A stretch of 64,000 bases of DNA from Alphaproteobacteria bacterium (GTDB taxonomy: Bacteria; Pseudomonadota; Alphaproteobacteria; UBA828), in the NCBI GenBank assembly GCA_963422645.2, contig CAXXVO010000021.1, positions 32,001 through 96,000 of the forward strand, in the 5' to 3' direction. Shown here in pieces: positions 1-64,000 of this stretch; position 1 is the first letter of the stretch, and each line of letters opens with the position of its first letter. Position numbers and translations under genes: made by a program. A model generated the notes under the pieces. It was not told the DNA's origin. It was given only the letters and a program-made list of their open reading frames with translations, and made no database searches.

Positions 1-192
1 GTCATGACCTCGGGCGGGCCGGCGCAGTCGTCGGAATTGCCGGCCTATATTGCCTATCAGCGGGGCGTGCGGGAGTTCGAGATCGGCGAGGCCGCAGCCT
101 ACGCCTGGATCATCTTCCTCTTCGCCCTCATTCTGATCACGCTCTTCCTGCGCTACCTGAAGCGCGTGCTGCGCGCGCAGGCGATCGCCTGA
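1..192 (+). CDS. Carbohydrate ABC transporter permease, C-terminal part (runs off window start)
   Basis: MTSGGP...GEAAAYAWIIFLFALILI resembles the C-terminus of MalF/UgpA-type permeases; first gene of the ABC cluster. Confidence 0.75.
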   Translation, partial: VMTSGGPAQSSELPAYIAYQRGVREFEIGEAAAYAWIIFLFALILITLFLRYLKRVLRAQAIA

Positions 193-234
193 TGTCGGGT
201 CGCGGAATCGAGCCCGAGATGGCCCACCTTCGGC

Positions 235-324
235 CGTCATGCCCGGACTTGTTCCGGGCATCTCCTCGCCCTACGCGAAGCAGCGGTGCCCTCTTGGATG
301 GCCGGCACAAGCCCGGCCATGACG
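235..324. repeat. Alphaproteobacterial REP-like palindromic intergenic element
   Basis: CGTCATGCCCGGACTTGTTCCGGGCATC (235-262) and GATGGCCGGCACAAGCCCGGCCATGACG (297-324) are imperfect inverted copies, each internally palindromic. Confidence 0.7.
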
Positions 325-385
325 AGGAGGGTGATGCCGAAATTGTTCATGCCAGTTTGCGGGTCGACGTCAGAGGCCGGCCGGC

Positions 386-1225
386 ATGAGTGCAAAGAAC
401 TACAGGCTGGTCCGGCTGCTGCTGCTGATCTTCCTCGGCGTGTGGCTGGTGCTGATCATGTTTCCCTTCTACTTCCAGATCATCACCTCGCTGAAGGACG
501 TGGCGGAGGTCAACCGGATCGCGCCGACGTTCTGGCCGGAAGTGTTCGTGTTCGAGAACTACGTGGCGATCTGGAACGAGCCGGGCAACTTCAAGTCGCT
601 GATCGATAGCTTCATCATCGCGACCAGCAACACCATCTTGTCGCTCTTCTTCGGCACCTTGGCGGGCTACGCGCTGGCGCGCTTCCCGCGCCAGTCGGGC
701 GGTGAGAACGTGGCGATGTGGATACTCTCCAACCGGATGTTCCCGCCGGTGGCGGTCCTGCTGCCGATGTTCTTCCTGTTCGAGGAGCTGTTCGGCACCA
801 CCGACACGCACATGGCGCTGATCATCCTCTATCTGGTCTTCAACATGCCGCTCGCGGTGTGGCTGATGATGGTCTTCTTCCGCGACGTGCCGCGCGAGCT
901 GGAAGAAGCGGCCTACGTGGACGGCCACAAGCCCTTCAAGGTGTTCTTCACGATCACGCTGCCGTTGGTCGGCCCCGGCATGATCGCAGTCGCCATGCTG
1001 TGCTGGATCTTCTCGTGGAACGAATATCTGTTCGCCAACATGTTCATCGGCACGGATGTGAAGACCTTCCCGGTGATCATCCCGAGCTTTACCAGCGGCA
1101 GCCAGACGCTGTGGAATCTGGTGATGGCTTTCAGCCTGGTCGCCATGATCCCGCCGGTGGTGCTGTTCATCATCCTGCGCCGCTACATGGTGCGCGGCCT
1201 CTCGCTCGGCGTGGTGAAGGGCTGA
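386..1225 (+). CDS. Carbohydrate ABC transporter permease (MalG/UgpE type)
   Basis: Multiple TM segments; EAA loop ELEEAAYVDG; WNEYLFA. Confidence 0.9.
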   Translation: MSAKNYRLVRLLLLIFLGVWLVLIMFPFYFQIITSLKDVAEVNRIAPTFWPEVFVFENYVAIWNEPGNFKSLIDSFIIATSNTILSLFFGTLAGYALARFPRQSGGENVAMWILSNRMFPPVAVLLPMFFLFEELFGTTDTHMALIILYLVFNMPLAVWLMMVFFRDVPRELEEAAYVDGHKPFKVFFTITLPLVGPGMIAVAMLCWIFSWNEYLFANMFIGTDVKTFPVIIPSFTSGSQTLWNLVMAFSLVAMIPPVVLFIILRRYMVRGLSLGVVKG

Positions 1226-1226
1226 G

Positions 1227-2336
1227 ATGGCGCGGCTGGAGCTCCAGGGCATCTGCAAGGGGTGGGACTATCCGATCCTCGACGAGCTCGACCTGACCAT
1301 CGAGGAAGGCGAATTCTTTTGCATCCTGGGCCCGTCGGGCATCAGCAAGACGACGCTGCTGCGCATCGTGGCCGGGCTCGAATCGCCCGATGCCGGGCGG
1401 GTCGTCCTGAACGGCAAGGACATCACCGATGTGCCGCCCTATCACCGGCCAGTGGCACTGACCTTCGAGAGCTACGCGCTCTATCCGCACCGCAGCGTCT
1501 TCGACAACATCGCGAGCCCGCTCAGGGCGCAGAGGCTGCCGCGCAGCGAGATCGAGGCGCGCATCGACGAGGTGGCGCGGATCCTGCGGATCGAGGAGCT
1601 GCTGTCCCGCCGGCCGAACGAGGCCTCGGGCGGCCAGATGCAGCGCATCTCGCTGGCGCGCACCCTGGTCAAGCGGCCCGAGGTCTTCCTCCTCGACGAG
1701 CCGATCAGCCATCTGGACGCGCGGATTCGCTACGAGCTGCGCCAGCAGTTTCACCGCCTCGAGGCGCTTCGCGCGGTGGCGACGATCTACGTGACCCACG
1801 ATTACACCGAGGCGCTTTCGCTCGGCGACCGGGTGGGAATCATGGGGCGCGCGGGGTTGGTGCAGACCGGTCTGCCGCGGGACATCTTCGAACGGCCCAA
1901 CTCGCTCTTCGTCGCGCAGCACGTGGGCCAGCCGCCCATCAATCTGATCGACTGTGCGCTGCGACGCGTGGGCGGTGCGCTCAACGTGGAGAGCCCAGAG
2001 ACGCAGCTTTCTTTCCCGCTCGCCGCCGATCACGTCGCCGCCATGGAGGCGCGCAACGAGCCGAGACTGGTCGCCGGCATCAGGCCGCAGTATCTGGAAG
2101 CGCTGGCAGACGACGCCGATGCGGGTGGGCGGCATGTGATGGAGGGTCGCGCCGAGATTTACGAGGCGTTGGGCTCCATGGGCGTGCTCGTCGCCGATGT
2201 CGGCGGCGCGAAGCTCACGATGATCACGGCGCCCGACGCGAATTTCGAGCCGGGCCGGCCGCTCAGGATCGCGCTCAGGACCGAGCGCGTGCACTATTTC
2301 GACATGCAGAACGGCGTTTCGCTGCTCAACGGATAA
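1227..2336 (+). CDS. ABC transporter ATP-binding protein (MalK-like)
   Basis: Walker A variant GPSGISKTT, signature SGGQMQR, Walker B FLLDEP, H-loop YVTHD, C-terminal TOBE-like region. Confidence 0.9.
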   Translation: MARLELQGICKGWDYPILDELDLTIEEGEFFCILGPSGISKTTLLRIVAGLESPDAGRVVLNGKDITDVPPYHRPVALTFESYALYPHRSVFDNIASPLRAQRLPRSEIEARIDEVARILRIEELLSRRPNEASGGQMQRISLARTLVKRPEVFLLDEPISHLDARIRYELRQQFHRLEALRAVATIYVTHDYTEALSLGDRVGIMGRAGLVQTGLPRDIFERPNSLFVAQHVGQPPINLIDCALRRVGGALNVESPETQLSFPLAADHVAAMEARNEPRLVAGIRPQYLEALADDADAGGRHVMEGRAEIYEALGSMGVLVADVGGAKLTMITAPDANFEPGRPLRIALRTERVHYFDMQNGVSLLNG

Positions 2337-2341
2337 CGGCG

Positions 2342-3442
2342 ATGGCGGAAGTCAGGCTGAGCGAGGTCAACAAGGTCTATCAGGGCCGCGGCCAGCAGGT
2401 TCACGCGGTCCGCGACCTCGACCTCGTGGTGGAGGACGGCGAGTTCGTCTCCATCGTGGGACCCTCGGGCTGCGGCAAGTCCACCACGTTGCGCATGATC
2501 GTGGGCCTGGAGAAGGCCACGTCAGGCCAGATCCTGTTCAACGGCGACATGGTCAACGACCTCGATCCGCAGGAGCGGAACGTCGCGATGGCGTTCGAGA
2601 ACTACGCGCTCTACCCCAACTTCAGCGCCGAGGAGAATATCGGCTTCCCGCTGGAGGCGCGGGGAATTCCGAAGCCGGAGCGCCGCCGCCGCGTCCGTGA
2701 GCTGGCCGGGCTGCTCCAAATCGAAAACATCCTGCATCAGCATCCCAACACGCTCTCCGGCGGCCAGAAGCAGCGGGTCTCGCTGGCACGCGCGCTGATC
2801 CGCGAGCCCGCGGCCTTCATCCTCGACGAGGTGCTGGGTCACGTGGACGGACACCTGCGCTTCCAGATGCTGTTCGACCTCAAGCGCCTGCACCAATCGC
2901 TCGACAGCACGATGATCTTCGTCACTCACGATCAGATGGAGGCAATCGCGCTCTCCGACCGGATTGCGGTGCTCCACCAGGGTCGACTCGTGCAAAGCGG
3001 TACGCGTGACGAGCTCTACGACACGCCTGCGACTCGGTTTGTCGCCGACTTCATCGGCGAGCCGCCGACCAACTTCTTCGACGCCCGATTCGTCGAGGAA
3101 GAGGGGGAGGGAATGCTGCAAGCGGACGATCTTGCGCTGCGGCCGACGGCCGAAACCGCAGCCCGTCTGCGCTCCCGCGACGACCAGCGCTATGTCGTTG
3201 GCATACGTCCGCAAAACCTGTTATGCACGCCGAGAGCGGGCACGATCAGTTTCGACGCCACGATCGACATTCATGAATATCTGGGGGAGCGTTCCATCCT
3301 CACCCTGCGCCGAGGCGGGCACAGAATCCAGGCCCTGGCGTCGGCCGAGGACTCGTGGGCGCCCGACGAGCCCATCACTCTCTACTACCGGCCCGAAGAC
3401 ATCATGGTGTTCGATGCGGAGTCGGAAGCTCTCATCGCCTGA
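2342..3442 (+). CDS. ABC transporter ATP-binding protein (MalK-like), second subunit
   Basis: ATG at 2342 (MAEVRLSEVNKVY); GPSGCGKST, LSGGQKQR, ILDE, FVTHDQ. Confidence 0.9.
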   Translation: MAEVRLSEVNKVYQGRGQQVHAVRDLDLVVEDGEFVSIVGPSGCGKSTTLRMIVGLEKATSGQILFNGDMVNDLDPQERNVAMAFENYALYPNFSAEENIGFPLEARGIPKPERRRRVRELAGLLQIENILHQHPNTLSGGQKQRVSLARALIREPAAFILDEVLGHVDGHLRFQMLFDLKRLHQSLDSTMIFVTHDQMEAIALSDRIAVLHQGRLVQSGTRDELYDTPATRFVADFIGEPPTNFFDARFVEEEGEGMLQADDLALRPTAETAARLRSRDDQRYVVGIRPQNLLCTPRAGTISFDATIDIHEYLGERSILTLRRGGHRIQALASAEDSWAPDEPITLYYRPEDIMVFDAESEALIA

Positions 3443-3505
3443 ACGCGACCGGGCGTAGTACCGAGCGGCAATGTTTCTGAGTTCAAAGGACGAAGGAGAC
3501 ACGAA

Positions 3506-5053
3506 ATGGGTATGTTTAGCCACTTAACGCGGCGCAAGTTCCTCAAAGGCGCAGCGGCCGGTGCAGCAGCTCTCGGCGCCTCGGGCGTCGCGGCGCCACG
3601 GCTTGGTCGTGCAGCCCAGGCGGTACCGCCGGGCAAGAAGCTCTTCAACGATATCGAGCTGACCTACTTCCAGGATTCCAACTGGCTGCACGCGCCGCTC
3701 TGGCTCTCCGAGCATCTGATGGCGGAGGCCGGCGTCGGCATCAAGAGCCGGGAGCAGTACGACGGCGGCGATGCGGTCGCGAAGATTCTGCCTCAGCTCC
3801 TTTCCCGCAATCCGCGCTTCGACTGGGCTCAGTTCCCGAGCCTGTTCTTCGGTGCATTCGCGGAGACCGGCCAGCTCGAGCCGCTCGACCAGTACCTGGA
3901 GAAGTACGAAGGCACGTCCGAGTATCTGGACTGGGTCATGCCCGCCTACAGCGAGTTCTACACGAAGTGGGCCGGCCAGACCTACGGCATCATGCTCGAT
4001 GGCGACATCCATATCCTCCACTACCGCAAGTCCTTCTTCGAGCGGCCGGAGCTGCGGGACAGGTTCTCCAAACGCTTCCAGCGGGAGCTCTCCGTGCCGA
4101 AGACCTGGTTCGAGTTCCTCGATGCGACGCAGTTCTTCACCGAGGAGCTGTCGGAGTCCGAGGGCGTCTACGGCTCCTCCATGGTCATCAACCCGCCGAA
4201 CTTCGGCTGGGGCTTCTGGATGGACGTGGCCGCGGGCAACGGGGTCAACTATTTCGACGAGAACATGAACCCGACGATCAACACGGCCCAGGCCGTCGAG
4301 GCGCTGGATCTGTTCAAGGAGATTGTGCAGTTCGGCCCGCCCGGGAAGGAGTCCCTGGGTCTCTCCACCAGCATCCAGCGCTGGCAGTCGGGTGGCGACG
4401 TGATGTCGGTCTGGTGGATCGACCTCGCCGAGTTCACGGTGCAGCAGCAGGGCATGGAGCGTGCAGAGGATCAGCGCGGCGACATCGTTCCGGGCTGGCC
4501 GCAAGAGGACGGCTCCATCAACCACCGGGCGATCTCGCTGTGGTGCCGCACCGGTGCCATCCCGAAGAACGCGCCGGAGGACGTGAAGGAAGCTGCGTTC
4601 TACTTCCTCTATCGGATGTCGCACCCGGACTACTCGGACGACATCGTGGCGGACGAGTATTGCGGCTCCGATCCCTTCGGCCTGAGCCACTACACCGATG
4701 CCGCTGCGCAGAAGTACCTGGAGCCCAACCCGCAGCGCGGGACCAGCGACATCTGGCCCACGAACTCCGGCATTTTCCAGAACTTCGACACCTCGCGGAA
4801 CCATCTCGACGCAGGCCTGAAGAACGTCGAGGTCGGCTATCCTCAGTTCTTCTGGGAAGGCGCGTCCGAGTACGGCGACGCGCTCGGCCGGAACATCCAG
4901 AAGGCGATCGCCGGCAAGCTCACCAGCCAGCAGGCGCTCGACGAGGCGGCCGAGGAATGGGTCCAGATCGTGCAGAAGCTGGGCATCGATAGTCAGATGT
5001 CCCAGTACGCCAACTTCGTAAAGGGCGCGCGTTCGCTCGGCTACAAGATCTAA
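3506..5053 (+). CDS. Extracellular solute-binding protein (family 1) with Tat signal
   Basis: LTRRKFLKG twin-arginine signal; RBS AAGGAG; SBP-like C-terminus QQALDEAAEEW. Confidence 0.85.
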   Translation: MGMFSHLTRRKFLKGAAAGAAALGASGVAAPRLGRAAQAVPPGKKLFNDIELTYFQDSNWLHAPLWLSEHLMAEAGVGIKSREQYDGGDAVAKILPQLLSRNPRFDWAQFPSLFFGAFAETGQLEPLDQYLEKYEGTSEYLDWVMPAYSEFYTKWAGQTYGIMLDGDIHILHYRKSFFERPELRDRFSKRFQRELSVPKTWFEFLDATQFFTEELSESEGVYGSSMVINPPNFGWGFWMDVAAGNGVNYFDENMNPTINTAQAVEALDLFKEIVQFGPPGKESLGLSTSIQRWQSGGDVMSVWWIDLAEFTVQQQGMERAEDQRGDIVPGWPQEDGSINHRAISLWCRTGAIPKNAPEDVKEAAFYFLYRMSHPDYSDDIVADEYCGSDPFGLSHYTDAAAQKYLEPNPQRGTSDIWPTNSGIFQNFDTSRNHLDAGLKNVEVGYPQFFWEGASEYGDALGRNIQKAIAGKLTSQQALDEAAEEWVQIVQKLGIDSQMSQYANFVKGARSLGYKI

Positions 5054-5178
5054 GCGTATCGTTGAGGGGTCGCGGCGCCGTGCCCGAGAGGCGCGAGCCC
5101 GCGGCCCTACTTTCCTCGCACGTGGCGAGCCAGCGGAAGAACAATAGCGGGGCGAAGGGCCCGTTTCCCCTGCCAAAG

Positions 5179-5554
5179 AGAAAGCGATGAGTCAGCGAGG
5201 ACCCCACATCAGCCGCCACGGGATGGAACGTCTCGGCTTCGGCAACATCGCCGCTGCCCACTGGAACTATCGACGGCCCGCCCTTTACGAAGAGGCCGTG
5301 CGCCGAGGCGAGGCGCAGATCGCCGAGGGCGGCGCCCTGATCGCGATGACCGGCGCCCACACCGGGCGCTCGCCCAACGACAAGTACATCGTGCGCGAGC
5401 CATCCTCCGAGCACGACATCTGGTGGGGCGACGTCAACCGGCCGATCTCCAGGGACGCCTTCAACGACATTCACGGCCGGGTCGCGGCGTACCTTCAAGG
5501 CAAGGAGGTGTTCGTTCAGGACTGCCACGTCGGCGCCGATTCGGACTACCGGCT
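5179..5554 (+). repeat. Left copy of 376-bp direct repeat (IS target duplication), containing the pckA 5' end
   Basis: Appears identical to 7478-7853 (offset 2299). Confidence 0.95.
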
Positions 5555-5588
5555 CCTGACTTCGACGGTTGGGCCGGATTTTGGCTGA
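5187..5588 (+). pseudogene. pckA: Truncated 5' duplicate of pckA reading into the IS left end
   Basis: Same N-terminus as the ORF starting at 7486; diverges at 5555 where the IS TIR begins. Confidence 0.9.
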
Positions 5589-7477
5589 TCTCCCGTCTGG
5601 AGTTTTCTGCAAAGACAATGACTTAGAAGTTGCGGTGCGGTCAAGCCGCTTTGTAGTGCCTAGTAGGTATATGTGGTTGTCGATACCCCCGCCGCGCGCT
5701 ACACTTTCCCCGTGTTCGTTCGCATCAAGACCACGCCCAACAGCCCGCGACGCTCGGTCCAGCTCGTCGAGGCCGTGCGCGACGGCGGCAAGGTCCGACA
5801 GCGCATCGTTCGCCACATCGGCGTGGCCATGGACGAGGACGAGCTCGAGCGCCTGAGGCAGCTCGGCGAGTACGTCAAGGCGAAGCTGGAGGACCAGCGC
5901 CAGCCTTTGCTGTTTGCGCCCGAGAAGATCGCAGACCAGGTGATCCGCGTCGGACGCCAGGGCGACGGCAAGCAGGAACTCCCGGTCGATCTCAAGCAAC
6001 TCGAAGAGGAGCAGCGCCTGATCACTGGCGTCCACGAGGTCTACGGCGAGATGTACCGCCTGCTGGGCCTCGATGCGCTGCTGCCGCGATCGCGCTACCG
6101 GGCCTCGCACGACGCGCTGTTCCACGTGGTGATGGCACGCATCGCCAACCCCGACAGCAAGCGGGGCAGCGTGCGCCGGCTCGAGGAGGACTTCGGCGTG
6201 AGCCTTCCCCTTGAGAAGGTCTACCGCATGATGGACCAACTCGGCGCGACCGTGATCGAGCGTCTGCGCACGCAGGTGGGCGAGGCGAGCCGATCGCTGC
6301 TGCCGGAGCCGGTCGCGCTCCTCTTCTTCGATTGCACCACGCTCTACTTCGAGACCGCGGTTGAGGACGAGCTTCGCCAGCACGGCTTCAGCAAGGACGG
6401 CAAGCACAAGGACTCGCAGGTCCTGCTGGCATTGATGGTGACGCGCGAAGGGCTGCCGATCGGCTACGAGGTCTTTCCCGGCGCCACCTACGAGGGGCAC
6501 AGCCTGGTCCCGGTCTTGCAGGACATGCAGCGCCGCCACCAGGTGGAGCGCACGGTGTGCGTGGCCGACCGGGGCATGCTGAGCGCCGACAACCTCGACG
6601 CCATGGACACGATCGGCGGCGAGTACGTCGTCGGCGCGCGGCTGCGCAAGCTGCCGCTCGCGCTGCGGAAGCAGATTCTCGACCCGGGCACCTATGCCCC
6701 GCTGGAGGGCCCGGAGAAGCGCCGGGTCGGCGAATGGGAGCACAAGGGCCGGCGCCTGATCGTCGTCTTCTGCCCCGTGCGCGCGCGCACGGACGCACAC
6801 GAGCGCCGCAAGCAGGTGGAGCGCCTGCTCGACAGGCTGGCCCGCAGCGACAATCCGAAGGAGCTGCTCTCCAATCACGGGGCGAAGCGCTTCATCGCCG
6901 TCGAGGGCGAAGCCCGGCTCACGGTGAACCCGGAGAAGATCGCCGAGGCCGAGCGATGGGACGGGCTCGCCGGCGTCATCACCAATCTGCGCGACGCCAG
7001 CGTCACCGAAGTGATGTCTCACTACCACGGGCTCTGGCAGGTCGAGGAGAGCTTCCGGATCACCAAGCACGACCTGCGGGTGCGCCCCATCTGGCACTGG
7101 AACCCGGACCGGATCCGCGCCCACATCGCCATCGCCTTCATGGCCTTCGCCTGCGTCCGCCACCTCGCCTACCGCGTCGCCATCCAGAAGCGGCGGATGT
7201 CCCCGGAAGTCATCCGCTCCGCCCTCGTCCACCGCCAATGCTCGGTCCTGCGCTGCCGCCAATCAGGCAACCGCTACGTCATCCCCTCCAAGCCGACACC
7301 GGCGGCGGAACAGATCTATGCGACCATGGGGCTGCCCCTGACGATCACCCCGTACCAGCTCGACTGACCGCCGACGAAACCCGGCCCGGTCTCGCAGCGC
7401 CGCCGGATGTAGTGCCTGGCCGGAAATGAGAACCGGCCAATTTCAAATACTTACGCGAATCAACCGTCGAAGTCAGG
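5555..7477 (+). mobile_element. IS1634-family insertion sequence (1923 bp)
   Basis: Perfect 17-bp TIR CCTGACTTCGACGGTTG (5555-5571) / CAACCGTCGAAGTCAGG (7461-7477); long flanking DR; transposase inside. Confidence 0.92.
5712..7367 (+). CDS. IS1634-family DDE transposase
   Basis: [13 protein letters not shown] start (GTG); [38 protein letters not shown] motifs. Confidence 0.9.
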
Positions 7478-7485
7478 AGAAAGCG

Positions 7486-9093
<1,608 letters not shown>

Positions 9094-9230
9094 TGCCGCC
9101 AATGTTGGCAGTCGTGCAGGCAGCCGTGCGCCGGTGGGCTTGCCTCCCTTCACCTGACACACCACGTTAGCTACAAGGTACTCGCGCAGGCTGCGCAGCG
9201 GGCGCAGGTATCGGCAGGATGGATAACCCC

Positions 9231-10733
9231 ATGAAGATTGCATTTTCCAAGATTTCGACACCGGACAAGGGCGTCATCGCCGTCGGCGTGACTGAGGACG
9301 GCGTGATGGGTGCCACCGCGCGGGCACTGGACGAGGAGTCAGGCGGCGCGCTCACCCGCGCGCTCGGCGCGGGCCGCTTCAAGGGCAAGCGGGGGACGTC
9401 TACCACCCTCGTCGCGCCGCACGGGCTCGCCCTCGATGCCGTGATCCTGATGGGGCTCGGCCAGCCGGGAAAGATCGACGGCCGCGGGCTGCGGGCGCTC
9501 GGCGGCAGCGTCGTTCGCAAGATGAACGCCGCCGGCGCGAAGACCGGCGCCATCGCCGTGGATGCGGTGGATGGCGCGAGCGTTGAGCCGCCCGCGATGG
9601 CGGCGGACATCGCCTTGGGCGCGCGCCTCGGCAGCTACAGCTTCGACAAGTATCACACCAAGAAGAAGGCCGAGGACAAGAAGAGCCTGGGCGAGTTCAC
9701 GGTGATGCTCGATGAGCCTTCCGCGGCGGAGGACGCATTCGAGGCGAACGCGAGCCTTGCCGATGGTATCTTCGCCGCGCGCGACCTCGTCTCCGAGCCG
9801 AGCAACGTCAAGTATCCGAAGACCATAGCGGAAGACATCGAGGCGCTGACCGAGGACGGGATCGAGGTCGTGCTGCTGGACCGCGACAAGATGGCCTCGC
9901 TCGGCATGGGCTCGCTGCTCGGCGTTGCCCAGGGCAGCGACCACGAGCCCTATCTTGCGGTCATGCGCTGGAACGGGGCGCCCGAAGACGCCGACCAGCA
10001 GCCCGTAGCCTTCATCGGCAAGGGCGTGACCTTCGACACCGGCGGCATCTCCATCAAGCCGAGCCAGGGCATGGAGGAGATGAAGTACGACATGGCCGGC
10101 TCGGCGGCGGTGGTCGGGCTAATGAAATGCCTGGCCGGCCGCAAGGCGCGGGTCAACGCGATCGGCATGGTCGGCCTGGTGGAGAACATGCCCGACGGCA
10201 AGGCGCAGCGGCCCGGCGACGTCGTCACCTCCATGTCGGGCCAGACCATCGAGGTCATCAACACCGACGCCGAGGGCCGCCTCGTGCTTGCCGACGTTCT
10301 CTGGTACGCCCAGGCGACCTACAAGCCGCGCTTCATGGTCGACCTCGCCACGCTGACCGGCGCGATCATCGTCAGCCTCGGCACCTACAAGGCCGGGCTC
10401 TTCAGCAACGACGACGAGCTGTCGGAGCGGCTGATCGCGGCGGGCAAGGAGAGCGGCGAGGAGCTCTGGCGCATGCCGCTCGGCGAGCGCTACAACAAGG
10501 ATATCAATTCCGCCATCGCCGACATGAAGAACGTGGGCAAGGGGCGGGAGGCCGGCAGCGTCGCCGGCGCGGTCTTCCTCGAGCGTTTCGTCAACGGCGT
10601 GCCGTGGGCCCATCTCGACATCGCGGGCATGGCCTGGATGAAGGGCAGCCACGACCCGACCGTGCCCAAGGGCGCGTCGGGCTTCGGCGTCCGGCTCCTC
10701 GACCAGCTGGTGCGCGCGCACTACGAGGCCTGA
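9231..10733 (+). CDS. pepA: Leucyl aminopeptidase
   Basis: GKGVTFDTGG, NTDAEGRL, DLATLTGA, WAHLDIAG; adjacent to holC. Confidence 0.96.
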   Translation: MKIAFSKISTPDKGVIAVGVTEDGVMGATARALDEESGGALTRALGAGRFKGKRGTSTTLVAPHGLALDAVILMGLGQPGKIDGRGLRALGGSVVRKMNAAGAKTGAIAVDAVDGASVEPPAMAADIALGARLGSYSFDKYHTKKKAEDKKSLGEFTVMLDEPSAAEDAFEANASLADGIFAARDLVSEPSNVKYPKTIAEDIEALTEDGIEVVLLDRDKMASLGMGSLLGVAQGSDHEPYLAVMRWNGAPEDADQQPVAFIGKGVTFDTGGISIKPSQGMEEMKYDMAGSAAVVGLMKCLAGRKARVNAIGMVGLVENMPDGKAQRPGDVVTSMSGQTIEVINTDAEGRLVLADVLWYAQATYKPRFMVDLATLTGAIIVSLGTYKAGLFSNDDELSERLIAAGKESGEELWRMPLGERYNKDINSAIADMKNVGKGREAGSVAGAVFLERFVNGVPWAHLDIAGMAWMKGSHDPTVPKGASGFGVRLLDQLVRAHYEA

Positions 10734-10743
10734 CGCCCGAGCG

Positions 10744-11193
10744 ATGGTCGAGATCGCCTTCTACCAGCTTCGCCGCACGCCGCTGGAGAAGGCGCTTCCC
10801 AAGCTATTGGAGAAGGTGCTGGAGAGCGGGCGCCGCGCCGTGGTGCTGGCCGGCTCGGAAGAGCGCGCGGAGGCGCTGAACGCGGCGCTCTGGACCTACG
10901 ATCAGGGCTCGTTTCTGCCTCACGGCATGGCGCGGGACGGCCGGCCGGAGCGCCAGCCGATCTTTCTTGCAACTGACGACACCAATCCCAACGGCGCTCA
11001 GATCGCCGTCATGGTCGATGGTGTTGCCCCTGCCGATCCCGGCCGCTTCGAACGCTGCCTCGACATGTTCGACGGCACCGATCCGGCGGCGCTGCAGGCG
11101 GCGCGTGGCCGCTGGCGGGCTCACAAGGAGCAGGGCAACACAGTCACCTATTGGGAGCAGACGCAAGGTGGGTCGTGGGAACAAAGAGCGTAG
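10744..11193 (+). CDS. holC: DNA polymerase III subunit chi
   Basis: FYQL...LPKLLEK, LWTYDQGSFLPHG, ARGRWR; pepA-holC synteny. Confidence 0.92.
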   Translation: MVEIAFYQLRRTPLEKALPKLLEKVLESGRRAVVLAGSEERAEALNAALWTYDQGSFLPHGMARDGRPERQPIFLATDDTNPNGAQIAVMVDGVAPADPGRFERCLDMFDGTDPAALQAARGRWRAHKEQGNTVTYWEQTQGGSWEQRA

Positions 11194-12584
11194 TCGGGTC
11201 GAAGACCGTCGGAGACAGGATCCGGGCCGATCTCTGCGTGATCGGTGCCGGTTCGGCGGGGCTCTCGCTCGCCGCAGGCGCGGTCCAGATGGGCGCCTCG
11301 GTGATCCTGATCGAGCAGTCCCGGATGGGCGGAGAATGCCTGAACACGGGCTGCGTGCCCTCCAAGGCGCTGCTGGCCGCCGCGGCGCGGGGCGACGACT
11401 TCGCCGCCGCTTACGAGCACATGCGGGGCGCCATCGCGGCCATCGAGCCGCACGATTCGGTCGAGCGCTTTAGCGGCCTCGGCGTCCACGTGGAGCTCGG
11501 CAAGGCCAAGTTCGTCGCGCCCCGATTCCTGGAGGTGGGCAGCACCAGCGTCACGGCGCGGCGCTTCATCATCGCCACCGGGTCCGCGCCTCTCGTCCCG
11601 CCGATCCCGGGCCTCGACACGGTGCCCTATCTCACCAACGAGACCCTCTTCGATTCGGCGCCGGAGCCGAGCCATCTGCTGGTGCTGGGCGGCGGTCCCA
11701 TCGGGGCCGAGATGGCGCAGGCCTTCCGCCGGCTCGGGGCCGAGGTCACGCTCTTCGAATCGAAGCGGCTGCTCGGGCGCGACGATCCCGAGCTTGCGGC
11801 CATCGTGCGCGCGCAGCTGATCGAAGAGGGCGTGACGGTCCATGAGGAGAACCGGGTCACGGCGGTCGAGGCCGGTGCCGACGGCGGCGTCACCATCACC
11901 TGCGGCGAGGGCGACGCGAGCCGGCGGATCAGCGGCTCGCACCTTCTGGTGGCGGCGGGGCGTCGGCCGAAGATCGACGGTCTCGGCCTGGAGAACGCGA
12001 AGGTCGCGATCAACGACGGCGAGCCGCTGGTGGATGCGCGCCTGCGCACGACCAACAAGCGCATCTTCGCGGCGGGCGACGTGGTGGGGCCCTACCGCTT
12101 CACCCACACGGCGAGCTATCAGTCGCGCATCATCATCACCAACGCGCTCTTCCGCCTCCCGGCGAAGGCTCGCTACAACGCGGTGCCCTGGGTCACCTAT
12201 ACCGACCCCGAGCTCGCCCACGTCGGCATGAGCGAGGCGGAGGCGCGCGCCAAGGGCCACGAGCTGCGCATCCTGCGCTTCCCCTTCGAGGAGAACGACC
12301 GCGCCATCGCCGAAGGCGCCACGGCCGGGTTGGTCAAGGTGGTCGCGACGAAGCGGGGCCGGGTGCTGGGCGCCTCCATCGTCGGCAAGCACGCGGGCGA
12401 GCTGATCCTGCCCTGGGTGCTCGCGGTGCAGTACCGGATCGGCGTCAGCAAGCTGGCGCAGGCGATCGTGCCCTATCCGACCATGAGCGAGGCGAGCGCG
12501 AGAGCCGCCGGCAGCTTCCACGCGCCGATGCTCTTCGGCCCGCGCACACGCCGCCTAGTCAGGCTACTCGCCCGATTAGGCTAG
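11175..12584 (+). CDS. Pyridine nucleotide-disulfide oxidoreductase (dihydrolipoamide dehydrogenase/mercuric reductase-like)
   Basis: GAGSAG, GGECLNTGCVPSK redox motif, GGGPIG; no MerA C-terminal Cys pair; start uncertain. Confidence 0.85.
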   Translation: MGTKSVVGSKTVGDRIRADLCVIGAGSAGLSLAAGAVQMGASVILIEQSRMGGECLNTGCVPSKALLAAAARGDDFAAAYEHMRGAIAAIEPHDSVERFSGLGVHVELGKAKFVAPRFLEVGSTSVTARRFIIATGSAPLVPPIPGLDTVPYLTNETLFDSAPEPSHLLVLGGGPIGAEMAQAFRRLGAEVTLFESKRLLGRDDPELAAIVRAQLIEEGVTVHEENRVTAVEAGADGGVTITCGEGDASRRISGSHLLVAAGRRPKIDGLGLENAKVAINDGEPLVDARLRTTNKRIFAAGDVVGPYRFTHTASYQSRIIITNALFRLPAKARYNAVPWVTYTDPELAHVGMSEAEARAKGHELRILRFPFEENDRAIAEGATAGLVKVVATKRGRVLGASIVGKHAGELILPWVLAVQYRIGVSKLAQAIVPYPTMSEASARAAGSFHAPMLFGPRTRRLVRLLARLG

Positions 12585-12649
12585 GCGGGCGCCACTTGCG
12601 GCCTCTATAGTCGGGGCGGCGAAGCAACAGGCGATCGCTCCGGGACGCT

Positions 12650-14093
12650 TTGGCTGGGTTTTCCCTTTCGGTGGTGTCGCGAGCGGCCCGCGGCCTCTCG
12701 GCGCGGCTGCTGGTGCTCACGATATTCTTCGTCCTCCTGGGCGAGGTCTTCATCTACGTCCCCTCGATTGCGCGCCACCGCCTGGTCTTCCTCGAAGAGC
12801 GGATCGAAGCCGCGCGGATCGCGGCGCTGGCGGTGGAGGCGTCGCCCGACGGGATGGTGACCGAGGAGCTTCGCGCTTCCCTGCTGGAGCGCGCGGGAGT
12901 CTCAGCGGTCTCCATCAAGCGGCCGGGCTCGCGGCGGCTAGTGCTCGCCGCCAACATGCCCCTCACGGTCGACGCGAGCTTCGACCTGCGCGAGGCGACG
13001 CCGATGGGCCTGATCGGGCACGCGGCCGATGCGCTGCAGAAGGGCGGCGAGCGCACGATCCGCGTCATGGGCACCGCCCCCGGCGATCCGGCCGACACGG
13101 TGGTCGATGTCGTGCTGCCGGAAGCCCCCTTGTTCGCCTCGATGCTCGACTATTCGGGGCGAATTCTGTGGCTCTCGATCATTCTCGCATTCGTCGTCGC
13201 CGGCCTGGTCTATCTCTCGCTGCACTGGCTCATGGTGCTGCCGCTCGGCCGCATGACCGACAGCCTGGTCTCGTTCCGCCGCGCGCCGGAGGATACCGCT
13301 GCGACCGTCAAGGTGAGCGGCAGGCGTGACGAAATCGGCCTCGCCCAGCGGGAACTGCAAGTCATGCAGCGGCGCGTGCGGGCGGCGCTCCGCCAGCGGG
13401 CGCGGCTCGCCGCGCTCGGCGCCGGCGTGGCCAAGATCAACCACGACCTCCGCAACATGCTGGCCACCGCCGCCGTGCTGACCGACCGCCTGGCAATGGC
13501 ACGCGACCCGGAGGTGCAAAAGCTCTCGCTGCCGCTGGTCGCCGCCATCGACCGGGCCATCGCGCTCTGCACGCAAACGCTGAGCTTTGCGACGGGCCGC
13601 CTGCCGGCGCCGCGCCGCGCGGCGTTCGCGTTGGCGCCGCTGGTCGATGAGGTGCGGGCGGCGCTCCCCGTCGACGAGGATTCGGTCGACTGGCGCAACG
13701 AGGTGCCGCCGGAGCTGAGCGTGAGCGCCGACCGTGACCAACTCTATCGGGTCCATCAGCAACCTGACCCAGAACGCGGTGCAGGCGCTGGCCTGCCGCG
13801 ACGGGGGCGGGACGGTGCGGATCGGCGCCTGGCGTGACGCGGGCGAAACCCTTGTCGAGATCGCGGATAGCGGGCCCGGCATTCCCGCTCCGGTGCGCGA
13901 CCACCTGTTCGAGGCCTTTGCGGGCGACGGCAAGAGCGACGGCACCGGCCTCGGCCTCGCCATTGCCCGTGACCTCGTGCGCAACCACGGCGGTGACATC
14001 AGTCTTGAGCGGTCCGACTCGGCTGGCACTGTCTTCAGGCTGCGCTTGCCTGATCCTTCCGAGCAGGGAGACGCCGGCAGGCAGGAGGCGTAA
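12650..14093 (+). pseudogene. HAMP-domain sensor histidine kinase, frameshifted near 13753
   Basis: INHDLRN H-box in one frame; ISNLTQNA, DSGPG, GTGLGL in another; junction CGG GTC C ATC AGC has one extra C. Confidence 0.8.
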
Positions 14094-14112
14094 TCGGGGC
14101 GGGGGCCTCGGC

Positions 14113-15855
14113 TCAGTGGCCGAGGGCGATGCCTTCGCGGCGCGGGTCGGCGCCGCCCTCGAGCACGCCGTCGCCCCGGCGAATGGCGTGCAGGCCGCTC
14201 ACCAGGGGCCGGATGCGCACGTCGTGGCCGAGCGCCTCAAGCGCGGGTGCGAGTCGTTCGAGATCGGTGCCCGCCTCCAGCTCGGTCGCGCCGTTCCGGT
14301 TGACGTGGCGGGGCAGGCTGAGCGCGGCCTGGGCATCGAGGCCCCAGTCGAGCAGGGCGACCACCGACTGGGCGACGAAGCCGATGATGCGCGACCCACC
14401 GGGCGAGCCGAGCGTGGCGATGAGCCGGCCCGCCTCGTCGAAGATCAGCGTCGGCGCCATGGACGAGCGCGGGCGCTTGCCCGGCTGCACGCGGTTCGCG
14501 ACCGGCCCGTGTTCGCCGGTGGGCGCGAACGAGAAGTCGGTGAGCTGGTTGTTGAGCAGAAACCCGGCCGCCATCAGGCGCGAGCCGAAGGCGCGCTCCA
14601 CGCTGGTGGTGAAGGAGAGGGCGTTGCCGCGCGAATCGACGACCGAGAGATGGCTGGTGGAGGCGAACTCCGGGGCCGCGGCATCGGCCCGCGCGAACCC
14701 TTCGGAGCCGGGCGGCGCGCCTGCTGCGGCCTCGCCCATCGCGCGATCGGGGTCGATCAGGAGGGAGCGCCGGCGCAGGTAGCCGGGATCGAGCAGGCCC
14801 GCCACCGGGACCGGCACGAAGTCCGAATCTGCCAGGTAGCGATTGCGGTCGGCGAAGGCGAGGCGGCTCGCCTCGCTGATCAGGTGGACGGACTTCACCG
14901 AGCCGGGCGCAAGTGCGGCAAGGTCGAAGCGCACCAGCAGCCTGAGGATTTGCAGCAATGTGACGCCGCCGGAGCTCGGCGGCCCCATGCTGCAGACCCG
15001 GTGGCGCCGGTAGTTGCCGCACACCGGCGGCCTCTCCTTGGCGCGGTAGCCGGCGAGGTCGGTGAGCGCGAGCGAGCCCGGATTCACAAGATCGTCCTGC
15101 ACGGCGGTGACGATCTGCGCCGCGATCGGCCCTTCGTGCAGCGCGTCTGCCCCTTCCTGCGCGATGGCGCGCATGGTCTTGGCATAGGCCGGGTTGACCA
15201 GCGTCTCGCCTGCGCGCCTCGGCTTCCCGTCTGGGTGGAAGAAGTAGGCGCGCGCGTTTCGAAAGCGCGCGAGATCGGGGTTATTTTCGATCATGTGTGC
15301 AAGCCGGGGCGAGATGGCGAAGCCGCGCTCGGCGAGGGCCTCGGCAGGCTCGAAGAGCTGCGCCCAGGGCGTTCGCCCATGGGCGCGGTGCGCTATCGCG
15401 AGCATCCGGACGACGCCCGGCACGCCGACCGACAGGCCTCCGACGGCGGCCTCCGGCCACGGGCGCGGCGTGCCGTCCGCAGCCAGGAACAGGGTATCGT
15501 CGACGGTGGCCGGCGCGGTCTCGCGCCCGTCGTAGCTTTCCACGGTCTCTCGCGCCGCGTCGTAATGGAGCAGGAATCCGCCGCCGCCAATGCCCGATGA
15601 TTGCGGCTCGACCAGGCCGAGCACCATTTGCGCCGCGATGGCCGCATCGATGGCAGCGCCGCCTGCGGCCAGGATGCGGGCGCCGGCCTCCGCCGCAGCC
15701 GGGTGCGCCGCCGCGATCATCGCGTTGCTTGCGCGGACCGGGGCGTCGGCTGCGTTGGCGCCGGAGGGCAGCGCCAAAACCGCCATCGCGAGAAGAAGCA
15801 GCGCGGAGGCTCTGGCCCATATCGCGCGCGGTCGACTGACCCGTTCTGCGCGCAT
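14113..15855 (-). CDS. ggt: Gamma-glutamyltransferase
   Basis: EPQSSGIGGGGF, DGRETAP, TSHLSVVD, LNNQLTDF, RPRSSMAP, GSPGG. Confidence 0.95.
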   Translation of the reverse strand: MRAERVSRPRAIWARASALLLLAMAVLALPSGANAADAPVRASNAMIAAAHPAAAEAGARILAAGGAAIDAAIAAQMVLGLVEPQSSGIGGGGFLLHYDAARETVESYDGRETAPATVDDTLFLAADGTPRPWPEAAVGGLSVGVPGVVRMLAIAHRAHGRTPWAQLFEPAEALAERGFAISPRLAHMIENNPDLARFRNARAYFFHPDGKPRRAGETLVNPAYAKTMRAIAQEGADALHEGPIAAQIVTAVQDDLVNPGSLALTDLAGYRAKERPPVCGNYRRHRVCSMGPPSSGGVTLLQILRLLVRFDLAALAPGSVKSVHLISEASRLAFADRNRYLADSDFVPVPVAGLLDPGYLRRRSLLIDPDRAMGEAAAGAPPGSEGFARADAAAPEFASTSHLSVVDSRGNALSFTTSVERAFGSRLMAAGFLLNNQLTDFSFAPTGEHGPVANRVQPGKRPRSSMAPTLIFDEAGRLIATLGSPGGSRIIGFVAQSVVALLDWGLDAQAALSLPRHVNRNGATELEAGTDLERLAPALEALGHDVRIRPLVSGLHAIRRGDGVLEGGADPRREGIALGH

Positions 15856-15908
15856 GGTTTCTGGCCGCTTGACGCGGCCCCGGCGCTTCACTAAGTGAAG
15901 CTGGCGGC

Positions 15909-15986
<78 letters not shown>

Positions 15987-15993
15987 CGCGCCT

Positions 15994-16094
15994 TCATGAA
16001 AGCGTACTCTGCCCCAGCCGGAGCGGTCCAAGGACCGCCACCTGAGCGGCGCGATCGAGCCACCACCTCCGAGTGTGCAATCGTCGAGAGCCAT
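15994..16094 (-). pseudogene. Possible decayed 5' remnant of an AAA ATPase gene
   Basis: Translation ...VAVLGPLRLGQSTL resembles the VALLGPRQVGKTTL Walker A region. Confidence 0.3.
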
Positions 16095-16225
16095 TAGTGA
16101 GCAATATTGTGGTAACTGCCCAGGTCGTCTGATTTGTCATTTTGGGCCAGTGGATTGAGGCGTTTCTCGTTCGGAGTTGGTGGAAAGGGCTTGACGGGAA
16201 TTTCGGGAAATGACTCAACAACGAC

Positions 16226-17731
16226 ATGAGCAATCCCGAGTCGCCGCGCGGCCCTTCGACGGGAGCAGCGCCCGAAACGCCCGCGCAGAAGATCGCCCGC
16301 CTGGAGGAGGAGAACGCCCGGCTTCGGGAGGAAAATGCCTGGCTTCGGCAGCAGAACGCGCGGCTGGAAGAGCAAGTCGCGCGTCTCGTCGAGCGCATCG
16401 AGGAGTTGGAGCGCCGTCTCGGCCTCAACAGCGGCAACAGCGGCAAGCCGCCTTCGAGCGATGGGCTGAGGAAGCCGAATTCGAAGCGGCGAACCCGAAG
16501 CCTGCGCGGCAAATCGGGCCGCAAGCCCGGTGGCCAGCCCGGCCACAAGGGCAAGACGCTGCGCCGCGCCGATCACCCGGATCGGGTGAAGGATCACGTC
16601 CCGGCTTCCTGCAAGGGATGCGGTTCGCCGCTTTCGGACGCGGCCAGGGCGGGAACGCCCGTCGCCCGCCAGGTGTTCGATCTGCCCGAGCCGAGCCCCC
16701 TGGAGGTGACCGAGCACCGGGCGCATGCCAAGTGCTGCGGGCATTGCGGGACGGTGACCCGGGCGGCGTTCCCCGACGGGGTGTCGGCGCCGGTGCAGTA
16801 CGGCCCGCGCATTGCCGGGGTGGCGGTCTACCTTCAGCACGCTCACTTCCTGCCGGAGGATCGGCTGTCGCAGGTGATGGCCGAGCTCTTCGGCGCGCCG
16901 GTGACGGCTGCGACGTTGGCGACGATGAGCGAGAGGGCGGCCGAGCGGCTGCGGGACGCGGCCTTGCACATACAGGACCTGGCGGCGGGCACGGCGCGGG
17001 TGAAACACATGGACGAGACCGGCTTGCGGATCGGCGGTCAGACGCAGTGGCTTCATGTGATCTGCACGCCGCTGCTGGCGGCGTACCGGGTCAGCGGCAA
17101 GCGCGGCGCCCTGCTCTCGGGTGTCTCCGGCATCGTCGTGCACGATCACTGGAAGCCGTACTTCGCGATGGAAGGGGTGGAGCACGGCCTGTGCAACGCC
17201 CATCACCTGCGGGAGTTGCAGGCGCTGGTGGACATCGAAGGGGAGGCTTGGGCCCGGCGGATGCAGCAGCTCCTGCGCCGAGCCAATCGCGCCGCCCGCA
17301 TCGCGCTGGACAAGGATATCGCCGTTCCGGCGAGGCTTGTGGCGCTGATCGAGCGCCGATACGACGAGATCATCGCCGATGCGCTGGCCTTTCACGAGAG
17401 CCAACCACCGTTCTCGCCTGGCAAGAGGAAGAAGCGCCGGAAGCGAAGGATCGGTCACAATCCGGCCTTGAGGCTGCGCGACCACAAATGCGCGGTGCTC
17501 CGGTTCCTGATCGACCTCGAGGTCGGGTTCACGAACAACGAGGCCGAGCGCGACCTTCGGATGATGAAGCTGCGCCAGAAGATCTCCGGGGGCTTCCGGT
17601 CCGCGCAGGGGGCCGAGAACTTCGCCATCCTGCGCAGCGTCATCACCACCGCCAGAAAGCAGGGCTGGAATATCATCGAAGCCCTGACCAGCCCATCGGA
17701 TCGGCTCATCGCCACCGTCAAGTGCGCGTAA
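16226..17731 (+). CDS. IS66-family transposase (intact)
   Basis: Leucine zipper, NSGKPPSSD, GGQPGHKG, Zn ribbon, HMDETG, CNAHHLREL, TNNEAERDLR. Confidence 0.93.
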   Translation: MSNPESPRGPSTGAAPETPAQKIARLEEENARLREENAWLRQQNARLEEQVARLVERIEELERRLGLNSGNSGKPPSSDGLRKPNSKRRTRSLRGKSGRKPGGQPGHKGKTLRRADHPDRVKDHVPASCKGCGSPLSDAARAGTPVARQVFDLPEPSPLEVTEHRAHAKCCGHCGTVTRAAFPDGVSAPVQYGPRIAGVAVYLQHAHFLPEDRLSQVMAELFGAPVTAATLATMSERAAERLRDAALHIQDLAAGTARVKHMDETGLRIGGQTQWLHVICTPLLAAYRVSGKRGALLSGVSGIVVHDHWKPYFAMEGVEHGLCNAHHLRELQALVDIEGEAWARRMQQLLRRANRAARIALDKDIAVPARLVALIERRYDEIIADALAFHESQPPFSPGKRKKRRKRRIGHNPALRLRDHKCAVLRFLIDLEVGFTNNEAERDLRMMKLRQKISGGFRSAQGAENFAILRSVITTARKQGWNIIEALTSPSDRLIATVKCA

Positions 17732-18394
17732 GCTCACCTGGCACGGGTTCTCCAACAGCGGAGCCATTCTCATAAACGATCATGGTCGACGCCGTGCTGG
17801 ACCACCCCATAGAATGAAAATCGGTGCCCGTCGCGCGGGCGGACTTCGGGCCACATCGGGGTAGCTTACCGGTCGCAGTCCGCAAGAGGGGCATCGTGAG
17901 CTGTGAAACCCGGCGACCCCAGAGGAGCACACGGGCGTCGCGTGGGTAGCGTTGTGCCGAATCCCAGAGAATTTTCGTAACTGCCCAGGTACCCCCTCTC
18001 TCTTATGGAACAAGCCAGTTCCTTTTGCGTCAACGCCCCCACGCCGCGGGGGTGCCTACTCTCTTGAGCGCGAGAGGATGATGAACGCCGCGTCGCGAAC
18101 AAGATGAGAGGACAGCGATACTCAGGATGAGCCGGAGAAGTTCAGGAGCGCAGTATAGGGATCAGCTGCATCGGTTCCGGGTGCGCCAGGATTTGCAGGA
18201 TGTTCCAGCCTTGCTTTCGAGCGGTGACGATGACGCTGCGCATTCCGGCGAAGTTGCAGGCGCCTTGCAGGGAGCGGAAGCCGCCTGAGATCTTCTCATG
18301 CACTTTGTTCATACGGATGTCACGCTCCGCCTCGTTATTCGTGAACGGCGTGCGCAGGTCGGTGAGGAAGCGCAGGCAGCCCTCCTTATGCTTT

Positions 18395-19423
18395 GGCTCA
18401 ATTCGTGAATCGTATGCATTGTGATAGAATCTTTCCCGGTTCGCCTTGGAGGTCAGGCAGATGGATCACGAGCGGTTTCGGGACTGGTTCTCGCGTGTCG
18501 ATGAGTTGACGGCGGCGCAGCGCAAGGAGGTCGGGGCGGTGCTGTCGGAGCCTCCGGAGGGCGCGGCCTCGCTGGCGGCGATCGAGCTGGGCGTGGATGA
18601 CGAGCGGCGCTGTCCGCATTGCGGCGCAGGCGGGGCGGTGTCGCGGGGCAAGGCGCGAGGTCTTCGCCGCTTCCGGTGCAAGGACTGCGGGAAGACCTTC
18701 GGTGCACTCACGGGCACGGCGCTGTCAGGGCTGCACCACAAGGAGCGCTGGCTGGCCTTCGGCGCCTCGCTTGCCGAGGGCGAGACGATCAAGGAGTCCG
18801 CCGAGCGCTGCGGGATTGCGCCGAGCACGGCGCATCGCTGGCGCCACCGCTTCCTGGCGGCGGTTCGGCAAGCGCCGGACCGGCTTGCCGGGATTGTCGA
18901 GGCCGACGAGACCTTCGTTCTCGAGAGCCGCAAGGGGGAGCGGAAGCTGGATCGCAAGCCGCGCCGTCGCGGCGGCAAGGCCCGCAAACGCGGCCTCTCG
19001 CGCGAGCAGGTGCCGATCCTGGTCGCCGCCGACCGTGCGGGCGAGACCCTCAGCCATAGCCTGCCCGCCCTCAACGCAAAGAGCGTGAAGGAGGTGCTGG
19101 AGCCGGTCGTCGCAGCGGATGCGCTGCTCGTCTCCGACGCCAAGCGCTGCTATCCGCCCGTCGCGGCGGCGCTCGACATCCCTCACGAGAGCATCAACGC
19201 TTCTGCTGACGAGCGGGTCCGGGGCGCGCTGCACATCCAGACGGTCAATAGCCGCCACAGCCAGATTAAGGGCTTTCTGCGCAGGCGGCGCGGCATCGCC
19301 ACCAAGTACCTGGACAGCTATCTGAGGTGGTTCCATCTCATCGAACTCGGCGGTCAGCCATCGCCCAGAGCGTGCCTCGAGGCGGCGATGGCCAGACCGC
19401 GCCTACGCTTTGCGAATTGAGCC
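18395..19423 (+). mobile_element. IS1595-family insertion sequence (1029 bp)
   Basis: Imperfect 23-bp TIR starting GGCTCAATTCG / CGAATTGAGCC; 8-bp TSD TATGCTTT at 18387-18394 and 19424-19431. Confidence 0.92.
18461..19420 (+). CDS. IS1595-family transposase
   Basis: CPHC/CKDC Zn ribbon, HTH, VEADETF, LVSD, HIQTVNSRHS, GIATKYLDSYLRW. Confidence 0.92.
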   Translation: MDHERFRDWFSRVDELTAAQRKEVGAVLSEPPEGAASLAAIELGVDDERRCPHCGAGGAVSRGKARGLRRFRCKDCGKTFGALTGTALSGLHHKERWLAFGASLAEGETIKESAERCGIAPSTAHRWRHRFLAAVRQAPDRLAGIVEADETFVLESRKGERKLDRKPRRRGGKARKRGLSREQVPILVAADRAGETLSHSLPALNAKSVKEVLEPVVAADALLVSDAKRCYPPVAAALDIPHESINASADERVRGALHIQTVNSRHSQIKGFLRRRRGIATKYLDSYLRWFHLIELGGQPSPRACLEAAMARPRLRFAN

Positions 19424-20713
19424 TATGCTTTTGAAGGCGGCGCGCGAGGTTGTGGCCGATGCGGCGTTTCTTTCGCCCTCGCTTTGCGATCTGGAGCGGC
19501 GGTTGGGCCTCATGGAAGGCGATGGCTTCTTCGAGGATACGGTCCCATGCCCTTGAGATGCGGGCCACCAGGGAGGCGGGGACTTGACGGTCTTTCTCAC
19601 GGGCGAAGCGGGCGGCCCTGCGCGCGCGCTGAAGCAGGCGGTGCATGCTCGCCGCCCATTCCTCCTTCTCGATGTCGATCAGGGCCTGGAGTTCGCGCAG
19701 GTGATGTGCGTTGCAGGCGCCGTGGCGGACGCCCTTGATGGTGAAGTAGGGGGCGAAGTCGTCGTGGACGAGGATGCCTTTCAGGTTCTTTTCGACATCG
19801 CCGCGTCCCTCGCCGATGCGCAGGACGGTGAGCAACGGGGTGCACAGCACATGGAGCCAGCGGGTACGGGCGGCGATACGCAGGCCGGTCTCGTCGAGGT
19901 GCTTGACCGGCGCCTGCGTGCGGATCAGATCGGCGACATGGTCGAGGAAGCCCTCGAAGCGCTGCGCTGTGCGCCGGCCCATGGCGGCGATCGTGGCAGT
20001 GGAGATGGACACCGCGAAGATGTCGCTCATGAGTTCGGCCAGACGCTTCTCGGGCACGAACTGGGCGTACAGCAGGTAACTCACCCAAGCGGTGATGCGA
20101 GGGCCGTACTGGACCGGGGCGGTGACGCCCGGCGGGAAGGCGGCTCGTGTCAGCGTGCCGCATGCGCCGCAGAGGCAGCGATGGGCGCGGTGTTCGGTGA
20201 CCTCGAGAGGCTGCGGCTCGGGTACGTCGAAGACCTGCCGACAGGCGGGCGCGCCTTGCCGGTCGGCGTCCGAGAGCTCGACGCCACAGCCGGAACAGGT
20301 GGAGGGGTGGTGATCGACGACACGGTCCGGGCTGTCGCTCCGCGCGAGGGTGGTTCCCTTGTGGCCGGGCTGGCCGCCACTGGGCCCGCCGGACTTTCCG
20401 CGCTGGCTTTGGGTGCGCCTCTGGGCTCCGCTTTTCTTCTTGAGCCCGTCGCTGGCGGGGGGCTTGCTGCTTGTGGTGCTGTTGAGGGCCGCGCTGCGCT
20501 CGAGTTCGGCGATGCGCTCGCGCAGGGCCGCGTTCTCCTGCTCGAGTGCGGCATTTTCCCGGGCGAGCGCGGTGGCTGATCGCAGCAGCCCCTGCCCCCA
20601 TTCCCGGACGGCAACGACGACAGTGGTTGCGAGGGATGATGGCTCGAGAAGCTCCTTCAGGCAGCAGAAGGCCTCGTTACGGGCGGCGAGGTCTTCGTGC
20701 CAGTGCGACACCG

Positions 20714-21379
20714 TCACGTGTCTTCGGCCTCGACGGCCATCATGGCGGCGAGCACGGCGAGGCGTTCGCCCGGCGGCAAGGCCTGGTAGCGCCGGCCCCA
20801 GTTGGCTGCCTTGCGCTTGATGCGCTGGCGGTCGGTGAAGTTCCGGCCTGCGTGGCTGGCCCAATGCATCCGGTCGGGGGCGTAGTTGAACCAGACGACC
20901 TCGGTTCGCACCAGACCCTGGGTCGTGACCTGCAGCGCCAGCCGGCGCCATCCCGCCAGCACCTCGTCATAGAGCGCCGACGGATGGCCCGAGATCATGA
21001 CCTGGCAGGGCAGAGCCTTGAGCAGCGCGAGAAGCGCGACGTGGCCGGCCTCCTCGTACTCGAAGCGGTAGCGCTGCGCCGAGCGGCGGGTCGCGTGCAG
21101 ATAGGGCGGATCGCTGTAAACCAGCTCCGGGCCCAGGAACGGGAACGAGGCCAGGAAGTCATGGGCACAGCCGTGAACCAGATCGACCGGGTAGTCGCAG
21201 ACGAAGGCCTCGAGCGCCTGCGCATCGCGGTCGATGCCGATCGAACGCACGGCCGGCGGCTTGCGCTTCATCAGCGCCCCGCCCCCAAGGTGGCTTTCGA
21301 TGTAGACGGAGTGCGGCGGCATCAGCGCAATCAGCGCTTGGCACAGACCTGCTGTCGCCTTCGAGCCGAAATACCCCAT
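20714..21379 (-). CDS. DNA adenine methyltransferase (Dam/D12-like)
   Basis: YFGSKA, YIESHLGGG SAM-binding region, VYSDPPY catalytic motif. Confidence 0.85.
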   Translation of the reverse strand: MGYFGSKATAGLCQALIALMPPHSVYIESHLGGGALMKRKPPAVRSIGIDRDAQALEAFVCDYPVDLVHGCAHDFLASFPFLGPELVYSDPPYLHATRRSAQRYRFEYEEAGHVALLALLKALPCQVMISGHPSALYDEVLAGWRRLALQVTTQGLVRTEVVWFNYAPDRMHWASHAGRNFTDRQRIKRKAANWGRRYQALPPGERLAVLAAMMAVEAEDT

Positions 21380-21407
21380 GGACCGCTCCCGTCACGCGAG
21401 AGAGCAG

Positions 21408-21436
21408 TCCATAGTCCCGCAACTCTATGAGGTCAA
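21408..21436 (-). promoter_or_regulatory. Candidate sigma70 promoter of the MTase-transposase operon overlapped by a CATAG-N10-CTATG palindrome
   Basis: Minus strand TTGACC-17 bp-TATGGA; palindrome at 21410-21429. Confidence 0.35.
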
Positions 21437-21748
21437 GAACCAATCGCGGTGGCAGAACCAGGCCGCGGCCGCCGCCATAATCACCGTCCTCAACTCAGGA
21501 TTGGGGTACCTGGGTAGTTACGAATTTTCACAGCAAGAACCTGGGCAGTTACATATTGTGTTGCCGATGTGGCTTGCCAATCGACCGCTCGTATAGCAGC
21601 GTTGCCGTGACGGCCGTTGACGCAATCGAGCCTCATGTTCCGAGACTGGGCGCCAGGCGAGCCGCGACAGAGGAGGACCGCGTGGGAAGGGCACCGGCCG
21701 ACGCGACATCACAGCCCGCGCGATCCCATACCGAGCGAGGACCGAAGA

Positions 21749-22171
21749 GTGAGCGCGAATCTCACACTCAATATGGAGGCGCAGCTCAACGAGATCGAGC
21801 GTATTCAGGCGGCGGTCAATATCTTGTCGCAAGCCGAGAACTGGCCTCCCGAGCTTCTGTATCAAATCGAGCTCGTGCTCGAAGAGATCGGCACCAATAT
21901 CATTAAGTACGGTCAGGACGGCGAGCGGGAGACGGAGATCCAGATTACTCTGACCTCCGACAGCAAGTCTCTCACCATGGAAATCGTCGACACCGGCAAG
22001 CCCTTCGATCCCTTCGCCGAAGCGCCGCCGCCGGATCTCGAGTCGGACATCCCGGAACGCCCGATCGGCGGGCTCGGCGTCTATCTCGTGCACCAGCTCA
22101 TGGACGAGGCCAGCTATCGGCGCGAAGACGGCATGAACAAGGTGACTCTCGTCAAGCACAAGTCGTTATGA
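21749..22171 (+). CDS. Anti-sigma regulatory factor / RsbW-like HATPase
   Basis: LEEIGTNIIKYG, DTGKPFDP, GGLGVYLV...LMD. Confidence 0.88.
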   Translation: MSANLTLNMEAQLNEIERIQAAVNILSQAENWPPELLYQIELVLEEIGTNIIKYGQDGERETEIQITLTSDSKSLTMEIVDTGKPFDPFAEAPPPDLESDIPERPIGGLGVYLVHQLMDEASYRREDGMNKVTLVKHKSL

Positions 22172-22272
22172 CGCGCCCGCCTTGCGCCCCCGGGACTCCG
22201 CCGATCGCGGTTGCTGCCGTGCGGGCTTCAGTGCTCTGAATCTGCGCCGGGGGCGGCGTGTGGTCCCCGTTC

Positions 22273-23436
22273 ATGGATAGTGTGGCGATGCTCTGGAGCG
22301 GGCTCGCGGCGGCGGGCGCGGCTCTCTGGCTCTGCATCCTGGTGCTGCCCTGGCAGCCCTGGCGCGTCCGCGAGCGGCTCGAGCCGGAGCCCGCTGAGAA
22401 TGGCGCGGATGTCAGCCTGGATGATGTCACGGTCCTGATCCCGGCCCGCGACGAGGCGGCGGTCATCGGCGACACGCTCGCGGCGCTCGGCCATCAGGGG
22501 CGAAGCCTGCGCGTGGTCCTGGTCGACGACCGCTCCGGCGACGATACGGCGGAGATCGCGCGACAGGCAGCGCCCGAGGCGATCACTCTCGACGTTCACG
22601 CCGGCGCGCCGCTCTCCGAGGGCTGGACCGGCAAGCTCTGGGCCCTGGAACAGGGGCGGCGTCGGATCGAGACCCCGCTGACCCTCTTGCTCGATGCTGA
22701 CATCACGCTGCGGCCGGGAATGATCCAGGCGCTGCTCGCCAGGAAGGAGAAGAGCGGCGCGGCTCTCGTCTCGGTCATGGCGGCGCTCAGGATGCGGGGA
22801 GGCTGGGAGAAACTCCTGCTGCCCGCCTTCATCTTCTTCTTCCGCCTGCTTTATCCCTTCCACCTGTCGAACGGGCCCGGCCGGCGGGTCGCCGCCGCGG
22901 CCGGCGGCTGCGTCCTGATCGAGACCTCGGTGTTGGCCCAGATCGGCGGCTTCGAAGCGATTCGAGCTGCGCTCATCGACGACTGTGCGCTGGCGCGGGC
23001 GGTCAAGGATGCCGGCCACCGGACCTGGATCGGAGTGAGTCGCGGGGCGGAAAGCCACCGGACTTATCCGACCCTCGGAGCCGTGTGGCGCATGGTCGCC
23101 CGCACCGCCTACACCCAGCTCCGCTATTCGCCAGCGTTGCTGCTGATCTGCACGCTGCTCATGGCGCTCATGTTCTGGGCACCGATTGCGGGCCTTGGCG
23201 GGCCGCTCGCAGCGCAAGTCGCCGGAGGCGTCGGGCTCGTCGGGATGGCGATCTGCTACCTGCCGACGGTCCGCTACTACCGTCTCTTCTCCGCTTGGGC
23301 GTTGACGATGCCGCTCATCGGCACGTTGTTTCTCGCCATGACCTGGCATTCGGCGCTGCGCGACTGGGGCGGCCGACGGAGCGAGTGGAAGGGCCGGGTC
23401 TACGGGCGGGAGCCTGAAGGCGACCGGGTGGCGTAA
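22273..23436 (+). CDS. Family 2 glycosyltransferase, hopanoid-associated HpnB-like
   Basis: IPARDEA, VDDRSGD, GWTGKLWAL, LDADI, LIDDCALA, VARTAYTQLRYS. Confidence 0.85.
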   Translation: MDSVAMLWSGLAAAGAALWLCILVLPWQPWRVRERLEPEPAENGADVSLDDVTVLIPARDEAAVIGDTLAALGHQGRSLRVVLVDDRSGDDTAEIARQAAPEAITLDVHAGAPLSEGWTGKLWALEQGRRRIETPLTLLLDADITLRPGMIQALLARKEKSGAALVSVMAALRMRGGWEKLLLPAFIFFFRLLYPFHLSNGPGRRVAAAAGGCVLIETSVLAQIGGFEAIRAALIDDCALARAVKDAGHRTWIGVSRGAESHRTYPTLGAVWRMVARTAYTQLRYSPALLLICTLLMALMFWAPIAGLGGPLAAQVAGGVGLVGMAICYLPTVRYYRLFSAWALTMPLIGTLFLAMTWHSALRDWGGRRSEWKGRVYGREPEGDRVA

Positions 23437-23495
23437 GGGGGCGTCAGCGTGCGGCTTGCTTGACGCGTTCAGGCGGGCGTGTCAGCACGGGGCCC

Positions 23496-23813
23496 ATGTC
23501 GCAAGGAGCGGAGCAACAAGGCGCAGGCTGCCGCCTCGTGCGCGTGGCGGAGAGCGACCGGCCGGGCGTCACGATCTTTCACGACGGCCGACCGCTCGCC
23601 GCGCTCGCCGGCGACACGCTCTTGACCGCGCTGCTCTGCAACGGCGTCGCGCTGCGCCGGAACGAGTTCGACGGGGGCCTGCGAACGGGATTCTGCAACA
23701 TGGGCGCGTGCCAGGACTGCTGGGTCGTGCTCGAGAAGGGGAGCCGCATCCGCGCCTGCACGACCGAGGTGCAGGAGGGCATGCGCGTTTGCGCGCCAGA
23801 GAGCGTCACTTGA
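23496..23813 (+). CDS. (2Fe-2S)-binding subunit (HcnA-like) of opine/D-amino-acid oxidase-type enzyme
   Basis: GFCNMGACQDC...RAC. Confidence 0.85.
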   Translation: MSQGAEQQGAGCRLVRVAESDRPGVTIFHDGRPLAALAGDTLLTALLCNGVALRRNEFDGGLRTGFCNMGACQDCWVVLEKGSRIRACTTEVQEGMRVCAPESVT

Positions 23814-25213
23814 CCGACGGCAAGCCCACGGTGCTCGTCGTCGGCGCAGGCCCCGCGGGAACGCGGGCGGCGGAGACGCTGGTCGCGCATGGCGTCGCAC
23901 CCATCGTAGTCGACGAAGGCGCACGCAGCGGCGGCCAGATCTATCGCCGGCCGCCGGAGGGTTTCAAGCGACCGGCCGCCGCGCTCTACGGCTTCGAGGC
24001 GCGCAAGGCGCAGGCCGTGCACGCGGCGCTCGACGGCCTGCGGGAGCGGATCGACTATCGCCCGGGCACCCTGATCTGGAACGTCGGGGGCGGCGTCGCC
24101 CAGGCGCTCGGGCCGGAGGGTATCGAGCGCATCAGATTCGACGCGCTCATCCTCGCCACCGGCGCCATGGATCGGGTGATTCCCTTTCCGGGCTGGACGC
24201 TCCCTGGCGTGTTCACCATGGGCGGATCGCAAGTTGCGCTGAAGGCGCAGGGCTGCGCCATCGGCGATCCGGTGGTCTTCATGGGCACCGGGCCGCTGCT
24301 CTACCTCGTCGCCTACCAGTACGTTCACGCAGGCGCGCGCGTGGCGGCGGTGCTGGACACGTCCCAATTGTCCCAGGCGATCCCAGTACTTCCCGGCTTG
24401 CTTTTGGGCGGGCGGACCTTGGCCAAGGGCCTCTGGTACATGACCTGGCTCAGGGCGGCGGGGGTCCCGGTGCGGGCCGGCGTCACGCCGGTCGCGGCCG
24501 AAGGCGGCGCGACCCTGGAGGCCGTGCGCTATCGCGACCGGCGCGGTCGCGAGCACCGGATCGCCTGCACCGGCCTCGGCATCGGCTACAGCGTCAAGTC
24601 CGAGGTGCAGCTTGCCGAGCTCGCCGGTTGCGAGATGGTGTTCGATCCGCTCGCTCAGCAATGGTTGCCGCAGGCCGACGAGGACGGCCGCGCGCTCACG
24701 GGCTCGGTCTACCTCGCGGGCGACGGGGCCGGCGTGGCCGGCGCCGATGCGGCGGAGGTGCGCGGCCGGCTGGCGGCGCTCGCCCTGCTCGCCGACAAGG
24801 GCATCGCGGCGGACCGCGCGCTGCAAGCGAGGCTGAGGGCGAAGCTCCGGCGCATCATGCGCTTTCGCAACGCGCTGGAGCGGGCGCTGCCGGCGCCCTT
24901 CCATCTGGCGCGGACGCTTCCAGACGAGACCGTGATCTGCCGCTGCGAGGCAATCACCGCCGGCGATATTCGCCAGGGACGCGCCCTCGACCCGGCGGAG
25001 ATGAACCGGGCCAAGGCCTTCACCCGCGTCGGCATGGGCCGCTGCCAGGGTCGCGTGTGCGGCCCCGCTGCCGCCCAGATTCTCGCCGCCGCGCGCGGGT
25101 GCAAGGTGGAGGAGGTGGGACGCCTTCGCGGTCAGGCGCCAGTCAAGCCGCTCGTCATCCGCGCGGGCGCCGAAGCGGCGGTCGAGGACCGATCGAGGGC
25201 CGCCTCGATATGA
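23810..25213 (+). CDS. FAD/NAD(P)-binding oxidoreductase with BFD-like 2Fe-2S domain (OoxA/HcnB-like)
   Basis: TTG start overlapping upstream stop; GAGPAG, GWTLPGV, ICRCE, GMGRCQGRVC. Confidence 0.88.
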   Translation: MTDGKPTVLVVGAGPAGTRAAETLVAHGVAPIVVDEGARSGGQIYRRPPEGFKRPAAALYGFEARKAQAVHAALDGLRERIDYRPGTLIWNVGGGVAQALGPEGIERIRFDALILATGAMDRVIPFPGWTLPGVFTMGGSQVALKAQGCAIGDPVVFMGTGPLLYLVAYQYVHAGARVAAVLDTSQLSQAIPVLPGLLLGGRTLAKGLWYMTWLRAAGVPVRAGVTPVAAEGGATLEAVRYRDRRGREHRIACTGLGIGYSVKSEVQLAELAGCEMVFDPLAQQWLPQADEDGRALTGSVYLAGDGAGVAGADAAEVRGRLAALALLADKGIAADRALQARLRAKLRRIMRFRNALERALPAPFHLARTLPDETVICRCEAITAGDIRQGRALDPAEMNRAKAFTRVGMGRCQGRVCGPAAAQILAAARGCKVEEVGRLRGQAPVKPLVIRAGAEAAVEDRSRAASI

Positions 25214-26343
25214 GCGCGTTGCAGGCCGATGTGATCATCGTCGGCGGCGGCCTGGTGGGCTGCGCCGCGGCGCTGCATCTGCGCGGGCGCGGCGCAAGCG
25301 TCGCGGTGGTGGAGAAGAACCAGCTCGGGGCGGCGGCGAGCGGCGTCAATTTCGGCGGGGTCCGGCGCAACGGCCGCAAGCTCGCCGAGCTTCCCATCGC
25401 GACCCGCGCGCTCGCCGTCTGGAAGCGCCTGCCGGAGCTGGTGGGCAGCGACTGCGAGTACGAGATCACCGGCAACATCAAGGTCGCGCGCAACGAGGAG
25501 GATTTGGACCAGATTGCGGCCCACGCCGAGGCGCAGGCCGAGTACGGGATCGAGGTCCAGATCCTGGGCCGCAACACGCTGCGCGACCGCTACCCCTGGC
25601 TCGGCCCGAGCGCCGCGGGCGCCGCCTACTGCGCGAGCGACGGGCAGGCCAACCCGAGGCTGGTCGGCCCGGCTTTCGCGCGGGCGGCCCGGGCGGCGGG
25701 TGCGGAGCTGATCGAGCTCGACGGCGCAAAGCACGTGGAGCGCGACGGCAGCGGCTTCGTGGTCGAGACCGAGTCCGGGCGCACGCTGCGCGGGAGCGCG
25801 CTGATCAACAGCTCCGGCGCCTGGGGCGCGCGGCTCGCGGCGCGCTTCGGCGAGCAGGTCGAGATCTGGCCGATGGAGCCGCAGATGATTGTCACCGAGC
25901 CAGCGCCCTACTTCATGGTGCCCGTGCTCGCGGTGATGGGCGGCGACGTCTACGCGCGCCAGATCCCGCGCGGCAACGTCATCTTCGGCGGGCGCAGCGG
26001 CACTGCCGATCTCGATGTCGGCTTCGCCAAGGTCAACGCGGAGGAGAGCCTGACCACGCTGGCGCGAACCATCGATATCATCCCCCGCGTCGCCGAGCTC
26101 TCCGTGATCCGCTTCTGGAGCGGGGTCGAAGGCTGCACGCCCGACCACCTGCCCTTGCTCTGCCCGAGCCGGACCACGCCCGGCCTGGTGCATGCCTTCG
26201 GCTTCAGCGGCCATGGTTTCTGCCTGGGCCCGGCCTCGGGCGCGGTGGCAGCGGAATTGGCTCTCGACGGCCGCACCGAGACGCCGATCGAGGGCTTCGA
26301 TATCGGCCGCTTCGCGGAGGCGCAGCCGGAGACTGCGTCTTAG
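25210..26343 (+). CDS. FAD-dependent oxidoreductase, DAO family (OoxB/HcnC-like)
   Basis: IVGGGLVG, ASGVNFGGVR, DGQANP, FGFSGHGF. Confidence 0.9.
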   Translation: MSALQADVIIVGGGLVGCAAALHLRGRGASVAVVEKNQLGAAASGVNFGGVRRNGRKLAELPIATRALAVWKRLPELVGSDCEYEITGNIKVARNEEDLDQIAAHAEAQAEYGIEVQILGRNTLRDRYPWLGPSAAGAAYCASDGQANPRLVGPAFARAARAAGAELIELDGAKHVERDGSGFVVETESGRTLRGSALINSSGAWGARLAARFGEQVEIWPMEPQMIVTEPAPYFMVPVLAVMGGDVYARQIPRGNVIFGGRSGTADLDVGFAKVNAEESLTTLARTIDIIPRVAELSVIRFWSGVEGCTPDHLPLLCPSRTTPGLVHAFGFSGHGFCLGPASGAVAAELALDGRTETPIEGFDIGRFAEAQPETAS

Positions 26344-26348
26344 CGCAC

Positions 26349-27554
26349 CTACCGCTGGCTCGCGACGAGACGATCGCCGAGCGCGGCCATGGCGTCGCCG
26401 TCGATGTTGGCGAGGGCGAAGCGCAGATAGTCGTCCTGGTCGGGGCCGAAGGCGCTGCCGGGCAGGCAGAGCACGTTCTCTTCCCGGATGAGCCTGCGGG
26501 CGACAACGACGGCAGGGGCGCCGGCGAAGGGATGGCGCACGTAGGCGAAGAAGGCGCCGGCGCAGATCAGCTCGTAGGCCAGGTCCTGGCGCTCAAAGAC
26601 GGCGCGGAATTGGTCGACGCGCTCCAGCACGAGGCGCCGCTTGTCGGCGCGAAAGTCCGCGAGGTGGCGGAGGCCGTAGAGCGCCGCCTCCTGCGCGATG
26701 GCGGGCGCGCAGATCGCGACGCAATCGGCGGCCTTGGCGACCTCGGCGAGCAGACCGCTACCAGCGACCAGCGCGCCAACCCGGTATCCGGTGAGGCTGT
26801 AGACCTTGGAGAAGCTGTAGAGGTGGACCAGCGTCTCGTCCCAGTCCGGGCGCGCGAACAGGCCGTGGGGCGGCGCGTCAGCGGGGAGAAAGTCGCGGTA
26901 GGTCTCGTCCAGCACCAGCGCGAGGCCGGCTTCGCGTGCGAGGCGATGGAACCCCTCGATGGCCTCCTGCGGATAGATGGCGCCCGTCGGGTTGTTGGGC
27001 GTCACCAGCACGATGGCGCGGGTGCGGGGGGTGATTCGCGCCGCCGCGTCGGCCGGGTCCGGCACGCCGCCGCGCTCGGGCCGGAAGGGCAGGTAGACGG
27101 GCGCGATGCCCAGAATCTCCAGCCACATCTGGTAGTTGAAGTAGGAGGGCGCGGCCAGGATCGCCTCATCGCCCGGCCCCGCGAGCGCCATCAGCGCGAG
27201 GCAGAAGGCCTGGTTGCAGCCGGCGGTGATCGCGACCTGATCGCGCGTGACCCGGCCGCCGTAGCTCTCCGAAAGGGCCGCTGCGAGGGCATTCCGTAGA
27301 TCGTCCCGGCCGACGATCGGGGTGTAGCGCGCCATCTCCGGCCGGCGCACCGCGTCAGCAAGATGGGCGGTCAGCGCCTCCGCCGGGGGGTAGGCCGGCA
27401 CCGCCTGAGCGAGATCGAGCAGCGGCTTCTCGGGCGGATACTCGCGCCCCGCAGCGAGCTTCGCGATTTCGGCGATGGGCGGCGGGATGACGGCGCTAAG
27501 CGCCGGGTTGATGCGATAGGCGAGGCCGCCGGCGCTAGAGCGTATCCGTTTCAC
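26349..27554 (-). CDS. PLP-dependent aminotransferase class I/II
   Basis: LDLAQAVP, TPNNPTG, DETY, SFSKVYSLTGYRVG; the only plausible starts (GTG 27554 or 27584) lie in the MITE. Confidence 0.88.
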   Translation of the reverse strand: MKRIRSSAGGLAYRINPALSAVIPPPIAEIAKLAAGREYPPEKPLLDLAQAVPAYPPAEALTAHLADAVRRPEMARYTPIVGRDDLRNALAAALSESYGGRVTRDQVAITAGCNQAFCLALMALAGPGDEAILAAPSYFNYQMWLEILGIAPVYLPFRPERGGVPDPADAAARITPRTRAIVLVTPNNPTGAIYPQEAIEGFHRLAREAGLALVLDETYRDFLPADAPPHGLFARPDWDETLVHLYSFSKVYSLTGYRVGALVAGSGLLAEVAKAADCVAICAPAIAQEAALYGLRHLADFRADKRRLVLERVDQFRAVFERQDLAYELICAGAFFAYVRHPFAGAPAVVVARRLIREENVLCLPGSAFGPDQDDYLRFALANIDGDAMAALGDRLVASQR

Positions 27555-27683
27555 ACGGAAACGCTCTGATTCTTTGTCGCTCACGGCAGCCGGCCTGCGG
27601 CCGGCGCCTGCGCGGGCGCGCCGCGTTCGCGGCGGGCCGCGGTCGCAGCCTGTCGCGCGTCCGTCAAAGTCGGACGCGCTCTA
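27536..27683. repeat. MITE-like dispersed repeat, family A copy 1
   Basis: TA-GAGCG...CGCTC-TA ends, terminal hairpins; homologous to 63445-63617. Confidence 0.8.
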
Positions 27684-29042
27684 ATAGGCGTATTCCTCGA
27701 AGAGCGGCTTGATGCTGCGGCCCCAGCGGCCCTCGTAGGCCTCCAGCATGTCGTCGGCGGCGGTGCGTCCGCTCTCGGCGATCTGGCGCAAGTAGGTGAG
27801 GTAGGAGCGCTCGTCGGAGTCGAGATTGCCGGAGACGGCACGGCGCTTGAGGCCGCCGGCCGCGATCTCGACCGTGTCGCGGGCGACCTCCTGGACCGTC
27901 CGTCCGCCAACCGTGGCGCGCAGTGCTTCCCGCGGCACGGCGCGGAGCATGGCTGCAACGTCGTCGGCGGACCAATCGGCGACCAGCGCCTCGGCCTCGT
28001 TCAATGCGGTCGAATCGTAGAGCAGACCGACCCAGAGGGCGGGCAGTGCGCAGACCTTGCCCCAGGGCCCGCTATCCGCACCGCGCATCTCGATGAAGGT
28101 CTTGAGCCGGACCTCGGGGAAGACGGTGGTGAGGTGATCCTCCCAGTCCTTGAGGGTCGGCCGCTCGCCGGGGAGCTGCGGCAGGGCGCCCTCGAGGAAG
28201 TCGCGGAAGGATTCGCCGGCCACATCCACGTAGCCGCCGTCCCGCCCGACGAAATACATGGGTGCGTCCAGCACGTAGTCGGCGTAGCGCTCGAACCCCA
28301 TGCCGGGCTCGAAGACGAAGTCGAGCAGGCCGCAGCGATCGGGGTCGGTGTCGGTCCAGACATGGCTGCGATAGCTGCGGAAGCCGCTCGGCTTGCCCTC
28401 GACGAAGGGCGAGATGGCGAAAAGCGCGGTGGCGATCGGCTGCAGGGCCATGGCGACGCGGAACTTGCGCACCATGTCGGCTTCCGAGTCGAAGTCGAGA
28501 TTGACCTGGACGGTGCAGGTGCGGGTCATCATGTCGAGGCCGAGGCTGCCCCGCGTCGGCATGTAGCGGCGCATGATCGCGTAGCGGCCCTTGGGCATCC
28601 ACGGGATCGCCTCGCGCGTCGCGTCGGGCCGGAAGCCTACGCCGTAGAAGCCGATGCCGAGCTCCCCGGAGACCGTCCGCACCTGATCCAGGTGGGCGTG
28701 CACTTCGTCGCAGGTGCGGTGCAGGTTGTGCAGCGGGGCGCCCGAAAGCTCGAGCTGGCCGCCCGGCTCCAGCGTCACGGACTGGCCGTCCTTGAGCAGG
28801 GCGATGGGATTGCCCTTCTCCAGGTAGGGGGTCCAGCCGAAGCGCTGAAGTCCCTCCAGGAGCGCGCGGATGCCCCACGGCCCCTCGTAGGGGAGCGGCG
28901 CGTGGTCCGCGAGGCGATGGCCGAACTTCTCGTGTTCCGTGCCGATGCGCCACGCCAAGCGCGGCTTGCAGCCGGATTCGAGATAGGCGATCAGGTCGCG
29001 GCGGGTGAGCGCCTCGCCTTGCTTGGTGGCGCTGTGGTTCAC
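27681..29042 (-). CDS. gshA: Glutamate--cysteine ligase
   Basis: IGTEHEKF, LEPGGQLELSG, MPKGRY, TCTVQVNLD, FPEVRLK, EMRGAD. Confidence 0.95.
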   Translation of the reverse strand: MNHSATKQGEALTRRDLIAYLESGCKPRLAWRIGTEHEKFGHRLADHAPLPYEGPWGIRALLEGLQRFGWTPYLEKGNPIALLKDGQSVTLEPGGQLELSGAPLHNLHRTCDEVHAHLDQVRTVSGELGIGFYGVGFRPDATREAIPWMPKGRYAIMRRYMPTRGSLGLDMMTRTCTVQVNLDFDSEADMVRKFRVAMALQPIATALFAISPFVEGKPSGFRSYRSHVWTDTDPDRCGLLDFVFEPGMGFERYADYVLDAPMYFVGRDGGYVDVAGESFRDFLEGALPQLPGERPTLKDWEDHLTTVFPEVRLKTFIEMRGADSGPWGKVCALPALWVGLLYDSTALNEAEALVADWSADDVAAMLRAVPREALRATVGGRTVQEVARDTVEIAAGGLKRRAVSGNLDSDERSYLTYLRQIAESGRTAADDMLEAYEGRWGRSIKPLFEEYAY

Positions 29043-29160
29043 GCTCTTTCCCTTCGGTCGCGTCGAAGCTGTGCGGGGTTTCCCCTATTCGGGCGCCGCT
29101 GTCCAGCCTATCGAAGCGCGAACTCCGACATGGCAGGGCTGTGTCGGGCGCAGCGCGGCC

Positions 29161-29958
29161 TCACCGCCAGTCGCCGGCGAGGGACTGCCAGCAGGCCAGA
29201 GCGGCCGCGACTGCGGTCTCGGCGCGCAGGACGCGGGGGCCGAGCCGGGCGAGCACGGCTGCCGAGTGATCGGCGAGCAGGCGCCACTCGGCAGGTGCGA
29301 AGCCGCCCTCGGGCCCGATCAGGATGGCCCAGGATGATCCGGAGTCGCCGTCCACCGCCCCGGCCATCGTCGAGCGGGCCCCGGGGGCACAGACCAGCAG
29401 CCGGCGATCCGGCGGCCAGTCCCTGAGCGCGTCAGGGAGGGGGCAGGGGGGGGCGACCTGTGGCACCTCCAGGCGGCCGCACTGTTCAGCCGCCTCGATG
29501 GCGTGGGCGCGGAGTCGCTCGAGGTTGACGCGCCTGGTCTGGCCGTAGCGGGTGAGGACCGGGTGGATGGCGCCGACGCCGAGCTCGGTCGCCTTCTCGA
29601 CCACGAAGCGGGTGCGTTCGGACTTGAGGGGCGCGAACAAGAGCCGCAAATTCGGTGCCGGAGTCTGCGCCGCAAGCCTCGCGACCGGCCGGACTATGGC
29701 GCGGTTAGGGGCCAGGGTCTCGATCGCGCCCTCCCACTCGCCGTCGCGCCCGTTGAACAGGCGAATCCGGCTCCCCGGCGCCTGGCGCATCACGTTTCGG
29801 AGGTAGTGGGCCTGGCCGGAGGCCAGCGCGACCGCAGAACCCGCTTCGAGCGAAGCCTCGACGAAGAGGCGGGTCGCGCTCCGGCCGTCTTCACGCTCGC
29901 GCCCCGACCCTGCCACGGGCGGCTCTCCGCTTGTCACTGCCAGGGCGCCACGATACAC
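29161..29958 (-). CDS. rsmE: 16S rRNA (uracil1498-N3)-methyltransferase
   Basis: HYLRNVMR, EKATELG, EAAEQCGR, IGPEGGF, LGPRVLRAETA; start uncertain. Confidence 0.93.
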   Translation of the reverse strand: MYRGALAVTSGEPPVAGSGREREDGRSATRLFVEASLEAGSAVALASGQAHYLRNVMRQAPGSRIRLFNGRDGEWEGAIETLAPNRAIVRPVARLAAQTPAPNLRLLFAPLKSERTRFVVEKATELGVGAIHPVLTRYGQTRRVNLERLRAHAIEAAEQCGRLEVPQVAPPCPLPDALRDWPPDRRLLVCAPGARSTMAGAVDGDSGSSWAILIGPEGGFAPAEWRLLADHSAAVLARLGPRVLRAETAVAAALACWQSLAGDWR

Positions 29959-30016
29959 CAGCAGCCATGGCCGAGCGCCTGCATAACGTGGCCGGAGCGC
30001 CGGCCGGGCGGGGGCC

Positions 30017-30277
30017 TAGCCCGCACTTCTCACCAGGGTCATGGTCTGCGCGGCGCTGTCCGGCCGACAGGGTAGGAGCGGCGCGCAGCGCGATGCGGGG
30101 ACATCGGGCAAGCGCCGTGACGCACGCTGTCGGCCGGACAGCGCCGCCCTTCGGGTCGCGCCCAGGCGCCCGACCACGGCGTCGCGGGCCTCAACCGTAT
30201 TCCCCGATACGCTTTTCGTCCCGCTCCTTGTGGATCGAACGCCTGGGTGCGACGCAGGCCGTGACCGTGGTGAGAAA
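30017..30277. repeat. Palindromic MITE-like element (family B), left part; its right TIR is split by the island and completed at 60747-60755
   Basis: Left TIR TAGCCCGCACTTCTCACCAGGGTCATGGTCTGCG matches the reconstituted right TIR at 30/34; internal 20-bp and 14-bp inverted repeats. Confidence 0.8.
30267..30277 (+). repeat. attL-like 11-bp direct repeat GTGGTGAGAAA
   Basis: Second copy at 60736-60746. Confidence 0.8.
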
Positions 30278-30467
30278 CAACAGTTACGTCTTGTTCCTGC
30301 TGATGCTCGTACTTGCTTAGGAGTACTCGGATACCGCTGTAACATTGGGTTTTGGCCGATATCCGACGATCCTGAAAGGCCAGGAGAGGTCAGGAACACC
30401 CCTGAAGTTACTCTCATGTGTTGTGGTTGGTGTTGATTGCGATCCCAAGCCATGCCATCATGCCCGC

Positions 30468-31736
30468 ATGCCAAATTCCGGGAAGCGCGTCGCGCGCGTC
30501 AAGCTCACCATCGCCAAGCGCGCCATCGACAGCCTCGAGCCCGCCAACAAGCCATGGATCGCCTGGGATGACAAGCTGACAGGCTATGGCGTCCTCGTGC
30601 ACCCCTCGGGCGTCAAGTCCTACATCGTCAACTACCGCCTGGGCGCGGGCGGCAGGACGGCGCCCAACAAGCGCCTCGTCATCGGACGCTGTGACAGGAT
30701 GGCGGCCGAGCAGGCGCGGCGCGAGGCCCACAGGCTGCTCGGCATGGTCGCCATGGGCGAGGACCCGGCGGCCGAGCGCGCGAGGAGCCGGCGCATGCCC
30801 CCGCTCAGGCAGGCCTTCGAGCAGTACATGAGGGCCAATCCCAAGCGCAAGGCGAGCACCAACGAGTCCTACCGCGACCGCTTCGAGCGGCCGCTCGCCG
30901 ACTGGCTTGCCCGTCCCCTCGACGCCATTACCCGGAGCGACGTGGAGGACCGTTTCAACCGCATCACCGAGAAGCATGGCTGGGCGACGGCCAACCAGTG
31001 CATCTCGCTCTTGCGCTCGGTCTATCGCCGGCCCTGCGTGGACATCGAGGGACTGGCCAATCCGGTCGACCTCTGGCTCGCAGGCGGCGGGAGGTTCCAT
31101 CCCAAGCCGCGCCGCAAGATCCCGCCACCGGCGGAGGTCCTTCCGTGCTGGCGGAAGGGGATCGAGGCCGTAGTGAGCAACCCCGCCCTTCGCGACGTGT
31201 TCTGGTTCGGCATGTACACCGGCATGCGGCTCGGCGAGGTGCTGCCGCTCCGATGGGAGCGTGTGGACAGGGAGGCGCTCGTCTTCCGCGTGGATGAGAC
31301 CAAGACGGGCGCGCCGCTGGAGCTGCCCATCACCCGGCAGCTGGCAGCCATTCTCGATCGCCGGTGGGCCGAGAGCGGCCACCTGCCGGGCGGTTGGGTG
31401 TTTTCCTCTGCCTCCAGCCGCACGGGCTATTTCGTGAAGTTGACCTATTTCCATCGCCGCATCAGCGAGGCAGGTGGCGCAAAATTCTGGTTCCACGGGC
31501 TGCGCAACTGCTTCATCACGGTGGCCGAGCGCGAGTTGATGCTCCCGCACGCCCTGACCAAGCGGCTGGTCAACCACGCGCCGCCCAACGACGTTACCGA
31601 GGGGTACGCCGCCGACTGGACGATCGGGCAGCTGCGCGGGCCGGCTCAGCGCATAGCGGATTGCATCGAGGCCTTAATGATAAGTGCAGACTCCGAGCGT
31701 ATCTGCGGCGAATGGGCGGCGGTCGGGTCCTCATAA
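30468..31736 (+). CDS. Tyrosine recombinase/integrase with N-terminal arm-binding domain
   Basis: WDDKLTGYGV...YR arm domain; catalytic R (TGMRLGE), K (ETKTG), HGLR, LVNH, Y (TEGY). Confidence 0.92.
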   Translation: MPNSGKRVARVKLTIAKRAIDSLEPANKPWIAWDDKLTGYGVLVHPSGVKSYIVNYRLGAGGRTAPNKRLVIGRCDRMAAEQARREAHRLLGMVAMGEDPAAERARSRRMPPLRQAFEQYMRANPKRKASTNESYRDRFERPLADWLARPLDAITRSDVEDRFNRITEKHGWATANQCISLLRSVYRRPCVDIEGLANPVDLWLAGGGRFHPKPRRKIPPPAEVLPCWRKGIEAVVSNPALRDVFWFGMYTGMRLGEVLPLRWERVDREALVFRVDETKTGAPLELPITRQLAAILDRRWAESGHLPGGWVFSSASSRTGYFVKLTYFHRRISEAGGAKFWFHGLRNCFITVAERELMLPHALTKRLVNHAPPNDVTEGYAADWTIGQLRGPAQRIADCIEALMISADSERICGEWAAVGSS

Positions 31737-31754
31737 CCTGAAGGTCGTAGGTTC
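31730..31754 (+). other. Initiator tRNA-Met fragment (att-like relic)
   Basis: CTCATAACCTGAAGGTCGTAGGTTC corresponds to anticodon loop through T-stem of tRNA-fMet; cut at 31755 by an IS21 TIR. Confidence 0.7.
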
Positions 31755-32153
31755 TGTCGGTGACGGTCTAAGAGTGCACTTATTTGCTGCATTCGGCAGG
31801 TGAGCGCAGCGAGCCCATAGCCGTCGGGTTGGTGGCTGGAGGCGTTTCTCGTCGGAGCGGTGGGTAAGTAGTCCGCCGCAGCGGCCGCCAAGAGTCTGGC
31901 GGCGGCGGGCTACTTATCCACCGCGGGCGGGCGTCTCGATTCCTGTTTTGGCGAGCTGGCTGGCGGCGGTTCCGCGGACCTGACAAGGGGAGCCGCGGGA
32001 ATACACTCGGGCCGCTGAGAACGATGCGGCGCCGGCCTCATTTGCTTGGTGGCAACGACCGGCGCCGCACCCCCCGAGCCATGCAAGGCACGGCCCATAT
32101 GCGCAGTATCGTGCGGGTTTGGGCGTGGGTCCACCCCGTTCTCATCGGTCGCG

Positions 32154-32588
32154 ATGAAGAACGCCGCCCGCCTGTACAACTGCGCCTCCTGTCGTCGCCA
32201 GGTCGTTCTCTGCCGGCGCTGTGACCACGGCAACATCTACTGTTCGCGGAGCTGCGGCGAGGAGGCGCGGCGGCACTCGCAGCGCCGTGCCGGGCAGCGC
32301 TACCAGAACGGCCGCCGGGGCCGACACAAGCATGCCGAGCGCCAGCGGCGCTATCGCGAACGCCGGCGACGCCGGACGCCGGTGAATCGGCGCCGCGGGC
32401 AGAAAGTGACGCATCACCCTTTGACCGCCGCGCGGCGGCGTCCTGTTGTGACGCGGACGCCGGCAGGGCGTCTGGGGACGCGGCCATTCGGGCGCGAGCG
32501 GCCCGCCAGGGTCTTCCGCTGCGATCGCTGCGGCCGGTTCTGCGGGCGGGAAGTCTATCCGGGCCTGCGCCCGGCGGGAGAGGGGTGA
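32154..32588 (+). CDS. Cys-rich basic hypothetical protein upstream of istA
   Basis: CASC, CRRC, CSRSC, CDRC motifs; Arg-rich helix; stop 1 bp before istA ATG. Confidence 0.65.
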   Translation: MKNAARLYNCASCRRQVVLCRRCDHGNIYCSRSCGEEARRHSQRRAGQRYQNGRRGRHKHAERQRRYRERRRRRTPVNRRRGQKVTHHPLTAARRRPVVTRTPAGRLGTRPFGRERPARVFRCDRCGRFCGREVYPGLRPAGEG

Positions 32589-32589
32589 G

Positions 32590-34086
32590 ATGACCATCGA
32601 CAAGGAGATCCGCGCCGAGATCCTGCGCCTGTATTACGCCGAGAAGTGGAAGATCGGCACGATCGCGCGCCAGCTCGGCGTCCATCACATCACCGTCGAC
32701 CGCGTTCTGGCCGACGCCGGGGTGCCTCGGCAGGACCGGCGGCGCCGGAGCTCGAAGCTCGATCCCTTCATCCGCCACACGCTGGCGGTCTATCCGACGC
32801 TGACCGCCAGCCGGCTCTACGACATGGTGTACGAGCGTGGCTACCGGGGGAGCCGGAGCCACTTCCGCAACATGATCGCCGCCGAGCGGCCCAGGCCCGT
32901 GGCCGAGGCCTATCTGCGCCTCAAGACCCTTCCCGGCGAGCAGGCCCAGGTCGACTGGGCCCACTTCGGCAAGGTAAGGATCGGCCGCGCGCAGCGCCGC
33001 CTGATGGGCTTCGTGATGGTTCTCAGCTACTCGCGCCGCACCTTCCTGCGCTTCTACCTCGACGCCGGGATGTGCAACTTCCAGCGCGGCCATATCGAAG
33101 CCTTCGAGGCGTGGCAGGGCGTGCCCCGCGAGCTCTGGTACGACAACCTGAAGAGCGTCGTGCTGGAGCGCCGCGGCGCCGCCATCCGGTTCAACCCCCG
33201 GATCCTCGACTTCGCCGGCCATTACCGATTCCTTCCCAAACCCGTCGCGGTCGCGCGCGGCAACGAGAAGGGGCGCGTCGAACGGGCCATACGCTATATC
33301 CGCGACAGCTTCTTCGCCGCCCGCCGGTGGCGCGATCTCGACGATCTCAACGCTCAGGCCCAAGCCTGGTGCGACGGCATCGCCGCCGACCGCCCCTGGC
33401 CCGAGGACCGCTCGATCGGCGTGCGCGAGGCCTTCGAGCGGGAGCGCGGCTCGCTGATCGCGCTGCCCGGCGATCCCTTCCCCGCCCACGACCGGGTCGA
33501 GGTGAAGATCGGCAAGACCCCCTATGCCCGCTTCGACCTCAACGATTACAGCGTGCCGCACACCCATGTGCGGCGCACCCTCGTGGTGGTCGCGACGCTC
33601 GAGGAAGTGCGCATTCTCGACGGCGTCGACGTCATCGCCAGTCATCCGCGCAGCTTCGACAAGGACGCCTGCATCGAGATCCCCGAGCACATCGCCGAGC
33701 TGGTCAGGCACAAACGTCAGGCCCGCCGCCTGCGCGGCCAGGACCGGCTGGTCCGGGCCGCACCCGGCAGCGAGCGCCTGCTCGCCGACGCCGCCATGCG
33801 CGGCGACAATATCGGCGCCATCGTCGCCGCCCTGCTGCGCCTGCTCGACGCCTACGGCGCCGCCGAGCTCGAGGCGGCCATCGGCGAGGCGCTGAAGCGC
33901 GGCGTCCCCCACCCCAACGCGGTGCGCCAGAGCCTGACCCGGCGCCGCGAACAGCGCGACAAGCCGCCGCCCATCCCGGTCGACCTGCCCAGCGATCCGA
34001 GAGTGCGCGACATCACGGTCCGCGATCACGATCTGACCGGATACGACGGGCTGGCCGGCGAAGCCGAGGAGGACAGCGAAGAATGA
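32590..34086 (+). CDS. istA: IS21-family transposase IstA
   Basis: N-terminal HTH, PGEQAQVDW, YDNLKS, EKGRVER, NDYSVP. Confidence 0.93.
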   Translation: MTIDKEIRAEILRLYYAEKWKIGTIARQLGVHHITVDRVLADAGVPRQDRRRRSSKLDPFIRHTLAVYPTLTASRLYDMVYERGYRGSRSHFRNMIAAERPRPVAEAYLRLKTLPGEQAQVDWAHFGKVRIGRAQRRLMGFVMVLSYSRRTFLRFYLDAGMCNFQRGHIEAFEAWQGVPRELWYDNLKSVVLERRGAAIRFNPRILDFAGHYRFLPKPVAVARGNEKGRVERAIRYIRDSFFAARRWRDLDDLNAQAQAWCDGIAADRPWPEDRSIGVREAFERERGSLIALPGDPFPAHDRVEVKIGKTPYARFDLNDYSVPHTHVRRTLVVVATLEEVRILDGVDVIASHPRSFDKDACIEIPEHIAELVRHKRQARRLRGQDRLVRAAPGSERLLADAAMRGDNIGAIVAALLRLLDAYGAAELEAAIGEALKRGVPHPNAVRQSLTRRREQRDKPPPIPVDLPSDPRVRDITVRDHDLTGYDGLAGEAEEDSEE

Positions 34087-34871
34087 ACGACACCCTCAAG
34101 GACCGGGCCCGCGCGCTCGGCCTGCACGGCCTCGTCGCCCATTGGGGCGAGGCCGGCGAGCGCGACTGGCCCGCCGCGCTGGTCGCCTGGGAAGAAGAAG
34201 AGCGGCGCAGCCGCAGCCTCAAGCGGCGCCTCGCCGACGCCCGCCTCGGACAGTTCAAGCCGCTCGCCGACTTCGACTGGGCGTGGCCCAGACGCTGCGA
34301 CCGCATGGCCGTCGAGGACCTCATGAACCTCGACTTCCTCGACGAGGCCGCCAACGTCGTCCTGGTCGGCCCCAACGGCGTCGGCAAGTCGACCATCGCC
34401 GCCAATATCGCCCACCGCGCCGTCCTCGAGGGGCACACCGTGCGCTTCGCAACCGCCGCCAGCATGCTCGGCGAGCTCGCCGCGCTGGACAGCGACACCC
34501 TGCTCCAGCGCAAGCTGCGCTTCTACGCCCGCCAGCACCTGCTGGTGATCGACGAGGTCGGATACCTGTCCTACAGCAACCGCCATGCCGATCTGCTGTT
34601 CAATATCGTCTCCAGCCGCAGCCAGCAGAACTCCACCATCGTCACCACCAACCGGCCCTTCGCCGAGTGGGGCGAGGCCTTCCCCAACGCCGCCTGCCTC
34701 GTCGCCCTGGTCGACCGCCTCGTCCACAACGCCGAGATCGTCGCCATCGACGGCGAGTCCTGGCGCCGCAAGGAAGCCGAGGAACGCCAGAAGCAGCGCA
34801 GCGCCGAGCGCCGCCGGCGGCGAGGCGGGAAGGCCGCCGCGCAGGATCCCGGAGAACCGACGTCGGCATAG
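34083..34871 (+). CDS. istB: IS21-family AAA+ helper ATPase IstB
   Basis: GPNGVGKS, VIDEVGY, TTNRPFAEW, DRLVHN; ATGA overlap with istA. Confidence 0.93.
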   Translation: MNDTLKDRARALGLHGLVAHWGEAGERDWPAALVAWEEEERRSRSLKRRLADARLGQFKPLADFDWAWPRRCDRMAVEDLMNLDFLDEAANVVLVGPNGVGKSTIAANIAHRAVLEGHTVRFATAASMLGELAALDSDTLLQRKLRFYARQHLLVIDEVGYLSYSNRHADLLFNIVSSRSQQNSTIVTTNRPFAEWGEAFPNAACLVALVDRLVHNAEIVAIDGESWRRKEAEERQKQRSAERRRRRGGKAAAQDPGEPTSA

Positions 34872-34873
34872 CC

Positions 34874-35764
34874 GTGGATCGCCTCGATCCATGGAACCGG
34901 CGGGTGCGGGCCGAGGCCCTGCGAGGCTATCCCCTCGAAGACGTCGTCCACCGCCTCGGCTACCGCCGCGATCCCGCCGATGCCGCACGTTGGAGACGTC
35001 CCGGATCGGTCGTCAGCATCAACGGCTTCATGTTCTACGATCATCTCCGCGGAGAGGGCGGGGGCGGAGCCATCGACCTGGTCATCCATGCGCGGCGGTG
35101 CCCGCCGCCCGAGGCCCTGGCCTTCCTCTCGAAACTGCCGTGCCGTGACCGGATCCCGGCCGATCGTCGCCCGAGGCCGCCGTGCTCGGAGCGCCACTGG
35201 CCCGCCGTCCAGCGCTGCCTCGTCGAGCAGCGCGGCCTCGGAGGCACGCTCGCCCTGTGCCGCGACCTCGGCCTGGTACACGCCGACCGGCAAGGCAACG
35301 CCGTGTTCGTCCGCCGAAACGCGGCCGGCGAGGCGACCGGCGCCGAGATCGTCCCCGCCGCGGGAGCGCACCGCCCCGCGCTATCTCCGGCCGCGCGCGG
35401 CGGCTTCTGGATGTCGTGGGACCCCGACTGGCCGATCTCCGTCATCCTCGCCAAGAGCGCCATCGACGCCCTGTCGGTCCTCTCCCTCCACCTCGTCCCG
35501 GCCGGGCGCAAGGGATGCGCCGTGGTCTCAACCGGCGGCGCCAACGCAAGCCTCCCCGAATGGATCGAGGCATGGAACCCCGGCCGGATCTTCTGCGCCT
35601 ACGACGCCACCCGCCAGGGCGATGACGCCGCCGCCCGGCTGATCCGAAAGAACAACAGGATCGTCCGCATGCGCCCGGCCCTCGATGGCCTGGACTGGAA
35701 CGACTTGCTCATGCGCGAGCGCGCCGGCGAACCGATCCAGGCCGATGACCGGCCCCTCGACTGA
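34874..35764 (+). CDS. Primase-like DUF3991/Toprim-domain protein
   Basis: GGGGAIDLVIH, AKSAIDALS, CAYDATRQGD, DWND; inside the IS21 TIRs. Confidence 0.65.
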   Translation: MDRLDPWNRRVRAEALRGYPLEDVVHRLGYRRDPADAARWRRPGSVVSINGFMFYDHLRGEGGGGAIDLVIHARRCPPPEALAFLSKLPCRDRIPADRRPRPPCSERHWPAVQRCLVEQRGLGGTLALCRDLGLVHADRQGNAVFVRRNAAGEATGAEIVPAAGAHRPALSPAARGGFWMSWDPDWPISVILAKSAIDALSVLSLHLVPAGRKGCAVVSTGGANASLPEWIEAWNPGRIFCAYDATRQGDDAAARLIRKNNRIVRMRPALDGLDWNDLLMRERAGEPIQADDRPLD

Positions 35765-35895
35765 ACCGCGCCATATCCCCGAACACCAACACGCGTATCC
35801 AGCGGCGCCACCGTGCGGCACGCCACACGCCCCAGGCCGACTACGCCAACCGGGGAATGCAGCAAATATGCGCACTTCTAAGCCGTCGCTAACAC

Positions 35896-37200
35896 GCCTT
35901 CGTCTATGGCCGGACACATGTCCAGCGGCGGACGGACGGGACCGCACGATGCCGCGTCGTGCCGATGGAGGACTGGCACGTCTGCATCCCGGATGCCCAT
36001 GAGGGCTTCATCGATTGGGACGAGTACCTTCGTAATCGAGCCATCATGACCGGCAATGCCACCGCCTTCCTGCCATCGCCTTCGCGGACCGCGGCGCCCC
36101 GCGAGGGGGCGGCGCTGTTGCAGTCGCGGGTGATCTGCGGCCACTGCGGCCGGCGCATGGGCATGCAATACAACCGCGCTCTCCCGCATCGCAACCGGCC
36201 GGCGCGCTACTTCTACGTCTGCAATGAAGAGTTGGCCCGCTACGGACGGAAGACCTGCCAGACCATGCGCGGCGATCTCGTCGACGCCGAGATATCCCGC
36301 TTCGTGATCGACGCGTTGAACCGCAAGAACATCGATCTTGCCCTGGCGGTCCAGGAGCAGGTCGATGTGGAGTTCGCCGAGGCCGATGCCCAGCGCGCCA
36401 GGCGCATCGAGGCCATCCGCTACGAGGCCGATCTGGCGCGGCGGAGGTTCTTCGAGGTCGACCCGGCCAACCGGCTGGTGGCGGCATTGCTGGAGGCCGA
36501 CTGGAACGAGCGCCTGCGCGAGCTGGAAGAGGCGTGCCGGGAACGGGAGGCCCGCGGCGCGGCGCGCGATACCGAGCTGTCCGAGCGGCAGGCCGAACGC
36601 ATCCGGGAACTGGCGTGGGACTTCGAGCAGGTATGGAACGCCGCCCAGACCGGAAACGCGGATCGCAAGCGGCTGCTCGGGCTTCTGATCGAGGATGCGA
36701 CGCTGACCCGGGACGGCTCCGAGGTGACGATCGGTCTGCGTATGCGCGGGGGGCGTTCCCTGACCCTTGAGACCCTTCAGCTGCCGAGACCGATGGCGGA
36801 GATCCGCAAGACACCTGCGGAAACGGTCGCCGCGGTCGACCGGCTGCTGGAAACTCACGGTGACGAAGGCACCGCACGGGCGCTGAACGCGATGGGGCGC
36901 CGAAACTGGAAGGGCCAACTCTACACGGCCGCGCACGTGGGCAGGATACGGCGGGCTTACGGGTTGCCCAACTACCTCGAACGCGCGACGAAATGGCTTC
37001 GCGACCGGGGCTTCTCGACAGCCGCGGAAGTAGCCGCCCAGCTCGACTTCAACGAGAGGGTCGTCCGGCGGGTGGGCAGAACCGCAACGGACGCGCGGGT
37101 GGAGCGGGTCATCGTCCCGACCGAAGGCCGGCGACGGTACTGCATGTACAAGTCCAACTGCGCCGGCAAAACGGCGCCGTTGTCGGAACCCGCATCGTGA
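35896..37200 (+). pseudogene. Large serine recombinase, C-terminal half only
   Basis: Starts at the IS21 end with AFVYGR...AHEGFIDW, ALLQSRVICGHCGRRM Zn ribbon, VDPANRLVA coiled coil; catalytic N-terminus absent. Confidence 0.8.
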
Positions 37201-37280
37201 GGCTGAAACTGCCCCCAGAGAACGACACCATCGCGGCAGCCGGTCGGCCCGGGCGCCGGTGGAGACTCGAAGCCCTCACC

Positions 37281-37312
37281 AAAAAAGGGGCCAGCGCCGA
37301 AGCGCCGGCCCC
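37281..37312 (-). terminator. Rho-independent terminator downstream of ssb
   Basis: Minus strand GGGGCCGGCGC-TTCG-GCGCTGGCCCC-TTTTTT. Confidence 0.8.
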
Positions 37313-37346
37313 CGAGTTGGGAGGGAGGAACGAAGGGAAGTGGTCC

Positions 37347-37793
37347 TCAGAACGGGATCGAATCGTCCGGATCCGGGGACATGGCCGACCCGTTCGCGGC
37401 CTCGGCCGTGGCGGCTGCGCCGTTGCCGTTGGCCCCGTTCGGCTTGTCGAGGAACTGGATGCGCGAGCCGGGCACGAGCAGGATCTCGGTGGAGAACCGG
37501 TCCGAGTCCTCGCCGTCCTTGCGGAAGCGCCGGGTCTGCATCTTGCCCGCGACATAGACCAGCCGGCCCTTCTTCGCGTGCTTCTCGAGCATGTCGACGA
37601 GGCCGTCCTGGAACGTCACGCAGCGGTGCCACTCGGTCTTGTCGATCCGCTCGCCGCTGCCGTTCCGGTCGATGTAGCTCTCGTCGGTCGCCACGCTCAT
37701 GTTGGCCACGCGGTCCCCGGAGGCGAGATGGTTGACGGTGACGTCGGCGCCGAGGCGGCCGATGACTTCCGCGCGGTTGAGTCCGAAGCTCAT
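37347..37793 (-). CDS. ssb: Single-stranded DNA-binding protein
   Basis: LNRAEVIGRLGAD, TEWHR, acidic tail DDSIPF; RBS AAGGAG. Confidence 0.93.
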   Translation of the reverse strand: MSFGLNRAEVIGRLGADVTVNHLASGDRVANMSVATDESYIDRNGSGERIDKTEWHRCVTFQDGLVDMLEKHAKKGRLVYVAGKMQTRRFRKDGEDSDRFSTEILLVPGSRIQFLDKPNGANGNGAAATAEAANGSAMSPDPDDSIPF

Positions 37794-38030
37794 GGTCTTC
37801 TCCTTCAGGTCTGGTTGATGACGATGGAATGCGAACGGCCGGGACGACTCTCTCCGTCCCCTTCTCCGTTCACCCTTCCCGCGCTTCACTCCAACTCCGG
37901 TCTGACGTCAGACCCGGTATCGGAGGAAATGGAACGATGTGGCTTGACTTCGCCTGGACCATATGGAGTGCAAGGGAACGGCAAGACCACTAGATCTGCC
38001 GGTTCGACCTCACAGTCCCAACAAGGTGCA

Positions 38031-38174
38031 TCATGAAACACGAGACTTGTCGACGTAGCTCTCGTCGGTGGCGATGCTGAGATTGGCCACGCGGCCCCCC
38101 GAGACGAGATGGTTGACGGTCACGTCGGCGCCGAGGCGTCCGATCAGTTCCACGCGGTTCAGTCCGAAGCTCAT
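38031..38174 (-). pseudogene. ssb: Truncated second ssb copy (N-terminal ~43 codons)
   Basis: MSFGLNRVELIGRLGAD...ATDESYVDK followed by unrelated sequence. Confidence 0.8.
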
Positions 38175-38280
38175 GGTTGTCTCCTTCATGCTCTCGATGA
38201 TGACGTTGGGTTGCGAACGTCCGGAGGCCGGATCGATCTCTCTCTGGCCCCCTTGCCGTTCACCCTTCTCTCGCTTCCCA

Positions 38281-38436
38281 CTACCTCTCGTCCGCCGGGG
38301 CCTCGCGGTCGGGGCAGCTACGGGCGCGGTCGTCGGCCAGCGCTTCGCGGACGACGCGAAGGTCGAGCCCGATCTCGGCGAGCAACAGGCCGCCGGTCGG
38401 GGTGATGGGGTCGTAATCGGAGTGAAGATCGAACAT
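38281..38436 (-). CDS. Small hypothetical protein (51 aa, not in ORF track)
   Basis: MFDLHSDYDPITPTGGLLLAEIGLDLRVVREALADD...; RBS AAGGAG upstream. Confidence 0.45.
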   Translation of the reverse strand: MFDLHSDYDPITPTGGLLLAEIGLDLRVVREALADDRARSCPDREAPADER

Positions 38437-38562
38437 CGCCGGGTCTCCTTGCGGTTGCCGCGCCCGGCAGACGGGAGCTCTTCTCCCTTTCGTTCGCCGG
38501 GCACTCGCCCGGCGCCCGCTGTCCTCGACCTTCAGATGACCCCTGCCGTCGAGGGGGACCGC

Positions 38563-39594
38563 TCAGGTCCAGCCCGTGAGCGTCGCCGTGATGGGCGCGT
38601 CGCTCACGATCTCGATCTGGCCCCTCGACAGCTTCGCGAACGCGAGACAGAGCGCGACATCGGCCTCGCAGTCGAACGGGCCGTGTTCCCTGCCCGTCGC
38701 GAGTTCGATCACGGTGAAGCTGGGACCCCAGACCGGGATGCCGCGGAAGTGATCCGAGCGCTCGTAGGATCGTTTCGCGCACTCGGCGCAGCGGCAGGAT
38801 CCCTGCGCCGGACGGCCGCAATCGGTGCAGGCGTCCATGGCCCGGCGCTCGGCGTAGCGCCGGCGTGCGGCGGCGTTCTTGCGTTCAGGCGAACCGCGTT
38901 CGGCTTCGAGCACGGCGCAGGGGGCGCATCTCGAACCGCCGTCCGCGGTCGGCTCGCCGCACCGGCCACAGAGGCCCGCGGACCGGCGGGCAGCGTAGAC
39001 CTCGCGCTCGGCCGCCCGCCTCGCCATCCGGCACAGCTCGCAGGTCGTGCCGGACTCGACGGGTGGCCGGCGCCCGCATCGGGTGCACAGGCCGGCATCG
39101 CGCCGATCGTGCTGGCGCTTGCCGCTCCTTGTACGGGCATTCCTGCGTTTAGCGTCCGGGTCTCTGCCGCCATACAGTTTGCCGGCGGCCTTGCCCGCCG
39201 CATAGCGGGCGCGGTCGGCTTCGCGCCGCTTCTTCCCGCAGCTTTCGCAGACGGTGCGCTCCGGGGCGGCGGGCGCTTGGCCGCAGCGCGTGCATGCGCC
39301 CTGGGTCTGGCGTCCGGCGACCTGCCGCCGGTAGCGTCGGCGCTCGGCCGCGCGGGCTTTCTCCGGGTCCCGGCGCGGCTTGCCAGCGGCCCGGAGCCTC
39401 GCGTCGCGGGCGCGCCCGGCGGCGCGACGCTTCTCGCCGCACAGCTCGCACGCGCTGCGGCCGGGCGCGGGCGGTCTTTCCCCACAACGCGGGCACAGCC
39501 CGGCGGCACGGCGTTCGGCGGTGCGCCGCGCGAACCGTTCGCGGTCGCGCGCACGGCCCGTTTCGGGGTCGCGGTAAGCCATCGGCTGCTCCAT
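38563..39594 (-). CDS. Hypothetical protein with five tandem CxxC-x8-10-CxxC Zn-ribbon repeats
   Basis: GLCPRC..CELC, GACTRC..CESC, GLCTRC..CELC, GLCGRC..CAPC, DACTDC..CAEC separated by Arg-rich helices. Confidence 0.75.
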   Translation of the reverse strand: MEQPMAYRDPETGRARDRERFARRTAERRAAGLCPRCGERPPAPGRSACELCGEKRRAAGRARDARLRAAGKPRRDPEKARAAERRRYRRQVAGRQTQGACTRCGQAPAAPERTVCESCGKKRREADRARYAAGKAAGKLYGGRDPDAKRRNARTRSGKRQHDRRDAGLCTRCGRRPPVESGTTCELCRMARRAAEREVYAARRSAGLCGRCGEPTADGGSRCAPCAVLEAERGSPERKNAAARRRYAERRAMDACTDCGRPAQGSCRCAECAKRSYERSDHFRGIPVWGPSFTVIELATGREHGPFDCEADVALCLAFAKLSRGQIEIVSDAPITATLTGWT

Positions 39595-39667
39595 GTCGGT
39601 GGTGATTTCCGGACGGCGGACACCCGGCCGGCGACGGGACGGCGGGACATCCGCAGGAGCACGCCGG

Positions 39668-39994
39668 TCAGCCCTTCTGCTTGCGGTCCGTGAATATCCC
39701 CATGGCCCGCCAGCCCCAGAGCTGCACGCCGGAGCCGCGCCGCTTGACCCCCGTCGCGATGATGATTTCGTCGCGCGCGGGCCGCATCTTCTCGACCGCC
39801 TTCAGCGAGGCGATCGTCGGCCGCGCCTTGCGCCGGCCCTTCGGCTTCGTCCCGTCGGCGCCGACCGGAACGATGTCGCCGTTCGCCATGGAGCGGAACC
39901 GCTGGACGGCATAGCGGTCGTCATCGAGACCGCCGCCGACGAAGTGGGTGAGGAACGTGCGCGCGTCGCCGCGCGGTGCGATCGCCGTCTGCAT
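39668..39994 (-). CDS. Small hypothetical protein (108 aa), paralog of 59990-60310
   Basis: RBS AAGGAG; MQTAIAPRGDARTFLTHFVGGGLDDDRY...GIFTD. Confidence 0.7.
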   Translation of the reverse strand: MQTAIAPRGDARTFLTHFVGGGLDDDRYAVQRFRSMANGDIVPVGADGTKPKGRRKARPTIASLKAVEKMRPARDEIIIATGVKRRGSGVQLWGWRAMGIFTDRKQKG

Positions 39995-40389
39995 GGTGCC
40001 GTGCTCCTTCGAGAGGTGAACAAGGACGGCGGAGGCGGCTCCCTCTAGAGCGCCGACCGCCGCCCCGCTCACGGCCGAACCTTTCCTCTCGATGGTGCGG
40101 GGCAATTCAGGGGCGCGAGTAAACGGCGGCGGTGCCGACGGCGATACGGATACGGACAAGCGAAACATGATCCCACCGGCGCGGCGGGCGTGCCGGGGTC
40201 GTTCGTCGGCTTTCGGGAGACGGTCCGGCCTGCGTCGCGTTCCGTGCGTACTGCTTGTGCGGAAGGGTTATTGGGGCGGGCGGGCGGCCGCCGTACCGGC
40301 GTTGCGGGCCGATGTGATCGCCCGCAGCGTCTTGATAGCATCGCAATCGGTGTGTAAATTGGGCTTCCAGCCGAACGGAGGGCATGGCC

Positions 40390-40632
40390 ATGGCGAGCAT
40401 CACGATCCGCAACCTCGACGACGACGTGAAGACGCGCTTGCGCGTGCGCGCCGCCGAACACCACCGCTCCATGGAGGAGGAGGCGCGGCTGATCCTGCGC
40501 GAGGCGGTGGGGGGCAAGGCGGACTCGCGGAACCTCGCGAGCATCGTGCGTTCGCATTTCGGGCCGGACAACGGGGTGGACCTGGAGTTGCCGCCTCGCG
40601 AGGCCGGGCGCCAGCCGCCGTCTTTCGACTGA
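40390..40632 (+). CDS. FitA/VapB-like ribbon-helix-helix antitoxin
   Basis: MASITIRNLDDDVKTRLRVRAAEHHRSMEEEARLIL. Confidence 0.9.
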   Translation: MASITIRNLDDDVKTRLRVRAAEHHRSMEEEARLILREAVGGKADSRNLASIVRSHFGPDNGVDLELPPREAGRQPPSFD

Positions 40633-40642
40633 GCCCTCGGCC

Positions 40643-41068
40643 ATGGCCGTGCTGTTAGACACAAATGTGGTGTCCGAACTGATCCGCAAGGCGCCCGATC
40701 CGGCCATCGAGACGTGGGCCGCTGGCCACGCCCTGGAAGACCTGTTCTTCTCGGCGGTGGGCGAAGCGGAGCTGCGCTACGGCGCCGCCATTCTGCCGGC
40801 AGGCCGGCGGCGGGAATCGCTGGTCCGGGATATCGAGGCAATGCTGAGCGACGCCTTCGATGGCCGCGTGCTGCCGTTCGACAGCAGGGCGGCCCGCGCC
40901 TATGCGGATATCGCGGCCATGCGCCGTTCAGCCGGCCGCACGGTCCCGCCGGCGGACTGCCAGATCGCAGCGATCGCCCGATCCCGCAATATGGCGGTGG
41001 CGACCCGCAACGTTCGCGACTTCGATGACATCGACATCGAGGTCGTCGATCCGTGGACGGCGGCGTGA
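40643..41068 (+). CDS. vapC: PIN-domain toxin (FitB/VapC)
   Basis: LLDTNVVSE, ELRYG, DCQIAAIA, TRNVRDF. Confidence 0.92.
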   Translation: MAVLLDTNVVSELIRKAPDPAIETWAAGHALEDLFFSAVGEAELRYGAAILPAGRRRESLVRDIEAMLSDAFDGRVLPFDSRAARAYADIAAMRRSAGRTVPPADCQIAAIARSRNMAVATRNVRDFDDIDIEVVDPWTAA

Positions 41069-43206
41069 GCGGCACGACCGAAGCCTTCGCGCGGGTCAGG
41101 ATCGACGCCCTTCTTCGGGATGCGGGTTGGGACCTGACCGACGGCGCGAGCGTGCTGTTCGAACACGCGTTGCCGGACGGCGGCCGAGCCGACTATGTGC
41201 TCTGCAACCGGCAGGGCCGGCCGATGGCGGCGATCGAGGCGAAGCGGGCGCGCATCGATCCCATCGCCGTCCAGGACCAGGGCCGGCACTACGCCGAGCG
41301 GCTCGGCGTGCCGTTCGTCTTCCTGTCGAACGGCGAGGAAGTGCGGTTCCTCGACCGCGAGACCGACGCGCATGCCCGCGAGATCGCGGGCTTCTACGCC
41401 CAGGACGATCTGGAGCGGCGGATCGCCGCGCGACGGAACCGGCGCGATCTGGCGACGGTCGCCATCGACCGCAGGATCGTCGACCGCGACTACCAGATCG
41501 AATGCGTCGAGGCGCTGTCCGTCGAGGTCTCGCGCGGGCGGCGCAAGCTGCTGGTCGAGATGGCGACGGGCACCGGCAAGACCCGCACGGCGGCGGCTTT
41601 CGTCAAGCGGCTGTTCGAGGCGGGCATCGTCACCCGCGTGCTGTTCCTCGTGGACCGAATCGCGCTGGCAGGCCAGGCCGAGGACGCGTTCACCGACCAT
41701 CTCCGCGACTATCCCTGTCATGTGCTGCGGCCTGGACGCGGCTTCGACCGCGCCAAGCGCATTACGATCGCGACCTTGCAGACCATGATCGCGGACTACC
41801 GCATGTTGTCGCCCGGCTATTTCGATCTCGTCATCACCGACGAATGCCATCGCTCGATCTACGGCAAGTATAGCGGCGTGCTGCGGCATTTCGACGGCAT
41901 CCAGCTCGGCCTCACGGCCACGCCCTGCACGGCGGGCGCGGACGCTGCCGCCGATCCCGAGGACGGGTCGTTCGTGCGCGACACGCTGCGCTTCTTCGAA
42001 CTCGCGGAGCCCAGCTTCCGCTACACGCTGCGCCAAGCCATCGGGGCGGGCCATCTCGTGCCCTACCGCATCTACAAGGCCATGACGGTCAAGACCGCCG
42101 CCGGGGACGGCTTCGAGGTCCGACGCGACGAGCTCGACTGGGCCGCGATGGACAGGCAGACGCGGGCGGAGTTCGAGGCGCTGTTCGCGTCCTCCGACAC
42201 GATCATGGTCGATCCGCGCGCTCTGGAACGGAAGTTCACCATCCCCGAGCGCAACCGTGCGCTGGTGCGCGAATTCCGCGACGCACACGAGAAGGGCTTC
42301 ATGGGCCGGGACGGCGTGCGGCGCTGGCCCGCCTGGGGCAAGACCATCGTGTTCGCAGTGACGAAGCGCCATGCCGAGACGCTGGCGGAGATGTTCGACG
42401 AGCACTTTGCGGACCTCAAGCCGCACCCGACCGTGCGCTACGCCGACTTCGTGGTGAGCGATGTCGGCGGCGGCCCGGCCCCCGACGCCGGCGCCATCAT
42501 CAGGTGCTTCAAGGAGGAGGACTATCCGAAAATCCTCGTCAGCGTGAACATGCTGGATACCGGCTTCGACTGCCCGGATGCGGTCAACCTCGTCATGGCG
42601 CGGTTCACCCGGAGCGTCATCCTCTACCGGCAGATGCGCGGGCGCGGCACGCGCAAGGCCCCGCACATCGGGAAGACCGGATTCACGATTTTCGATTTCG
42701 TCGGCGTGACCGACTTCCACGGCGACGACGACGGGGATATCGACGGCGGCGCGATCCGCGAGGGCGGCCGACCGGCCGGTCCCGGCGAGATCCGCATGCT
42801 GTTGACGCTCGATGTGGACGACCATATCGACCCGGAGAGCCGCGACTGGCTGACTCTCGACGAGTCAGGCCGCATCGTCCGCACGCCGGAGCACGAGGCG
42901 CGCGCCGCCGAAGTCGGCGTACGTTTCGAGGCGTGGCGCGGCGTGCACGAAGAGTTCGATGCGGAACAGGCGCGCTGGGCGGGCCTGATCGGAAGCCGGG
43001 TGAGGGCCGACGCGATGGAAATGGAAGCCCTCGGCGGATGGGATTTCGACCTGCACCCCTTCGCCGCTCTCGGAGGGTACGAACAGGCGCGACGCGTGTT
43101 CGGCGGCGAGGAATCGCTCGGCAGGCTGATCGCCGGGTTCAACATCGCGGTGTTCGGACAAGCGGACGCGCCCGATACGCCGAACATGCGGAAGCACAGT
43201 GAGTAG
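41065..43206 (+). CDS. hsdR: Type I restriction enzyme R subunit (compact)
   Basis: ADYVL...IEAKR nuclease motif, MATGTGKT, DECHRS, GLTATP, MLDTGFD, QMRGRGTR. Confidence 0.88.
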   Translation: MSGTTEAFARVRIDALLRDAGWDLTDGASVLFEHALPDGGRADYVLCNRQGRPMAAIEAKRARIDPIAVQDQGRHYAERLGVPFVFLSNGEEVRFLDRETDAHAREIAGFYAQDDLERRIAARRNRRDLATVAIDRRIVDRDYQIECVEALSVEVSRGRRKLLVEMATGTGKTRTAAAFVKRLFEAGIVTRVLFLVDRIALAGQAEDAFTDHLRDYPCHVLRPGRGFDRAKRITIATLQTMIADYRMLSPGYFDLVITDECHRSIYGKYSGVLRHFDGIQLGLTATPCTAGADAAADPEDGSFVRDTLRFFELAEPSFRYTLRQAIGAGHLVPYRIYKAMTVKTAAGDGFEVRRDELDWAAMDRQTRAEFEALFASSDTIMVDPRALERKFTIPERNRALVREFRDAHEKGFMGRDGVRRWPAWGKTIVFAVTKRHAETLAEMFDEHFADLKPHPTVRYADFVVSDVGGGPAPDAGAIIRCFKEEDYPKILVSVNMLDTGFDCPDAVNLVMARFTRSVILYRQMRGRGTRKAPHIGKTGFTIFDFVGVTDFHGDDDGDIDGGAIREGGRPAGPGEIRMLLTLDVDDHIDPESRDWLTLDESGRIVRTPEHEARAAEVGVRFEAWRGVHEEFDAEQARWAGLIGSRVRADAMEMEALGGWDFDLHPFAALGGYEQARRVFGGEESLGRLIAGFNIAVFGQADAPDTPNMRKHSE

Positions 43207-43212
43207 CCCGCC

Positions 43213-44844
43213 ATGCCGATGACTCCCGAACTCCGGCGCGGCATCGACCGCATCCGCGACTATCTGTTCGGCGGCGGCTATCCGAACCCGGCCCAGAACG
43301 CGGAACAGCTCAGCTTCCTGATCTACTTCTACATGTACGAGGCAGCGGACGCGGCGCGGGTGCGCACGGCGAAACGGCCGGGCGCCACGGCTTACGCCAG
43401 CGTCTTCGAAGGCGAATGGAACCTGCGCGACCCGCGCAACGCACGCGAGCCCGGCGCCGGGACGGTGCCACGCTCGCTCCTGCGCTGGTCGTCCTGGGCG
43501 GATGCGCTCAACGGCGAACGGCTGGTCAACTGGGTACGGGAGGAAGTCTTTGCGTTCCACGCCGAGCTCGCGGCGAGCGGCGTCACGGACTTCATGGACG
43601 GCGCCCGGCTGGTGATCGACGAGCCGACGGTGCTCACCCAGGTCGTCAGCCAGTTGAACGACCTGCATCTCGACCGGGTGGACGCCGACACCAAGGGCGA
43701 CCTGTTTGAGCACGTGCTGCGCCAGATCCGCCAGGCCGGCGAGCTCGGCCAGTTCCGCACGCCGCGCCACGTCATCCGCGCCCTGGTCCGCTTGGTCGAT
43801 CCCCGGCTCGGCGAGACGATCTATGATCCGGCGGCGGGTACGGCAGGCTTTCTGGTCGGCGCGTGGGACCATATCCGGCTCGCCAACTCCTCGCCCGCCG
43901 GCATCGAGGAGATCGAGGCCGACGGCAAGACCGTTCGGCGTGGCCTCGGCGACACGCTGAGTCGGGACGCAGTGACGCAGTTGCAGGAGACGACATTCCA
44001 CGGCGCGGACGTGGACCCGCAGATGGTCCGCCTTGCCACCATGAACCTGACCCTGCGCGGGCTCGACCGGGTGCGGATCCTGCGCCGTGACGCGCTCACC
44101 CGTTCCCTCGACCGTGCGGCGAAGGCCGATCTCGGCCTGCCGGCGCGCGGCTTCGACGTCATCCTCGCCAACCCGCCCTTTTCCGGACGGCTCGACCGGG
44201 ACCGCATCGTCGAGGAGGTCAAGGTCGGGCGCACCGCGCAGACCGAGCTCTTGTTCCTGCAATACATGCTGAATCATCTGAGGGACGGTGGGCGCTGCGG
44301 CGTGGTCGTGCCCGAGGGCGTGCTGTTCGGCTCCACCGGCGCGCACCGCGAACTGCGCCGCAAGCTGATCGAGAACAACAGGGTGGAAGCGGTGCTGTCG
44401 CTGCCCGGCGGCGTGTTCAATCCCTATTCCGGGGTCAAGACGTCCGTACTGGTGTTCCGCAAGAGCGGCGCGACCGAGCGCGTGATGTTCCTGCACGCCG
44501 ATAATGACGGCTTCAAGCTCGATGCCAACCACGACCAGCCAATCGAGGAAGACGATCTGCCGGCGCTCATCGAGGTGTTCCGCGGCCGCGATGCGCGGTG
44601 GGCGGCATGGCGCGAGCGAGATACGGACACGGACTGGACGGAGCAATGGTGGTTCGCCGAGGCGGACGCCATCCGTGCCGCCGACTGGAACCTCAGCGCC
44701 AACCGCCACCGGCCGCAGCGCCGCGCCAAGGTGGAGCACCGTGATCCGCTGGAAATTCTGGACGAGCTACGTGGTATCGAAACGGAAATTCTGGGCGAGA
44801 TCGACGAGTTGGCCGAGGCGGTGCGGGCGGCGGTCGCAGAATGA
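43213..44844 (+). CDS. hsdM: Type I RM methyltransferase subunit
   Basis: GQFRTPR, YDPAAGTAGFL, ANPPF, VPEGVLF. Confidence 0.92.
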   Translation: MPMTPELRRGIDRIRDYLFGGGYPNPAQNAEQLSFLIYFYMYEAADAARVRTAKRPGATAYASVFEGEWNLRDPRNAREPGAGTVPRSLLRWSSWADALNGERLVNWVREEVFAFHAELAASGVTDFMDGARLVIDEPTVLTQVVSQLNDLHLDRVDADTKGDLFEHVLRQIRQAGELGQFRTPRHVIRALVRLVDPRLGETIYDPAAGTAGFLVGAWDHIRLANSSPAGIEEIEADGKTVRRGLGDTLSRDAVTQLQETTFHGADVDPQMVRLATMNLTLRGLDRVRILRRDALTRSLDRAAKADLGLPARGFDVILANPPFSGRLDRDRIVEEVKVGRTAQTELLFLQYMLNHLRDGGRCGVVVPEGVLFGSTGAHRELRRKLIENNRVEAVLSLPGGVFNPYSGVKTSVLVFRKSGATERVMFLHADNDGFKLDANHDQPIEEDDLPALIEVFRGRDARWAAWRERDTDTDWTEQWWFAEADAIRAADWNLSANRHRPQRRAKVEHRDPLEILDELRGIETEILGEIDELAEAVRAAVAE

Positions 44845-46031
44845 GCGGGTATCCTCTTTTGCAGCTTGGTGACGTCGCAGACGTAGTTGCGGGCGACCCC
44901 GCGCCTCAAGACCCTCAAGCCTTTGCACCGGACGGTCCGTTGTTCGTGCGGATGCAGGACGTAGGTCGCCACCACCGTCATCCAGCACTTTCCGATTCGA
45001 CGGATCGCCTTAGGGCAGAATGGGTTGCTCGAAGCCGCCTTCGACTATTCCCCAGAGACAGCATCTTGATACCGAAGAGCGGTGCGTCGGTGAATCTCAA
45101 CCATCGTGCCAAACTCGCTACCGATGCCTATGTCGTCAGCCATCTTGCGATTGTCATTCCAGACCGAACGAGGATAGAACCGGATTACCTCTATTGGTGG
45201 TCTGCAAACTACGATCCGCGTGCGCAAGTTCAGGTTACGAGCCTGCCCTCTCTCAAGCTGTCCACATTGAAGTCGGCTTTGGTCCCCCTCCCGCCACTCG
45301 ACGAGCAGCGGCGGATCGTCGGCATCCTGAACCGGGCCGCGAAGATCGAGTGGCTGCGGGCACAGGCGCAGGAGTTGATGGGGGAATTCATACCTGCGCT
45401 GTTTGTCAAGATGTTCGGCGATCCGGTCGATAACCCGATGGGGTGGCAAGTGCGTCCACTGGGAGAGTGCTGCATTCTGGCGCAATATGGAACGAGCAAG
45501 AAGGCTAATGATCGATCTGAAGGCCTCCCCGTGCTTCGAATGGGTAACGTCACATACCGTGGCGATCTCGACTGCACTGATCTAAAGTGGGTCGCCCTCT
45601 CGGAGAGCAATATCGAGAAATACGCTCTGAGAGCGGGCGATATATTGTTCAATCGGACGAACAGCAAGGAGCTTGTTGGAAAGACCGGACTTTGGGACGG
45701 TCGCTTCTCGGCAGTTGCCGCATCGTACTTCATTCGGTTGCGCCTCGCCGAAACCCGTGTCTGCCCTACCTACGTTTGGGCATTCATGAATTCCTCTGCC
45801 ATGAAGCAGCGCCTCTTTGAGGCAGCACGCGGCGCGGTCGGACAGGCCAATATCAATGCAAGAGAAGTAAAGTCGCTGCCGTTGCCCATGCCGCCGTTTT
45901 GCCTCCAAAGGCGGTATGCGGAAGTGGTCGAATCGATCCGGTCGACTCTGACAACTTCCGAGTCCGGCTCTCGGGATGCTTTCGCACTAAAGAAGTCCCT
46001 GATGTCCCGATTGTTGGACGGCGTCGTATGA
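44841..46031 (+). CDS. hsdS: Type I RM specificity subunit
   Basis: Two TRDs with conserved PLPPLDEQRRIV and PMPPFCLQRRY; lower GC. Confidence 0.9.
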   Translation: MSGYPLLQLGDVADVVAGDPAPQDPQAFAPDGPLFVRMQDVGRHHRHPALSDSTDRLRAEWVARSRLRLFPRDSILIPKSGASVNLNHRAKLATDAYVVSHLAIVIPDRTRIEPDYLYWWSANYDPRAQVQVTSLPSLKLSTLKSALVPLPPLDEQRRIVGILNRAAKIEWLRAQAQELMGEFIPALFVKMFGDPVDNPMGWQVRPLGECCILAQYGTSKKANDRSEGLPVLRMGNVTYRGDLDCTDLKWVALSESNIEKYALRAGDILFNRTNSKELVGKTGLWDGRFSAVAASYFIRLRLAETRVCPTYVWAFMNSSAMKQRLFEAARGAVGQANINAREVKSLPLPMPPFCLQRRYAEVVESIRSTLTTSESGSRDAFALKKSLMSRLLDGVV

Positions 46032-46627
46032 CCGACATCGTGGACAGGCAACGCAGAAGTGAAATGATGGCAGGAATTCGTGGACGCGACACGGCCCCCG
46101 AACTGGCGGTTCGGCGCATCGCTCACCGCATGGGCCTGCGCTTCCGCCTGCATCGCAAGGACCTCCCCGGACGCCCGGACTTGGTGCTTCCGAAACACCG
46201 TCTTGCCGTCTTCGTACATGGCTGCTTCTGGCATCGGCACGAAGGCTGCCGGTACGCCTCCACTCCCAAGTCACGGGTTGCGTTCTGGACGGCGAAGTTC
46301 GAGGCCAACGTTGTCCGGGATGCACGTCAGCAAGCGGCCTTGATGGCGCTTGGTTGGCAAGTCCTCGTCATCTGGCAGTGTGAAACAAGCGATAAAGCGG
46401 TAGTCGCGCGCAGGCTGGCTGCATCCATCGATCGCGGACGAGCGGCTACGAAGCAAGAGATCACACCCTCGGTCGCGATGATGGAAGCTCAACGCTCGAC
46501 GCCGGGATTCGAAGTGACCACAAGTCTCTCCCGGACTCTGAACGGGGCAGACCGGGATTCGGGCGCTGCCGGCGCTTCGGCGCCAGGCGGCGGTGAGCAG
46601 ATACGCCCTGCCGTGGTGACCCGGTGA
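46028..46627 (+). CDS. vsr: Very short patch repair endonuclease
   Basis: MTDIVDRQRRSEMM...DTAPE, LPGRPD, FVHGCFWHRH. Confidence 0.92.
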   Translation: MTDIVDRQRRSEMMAGIRGRDTAPELAVRRIAHRMGLRFRLHRKDLPGRPDLVLPKHRLAVFVHGCFWHRHEGCRYASTPKSRVAFWTAKFEANVVRDARQQAALMALGWQVLVIWQCETSDKAVVARRLAASIDRGRAATKQEITPSVAMMEAQRSTPGFEVTTSLSRTLNGADRDSGAAGASAPGGGEQIRPAVVTR

Positions 46628-47685
46628 CGGTTCGGGTATACGACTTCTTCGCTGGCTGTGGCGGTGCAAGCTGCGGTTTTCAAGCCGTGGGCATGGAGAT
46701 CGCGTTTGCCCTGGATCACGATGCGGATGCGAAGGGGAGCTTTGAAGCCAACTTTCCCGATGCGCATTTCGAACTTGTGGATATCCGCAAGGCAAGTCTC
46801 CAGGCGATCCGGCGCCGGGTAGAGGCAGAAGGGTCCAAACCGGTGCTGTTCAGCGGATGCGCACCGTGTCAGCCCTTCACGAAACAGAATACGACACGAC
46901 CGTTGCCGGATCGAGACGAGCGTGTGCCACTGCTTGCCTGCTTTGCGCGCTTGGTGGAAGTTTGCCGCCCGGATCTCGTTTTCGTGGAAAACGTTCCGGG
47001 TTTGCAGAAGCTTGATGCGAACAGTCAGCCTTTTGGCGGTTTCCTGAGCCGACTGGACGGAGCGGGTTACAAAATGGACTACCGTCCCATCACACTCGCC
47101 AAGTACGGCGTACCGCAGAGCCGCCGCCGGCTCGTCCTGGTCGGGAGCCGCCACGGTGCGATCCATCTGCCCGATGAGACGCACGGGCCGGGAACGTCGT
47201 GCGAGCGATACACCACGGTCCGGGACCGGATATCCCATCTTCCGCCGCTACGGGCTGGCGCGGCGCACAGGAAGGTTGCGAACCACAGAGCGGCAAATCT
47301 CTCCCCGCGCAACCTGGAGCGCATCAAGGCGACGCCGGAAGGCGGCGGCAATCGGGACTGGCCGGAACATCTCCAACTCCAATGCCACAAGGGTTTCTCA
47401 GGCTATAGCGACGTCTACGGCCGGATGTCCTGGGACACGCCCGCATCGGGGCTCACCACACGATGCACAAGCTACTCGAACGGCCGCTTCGGCCACCCGG
47501 AGCAGCACAGGGCCATCAGCGTTCGAGAAGCGGCTTGCCTGCAGACGTTCCCGGAGGACTTCGTTTTCGAGGGGAGCATGGCGTCGATGTCGAGACAGAT
47601 CGGCAACGCGGTCCCGGTCCGCCTAGCGGAGCTGATCGGCCACCGGTTCATCGAGCATCTGAAGGATGTGGGAAGGCTCTCCTGA
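46624..47685 (+). CDS. dcm: DNA (cytosine-5)-methyltransferase
   Basis: DFFAGCGG, APCQPF, ENVPG, PQSRRR, QIGNAVP. Confidence 0.93.
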   Translation: MTVRVYDFFAGCGGASCGFQAVGMEIAFALDHDADAKGSFEANFPDAHFELVDIRKASLQAIRRRVEAEGSKPVLFSGCAPCQPFTKQNTTRPLPDRDERVPLLACFARLVEVCRPDLVFVENVPGLQKLDANSQPFGGFLSRLDGAGYKMDYRPITLAKYGVPQSRRRLVLVGSRHGAIHLPDETHGPGTSCERYTTVRDRISHLPPLRAGAAHRKVANHRAANLSPRNLERIKATPEGGGNRDWPEHLQLQCHKGFSGYSDVYGRMSWDTPASGLTTRCTSYSNGRFGHPEQHRAISVREAACLQTFPEDFVFEGSMASMSRQIGNAVPVRLAELIGHRFIEHLKDVGRLS

Positions 47686-50618
47686 TGGCAAGGTTCAGGA
47701 CCCGCGCCCGTACGCTGGACATGCTGGGGAGACAGCAGATTGCCGGCATCCCCACGGCGATCAGCGAGCTGTTCAAGAACGCGCACGACGCCTATGCCGA
47801 CCGCGTCGAGATCGACTACTACCGATCAGACGGCCTGTTCGTCCTGCGCGACAACGGTATCGGCATGAGTCGGGACGACTTTGTGACGCGCTGGTTGACG
47901 ATCGGCACGGAAAGCAAGTTCGATCCCGATCACCCACCGCCGCACGACCCGGACAAAGAGCCGCGCCCGATGCTCGGCGAGAAGGGCATCGGGCGGCTTG
48001 CTATCGCGACCATCGGTCCGCAACTCCTGGTCCTCACCCGCGCCAAAACCGACGATGGGGCGTCTGATCTCACCGCAGCGTTCCTGAACTGGGGCATATT
48101 CGAATGGCCAGGCATCGATCTGGAGGACATCGACATTCCTCTGCGCTCATTCGAACCGGGCACGCTGCCGTCGGCACAGGATGTGGCCGAGATGGTGAGC
48201 GAGTTTCGCGCAGGAGGCGAAAGGCTTGGTCCCGCGGTAGAGCGATCGATGCTGGAGAGGCTGTCGCACGAACTCGATCAATTCGACGTGGACCCGCAGG
48301 CCATCGACTCCTACCTCAGGGAGCCTTCATTACGTGGAAACAGTTACGGAGTCCATTTCATCATCAAGCCAGCCTCGGAGCTGGTGGCGGAGGATATCGA
48401 CGGCGACCCGACTGCGAGCAAGATAGTCGTGATGAAAAAGGCGACGCCTTTAAAGAAGGCATTGCTGGGGTTCGGCAACACGATGACGCCGGGTTCACAG
48501 ACCGTGATTCGCACGGCGTTTCGCGATCATAAGTCCGATGAAGTAGCTGAGGACGTGATTGGCGACGACGAGTTCTTTACGCAGAAGGAGTTTCAGAATT
48601 CGGATCACCGCGTTCACGGTAGATTCGACGAGTTCGGTCAGTTCCGCGGCCGAATTTCGATCTATGGTGAAACGATAGACGATCACGTCATTCCTTGGGT
48701 TGGGGGACGTGGTTCACCGACGCTCTGCGGACCGTTTTCGATCGACTTCGCTGCCTTCGAGGGTGATAGTAGACACTCGACGATCCCGCACGAGGAACAT
48801 GCGAGACTGGCCGCCAAGACTGAAAAGCTGGGCGGACTCTACATTTATCGCAACGGAATCCGAATTCTGCCGTATGGCAACACGGAGTTCGATTGGCTGG
48901 ATATCGAATCCAGGCGCACAAAGAGCGCTTACTATTATTACTTCTCTCATCGGAAGATGTTCGGGGCAGTCGAGATCGACGCCGACAAGAATTGTAATCT
49001 GCTGGAGAAGGCGGGCCGGGAAGGATTTCAGGAGAACAAGGCGTATCGTCAATTCCGGTCGATCCTTCAGAACTTTTTCCTTCAGGTGGCAGCGGACTTT
49101 TTTCGGACCGACGGAGTGCATTCCGAACCGTTCGATCTGCGAAAGACCGAACTATCTAAGGAAGATGAAGCAAGGAAACGGAGAGAGAAACAGGTTTCGG
49201 TGAGAAAGAGGAGATTCGAGACCGACCTGAATGTGTTCTTCGACGAACTTGCGAGCAATGCGCCTCAAGAGGAGGCGTCGGCATTGACGGCACATATTGA
49301 GGCGGAACTGCGGGCCGCATGCGCTATCGCGGACAGTCAACTGGCGGCACGCAGAGTTCTTGACCTCGAACGTCAAGCGCAAACGGACATCAGGGAACTG
49401 GAAGGTCGCTACCGGATCGTGCGGCCGCGTATCGGCTTGAGCAAGGCCACGCTCCGTGACTGGAGCGTCTACAATGCGGAGTTCGCTTCGCTTCGGGAGA
49501 AGGTGTTCCGGCCGGCGCGCGAGCTTATCGAAGAATTGATTGGCGAAGAAACGAGAAAGGCGAAATTGTCTCTGGGTCTTCGTGTGCGGACGGAGGCTAC
49601 TCTGGAGAGCCTCGGCCAGGAAGCCCGCAAGGCCATGGGAGAATCAAGCCGAGCGGTGAGGGAAGAGGCGGACAAGGTCGCATCGGAAGCGCGGAATGCT
49701 GCGGGCCGGTCGTTGAAGACCGTCGAGTCGGAGTTGCGGGCGGTGCTGAGCGAGTTTCAGCGGATCGATCTCGAGGCAGTGCCTGATGAGCCATTCATCG
49801 AAACCAGGGACGCGCTGGAAACCAGGATCCTGAGGGTCGCCGAGAAACAGGGCGCGTTGCTGCGTTCGGTATTGGAGCAACTCCAGGCGATAGACGTTAC
49901 GGGTGAGAGTTCGACAGCCGAACAATTGATGGCAATCGAGCAACGCAACCTCCGGCTGCAAGAGGACGCCGAGGCCGATGCGCAGTTGGCGCAGTTGGGA
50001 ATGGCGATCGAGATCATCAATCACGAGTTTTCGGGAACCGTACGCGCCATTCGGGGCGCCTTGCGGAGGCTGAAGGCATGGGCCGATGTAAACGAAGGCT
50101 TGGGTGAACTCTACAACAGTATTAGAACAAGCTTCGATCATCTGGACGGCTACCTGACTCTGTTTACACCGCTTCAACGTCGCCTTTATAGAAAGGAAGT
50201 GGAAATACACGGGTCCGAGATTCGGGACTTCCTCGACGAACTGTTCCGTGCGCGTATGGCGCGGCATGACGTGACGTTGACTGCAACAAAGGCGTTCGCC
50301 AGTGCCGTGCTCGTCGGCTTTCCGTCGAGCTTCTATCCGGTTTTCGTGAACCTCATCGACAATGCCATTTTCTGGCTGTCTCAGCAGAATCCACAGCGCG
50401 AGCGGCGCATCACATTGGACGAGCGCAGCGGCACGTTGCTGGTCGGGGACACCGGGCCGGGAGTCGGTGTTCGCGACCGAGAGGCGATCTTCGAGTTCGG
50501 CTTCAGCCGAAAGCCGGGCGGACGAGGCATGGGGCTGCACATCGGACGTGAAACATTGCGCCGCGTCGGGTTCGACCTGCGGCTGATCGAAGGCGATGAA
50601 GGCGCAACATTCGGTTGA
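47685..50618 (+). CDS. MORC/GHKL ATPase fused to a C-terminal histidine-kinase module; last residues clipped by IS3
   Basis: ELFKNAHDA, DNGIGM, GEKGIGR; coiled coil; IINHEF, NLIDNA, DTGPG, GRGMGL; stop supplied by the IS3 TIR. Confidence 0.82.
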   Translation: MARFRTRARTLDMLGRQQIAGIPTAISELFKNAHDAYADRVEIDYYRSDGLFVLRDNGIGMSRDDFVTRWLTIGTESKFDPDHPPPHDPDKEPRPMLGEKGIGRLAIATIGPQLLVLTRAKTDDGASDLTAAFLNWGIFEWPGIDLEDIDIPLRSFEPGTLPSAQDVAEMVSEFRAGGERLGPAVERSMLERLSHELDQFDVDPQAIDSYLREPSLRGNSYGVHFIIKPASELVAEDIDGDPTASKIVVMKKATPLKKALLGFGNTMTPGSQTVIRTAFRDHKSDEVAEDVIGDDEFFTQKEFQNSDHRVHGRFDEFGQFRGRISIYGETIDDHVIPWVGGRGSPTLCGPFSIDFAAFEGDSRHSTIPHEEHARLAAKTEKLGGLYIYRNGIRILPYGNTEFDWLDIESRRTKSAYYYYFSHRKMFGAVEIDADKNCNLLEKAGREGFQENKAYRQFRSILQNFFLQVAADFFRTDGVHSEPFDLRKTELSKEDEARKRREKQVSVRKRRFETDLNVFFDELASNAPQEEASALTAHIEAELRAACAIADSQLAARRVLDLERQAQTDIRELEGRYRIVRPRIGLSKATLRDWSVYNAEFASLREKVFRPARELIEELIGEETRKAKLSLGLRVRTEATLESLGQEARKAMGESSRAVREEADKVASEARNAAGRSLKTVESELRAVLSEFQRIDLEAVPDEPFIETRDALETRILRVAEKQGALLRSVLEQLQAIDVTGESSTAEQLMAIEQRNLRLQEDAEADAQLAQLGMAIEIINHEFSGTVRAIRGALRRLKAWADVNEGLGELYNSIRTSFDHLDGYLTLFTPLQRRLYRKEVEIHGSEIRDFLDELFRARMARHDVTLTATKAFASAVLVGFPSSFYPVFVNLIDNAIFWLSQQNPQRERRITLDERSGTLLVGDTGPGVGVRDREAIFEFGFSRKPGGRGMGLHIGRETLRRVGFDLRLIEGDEGATFG

Positions 50619-50672
50619 TCCTCCCCCATTGGATTGGTCCATCCTTAGGTTTGGGAATGAGGAGGATCAGAG

Positions 50673-50951
50673 ATGGCAAGGAAGCGTTACAAGCCGGAGG
50701 AGATCGTCAGTCTGCTGCGGCAAGCTGAGGTTTTGCACGGCCAGGGCAAGTCGATGGCGGACGCGATCCGGCAGCTGGGGATCAGCGAGGTCACGTACTA
50801 CCGCTGGCGCAAGGAGTATGCCGGGATGAGCGGCGATCAGCTTCGGCGCCTGAAGGAGCTTGAGAAGGAGAACGAGCGGCTGCGCCGCGCGGTCTCGGAC
50901 CTGACGCTGGACAAGCAGATTCTCAAGGAGGCAGCCCAGGGAAACTTGTGA
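50673..50951 (+). CDS. IS3 transposase OrfA
   Basis: RYKPEEIV, TYYRWRKEY, LKELEKENERLRR. Confidence 0.9.
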   Translation: MARKRYKPEEIVSLLRQAEVLHGQGKSMADAIRQLGISEVTYYRWRKEYAGMSGDQLRRLKELEKENERLRRAVSDLTLDKQILKEAAQGNL

Positions 50952-51844
50952 GCCCCTCGCGCCGCCGCCAGTGCATCGACCATGTCCGCGACCGGCTCGG
51001 GATCTCGGAGCGCCGCGCCTGCCGGGTGCTGGGGCAGCACCGCTCGGCCCAGCGCCATGTCCCGCGCGGGCGTGACGATGAGGATCGCCTGGTCGCGGAC
51101 ATGATCGAGCTGGCCCGCCGGTACGGTCGCTACGGCTATCGCCGGATCGCCGCCCTGCTGCGCGACGCCGGCTGGCAGGTCAACGACAAGCGGGTCGAGC
51201 GCCTGTGGCGGCGCGAGGGGCTGAAGGTGCCCGCCAAACAACCCAAGCGAGGGCGTCTATGGCTCAACGACGGCTCCTGCGTCCGGCTACGCGCCGAGCG
51301 GGCGGACCATGTCTGGTCCTATGACTTCGTGCATCACCAGACCCATGATGGCCGGGTCTTTCGTACGCTCAACGTCCTGGACGAGTTCACCCGTGAGAGC
51401 CTGGCGATCCGTGTCCGGCGCAAGCTCTCCTCGACCGATGTCATCGACGCGCTGACCGACCTGTTCATCCTGCGCGGTATTCCGGCCTGGATCCGCTCCG
51501 ATAACGGCCCGGAGTTTGTCGCTGAGGCCGTCCGGGGATGGATTGCCGCGGTCGGGGCCCGGACCGCCTTCATCGAGCCTGGTTCTCCTTGGGAGAACGG
51601 CTATATCGAGAGCTTCAACGCGCGGCTGCGCGACGAGCTCCTGAACGGGGAGATCTTCTATACCCTCAAGGAAGCCCAGGTTCTCATCGAATCCTGGCGG
51701 CGCCATTACAACGCCATACGCCCACACAGCAGCCTGGGATACCGGCCGCCGGCCCCGGAAACGATCGTCACGCCAAGCTGGCCGCCCGGCTCCGCTACGC
51801 TCCGCCGGCCATCCAGCTTGGCCGAGAAACCGTCAATGCACTAA
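50948..51844 (+). CDS. IS3 transposase OrfB (DDE)
   Basis: WSYDF, RSDNGPEF, WENGYIESFN. Confidence 0.92.
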   Translation: MSPSRRRQCIDHVRDRLGISERRACRVLGQHRSAQRHVPRGRDDEDRLVADMIELARRYGRYGYRRIAALLRDAGWQVNDKRVERLWRREGLKVPAKQPKRGRLWLNDGSCVRLRAERADHVWSYDFVHHQTHDGRVFRTLNVLDEFTRESLAIRVRRKLSSTDVIDALTDLFILRGIPAWIRSDNGPEFVAEAVRGWIAAVGARTAFIEPGSPWENGYIESFNARLRDELLNGEIFYTLKEAQVLIESWRRHYNAIRPHSSLGYRPPAPETIVTPSWPPGSATLRRPSSLAEKPSMH

Positions 51845-51878
51845 CATTCAAACCGGACCAGTCGACGGGGGCAGGTCA

Positions 51879-52850
51879 GGTCGTCTCAGGCATGGTGGCC
51901 AAAGCGGAGGAGGACCCGAAGGCGGCGGCGCGCGCCATCGGCAATGCGGGCAATGCCGGCACGAACCTGCCGGAGCGCGGCATCGGCGCGAGCCGGCTGG
52001 AGGACGAGGGCCGCGCGCGGCTGGCCGATCCGGACGACCCCGGCGGCGCGGCGGGCCGCACGGTGATCCGGGGCACGACCTCGCGTCCGGCCGAGAGCGT
52101 GCCGGCCACCGATCCGCTGGTGCGGCGCTCGGAGACCATCGCGGCATCGCCGCAATCTTCCGTTCACGGCGCGGACGGCCTCGCCTCCGGCAGTACGGCC
52201 GACTGCGGGGCGACCTCGACGATGCCGGCGATGGCGGGTCGTGCGGGTCCGTGCGCTGGTGCGTCGGCGCCGGTTGCGAGACCGTACGGCCGCAGGCGAA
52301 TACCGGCTTCGTCGAGGCCACGACGCGGCTCAACATGGCGCTGGAGCTAGGCGGTGACGAGTTCGACCGCGACGACATGCGCTTCTTCACCGGCCAGCGC
52401 CGGGCCTGTCACATCAAGCTGTTCGGGCTCGCCAACTGCTGCAAGAACAGCGGCCTGCTGGTCGGGCTCGCCGACTGCTCGGCCTCGGAGCGCGAGCTGG
52501 CGGCAGAGCGCAATGCCGGCAACACTCATTATCTCGGGCGGTACTGCTCGAAGCGCACCTTCTTCGGCGTCTGCATCCGCCGCTCGCGCGCCTGGTGCGT
52601 GTTCGGCTCCAAGCTCGGGCGCATCCTGCAGCAGCAGGGCCGGCGCCAGCTCGGCATCGGCTGGGGGAGCTGCCGCGGCTTCACCGTGGCCGAGGTCGAG
52701 GGTATCGACTTCGCCAGCCTCGACCTCTCGGAGTTCACGCAGGACCTGATGGACGGCTCGCGCGAGCCGGCGGTGTCGCTGCCCGACGCCGGGGACATGG
52801 GCGACGCCATGCGCACGCGCATCCGCGACTTCTACCGGCGGGGCGGGTGA
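51879..52850 (+). pseudogene. traN: F-type conjugative mating-pair stabilisation protein TraN, 5'-truncated and frameshifted near 52210
   Basis: Cys-rich C-terminus NCCK, HYLGRYCS, WCVFGSKLGRILQQQGRRQL, CRGFT, IDFASLDLSEF. Confidence 0.8.
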
Positions 52851-53122
52851 TGGCGCGGCGCACGAAATACGCCGCCAAGCGCGCCGTGACACGCTTCCTG
52901 GCGGCGATCGGCGTCTGGGCTGTCAATCGGCTTTCAATACTGACCCCCGATCGGCGTGCAAAATTGACCCCCCTGAGTGGCACGGCGGAGGTTGTCCCGG
53001 TAGCCAATAGGGGGGACCCGCGCGGCTTCGTGTGGCGCCCTGCGCTACGCGGAGCGAAGCCGCGTGGGGGGTCCCTGTTGGCCCACCGGGGCAACCGGGC
53101 CGCAAGGGAGGCCGGCGGCGGG

Positions 53123-53851
53123 TCAGGAGCGGTTCTTGAAGCGCCAGCTCTCGTTGCCGGTCTCGATGATCTCGCAATGATGGGTGAGGCGATCGAGCAG
53201 CGCTGTGGTCATCTTGGGGTCGCCGAAGACGGATGGCCATTCGCCGAAGGCGAGGTTTGTGGTGATGACGATCGAGGTGCGCTCGTAGAGCCGGCTCATC
53301 AGATGGAAGAGCAGCTGCCCACCGGCCTGGGCGAAGGGCAGGTAGCCGAGCTCGTCGAGGATGACGAAGTCGCGGCGGACGAGCTGGTCTGCAGTGCGGC
53401 CCTGGCGTCCGGCGCGAAGCTCGGCCTCGAGGAGGTTGACCAGGTCGACGACGTTGTAGCACCGGCCGCGCGCGCCCTTGCGGATGCAGGACCGCGCGAT
53501 GGCGACGGCGAGATGGGTCTTGCCGGTACCGGTGCCGCCGACCAGCACGATGTTGCGTTTGCCCTCGAGGAAGCCGCCGCCGGCGAGCTCCTGGATCAGG
53601 GGCTCGTTGACCGGCGAGGCGGCGAAGTCGAAGTCGGCCAGCTCCTTGACCGTCGGCAGCTTGGCGGAGGCCATCTGGTACTTGATCGAGCGGGCCCTCT
53701 TGTCGGCGATCTCGACCTGCAGCAGCGTACCGATGATCTGTTGCACCGGATGGCGGCGCTTGAGCCCGTCGGCAAGGATGTCGTCGTAAGCGGCGCGCAT
53801 ACCTGCGAGCTTCAGCTGGGTCATCATCTCCAGCACATCATGACGCTCCAT
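53123..53851 (-). CDS. istB: IS21 helper ATPase IstB
   Basis: [32 protein letters not shown]. Confidence 0.94.
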
Positions 53852-55352
53852 GACCGGCCTCCCTCAGGCTGTCGTAGCGCTGACAGTCGGCTACCGGCTT
53901 GTGGCGAAGCTGCAGGCCCTCGGGCGTCGGGATGATTGCCGGCGGTGCCGGCTGGCGCTGCCGGGCGAGGATGTTGAGCACCACGTCGGCGCTGCAGGCA
54001 CCGCAGTCGAGCGTCTCGGCACAGGCCGCCTCAACCGCCTCCAGTCCGTCCTCCAGCACCGCCGCGAGCACCTTGACGAACTGCCGGTCGCCGTCGTCGT
54101 GGCCCGCGAGCCGGGTTCGCAGGCGGCCGAGCGCGTTGGGCAACTGCCAGTCCTTGAAGGGCGCGCCATTGCGTAGCGCGCCGGGCTTCCGCGTCAGGAT
54201 CGGCACGTAATGCCACGGATCGTAGACGAACCGGCCGCGCCCGAAGCTGCGGGGGTGCTCGGCAACGGTCTCGCCGTCCTGGCGGATGACGATCCGATCG
54301 GCATAGGCCCGCACGTCCACCGGCCGGCCGACGGCGCGGGCCGCGACGCTGTACTGGTTGTTGTCGAAGCGCACCAGACAGGTCTTCGAGACCGACACCT
54401 CGCTGGCATGGAAGCCGTCGAAGGGGCCGCGATACGCCATCAGGAAGGGCTGCTCCTCCTCGAACACCTGCCACACCGTCTTGCCCGGGATTGTCGGATG
54501 CGGATGCTTCTTGGCGTCCTCGATGCACCGATCCATCAGCCACTCGTTGATCTCGGCGTAGGAGCGGCCCCGCGGGATGGGCACGAACAGGCGGCCGCGA
54601 AGGTCACCCACCTGCTTCTCGACCTGCCCCTTCTCCCAGCCAGCCCCTGGCGTGCACGCCACAGGCTCCACCAGATGGTGCGAGCACAGCTCCTGGAAGC
54701 GGCGGTTGTAGTCCCGCTTCTTGCCCACGAAGATCGTGCTCACCGCCGTCTTCATGTTGTCGTAGATGCCCCGCCGGCAGACCCCGCCGAAGAAGCGGAA
54801 GGCACGCTCGTGCGCCTCGAAGACCATCTCCTGGCTCTCGCGGGGAAAGATCTGGACCAGATACATCCGGCTGTGGCACAGCCGCATGTGCGCCGCCTTC
54901 ACCCTGGTCGTCGCGCCCGACAGACGCGCGTACTCGTGGCTCCAGTCGAACTGGTAGGCCTCGCCGGGATCGAAGATCAGCGGCACATAGGCCTGCGCCG
55001 GCGACAACAGCCGCCACCGGCGCCGCCAGGCCCTGGCATAGCGGCGAACCGCGTCATAGCCGCCCTTGTAGCCCAGCGACACAAGGTCTTCATGAATCCG
55101 CAGAAGAGACAGCCGATCCTTGCGTGCCTTCTTCTCGTTGGCCTTCAGCTGGCGCTCAAGCTCCTCCACCCACAGCCCAAGCTTCGGCATCGGCTGGATC
55201 TTGCGCTCGTAGCTGTGCGAGGTCGCATCGCCCCGCACCACCTTGCGTATCGTGTTCTTGGAAACCCTCAAATCCCGGGCGAGCTTCTTGATCGGAACGC
55301 CCTTCACCAGATGATCCCGACGGATCTTCGCGATCGTTTCCACAACCAGCAT
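53838..55352 (-). CDS. istA: IS21 transposase IstA
   Basis: [29 protein letters not shown]. Confidence 0.94.
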
Positions 55353-55462
55353 CTCCCCCACCACCCCGTCCGTCCAAACGACGAGGTGTGTTCATGGACA
55401 CAAATCCAAGGGGGTCAATTTTGGACGCCGATCACCCCCAATAGGGGGTCACTTTTCCACGC

Positions 55463-56023
55463 TTAACAACAGTCAGGCGCTCTGCAGCGCGGCGTGCGCG
55501 AGAGGGGTGCCGCCGGCGAGGCAGCCGACGCGGATGCGGCCGGGTCGTCCTCGCGAAGCTGCTGCCGCAGTTCCATCCAGAGCCGTCCGAGGACGTTGTT
55601 GCCCTCGTAGCGATCGGCGACGGGGCTCGCGCGCCACCAGGGGTCCCGGGTCGAGACCTCGACGATGGAACGCTCGCCGGTTGAGGCGAGCACGGCGTCG
55701 ATCTCGGCCGCGTTCGCCTCGCGCTTCAGGCGCAGGACCCAGCGCATGACGTCGACGCGCTGCGCGTTCCAGCCGGGATCGATGCCGAGTCCCGAGGTGC
55801 GGCCGATGGTGGCTGCTTCCCTGGCCGTGGGCGCCTCGGCGATGCGTTGCTGGACGTCGGGGTGCGCCGGGAACTTGCAGGCCTGATAGACCGCCTCGGA
55901 CGTCCCGAACGACCAGGGACCGGCCATGATCGGGACGGCGAGCGGCTGGAAGTTGCTGAAGGCGCCCCACGCCGCTTTCGTGAAGCGAAACCCGCAGGCC
56001 TGCTCCTTAATATAGGTGCGCAT
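55463..56023 (-). CDS. NADAR (YbiA-like) family protein
   Basis: FSNF, SEAVYQACKF, DPWW, GNNVLGRLWMELR; C-terminus runs into the IS21 end. Confidence 0.8.
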   Translation of the reverse strand: MRTYIKEQACGFRFTKAAWGAFSNFQPLAVPIMAGPWSFGTSEAVYQACKFPAHPDVQQRIAEAPTAREAATIGRTSGLGIDPGWNAQRVDVMRWVLRLKREANAAEIDAVLASTGERSIVEVSTRDPWWRASPVADRYEGNNVLGRLWMELRQQLREDDPAASASAASPAAPLSRTPRCRAPDCC

Positions 56024-56328
56024 CGGTTTCTCCCTCGCGGACGGCTGGCGGCGCGGCGGGGGACTCGCTCCCCTGTCGCGGGCTTGCCCCTCCCGGTCCC
56101 GCCTCTTCCTCGGGGCGCCGGGAATGCTCGCAGGCGGCGTTCGAAGCCCAGGTGCTGCGGTTCCGGGAGGGACCGCGGGACTTGCCGGGAAACGGCGGGT
56201 TATGCTCGCAAGGGCGAAGCCGCGGTCATGCAGGTCCTAGCGGAAGCGCCGTGGGGTCGGGGCCAGTGTCGACCTCGCGGGAGGGTAGCGGGTTCACGGC
56301 GCTGATCTCGGGATCGGAGGAATCGGCA

Positions 56329-57513
56329 ATGAACAAGGCGGCGATCGTCGCCCGCGTGGCCAGGCGGATGGGGCTGAACAAGTTCGCGGCGGAAGGAGCG
56401 GTCGATACCGTTCTTGAGGCGATCGCCGAGGGCCTTGCCAAGGAAGAGGACGTGCGGATCGCGGGGTTCGGCACGTTCAGGACGCGGAACCGGGCTGCAA
56501 GGCAGGGCCGCAACCCGGCGACGGGCGAGAGTGTGCGGATACCGGCGTCGAAGGTACCGTCGTTCAAGGCGGCAAAAGGTCTCAGGGAGGCGGTGAAACG
56601 GGGCTGGCAACCGGATGCGGCGGTGCCCGGGGATGACGGCGATGGCGAGCCCGGCAACTCAGGCGCGATGCTGGAGATGTCGGACTGGCCGGGCGGCGTG
56701 GAGCCGGTCTGGACCCTGTTGGAGCCGGAGAGCGCCCGGGCGCTGCGGACGGAACCGGCGGCGGATAACCCGACACTGCGGCTGGCGGCGGACCTGCCGG
56801 ACGAGGCGTTCGCAGAATCGGCCTTCGTGCGCAATGCCCTGATCGCGCTCGAACTGATAAGCAACGAGTTCTTGCCGAGGTTCACCGAGAAGGGGCATTT
56901 CGGGCGCGAGATGGTCGCGTCGATGCGCGAGGCGATGACCTGGCCGGGAATGGAGGCGACCGAGCAGTTCCGGACGGGAAAGGCGCTGCGTGAGGGAGAC
57001 GTCTGGGAGCTTCACCTGCTGCATCGGCTGATGGACCTGGCCGGGCTCATGGACGGGCAGGCGTTCCTGGGCCAGTTGACCGCGTTGGGGCGCGAGATGC
57101 GCGAACCCGGACGACGGGGCGCCCTCCAGGCGCTGCTGTTCAGACACCTCTTCTGGCGCGCGGACCTCTCGGAGTTCGTGGAGACGTTTCCGCGAGGGCT
57201 GCCGGGCCGGTGGCCGCAGGACGATACCGGCGTGATCCTCTGGGGGCTCTCGAACGTGGCCGGAGAGTGGCAGAGCGCGGACACGCTCAGGACGCTGACC
57301 ACGGTTCGCGACGATTCTGTGGCGGGACTGCACTGGAACGCGGAGGGCACGATGTTCGCGGGCCGCGTTCTGCAACCTTTGCGCTGGTTCGGGCTGCTCG
57401 AATACCACGGGCCTCCGGAGAGGTTCGAGGTGGGCTGGCGCAAGACCCCCCTCTTCGACCGCTTCCTGTCGTTCGATGTGAGGCTCGCGAAGGACCGGGG
57501 GACGGGTCACTGA
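56329..57513 (+). CDS. HU/IHF-family DNA-binding domain fused to a ~300-aa unknown domain
   Basis: MNKAAIV...GFGTF...GRNPATGE...PSFKAAKGLREAV followed by a long in-frame extension; RBS GGAGG. Confidence 0.8.
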   Translation: MNKAAIVARVARRMGLNKFAAEGAVDTVLEAIAEGLAKEEDVRIAGFGTFRTRNRAARQGRNPATGESVRIPASKVPSFKAAKGLREAVKRGWQPDAAVPGDDGDGEPGNSGAMLEMSDWPGGVEPVWTLLEPESARALRTEPAADNPTLRLAADLPDEAFAESAFVRNALIALELISNEFLPRFTEKGHFGREMVASMREAMTWPGMEATEQFRTGKALREGDVWELHLLHRLMDLAGLMDGQAFLGQLTALGREMREPGRRGALQALLFRHLFWRADLSEFVETFPRGLPGRWPQDDTGVILWGLSNVAGEWQSADTLRTLTTVRDDSVAGLHWNAEGTMFAGRVLQPLRWFGLLEYHGPPERFEVGWRKTPLFDRFLSFDVRLAKDRGTGH

Positions 57514-57761
57514 GCGCGCATTGCCGGGAGGACGGCCGCACCGCGCGGGGGTGATCGAGGTGTCGGGCCTGGGTGCAGGTTGCTGCGATGGCTGCGGCAG
57601 CGGCACAGGGTTCGCACGGGCCGATGATGGATCGCCCCGTATGAGGCGCGTGGCCGCCGCCGTCTCTCCGCGCACCGAAGACGAGGGATGGGCGGTTCTT
57701 ACGGGGCTGCCGATCTCTCCCGTACGGAATCGGTCCGCGCCGACCGGCCGGCGTGGAAGCG

Positions 57762-59855
57762 CTAGGCCTCGTTGGGAAGGTTGAGGGAGGAGACGCGCAT
57801 CCGCTTCCTCCGTTCGAAGAAGATCGGGAGATCGGCGCGAGCCGCGGGGCCGGACGGCTCGCCGCCGGCGAGAGCGGTGAGCAGGGACAGCGCGGGGTAG
57901 TCCTCGATTTCGAGCTCGTCTCTCGGCCAGTCGTCGTCGAGGATGCGCACCCCCTGAGCGAATCCTCGCGCCCAGGTCGTCAGCTCGCCGTCGCCGAGAG
58001 CGGCGAGCGCGTCCGCGGCGAAGCCGCTCTCTCCGATACCGCGGTCGAACTCGTTGTGGCGCTCCGGTGCGCGGCGCAGGAACTCCCCGGTCCCCTCGCC
58101 GCCGATGCCCCGGACCCCGTCCGCGAGCGCGTGCAGCCATTCCGCGGGACGGGGCTCCCGGGGCGCGAGCACCGCGGCCGCGACGTAGCCGTCGAGCCAG
58201 GCCAGCGAAGCAGCGCAATGCAGGTCCCCCTCCGGCCACGCCGCCGCCTCGGCAAGGGCGGCCAACGGGTCCGGACGCCCTGCGTCGCCGGCGCGAAGCC
58301 GGCGTTCCTCCTCGTGCCAGACGTCGACGGTGGCGAGGAAGATGCTATCCATGATCGGGATGCCCTTGAGCGCGCGTCCGTCGAGCAGGGCCGAGGCCAC
58401 GGCGGCGAAGGAGCGCCAGTCGGCGTCGCCGGCGGCCTTCAGGACATGGGCGGCGCGCAGCACGAGAAGGGCCCAGTCGCCGCGCCTCTCTTCGAGGCGC
58501 GCCCGGAAAGCTTCGAGCGTCTGCCGTGGACCGTCAGCGGCCTTCAGCGATTCGTCCAGCAGCGCCGTGCCCTCGAACCATGTGTCCATGATCGGCCGGT
58601 CGTCGGGCCACGCAGAGCTGCGGCGGATCAGCTCGTCCCGCTCCGCGTCGGGCAGGCCGGCGATCGCGCCTCCCGGGTCGAGTTCCGTGAGCCAGTCGGG
58701 CGCCGTCATCGCCCGCGGGCGCAGCTCGGAAAGGCCAAAGCCGGCGGCGACGTCGATCAGATAGGCCGGTGGAGGCCGCCCTTCGGCAAGTCCGTCCGCG
58801 AGCGCGGCGGAAAGCGCGGTCTCGAAGGCTTCGAACGGTACGTCGAGCGCCCCCAGCTCGTCCTCCAGGTTGCACGCGGCACTCAGGGCTTCGTCGTCCC
58901 GGAAGATGCGCGCGATGGTGACGCCGTGGCCGGCCTTGACCACCACCACCGCGCAAGCGGGTCCGTCCGCAGGGTCGAGCATGGCGGCGAGATGCTGCAT
59001 GCTCGAGCCGGCCGGCAGGGCGGCGAGGAAACGCGTCGGACGGCCCGCGGGGCGCGCCATCGGGTGGAAGCGGCCCCGCAGCCGGGTCTCGCGCAGGGCG
59101 GTATCCAGCAAGGGACGCGCGGAATCCGCCGGCATCCAGTTCCGGATGAGCGGCACGAGCGCCGGCAGGGCGGGCTCCATGGCGTCGCCCCGCACCCGGC
59201 CGGAGAGGCCGCTGGCGGCCGCCAGGCGAACCTCGGGCGAGCGGTCCAGCAGCCAGTAGAGGGCGGCGCGGCCGTACCGCTCCTCTTCGCGCCCCGAAAC
59301 ATGGTGGACGAAGGTCGGCCTGAACTCGGACGGAAGGACCGCCATCAGGTTGGCGAGGAGGTCGTGCAGCAGATGATCGTCGCCGCCCGCATGGCGCGCG
59401 AGACGGTCGATCTCCCCGTCCAGCAGGCCGGGAAACGCGGCAAGCGCCTGGCCGGTGCCGGGTTCGCCGGCGAAGATCGGGAAGAGGCATTCCGGCGCAT
59501 CCAGGCCTGCGCGGATGAAGGCGCGTGCCAGACCGAGCGCGGCGTGGTCCGGGAGGTCGCCGCGGGCGGCCAGGGTATCGATGGCGCCGCGCGCCTCGGC
59601 GAGGAAGGGCTCGCCGAAGCGGCGTCGGTTCTCGGCATCGCGTTGCGCCCGTTCGACCAGGACCCCGAACAGGTCGAGCGGAGCGTTGCGCTCCGAGTCC
59701 GCGGTCCGCGCGATGCGGGCGGCGAGCATGGAAGCCATGCCCGTCCTGCCGAGAAGCACCGGCGCGTGCTGCTCCGCCAGCTCCCTTCGGTCGAGGAAGT
59801 CGTCGAAGCCGTCGAGCTCGTCGAGGCAGGCTTGCAGAAGATCGGCTTCGGGCAT
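57762..59855 (-). CDS. Large helical hypothetical protein with C-terminal UPF0149/YecA-like domain
   Basis: WLDGYVAAAVLAP...PAEWL...WARGFAQG; start uncertain. Confidence 0.6.
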   Translation of the reverse strand: MPEADLLQACLDELDGFDDFLDRRELAEQHAPVLLGRTGMASMLAARIARTADSERNAPLDLFGVLVERAQRDAENRRRFGEPFLAEARGAIDTLAARGDLPDHAALGLARAFIRAGLDAPECLFPIFAGEPGTGQALAAFPGLLDGEIDRLARHAGGDDHLLHDLLANLMAVLPSEFRPTFVHHVSGREEERYGRAALYWLLDRSPEVRLAAASGLSGRVRGDAMEPALPALVPLIRNWMPADSARPLLDTALRETRLRGRFHPMARPAGRPTRFLAALPAGSSMQHLAAMLDPADGPACAVVVVKAGHGVTIARIFRDDEALSAACNLEDELGALDVPFEAFETALSAALADGLAEGRPPPAYLIDVAAGFGLSELRPRAMTAPDWLTELDPGGAIAGLPDAERDELIRRSSAWPDDRPIMDTWFEGTALLDESLKAADGPRQTLEAFRARLEERRGDWALLVLRAAHVLKAAGDADWRSFAAVASALLDGRALKGIPIMDSIFLATVDVWHEEERRLRAGDAGRPDPLAALAEAAAWPEGDLHCAASLAWLDGYVAAAVLAPREPRPAEWLHALADGVRGIGGEGTGEFLRRAPERHNEFDRGIGESGFAADALAALGDGELTTWARGFAQGVRILDDDWPRDELEIEDYPALSLLTALAGGEPSGPAARADLPIFFERRKRMRVSSLNLPNEA

Positions 59856-59989
59856 GGTCGTGTCCGGGATAGAGGGCTGATGCCGGGGATCGAGACGCAT
59901 CGTGCCATGGCGAGCCCGGTCGTTGAAGACGGCAGGGAGAGACGAAGAGGCGGCGGGGCGCCCGCAGCGGACACCCCGCCGACGGTGGA

Positions 59990-60310
59990 TCAGCGGCGCC
60001 GGGCGTCGACGAAAATGCCCGCCGCGTAGCTCCCCCACATTTGCATGCCCGAGTCCGTCAGGTTGACCCCGGTGCAGACGATGACCTCGTGGCGCTCGGG
60101 CCGCAGCCGCTGAACGGCCCGCAAGCTCATCGCCTTGCGCGCCTGCTTGCGTCCGCCCTTCGATCCCTTGCCGGGCCGCCAGGGCCGGATCTGGCCCTAG
60201 TAGTCGGACAGGTACCGCTCGACCACGTAGCGCTGGTCATCGAGCCCTTGCCCGAACAGGTGGGTGAGGTAGGTTCGGGCGTTTCCATGGAGTGTGCCGT
60301 TGATCTGCAT
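59990..60310 (-). pseudogene. Paralog of 39668-39994 with one in-frame TAG (60199-60197); not in ORF track
   Basis: MQINGTLHGNARTYLTHLFGQGLDDQRYVVERYLSDY*GQI...SLRAVQRLRPERHEVIVCTGV...GMQMWG...GIFVD. Confidence 0.75.
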
Positions 60311-60735
60311 GTGCCGCCTCCCGCTAGCCTGTGAGTGGAAGCGGCGAGGACGCCTCTCGCCGGACGCCGCACGCCGCGCCCCGCTTCAGGCCGGGCTCTC
60401 CCTCCTGCCGGCGTGAGGGCGCCGGCGCGGAGCAAGGATCGTGATGCGGGTTGAAGGCGGGGGGCCGCACGCCGCCGGGCCGGGCGGCCCTGCGGCGCCG
60501 CCGAGGCCCGGATGGGCGACGGCATGGCTGGGCCGTGCGCGGCTGCGGAGGACGGGGCGGCGATCCCGCTGCCGGGGTTTCCGCGGGCTTTTGAGGTCAG
60601 GAGTGGTCTGGAGTTTACTTCGGGGTGGTTACTGGGTGATTATTTTCCTCGTTCCGGCGTCGGGCGCACGCTCGTGTCTTCTCCCAAGCTATTGAAATGA
60701 AATGGTTATGCGCGACGGCGCGCCCAACCGTGTTG

Positions 60736-60755
60736 GTGGTGAGAAATGCGGGCTA
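60736..60755 (+). repeat. attR-like direct repeat GTGGTGAGAAA plus the remaining MITE terminus TGCGGGCTA
   Basis: DR of 30267-30277; 60737-60755 is an inverted copy (18/19) of 30017-30035. Confidence 0.8.
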
Positions 60756-62576
60756 AAACGACACCTCCAGCTCGTCGACGAAGCCTGCGATCACGTCGAG
60801 GCCCAGGGACCAGAACGCGGGCTTGCTCGCGTCGAGACCGAAGGGGGCCAACAGCTCGCGGTGGCGAAGGCTGCCGCCGGCCCGCAGCATGTCGAGATAC
60901 TTCTGCTCGAAGCCCGCAGGCGCAGCGCGATAGACCCCGTAGAGCGCATTCACCAGGCACTCGCCGAAGGCGTAGGCATAGACGTAGAAGGGCGCGTGGA
61001 TGAAGTGGGGGATGTAGGTCCAGTAGTGCCGGTACTCGTCGTGGAAACGGAGCGCCGGGCCCAGGCTCTCGCGCTGCACCGCGAGCCAGTGCTCGGAGAG
61101 GCGATCGGGCGTGAGCTCGCCTGAGCGGCGCTCCTCGTGCACGCGGCGTTCGAAGGCGCAGAAGGCGACCTGGCGCACCACCGTGTTCAGCATGTCCTCG
61201 ACCTTGCCGGCGAGCATGACCCGGCGGCGCTGAGGCTCGCTCTCGCTATTGAGGAGCGCGCGGAAGGTGAGCTGCTCGCCGAAGACCGAGGCGGTCTCGG
61301 CCAGCGTCAGCGGGGTCTCCGCCATCAAGAGGCCCTGCCCGCCCGCCAGCACCTGATGCACCCCGTGGCCGAGCTCGTGGGCCAGGATCATCACGTCGCG
61401 CGTCTTGCCCTGGTAGTTGAGCAGCAGGTAGGGGTGCGCGCCCGGCACCGTGGGATGAGCGAAGGCGCCCGGAGACTTGCCGTTGCGGACCGGCGCGTCG
61501 ATCCAGTCATTGTCGAAGAAGCGCCGGCCGATGCCTCCAAGCTCGGGAGAGAAGGCGCGGTAAGCCGCGAGCACGGTCTCCACCGCCTCGTCCCAGCCGA
61601 TAAGCCGATCGTCGTCTTCCGGCAGCGGCGCGGTGCGGTCCCAATAGTCGAGGCGGTCCACGCCCATCCAGCGCGCCTTGAGCCCGTAGTAGCGATGGGC
61701 GAGACGCGGCGCTGAGTCTTCGACGGCCGCAATCAGCGCGTCCACCACCTCGTCTTCCACCCGGTTGCCGAGATTGCGGGCGGAGATGGGCCGCTCGAAG
61801 CCGCGCCACTGGTCCTCGATTTCCTTGTCCTTGGCGAGCGTGTTGGTGATGAGCGCGAAGGTGCGAACGTTCTCGCCGAGCACGGTTCCCAAAGCCTGCG
61901 CCGCCTCCTTGCGTACCTCGCGCTCCTTGTCCGAGAGCAGGTTGAGCGCGTCCGCGCTGGTGAGCGCCTCGCCGCACACGGGGAAGCGCAGCGCCGCCAT
62001 GGTCTCGTCGAAGAGGCGCATCCAGGCCGAGCGGCCTGCGACCTGCTTCTCGTGCAGGAAGCGCTCCACCTCGTCCGACAGCTGGAAGGGACGGAACGCC
62101 CGCACGTCCCGCACCCAGGGCGCGTAGCGGGCGAGCGCGGGGGCCTGCAGCTTGTCTGCGAGCGCGTCGTCCTCGATCCGGTTGAGCTCGAGCGTGAGGA
62201 AGAGCAGCCGGCTGCCGATGGCGGTGGTCTCTTCCCGCACGGTCTGGAAAAACTGTGCCGTCTTGGCGTCGTCCATCGCCGTGCAGTAGACGAGATAGGC
62301 GTAGCTGGTGAGCCGCTCCAAGGTCTCCTGGATTGCCTCGTAGCGCGCGATCAGGCCGCCCAGGACCTCGCCGTCGAGGCTCGCGACACGGCCCGCGAAT
62401 TCTTCGTGCAGCGCCTCGGCCGCCGCAGCCGCCTGATCCAGATCGCGCCTGAGCGCGTCCGAGTCAGGGGCAGGGTAGAGGTCGGAGAGGTCCCACCCAG
62501 GCGGAGCGGCGTCGCTCTGCGCCTCCGCCGCCGCGGTGTCGTGCCCTCGCATCGCCCGCTCCCTCATCGTCGTCAC
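60753..62576 (-). CDS. pepF: M3 family oligoendopeptidase F
   Basis: WDLSDLY, HELGH, LAETASVFGE, FYVYAYAFG. Confidence 0.93.
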   Translation of the reverse strand: MTTMRERAMRGHDTAAAEAQSDAAPPGWDLSDLYPAPDSDALRRDLDQAAAAAEALHEEFAGRVASLDGEVLGGLIARYEAIQETLERLTSYAYLVYCTAMDDAKTAQFFQTVREETTAIGSRLLFLTLELNRIEDDALADKLQAPALARYAPWVRDVRAFRPFQLSDEVERFLHEKQVAGRSAWMRLFDETMAALRFPVCGEALTSADALNLLSDKEREVRKEAAQALGTVLGENVRTFALITNTLAKDKEIEDQWRGFERPISARNLGNRVEDEVVDALIAAVEDSAPRLAHRYYGLKARWMGVDRLDYWDRTAPLPEDDDRLIGWDEAVETVLAAYRAFSPELGGIGRRFFDNDWIDAPVRNGKSPGAFAHPTVPGAHPYLLLNYQGKTRDVMILAHELGHGVHQVLAGGQGLLMAETPLTLAETASVFGEQLTFRALLNSESEPQRRRVMLAGKVEDMLNTVVRQVAFCAFERRVHEERRSGELTPDRLSEHWLAVQRESLGPALRFHDEYRHYWTYIPHFIHAPFYVYAYAFGECLVNALYGVYRAAPAGFEQKYLDMLRAGGSLRHRELLAPFGLDASKPAFWSLGLDVIAGFVDELEVSF

Positions 62577-63373
62577 CGGCTGCGGTCGAAAGTGGGCTTG
62601 CGGCGCTCGCGGAAGGCCGCGAGCCCTTCGCGATGATCGGCGGAGACGTTGGTAAGCGTCTCGTAGGCGATGGAGGCGTCCATCATCCCATGCGCGAGCT
62701 GCTTGAGGCCGACGTTGATCGAGACCTTGGTGAGCCGGATCGCCTGGGTGGCGCCTCTCTCCAGCTTGCCCACCATGCGCTCGACGCGGGCATCGAGCTC
62801 GCCCGCCGGCACCGCTTCGTTCACGAGGCCCAGGGCCGCGGCTTCGGCGCCCCCGATCAACTTGCCGGTCATCAGGAACTCCTTGGCGCGCGGGTAGCCG
62901 ATGAGCTGGGGCCAGATGATCGCCCCGCCGTCGCCCGCCGAGAGCCCGATGTCGACGTGCAGATCGCCGATCCGCGCCTCCTCGGCGGCGATGATGATGT
63001 CGCAGAAGAGCGCGACCGTGGCCCCGAGCCCCACCGCATCGCCGTTCAGGCGGCAGATCACAGGCTTCTCCAGGTCGAGCAGGCCGAACACGATCTGCTT
63101 CGCCTCGACGGCGATCCCGTCGAAAACCGTCGGGTCATCGACCGCGCCCTGGAGCCAGTCGATGTCGCCGCCGGCGCAGAAGGCGCGGCCCGCGCCTGTC
63201 AGCACGACGATGTCGGTCTCGCGGTCGGCGGCGATGTCGTAGAAGAGCCGCGCCATCTCGGCGTGCATGGCTGCGTTCACGGCGTTGAGCACGTCGGGCC
63301 GGTTGAGCGTCACGGTGAGCACGCGGCGTTCGCGCGCGAAGGTCATCGTGGTGTAGCCGTCGTAGCCCTTCAT
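62573..63373 (-). CDS. Enoyl-CoA hydratase/isomerase family protein
   Basis: LNRPDVLNA, AFCAGGD, GDAVGLGA, EGLAAFRERRKP. Confidence 0.9.
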   Translation of the reverse strand: MKGYDGYTTMTFARERRVLTVTLNRPDVLNAVNAAMHAEMARLFYDIAADRETDIVVLTGAGRAFCAGGDIDWLQGAVDDPTVFDGIAVEAKQIVFGLLDLEKPVICRLNGDAVGLGATVALFCDIIIAAEEARIGDLHVDIGLSAGDGGAIIWPQLIGYPRAKEFLMTGKLIGGAEAAALGLVNEAVPAGELDARVERMVGKLERGATQAIRLTKVSINVGLKQLAHGMMDASIAYETLTNVSADHREGLAAFRERRKPTFDRSR

Positions 63374-63444
63374 GCTCGTCTCCCGTGGTGCACGCCGGCG
63401 CGAGGGTGTCAGCAGGCCGGCGCGAACGCAATGCGGCGAGCACA

Positions 63445-63617
63445 AGAGCGCTTCCGTTTCATAGGGAATCGCTCTTGCATTTTATCGCTCACGGCAGCCG
63501 GCTCTTATTGGATCCCGCGCGCCTTGCGGCGCGACCCGGCACCTGCGCGGGCGCGCCGCAGGAGCGGCGGGCCGCAGTCGCGGCCTGTCGCGCGTCCGTC
63601 AAGGTCGGACGTGCTCT
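63445..63617. repeat. MITE-like dispersed repeat, family A copy 2
   Basis: Shares AGAGCG..CCGTTTCA..GGAA.CGCTCT, TCGCTCACGGCAGCCGGC and GCCTGTCGCGCGTCCGTCAA.GTCGGACG.GCTCT with 27536-27683; about 25 bp extra internally. Confidence 0.78.
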
Positions 63618-63698
63618 GGCTCGGATTTCTCCCCGTGGTAAGAAACGCGGGCTGGAGGGCTGGCCGCTGGATCGGCGCGGGCAACGAGAGGGAGTTCG

Positions 63699-64000
63699 AT
63701 GAGGGACCGTACCGTCCTGATTACCAACGTGGAGCATTTCGTGGGCCGGCCCGTCGCGGCCGAGCTCGCCGCCCAGGGTGCGACGGTGATCTGTCACGAC
63801 GAGAGCTTCGCCGATGCCGCAGCGGCGGAGCGCTTCGCGACAGCCAATCCCACGCTCGCCGTCGTCCGCGCGCAATCGCCGGTCGAGATCGTGGCGGCCG
63901 CGACCGAGCGCTATGGTCGCGTCGACGTGGTCATCTGCAACGACGCCGGCGCCGCGATCCGCGCGCCCATCGAGCGGGCGAGAGTCGACGACATGCGGTC
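63699..64000 (+). CDS. SDR-fold protein, probable halohydrin dehalogenase (partial, runs off window; not in ORF track)
   Basis: MRDRTVLITNVEHFVG has T-x4-F-x-G instead of TGxxxGxG; TVICHDESFAD resembles HheA; RBS GAGGGAG. Confidence 0.72.
   Translation, partial: MRDRTVLITNVEHFVGRPVAAELAAQGATVICHDESFADAAAAERFATANPTLAVVRAQSPVEIVAAATERYGRVDVVICNDAGAAIRAPIERARVDDMR

Follow-up and report, generated by a model that had tools for sequence, protein, structure and literature searches.

Site-specific islands are usually pictured with one or a few attachment sites in conserved genes. In the stretch of DNA analysed here (64,000 nucleotides; the window), a 30.5-kb island with an integrase gene at one end lies between rsmE (29161-29958, minus strand; 16S rRNA methyltransferase; Pfam Methyltrans_RNA, E=6e-38, and PUA_4), which forms an orthologous flank in relatives, and pepF (60753-62576, minus strand; oligoendopeptidase F; Pfam Peptidase_M3 and Peptidase_M3_N). 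Both ends of the island abut pieces of the terminal inverted repeat (TIR) of a MITE, raising the question of what such an island uses as its target. We consider it very probable (roughly 0.88) that the window holds one copy of a multicopy island family whose P4-type integrase recombines with the MITE TIR, and that the flanks of this copy have since been swapped. The attachment site would here be the mobile multicopy repeat itself.

Structure of the island junctions

The MITE is a short, non-coding element of ~270 bp with 34-nt TIRs (30/34 matches), for which no Rfam family was found. Positions 1-261 of one copy, delimited by the inverted repeat and by alignment with 7 intact copies, occupy 30017-30277 on the rsmE side and run from the left TIR (30017-30050) through the body to 30253-30277, the inner 25 nt of the right TIR. 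At the opposite end of the island stand the outer 9 nt of a TIR, TGCGGGCTA (60747-60755), the last 3 nt of which are the pepF stop codon; this 9-mer is target-derived and is polymorphic among 6 right ends. An 11-bp direct repeat, GTGGTGAGAAA, occurs exactly twice in the window (30267-30277 and 60736-60746), with a match in 0 of 100 dinucleotide-preserving shuffles of the window, in agreement with the coordinates and count given in the initial annotation. Its statement that deletion of 30278-60746 rebuilds an inverted TIR copy was reproduced by a scripted comparison: 30017-30050 matches the reverse complement of 30253-30277 plus 60747-60755 at 30/34 positions, and the script-joined 270-bp element (30017-30277 plus 60747-60755) aligns end to end with the 7 intact copies elsewhere in the genome. 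The insertion has the marks of a site-specific island, a direct repeat at each end and an integrase beside one of them; no tRNA was found at either junction.

The left repeat copy (attL core, 30267-30277, plus strand) is target-derived, the 11-mer varying at other left ends, while the right copy (attR core, 60736-60746, plus strand) is island-derived and identical at 6/6 right ends. The island bases GTGTTG before and CAACAG after the repeat contribute to 7-nt arms that match at 6/7 positions around GGTGAGA. The 7-7-7 core geometry proposed at the outset is thus found in the window, but not in G002, the sole candidate end pair assembled in another genome for comparison of the core arms, which lacks matching inverted arms. 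Within the left end of the island (P' arm, 30278-30467, plus strand), 60 nt are 100% identical at 5 places in the genome. The right end belongs to a conserved module (56468-60746) common to other island copies, which megablast matched at 100% over 56468-60755 on C3 and partially on C5, C9, C8 and C13. A tandem GGNCNGGA pair in the P' arm (30378 and 30388) is a candidate arm-type site, and a tandem pair is also present in the non-coding P arm (60595 and 60605), with 10-bp spacing in both arms and a background of 0.128 per 100 bp.

From these junctions we infer the exact points of exchange. The island site would read ...GTGTTG, then GTGGTGAGAAA, then CAACAG..., and the target TIR ...GTGACCNTGGTGAGAAA, then TGCGGGC-TA; exchange would fall at or adjoining the AGAAA block, at a distance of 9 nt from the element's outer end (flanking TA counted).

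Integrase, cargo and excision

The island encodes a tyrosine integrase with an N-terminal arm-binding domain (30468-31736, plus strand; Pfam Arm-DNA-bind_3, 46.9 bits, cut-off 27; Phage_integrase, PF00589, 38.3 bits, cut-off 27.1, E=1.5e-9). Its longest open reading frame (30345-31736, plus strand, 463 aa) opens with a TTG at 30345; translation likely begins at an ATG in frame at 30468, ~190 bp inward of the left junction. R295, K320, H384, R387, H411 and Y421 (numbering of the 463-aa frame) are conserved to at least 98% in 54 homologs, and we take them, by motif order, to be the catalytic R, K, HxxR, H/W and Y set. The enzyme, which we assume to be P4-type from its Pfam domain architecture, has no NCBIfam match and no PDB sequence match. 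Three more near-identical copies are present in this genome.

Variable cargo (31737-56467), unique to the window copy except for IS elements, follows the integrase gene. It comprises a type I restriction-modification (R-M) system (41053-46031), a C5 methylase (46624-47685), a 1051-aa HATPase/BbrUII-like protein (47463-50618), an IS3 (50948-51844) and an IS21 (52920-55471), along with IS21-like and recombinase fragments, an SSB, a FitA-like antitoxin, a TraN fragment and a NADAR protein; GC drops to 0.56-0.64 across 45000-50999. The conserved right module carries an HU/IHF-like protein (56152-57513) and a 758-aa UPF0149-domain protein (57762-60038, minus strand). Among the subset of window ORFs scanned for conjugation genes (relaxase, coupling protein, type IV secretion), the TraN fragment was the only hit. 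Given the many IS elements and gene fragments in the window island, this copy may have lost its mobility. Searches for excision products were negative: a circular (attP) junction had 0 matches in the assembly with a 28-nt script-built probe and with a relaxed pattern, and none was seen among the listed loose ends in Logan contigs of 4 runs, which are short and break in the repeat. The 10 small ORFs examined near the island ends include no excisionase (Xis) or AlpA-like gene.

The MITE is a multicopy, mobile repeat

This genome contains 76 TIR-like sites at up to 10 mismatches, compared with 1-2 sites for each of three shuffled 34-mer controls, and 7 intact full-length MITE copies in addition to split ones; MITE matches were obtained in 18/18 same-genus genomes searched. 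In two relatives (G005 and G009) a single TA stands where this genome has TA-element...element-TA, the pattern of a target-site duplication, and the site of the window MITE beside rsmE is empty in G005, G009, G001 and G008 (gggggcc-TG-gagggcc). The repeat is thus multicopy and, judged by these single-TA empty sites, itself mobile, as had been proposed. An autonomous partner with the same TIR was not found: 0/10 DDE_3 (IS630-type) loci in this genome carry the TIR at up to 12 mismatches. Dozens of intact TIRs are without islands. In two cases TIRs are paired at distances of 1.4 and 2.4 kb, with housekeeping genes between them.

Island ends meet polymorphic TIRs at a fixed position

At least 5 left and 6 right island ends are present in this genome; their terminal 60 nt are 100% identical across the 5 left and across the 6 right ends, while the flanks differ. 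Each end abuts a TIR at the same position, with a constant island side and a polymorphic target side. At 6/6 right ends GTGGTGAGAAA is followed by the outer 9-mer of a TIR, which is TGCGGGCTA or TCCGGGCTA (two ends each), TGCAGGCTA or TGCGGGTTA (one end each); at 5/5 left ends the TIR inner arm is followed by a variable 11-mer (CTGGTGAGAAA, GTGAAGAGAAA and GTGGTTAGAAA at left ends other than that of the window). Some island copies are without any MITE body. At the C5 left end, the adjoining MITE part is ~90% identical to that of the window but the integrase DNA is 98-99% identical, which argues that the MITE is the target and not the cargo. Left and right ends could mostly not be paired on one contig; given this and their unequal numbers (5 versus 6), every island in this genome may be recombinant. 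At one ancestral TA site right ends occupy both flanks, which calls for two insertions or further rearrangement. Flank E on C5 shows an intact TIR and MITE where a simple model predicts a right end.

Close relatives of the integrase share the junction

A survey of homologs covered 110 integrase loci in other genomes, with 21 rows at least 82% identical and 89 rows below 71% identity. A TIR arm plus (G)AGAAA junction was present in 19/21 rows of the former set, lying 46-67 bp upstream of the projected ORF start in 18 of the 19 and at 245 bp in the remaining one (L126); the two rows that lack the junction have integrases cut short at residues 176 and 133. Where the integrase is complete and at least 82% identical, the junction falls at the same nucleotide in all 15 distinct loci; the target is the right TIR of a MITE (8 loci), the left TIR of a MITE at the mirrored position (2), a short TIR hairpin (2), a TIR only (2) or a degenerate site (1). 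Such mirrored left-TIR insertions are seen in L035 and L036. The boundaries of close homologs, which the initial annotation had named as a check, thus fall at the same TIR nucleotide. Below 71% identity, 1/89 rows gave a weak junction match (3 mismatches, 154 bp away). None of the relatives at 60-70% lies convincingly at a TIR, and many of them lie beside a 3' half of tRNA-Met(CAT) or tRNA-Leu(TAA), the break being in the anticodon loop. In the tree, the 8 TIR-linked integrases that are non-redundant and stop-free group together (SH-aLRT 99); their sister is a pair adjoining half of a tRNA-Leu(TAA) gene (SH-aLRT 98), and a group beside half of a tRNA-Met(CAT) gene stands near them. What connects integrase and junction is an association in sequence data, from which the window integrase would be the enzyme catalysing the TIR insertions.

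Other clades of the same integrase family adjoin GC-rich hairpins, so a switch from tRNA to palindrome may have occurred more than once.

Unoccupied targets and the flanks of the window island

For one island copy (left end C9:649386, right end C8:429644), the two flanks are contiguous in G011 across an intact solo TIR, ...GCGACCGTGGTGAGTAATCCGGACTA, so that an unoccupied target with both flanks is available. The orthologue of the C17 left end is an intact degenerate TIR in G005 and G009 (left flank only), and that of the C7 left end a solo TIR-like sequence in G005, G008 and G009. Copy number, single-TA sites, homolog junctions and these unoccupied TIRs bear out the proposal that a multicopy, mobile intergenic repeat serves as attachment site.

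The window copy itself has a different history from the one first assumed. No unoccupied site with contiguous flanks was found for the rsmE/pepF pair in G005, G009, G001 and G008. In all four, rsmE runs directly into the sequence flanking another right end of this genome, C5:38313, without a MITE, and the C5:38313 flank mapped back gives the same adjacency to rsmE in G005, G009 and G008. In each of these four relatives pepF and rsmE lie on separate contigs; in G008 pepF ends in TAA with another gene directly after it and no TIR, and in G001 that gene also follows pepF, further downstream. The suggested single intact element between rsmE and pepF is therefore contradicted, and the empty rsmE-MITE-pepF allele is replaced in relatives by the rsmE-C5:38313 junction. 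This synteny implies that the window island is bounded by pieces of two distinct TIR copies. The MITE half beside rsmE has its true partner on another contig, and the mismatched halves reflect either inter-island recombination or misassembly.

Discussion

We propose that any TIR copy would serve as target, whether it stands at either end of a full MITE, in a short TIR-TIR hairpin or alone as an old solo TIR, and that a few TIR mismatches would be tolerated. Since the landing sites are intergenic, insertion leaves genes intact, and since there are dozens of them, a carrier cell keeps free ones and island copies accumulate. Chromosomal flanks would then be swapped when copies recombine, by homologous recombination or by the integrase acting on non-cognate ends. 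The 30.5-kb window copy would be such a flank-swap product, with the MITE beside rsmE as its left boundary and, at the pepF stop codon, the terminus of a second TIR element as its right boundary. This account of how the copies multiplied and rearranged is drawn from the arrangement of their ends, and islands inserting at a fixed TIR position appear to have reshuffled this genome.

A simpler account, a single island in one MITE between rsmE and pepF whose excision restores rsmE-MITE-pepF, would explain why joining the two pieces in silico yields a full-length member of the family and why both ends are correctly oriented on one contig. We regard it as very unlikely: the right end contributes only 9 nt, so any right end would rebuild the MITE, whereas in the four relatives the rsmE flank continues into the C5:38313 flank, pepF and rsmE are on different contigs, and the pepF end in G008 has no TIR. 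There is a somewhat better, still small, chance that the rsmE...pepF contiguity is an assembly chimera, two islands joined through shared repeats (IS21 or end modules) with no rearrangement at all. The 2.55-kb IS21 is present in ~90 near-identical copies and the end modules are repeated 5-6 times, the pairing on C5 (the flank of the rsmE neighbour with right end 38313; left end 116735) fits a swap at a shared repeat, and the contamination of the genome is given as 8.48%. However, the ~90 IS21 copies are resolved within 23 contigs, which suggests long reads, and other flank pairs are split between contigs beyond what one misjoin explains. A chimera would in any case bear only on the pairing of ends and not on TIR targeting.

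Two further explanations would remove the integrase from the centre of the process. If the TIR pieces belonged to the mobile unit, the MITE transposase would move the island as captured cargo and the integrase would be a passenger; the island is indeed bounded by inverted TIR sequences ending in TA, and mobilisation of MITE-flanked cargo is on record (PMC10969869). This is hardly credible here, because outside the fixed junction the copies differ while the island side is identical (MITE ~90%, island 98-99%), a MITE body is missing from some copies, the outer 9-mers vary, solo TIRs at orthologous positions in other species are among the targets, L035 and L036 carry mirrored left-TIR insertions, and a transposase with the TIR was found at 0/10 DDE_3 loci. 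Least probable to us is a secondary association, in which the MITE or TIR transposes beside island ends or chance homology drives homologous recombination. MITEs are described as recombination hotspots in the same report (PMC10969869), and island and target share only 10-11 bp. Against this, the same junction nucleotide is used at 15 distinct loci elsewhere and at 11 ends here, dozens of intact TIRs have no island, and orthologous TIRs are older than the insertions. A shared 10-11 bp is, moreover, far below the length for efficient homologous recombination.

Compared with known systems, the island family resembles P4-type tRNA islands, with which it has in common the Arm-DNA-bind_3 and Phage_integrase domains, an integrase beside one end, a short direct repeat common to island and target and candidate arm sites in both arms; the nearest relatives of the window integrase (60-70%) abut 3' halves of tRNA-Met(CAT) or tRNA-Leu(TAA). 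P4-type islands target tRNA/tmRNA 3' ends, whereas the window island targets a MITE TIR: a non-gene with dozens of copies in both orientations, several islands per genome and nothing to regenerate at the target. Among insertion sequences, IS1397 and ISKpn1 target BIME/REP, and IS110/IS1111-family elements target REP-like sequences. These likewise find safe landing sites in a multicopy intergenic repeat, which may even be a MITE, but they are 1-2 kb long and move by DDE/DEDD transposases, unlike a tyrosine-recombinase island of tens of kb with attL and attR. An example is the insertion of IS1111 into QMITE2 of Coxiella, given in one paper (PMC10969869).

The filamentous prophages of Neisseria (Nf/MDA) are similar in being integrating elements that use a multicopy chromosomal repeat, with several copies per genome and rearrangements, but dRS3 is a 20-bp repeat and not a MITE TIR. 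Their integration is attributed to a Piv/IS110-like transposase and not to a tyrosine integrase. Published work places them in dRS3 repeats and links them to chromosomal rearrangements. PLE satellites and integrons share with the present family site-specific recombination into a repeated structured sequence with many equivalent sites; here, by contrast, a lambda/P4-like integrase acts and the targets are scattered across the genome. The PLE satellites of Vibrio cholerae integrate into superintegron VCR repeats by a serine recombinase, and integron cassettes recombine at attC, with IntI acting on folded single-stranded attC. A PLE paper mentions a left attachment site and int. The RAGE of Orientia and Rickettsia, described as an amplified integrative conjugative element, is also integrase-bearing with many decayed copies in one genome of a host-associated bacterium. 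It differs from the window island family, which targets a MITE TIR. RAGE is described as tRNA-associated, and we know of no MITE target reported for it. Full-text searches of the main texts of openly readable papers turned up no account of an island whose tyrosine integrase has a MITE TIR as its target.

MITE targeting explains the presence of at least 5-6 copies of one island family per genome and the loss of ancestral gene order around islands. It provides a boundary-finding rule for the genus, TIR inner arm plus AGAAA, and, through its dozens of graded target variants, a natural system in which to study integrase specificity; as the TIR-targeting clade stands beside tRNA-targeting relatives in the tree, it is also a tractable case of target switching. 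We lean, with some reserve, towards the broader view that a tRNA-type (P4-like) integrase clade switched to a genus-wide MITE TIR, and that its islands pile up, immobilise MITEs and drive exchange between replicons. If so, every MITE end or relic TIR would be a landing pad, and islands with R-M and defence-type cargo would escape the limit of one site per genome; they would immobilise the MITEs they hit, and recombination between their ends would drive replicon exchanges in uncultured alphaproteobacteria.

Island ends and their target in the genome

The island carries the features ascribed to it in the initial annotation. The 11-mer GTGGTGAGAAA occurs only twice in the window, at 30267-30277 and 60736-60746 (matched in 0 of 100 shuffles), and the inverted repeat formed by 30017-30050 and 30253-30277 is present, with a match of 30/34 once the latter is joined by script to 60747-60755. 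The gene neighbours are also as described, with rsmE (29161-29958, minus strand) on the left flank, an integrase ORF with Arm-DNA-bind_3 and Phage_integrase domains (30345-31736, plus strand) inside the left junction, and pepF (60753-62576, minus strand) on the right flank. Translation of the integrase likely starts at the in-frame ATG at 30468 rather than at the ORF start at 30345, as most homologs align only from about residue 41-46 onward.

Using tblastn, three further near-identical integrase copies were found in the window's own genome (G000), on contigs C9, C17 and C5; the C5 copy aligns as two pieces and may be disrupted. The terminal 60 nt of the island occur five times for the left end and six times for the right end, all at 100% identity. 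The island ends abut the terminal inverted repeat (TIR) of the palindromic element (MITE) at one fixed nucleotide, the island side being identical among copies and the target side differing. Downstream of the right-end 11-mer we found TGCGGGCTA, TGCAGGCTA, TCCGGGCTA or TGCGGGTTA, followed by unrelated flanks, and upstream of the left-end CAACAG lies the TIR inner arm with a variable 11-mer (GTGGTGAGAAA, CTGGTGAGAAA, GTGAAGAGAAA or GTGGTTAGAAA). As the island side is constant and the other side variable, the right-end 11-mer derives from the island and the left-end 11-mer from the target; the exchange point would lie at or to the right of the AGAAA block. Between the C5 and window copies the adjoining MITE part is approximately 90% identical, compared with 98-99% for the island DNA; the MITE is thus the target of the island and not its cargo. 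That the ends and the integrases are nearly identical at the different sites speaks for a recent spread of the island.

The target is a mobile multicopy repeat

The repeat had been proposed to be multicopy and mobile. A 34-nt TIR probe (GCCCGCATTTCTCACC...) detected 76 sites at 10 mismatches or fewer (three shuffled probes: 1, 1 and 2 sites), seven intact copies in G000 align end to end with the script-joined 270-bp element at 83-96% identity, and many copies were present in 18 of 18 same-genus genomes searched. On the rsmE side, the four relatives used for synteny comparison (G005, G009, G001 and G008) read gggggcc-TG-gagggcc, as against TA-element-TA in G000. At a second empty site G005 and G009 hold a single TA, and G000 has a TA outside each TIR end. 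Elements of the IS630/Tc1 type duplicate a TA at C-TA-G-like sites. A transposase partner was not found: the TIR is absent from 10/10 DDE_3 loci, and the two TIR pairs lying 1.4 and 2.4 kb apart hold no transposase, their contents being 3-hydroxyacyl-CoA dehydrogenase, glutamine synthetase and isochorismatase genes. The MITE is not a described RNA, a search of 29900-30400 against Rfam at E up to 1 giving no family; megablast of 30017-31736 against PLSDB gave no match.

Target association of integrase homologs

We compared 110 integrase loci, of which the genus supplied 30 and public contigs 80, the latter recorded as metagenome-assembled genomes (MAGs) labelled Alphaproteobacteria, Rhodospirillales and similar; sequencing run X2, labelled sponge metagenome, contains related contigs. 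Close homologs adjoin the repeat: among rows at or above 82% identity, 19 of 21 display a TIR arm and junction, which in 18 cases lies 46-67 bp ahead of the projected start of the ORF, and both integrases of the two rows lacking a junction are truncated. Once loci shared by both searches were removed, 15 distinct TIR-linked loci remained. The island adjoins the right TIR of a full MITE at eight of them, the left TIR in the mirrored position at two (L035 and L036), short TIR-TIR hairpins at two, a TIR only at two and a degenerate sequence at one. The initial island bases vary among lineages (CAACAG, CTAGAG, CTACAG, CCATAG, CAATAG, CCACAA).

Below 71% identity, a weak TIR match was seen in only 1 of 89 rows. 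Many lower-identity loci adjoin the 3' half of tRNA-Met(CAT) or tRNA-Leu(TAA), cut in the anticodon loop, where the halves were recognised by motif and the anticodons are our reading of the strings; the remaining loci include ones adjoining GC hairpins. ARAGORN, run on 60 loci, found no whole tRNA adjoining an integrase, its sole call being a tRNA-Gly past the 3' end of the integrase match (L117:3232-3319). A quick maximum-likelihood tree was built from 54 proteins that were free of stops and close to full length (rows with stops, a start beyond residue 60, an end before residue 430 and duplicates being excluded). In it the TIR-linked integrases form one group (SH-aLRT 99), whose sister is a tRNA-Leu pair (SH-aLRT 98). 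Judged by eye, and as a lead only, the TIR core seems to resemble the tRNA anticodon-arm targets, both having a GACC approximately 13-17 nt away from the junction and, close to the junction, TGAG/GAGA.

Two further sets of loci were noted. A clade of 60-64% identical integrases (9 rows, SH-aLRT 99; MAGs labelled Binatia, Thermodesulfobacteriota and Rhodospirillaceae) adjoins the GC hairpin GGGCGGGTTTSAAACCCGCCC, with compensatory variants present; the hairpin lies upstream of the integrase at L086, L090, L093, L098-L101, L111, L128 and L140. Loci L047-L049, L080, L082-L085, L089 and L134 have in common the string ...GCGCGTAGACTWACGAG upstream of the integrase, with GC-rich hairpins before it. 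The four rows on the tree labelled by this pattern (L050, L084, L089 and L134) are nested within the tRNA-Met-linked clade; the L050 upstream string looks unlike the group despite its pattern label.

Empty sites and shuffled flanks

Orthologous sites devoid of the island were found in same-genus relatives. In G011, the counterparts of the left flank at C9:649386 and the right flank at C8:429644 are contiguous over an intact solo TIR; for the C17 left end the orthologous sequence is an intact degenerate TIR (G005 and G009), and for the C7 left end it is a solo TIR-like sequence (G005, G008 and G009). The targets thus also include old solo TIRs whose positions are conserved. At the G005 orthologue (L169, on its contig C3) of the C9:649386/C8:429644 site, approximately 215 bp of unrelated DNA interrupt the solo TIR, with ...GTGGCTAAA on one side and AAATCCGGGCTA on the other, and may be what is left of a different insertion at this position. 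A candidate empty site, orthologous between G002 and G000, was rejected: the G002 right flank maps beside the TIR at C15:285167-285200, but in opposite orientation.

The rsmE-MITE-pepF arrangement reconstructed in the initial annotation does not hold. In the four relatives rsmE continues directly into the sequence that flanks the right end at C5:38313 in G000, and pepF is on a different contig from rsmE; the TIR piece at 60747-60755 therefore comes from a different element than 30017-30277. The pepF stop codon (TAG, minus strand) occupies 60753-60755, the last 3 nt of this TIR piece, and pepF of G008 ends in TAA with no TIR at the gene end, so the element entered the TA of the stop codon and left the protein unchanged. 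The downstream neighbour of pepF in G008 and G001 corresponds to C8:249118 onward in G000, a region with neither a TIR nor an island end.

Flanks are shuffled elsewhere as well. Both flanks of one ancestral TA (G005:C3:101768|101771) bear right ends in G000 (C9:182281 and C3:72326), which implies hits on both TIRs of a single element or a later rearrangement. At another site, one side carries a MITE plus a left end, and the opposite side a left end. The simplest reading of such shuffling would be recombination between island copies, either homologous or brought about by the integrase acting on non-cognate ends; misassembly at shared repeats is a possible alternative.

Recombination functions and cargo

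The integrase residues R, K, HxxR, H and Y are found in order and are invariant in 54 homologs; comparison with NCBIfam and PDB gave no match. In each arm GGNCNGGA occurs as a tandem pair with a spacing of 10 bp, approximately 100-150 bp from the core. The conserved modules of the island lie at 31737-32600 and 56468-60746. A protein encoded at 56152-57513, in the conserved right-end module, has a DNA-bending domain of the HU/IHF type (residues 60-149) and could possibly serve as an island-borne architectural factor for recombination. Ten small ORFs near the island ends gave only NADAR and FitA-like matches, with no excisionase. A G002 candidate pair for core-arm covariation (left end at approximately 701.8 kb, right end at 721,442) was discarded as lacking matching inverted arms, and right ends with CTAG before the repeat could be assigned no left-end partners. 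The G000 assembly gave 0 matches to an attP junction or tandem array. The circle junction was not among the listed loose ends of Logan contigs (runs X15, X1, X19 and X2) on 29300-31800, which break inside the repeat and are uninformative on excision; the listed loose ends at 30276/30277 run on as intact TIR ends. The window's island copy may be inert.

The cargo comprises a type I R-M system, a C5 methylase, a HATPase/BbrUII-like protein, a FitA-like antitoxin, an SSB, a TraN fragment, and IS3 and IS21 elements. GC content is low over 45-51 kb. The low-GC segment at 44841-50618 (0.56-0.64) contains hsdS, the C5 cytosine methylase and a protein of 1051 aa with a HATPase/BbrUII-HgiDII-like region at its N terminus and a HEF_HK histidine-kinase-type ATPase at its C terminus; the segment was probably acquired separately, as a defence module. 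Just upstream of hsdR, the FitA-like ribbon-helix-helix antitoxin (40339-40632) and an overlapping ORF (40493/40643-41068) likely form a toxin-antitoxin pair. The IS21-family element (52920-55471), with IstA-like (53838-55364) and IstB (53123-53851) genes on the minus strand, has approximately 90 copies at >99.8% identity over the 23 contigs, a massive recent IS expansion in G000. About 6 kb past the window end, at C22:102096-103001, a 70% identical integrase fragment adjoins a truncated IS21 copy. Inside the island, ARAGORN called a 'tRNA-???' with a two-base anticodon (35558-35648, minus strand), which is probably either spurious or the remains of a tRNA.

Relation to known systems

The island works like P4-type integrase islands but departs from their usual target, a tRNA gene. 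The literature open to full-text search contained no description of a MITE TIR as the target of a tyrosine-integrase island, and no direct precedent. On the comparative evidence, TIR targeting by this island family appears well supported. The PLE also use a safe multicopy repeat, the VCR, as target, a strategy that they have in common with the island. The same strategy is found in IS1397/ISKpn1 and in Neisseria Nf prophages in dRS3. It is likewise common to the island and the IS110/IS1111 elements, of which IS1111 targets QMITE2 according to PMC10969869.
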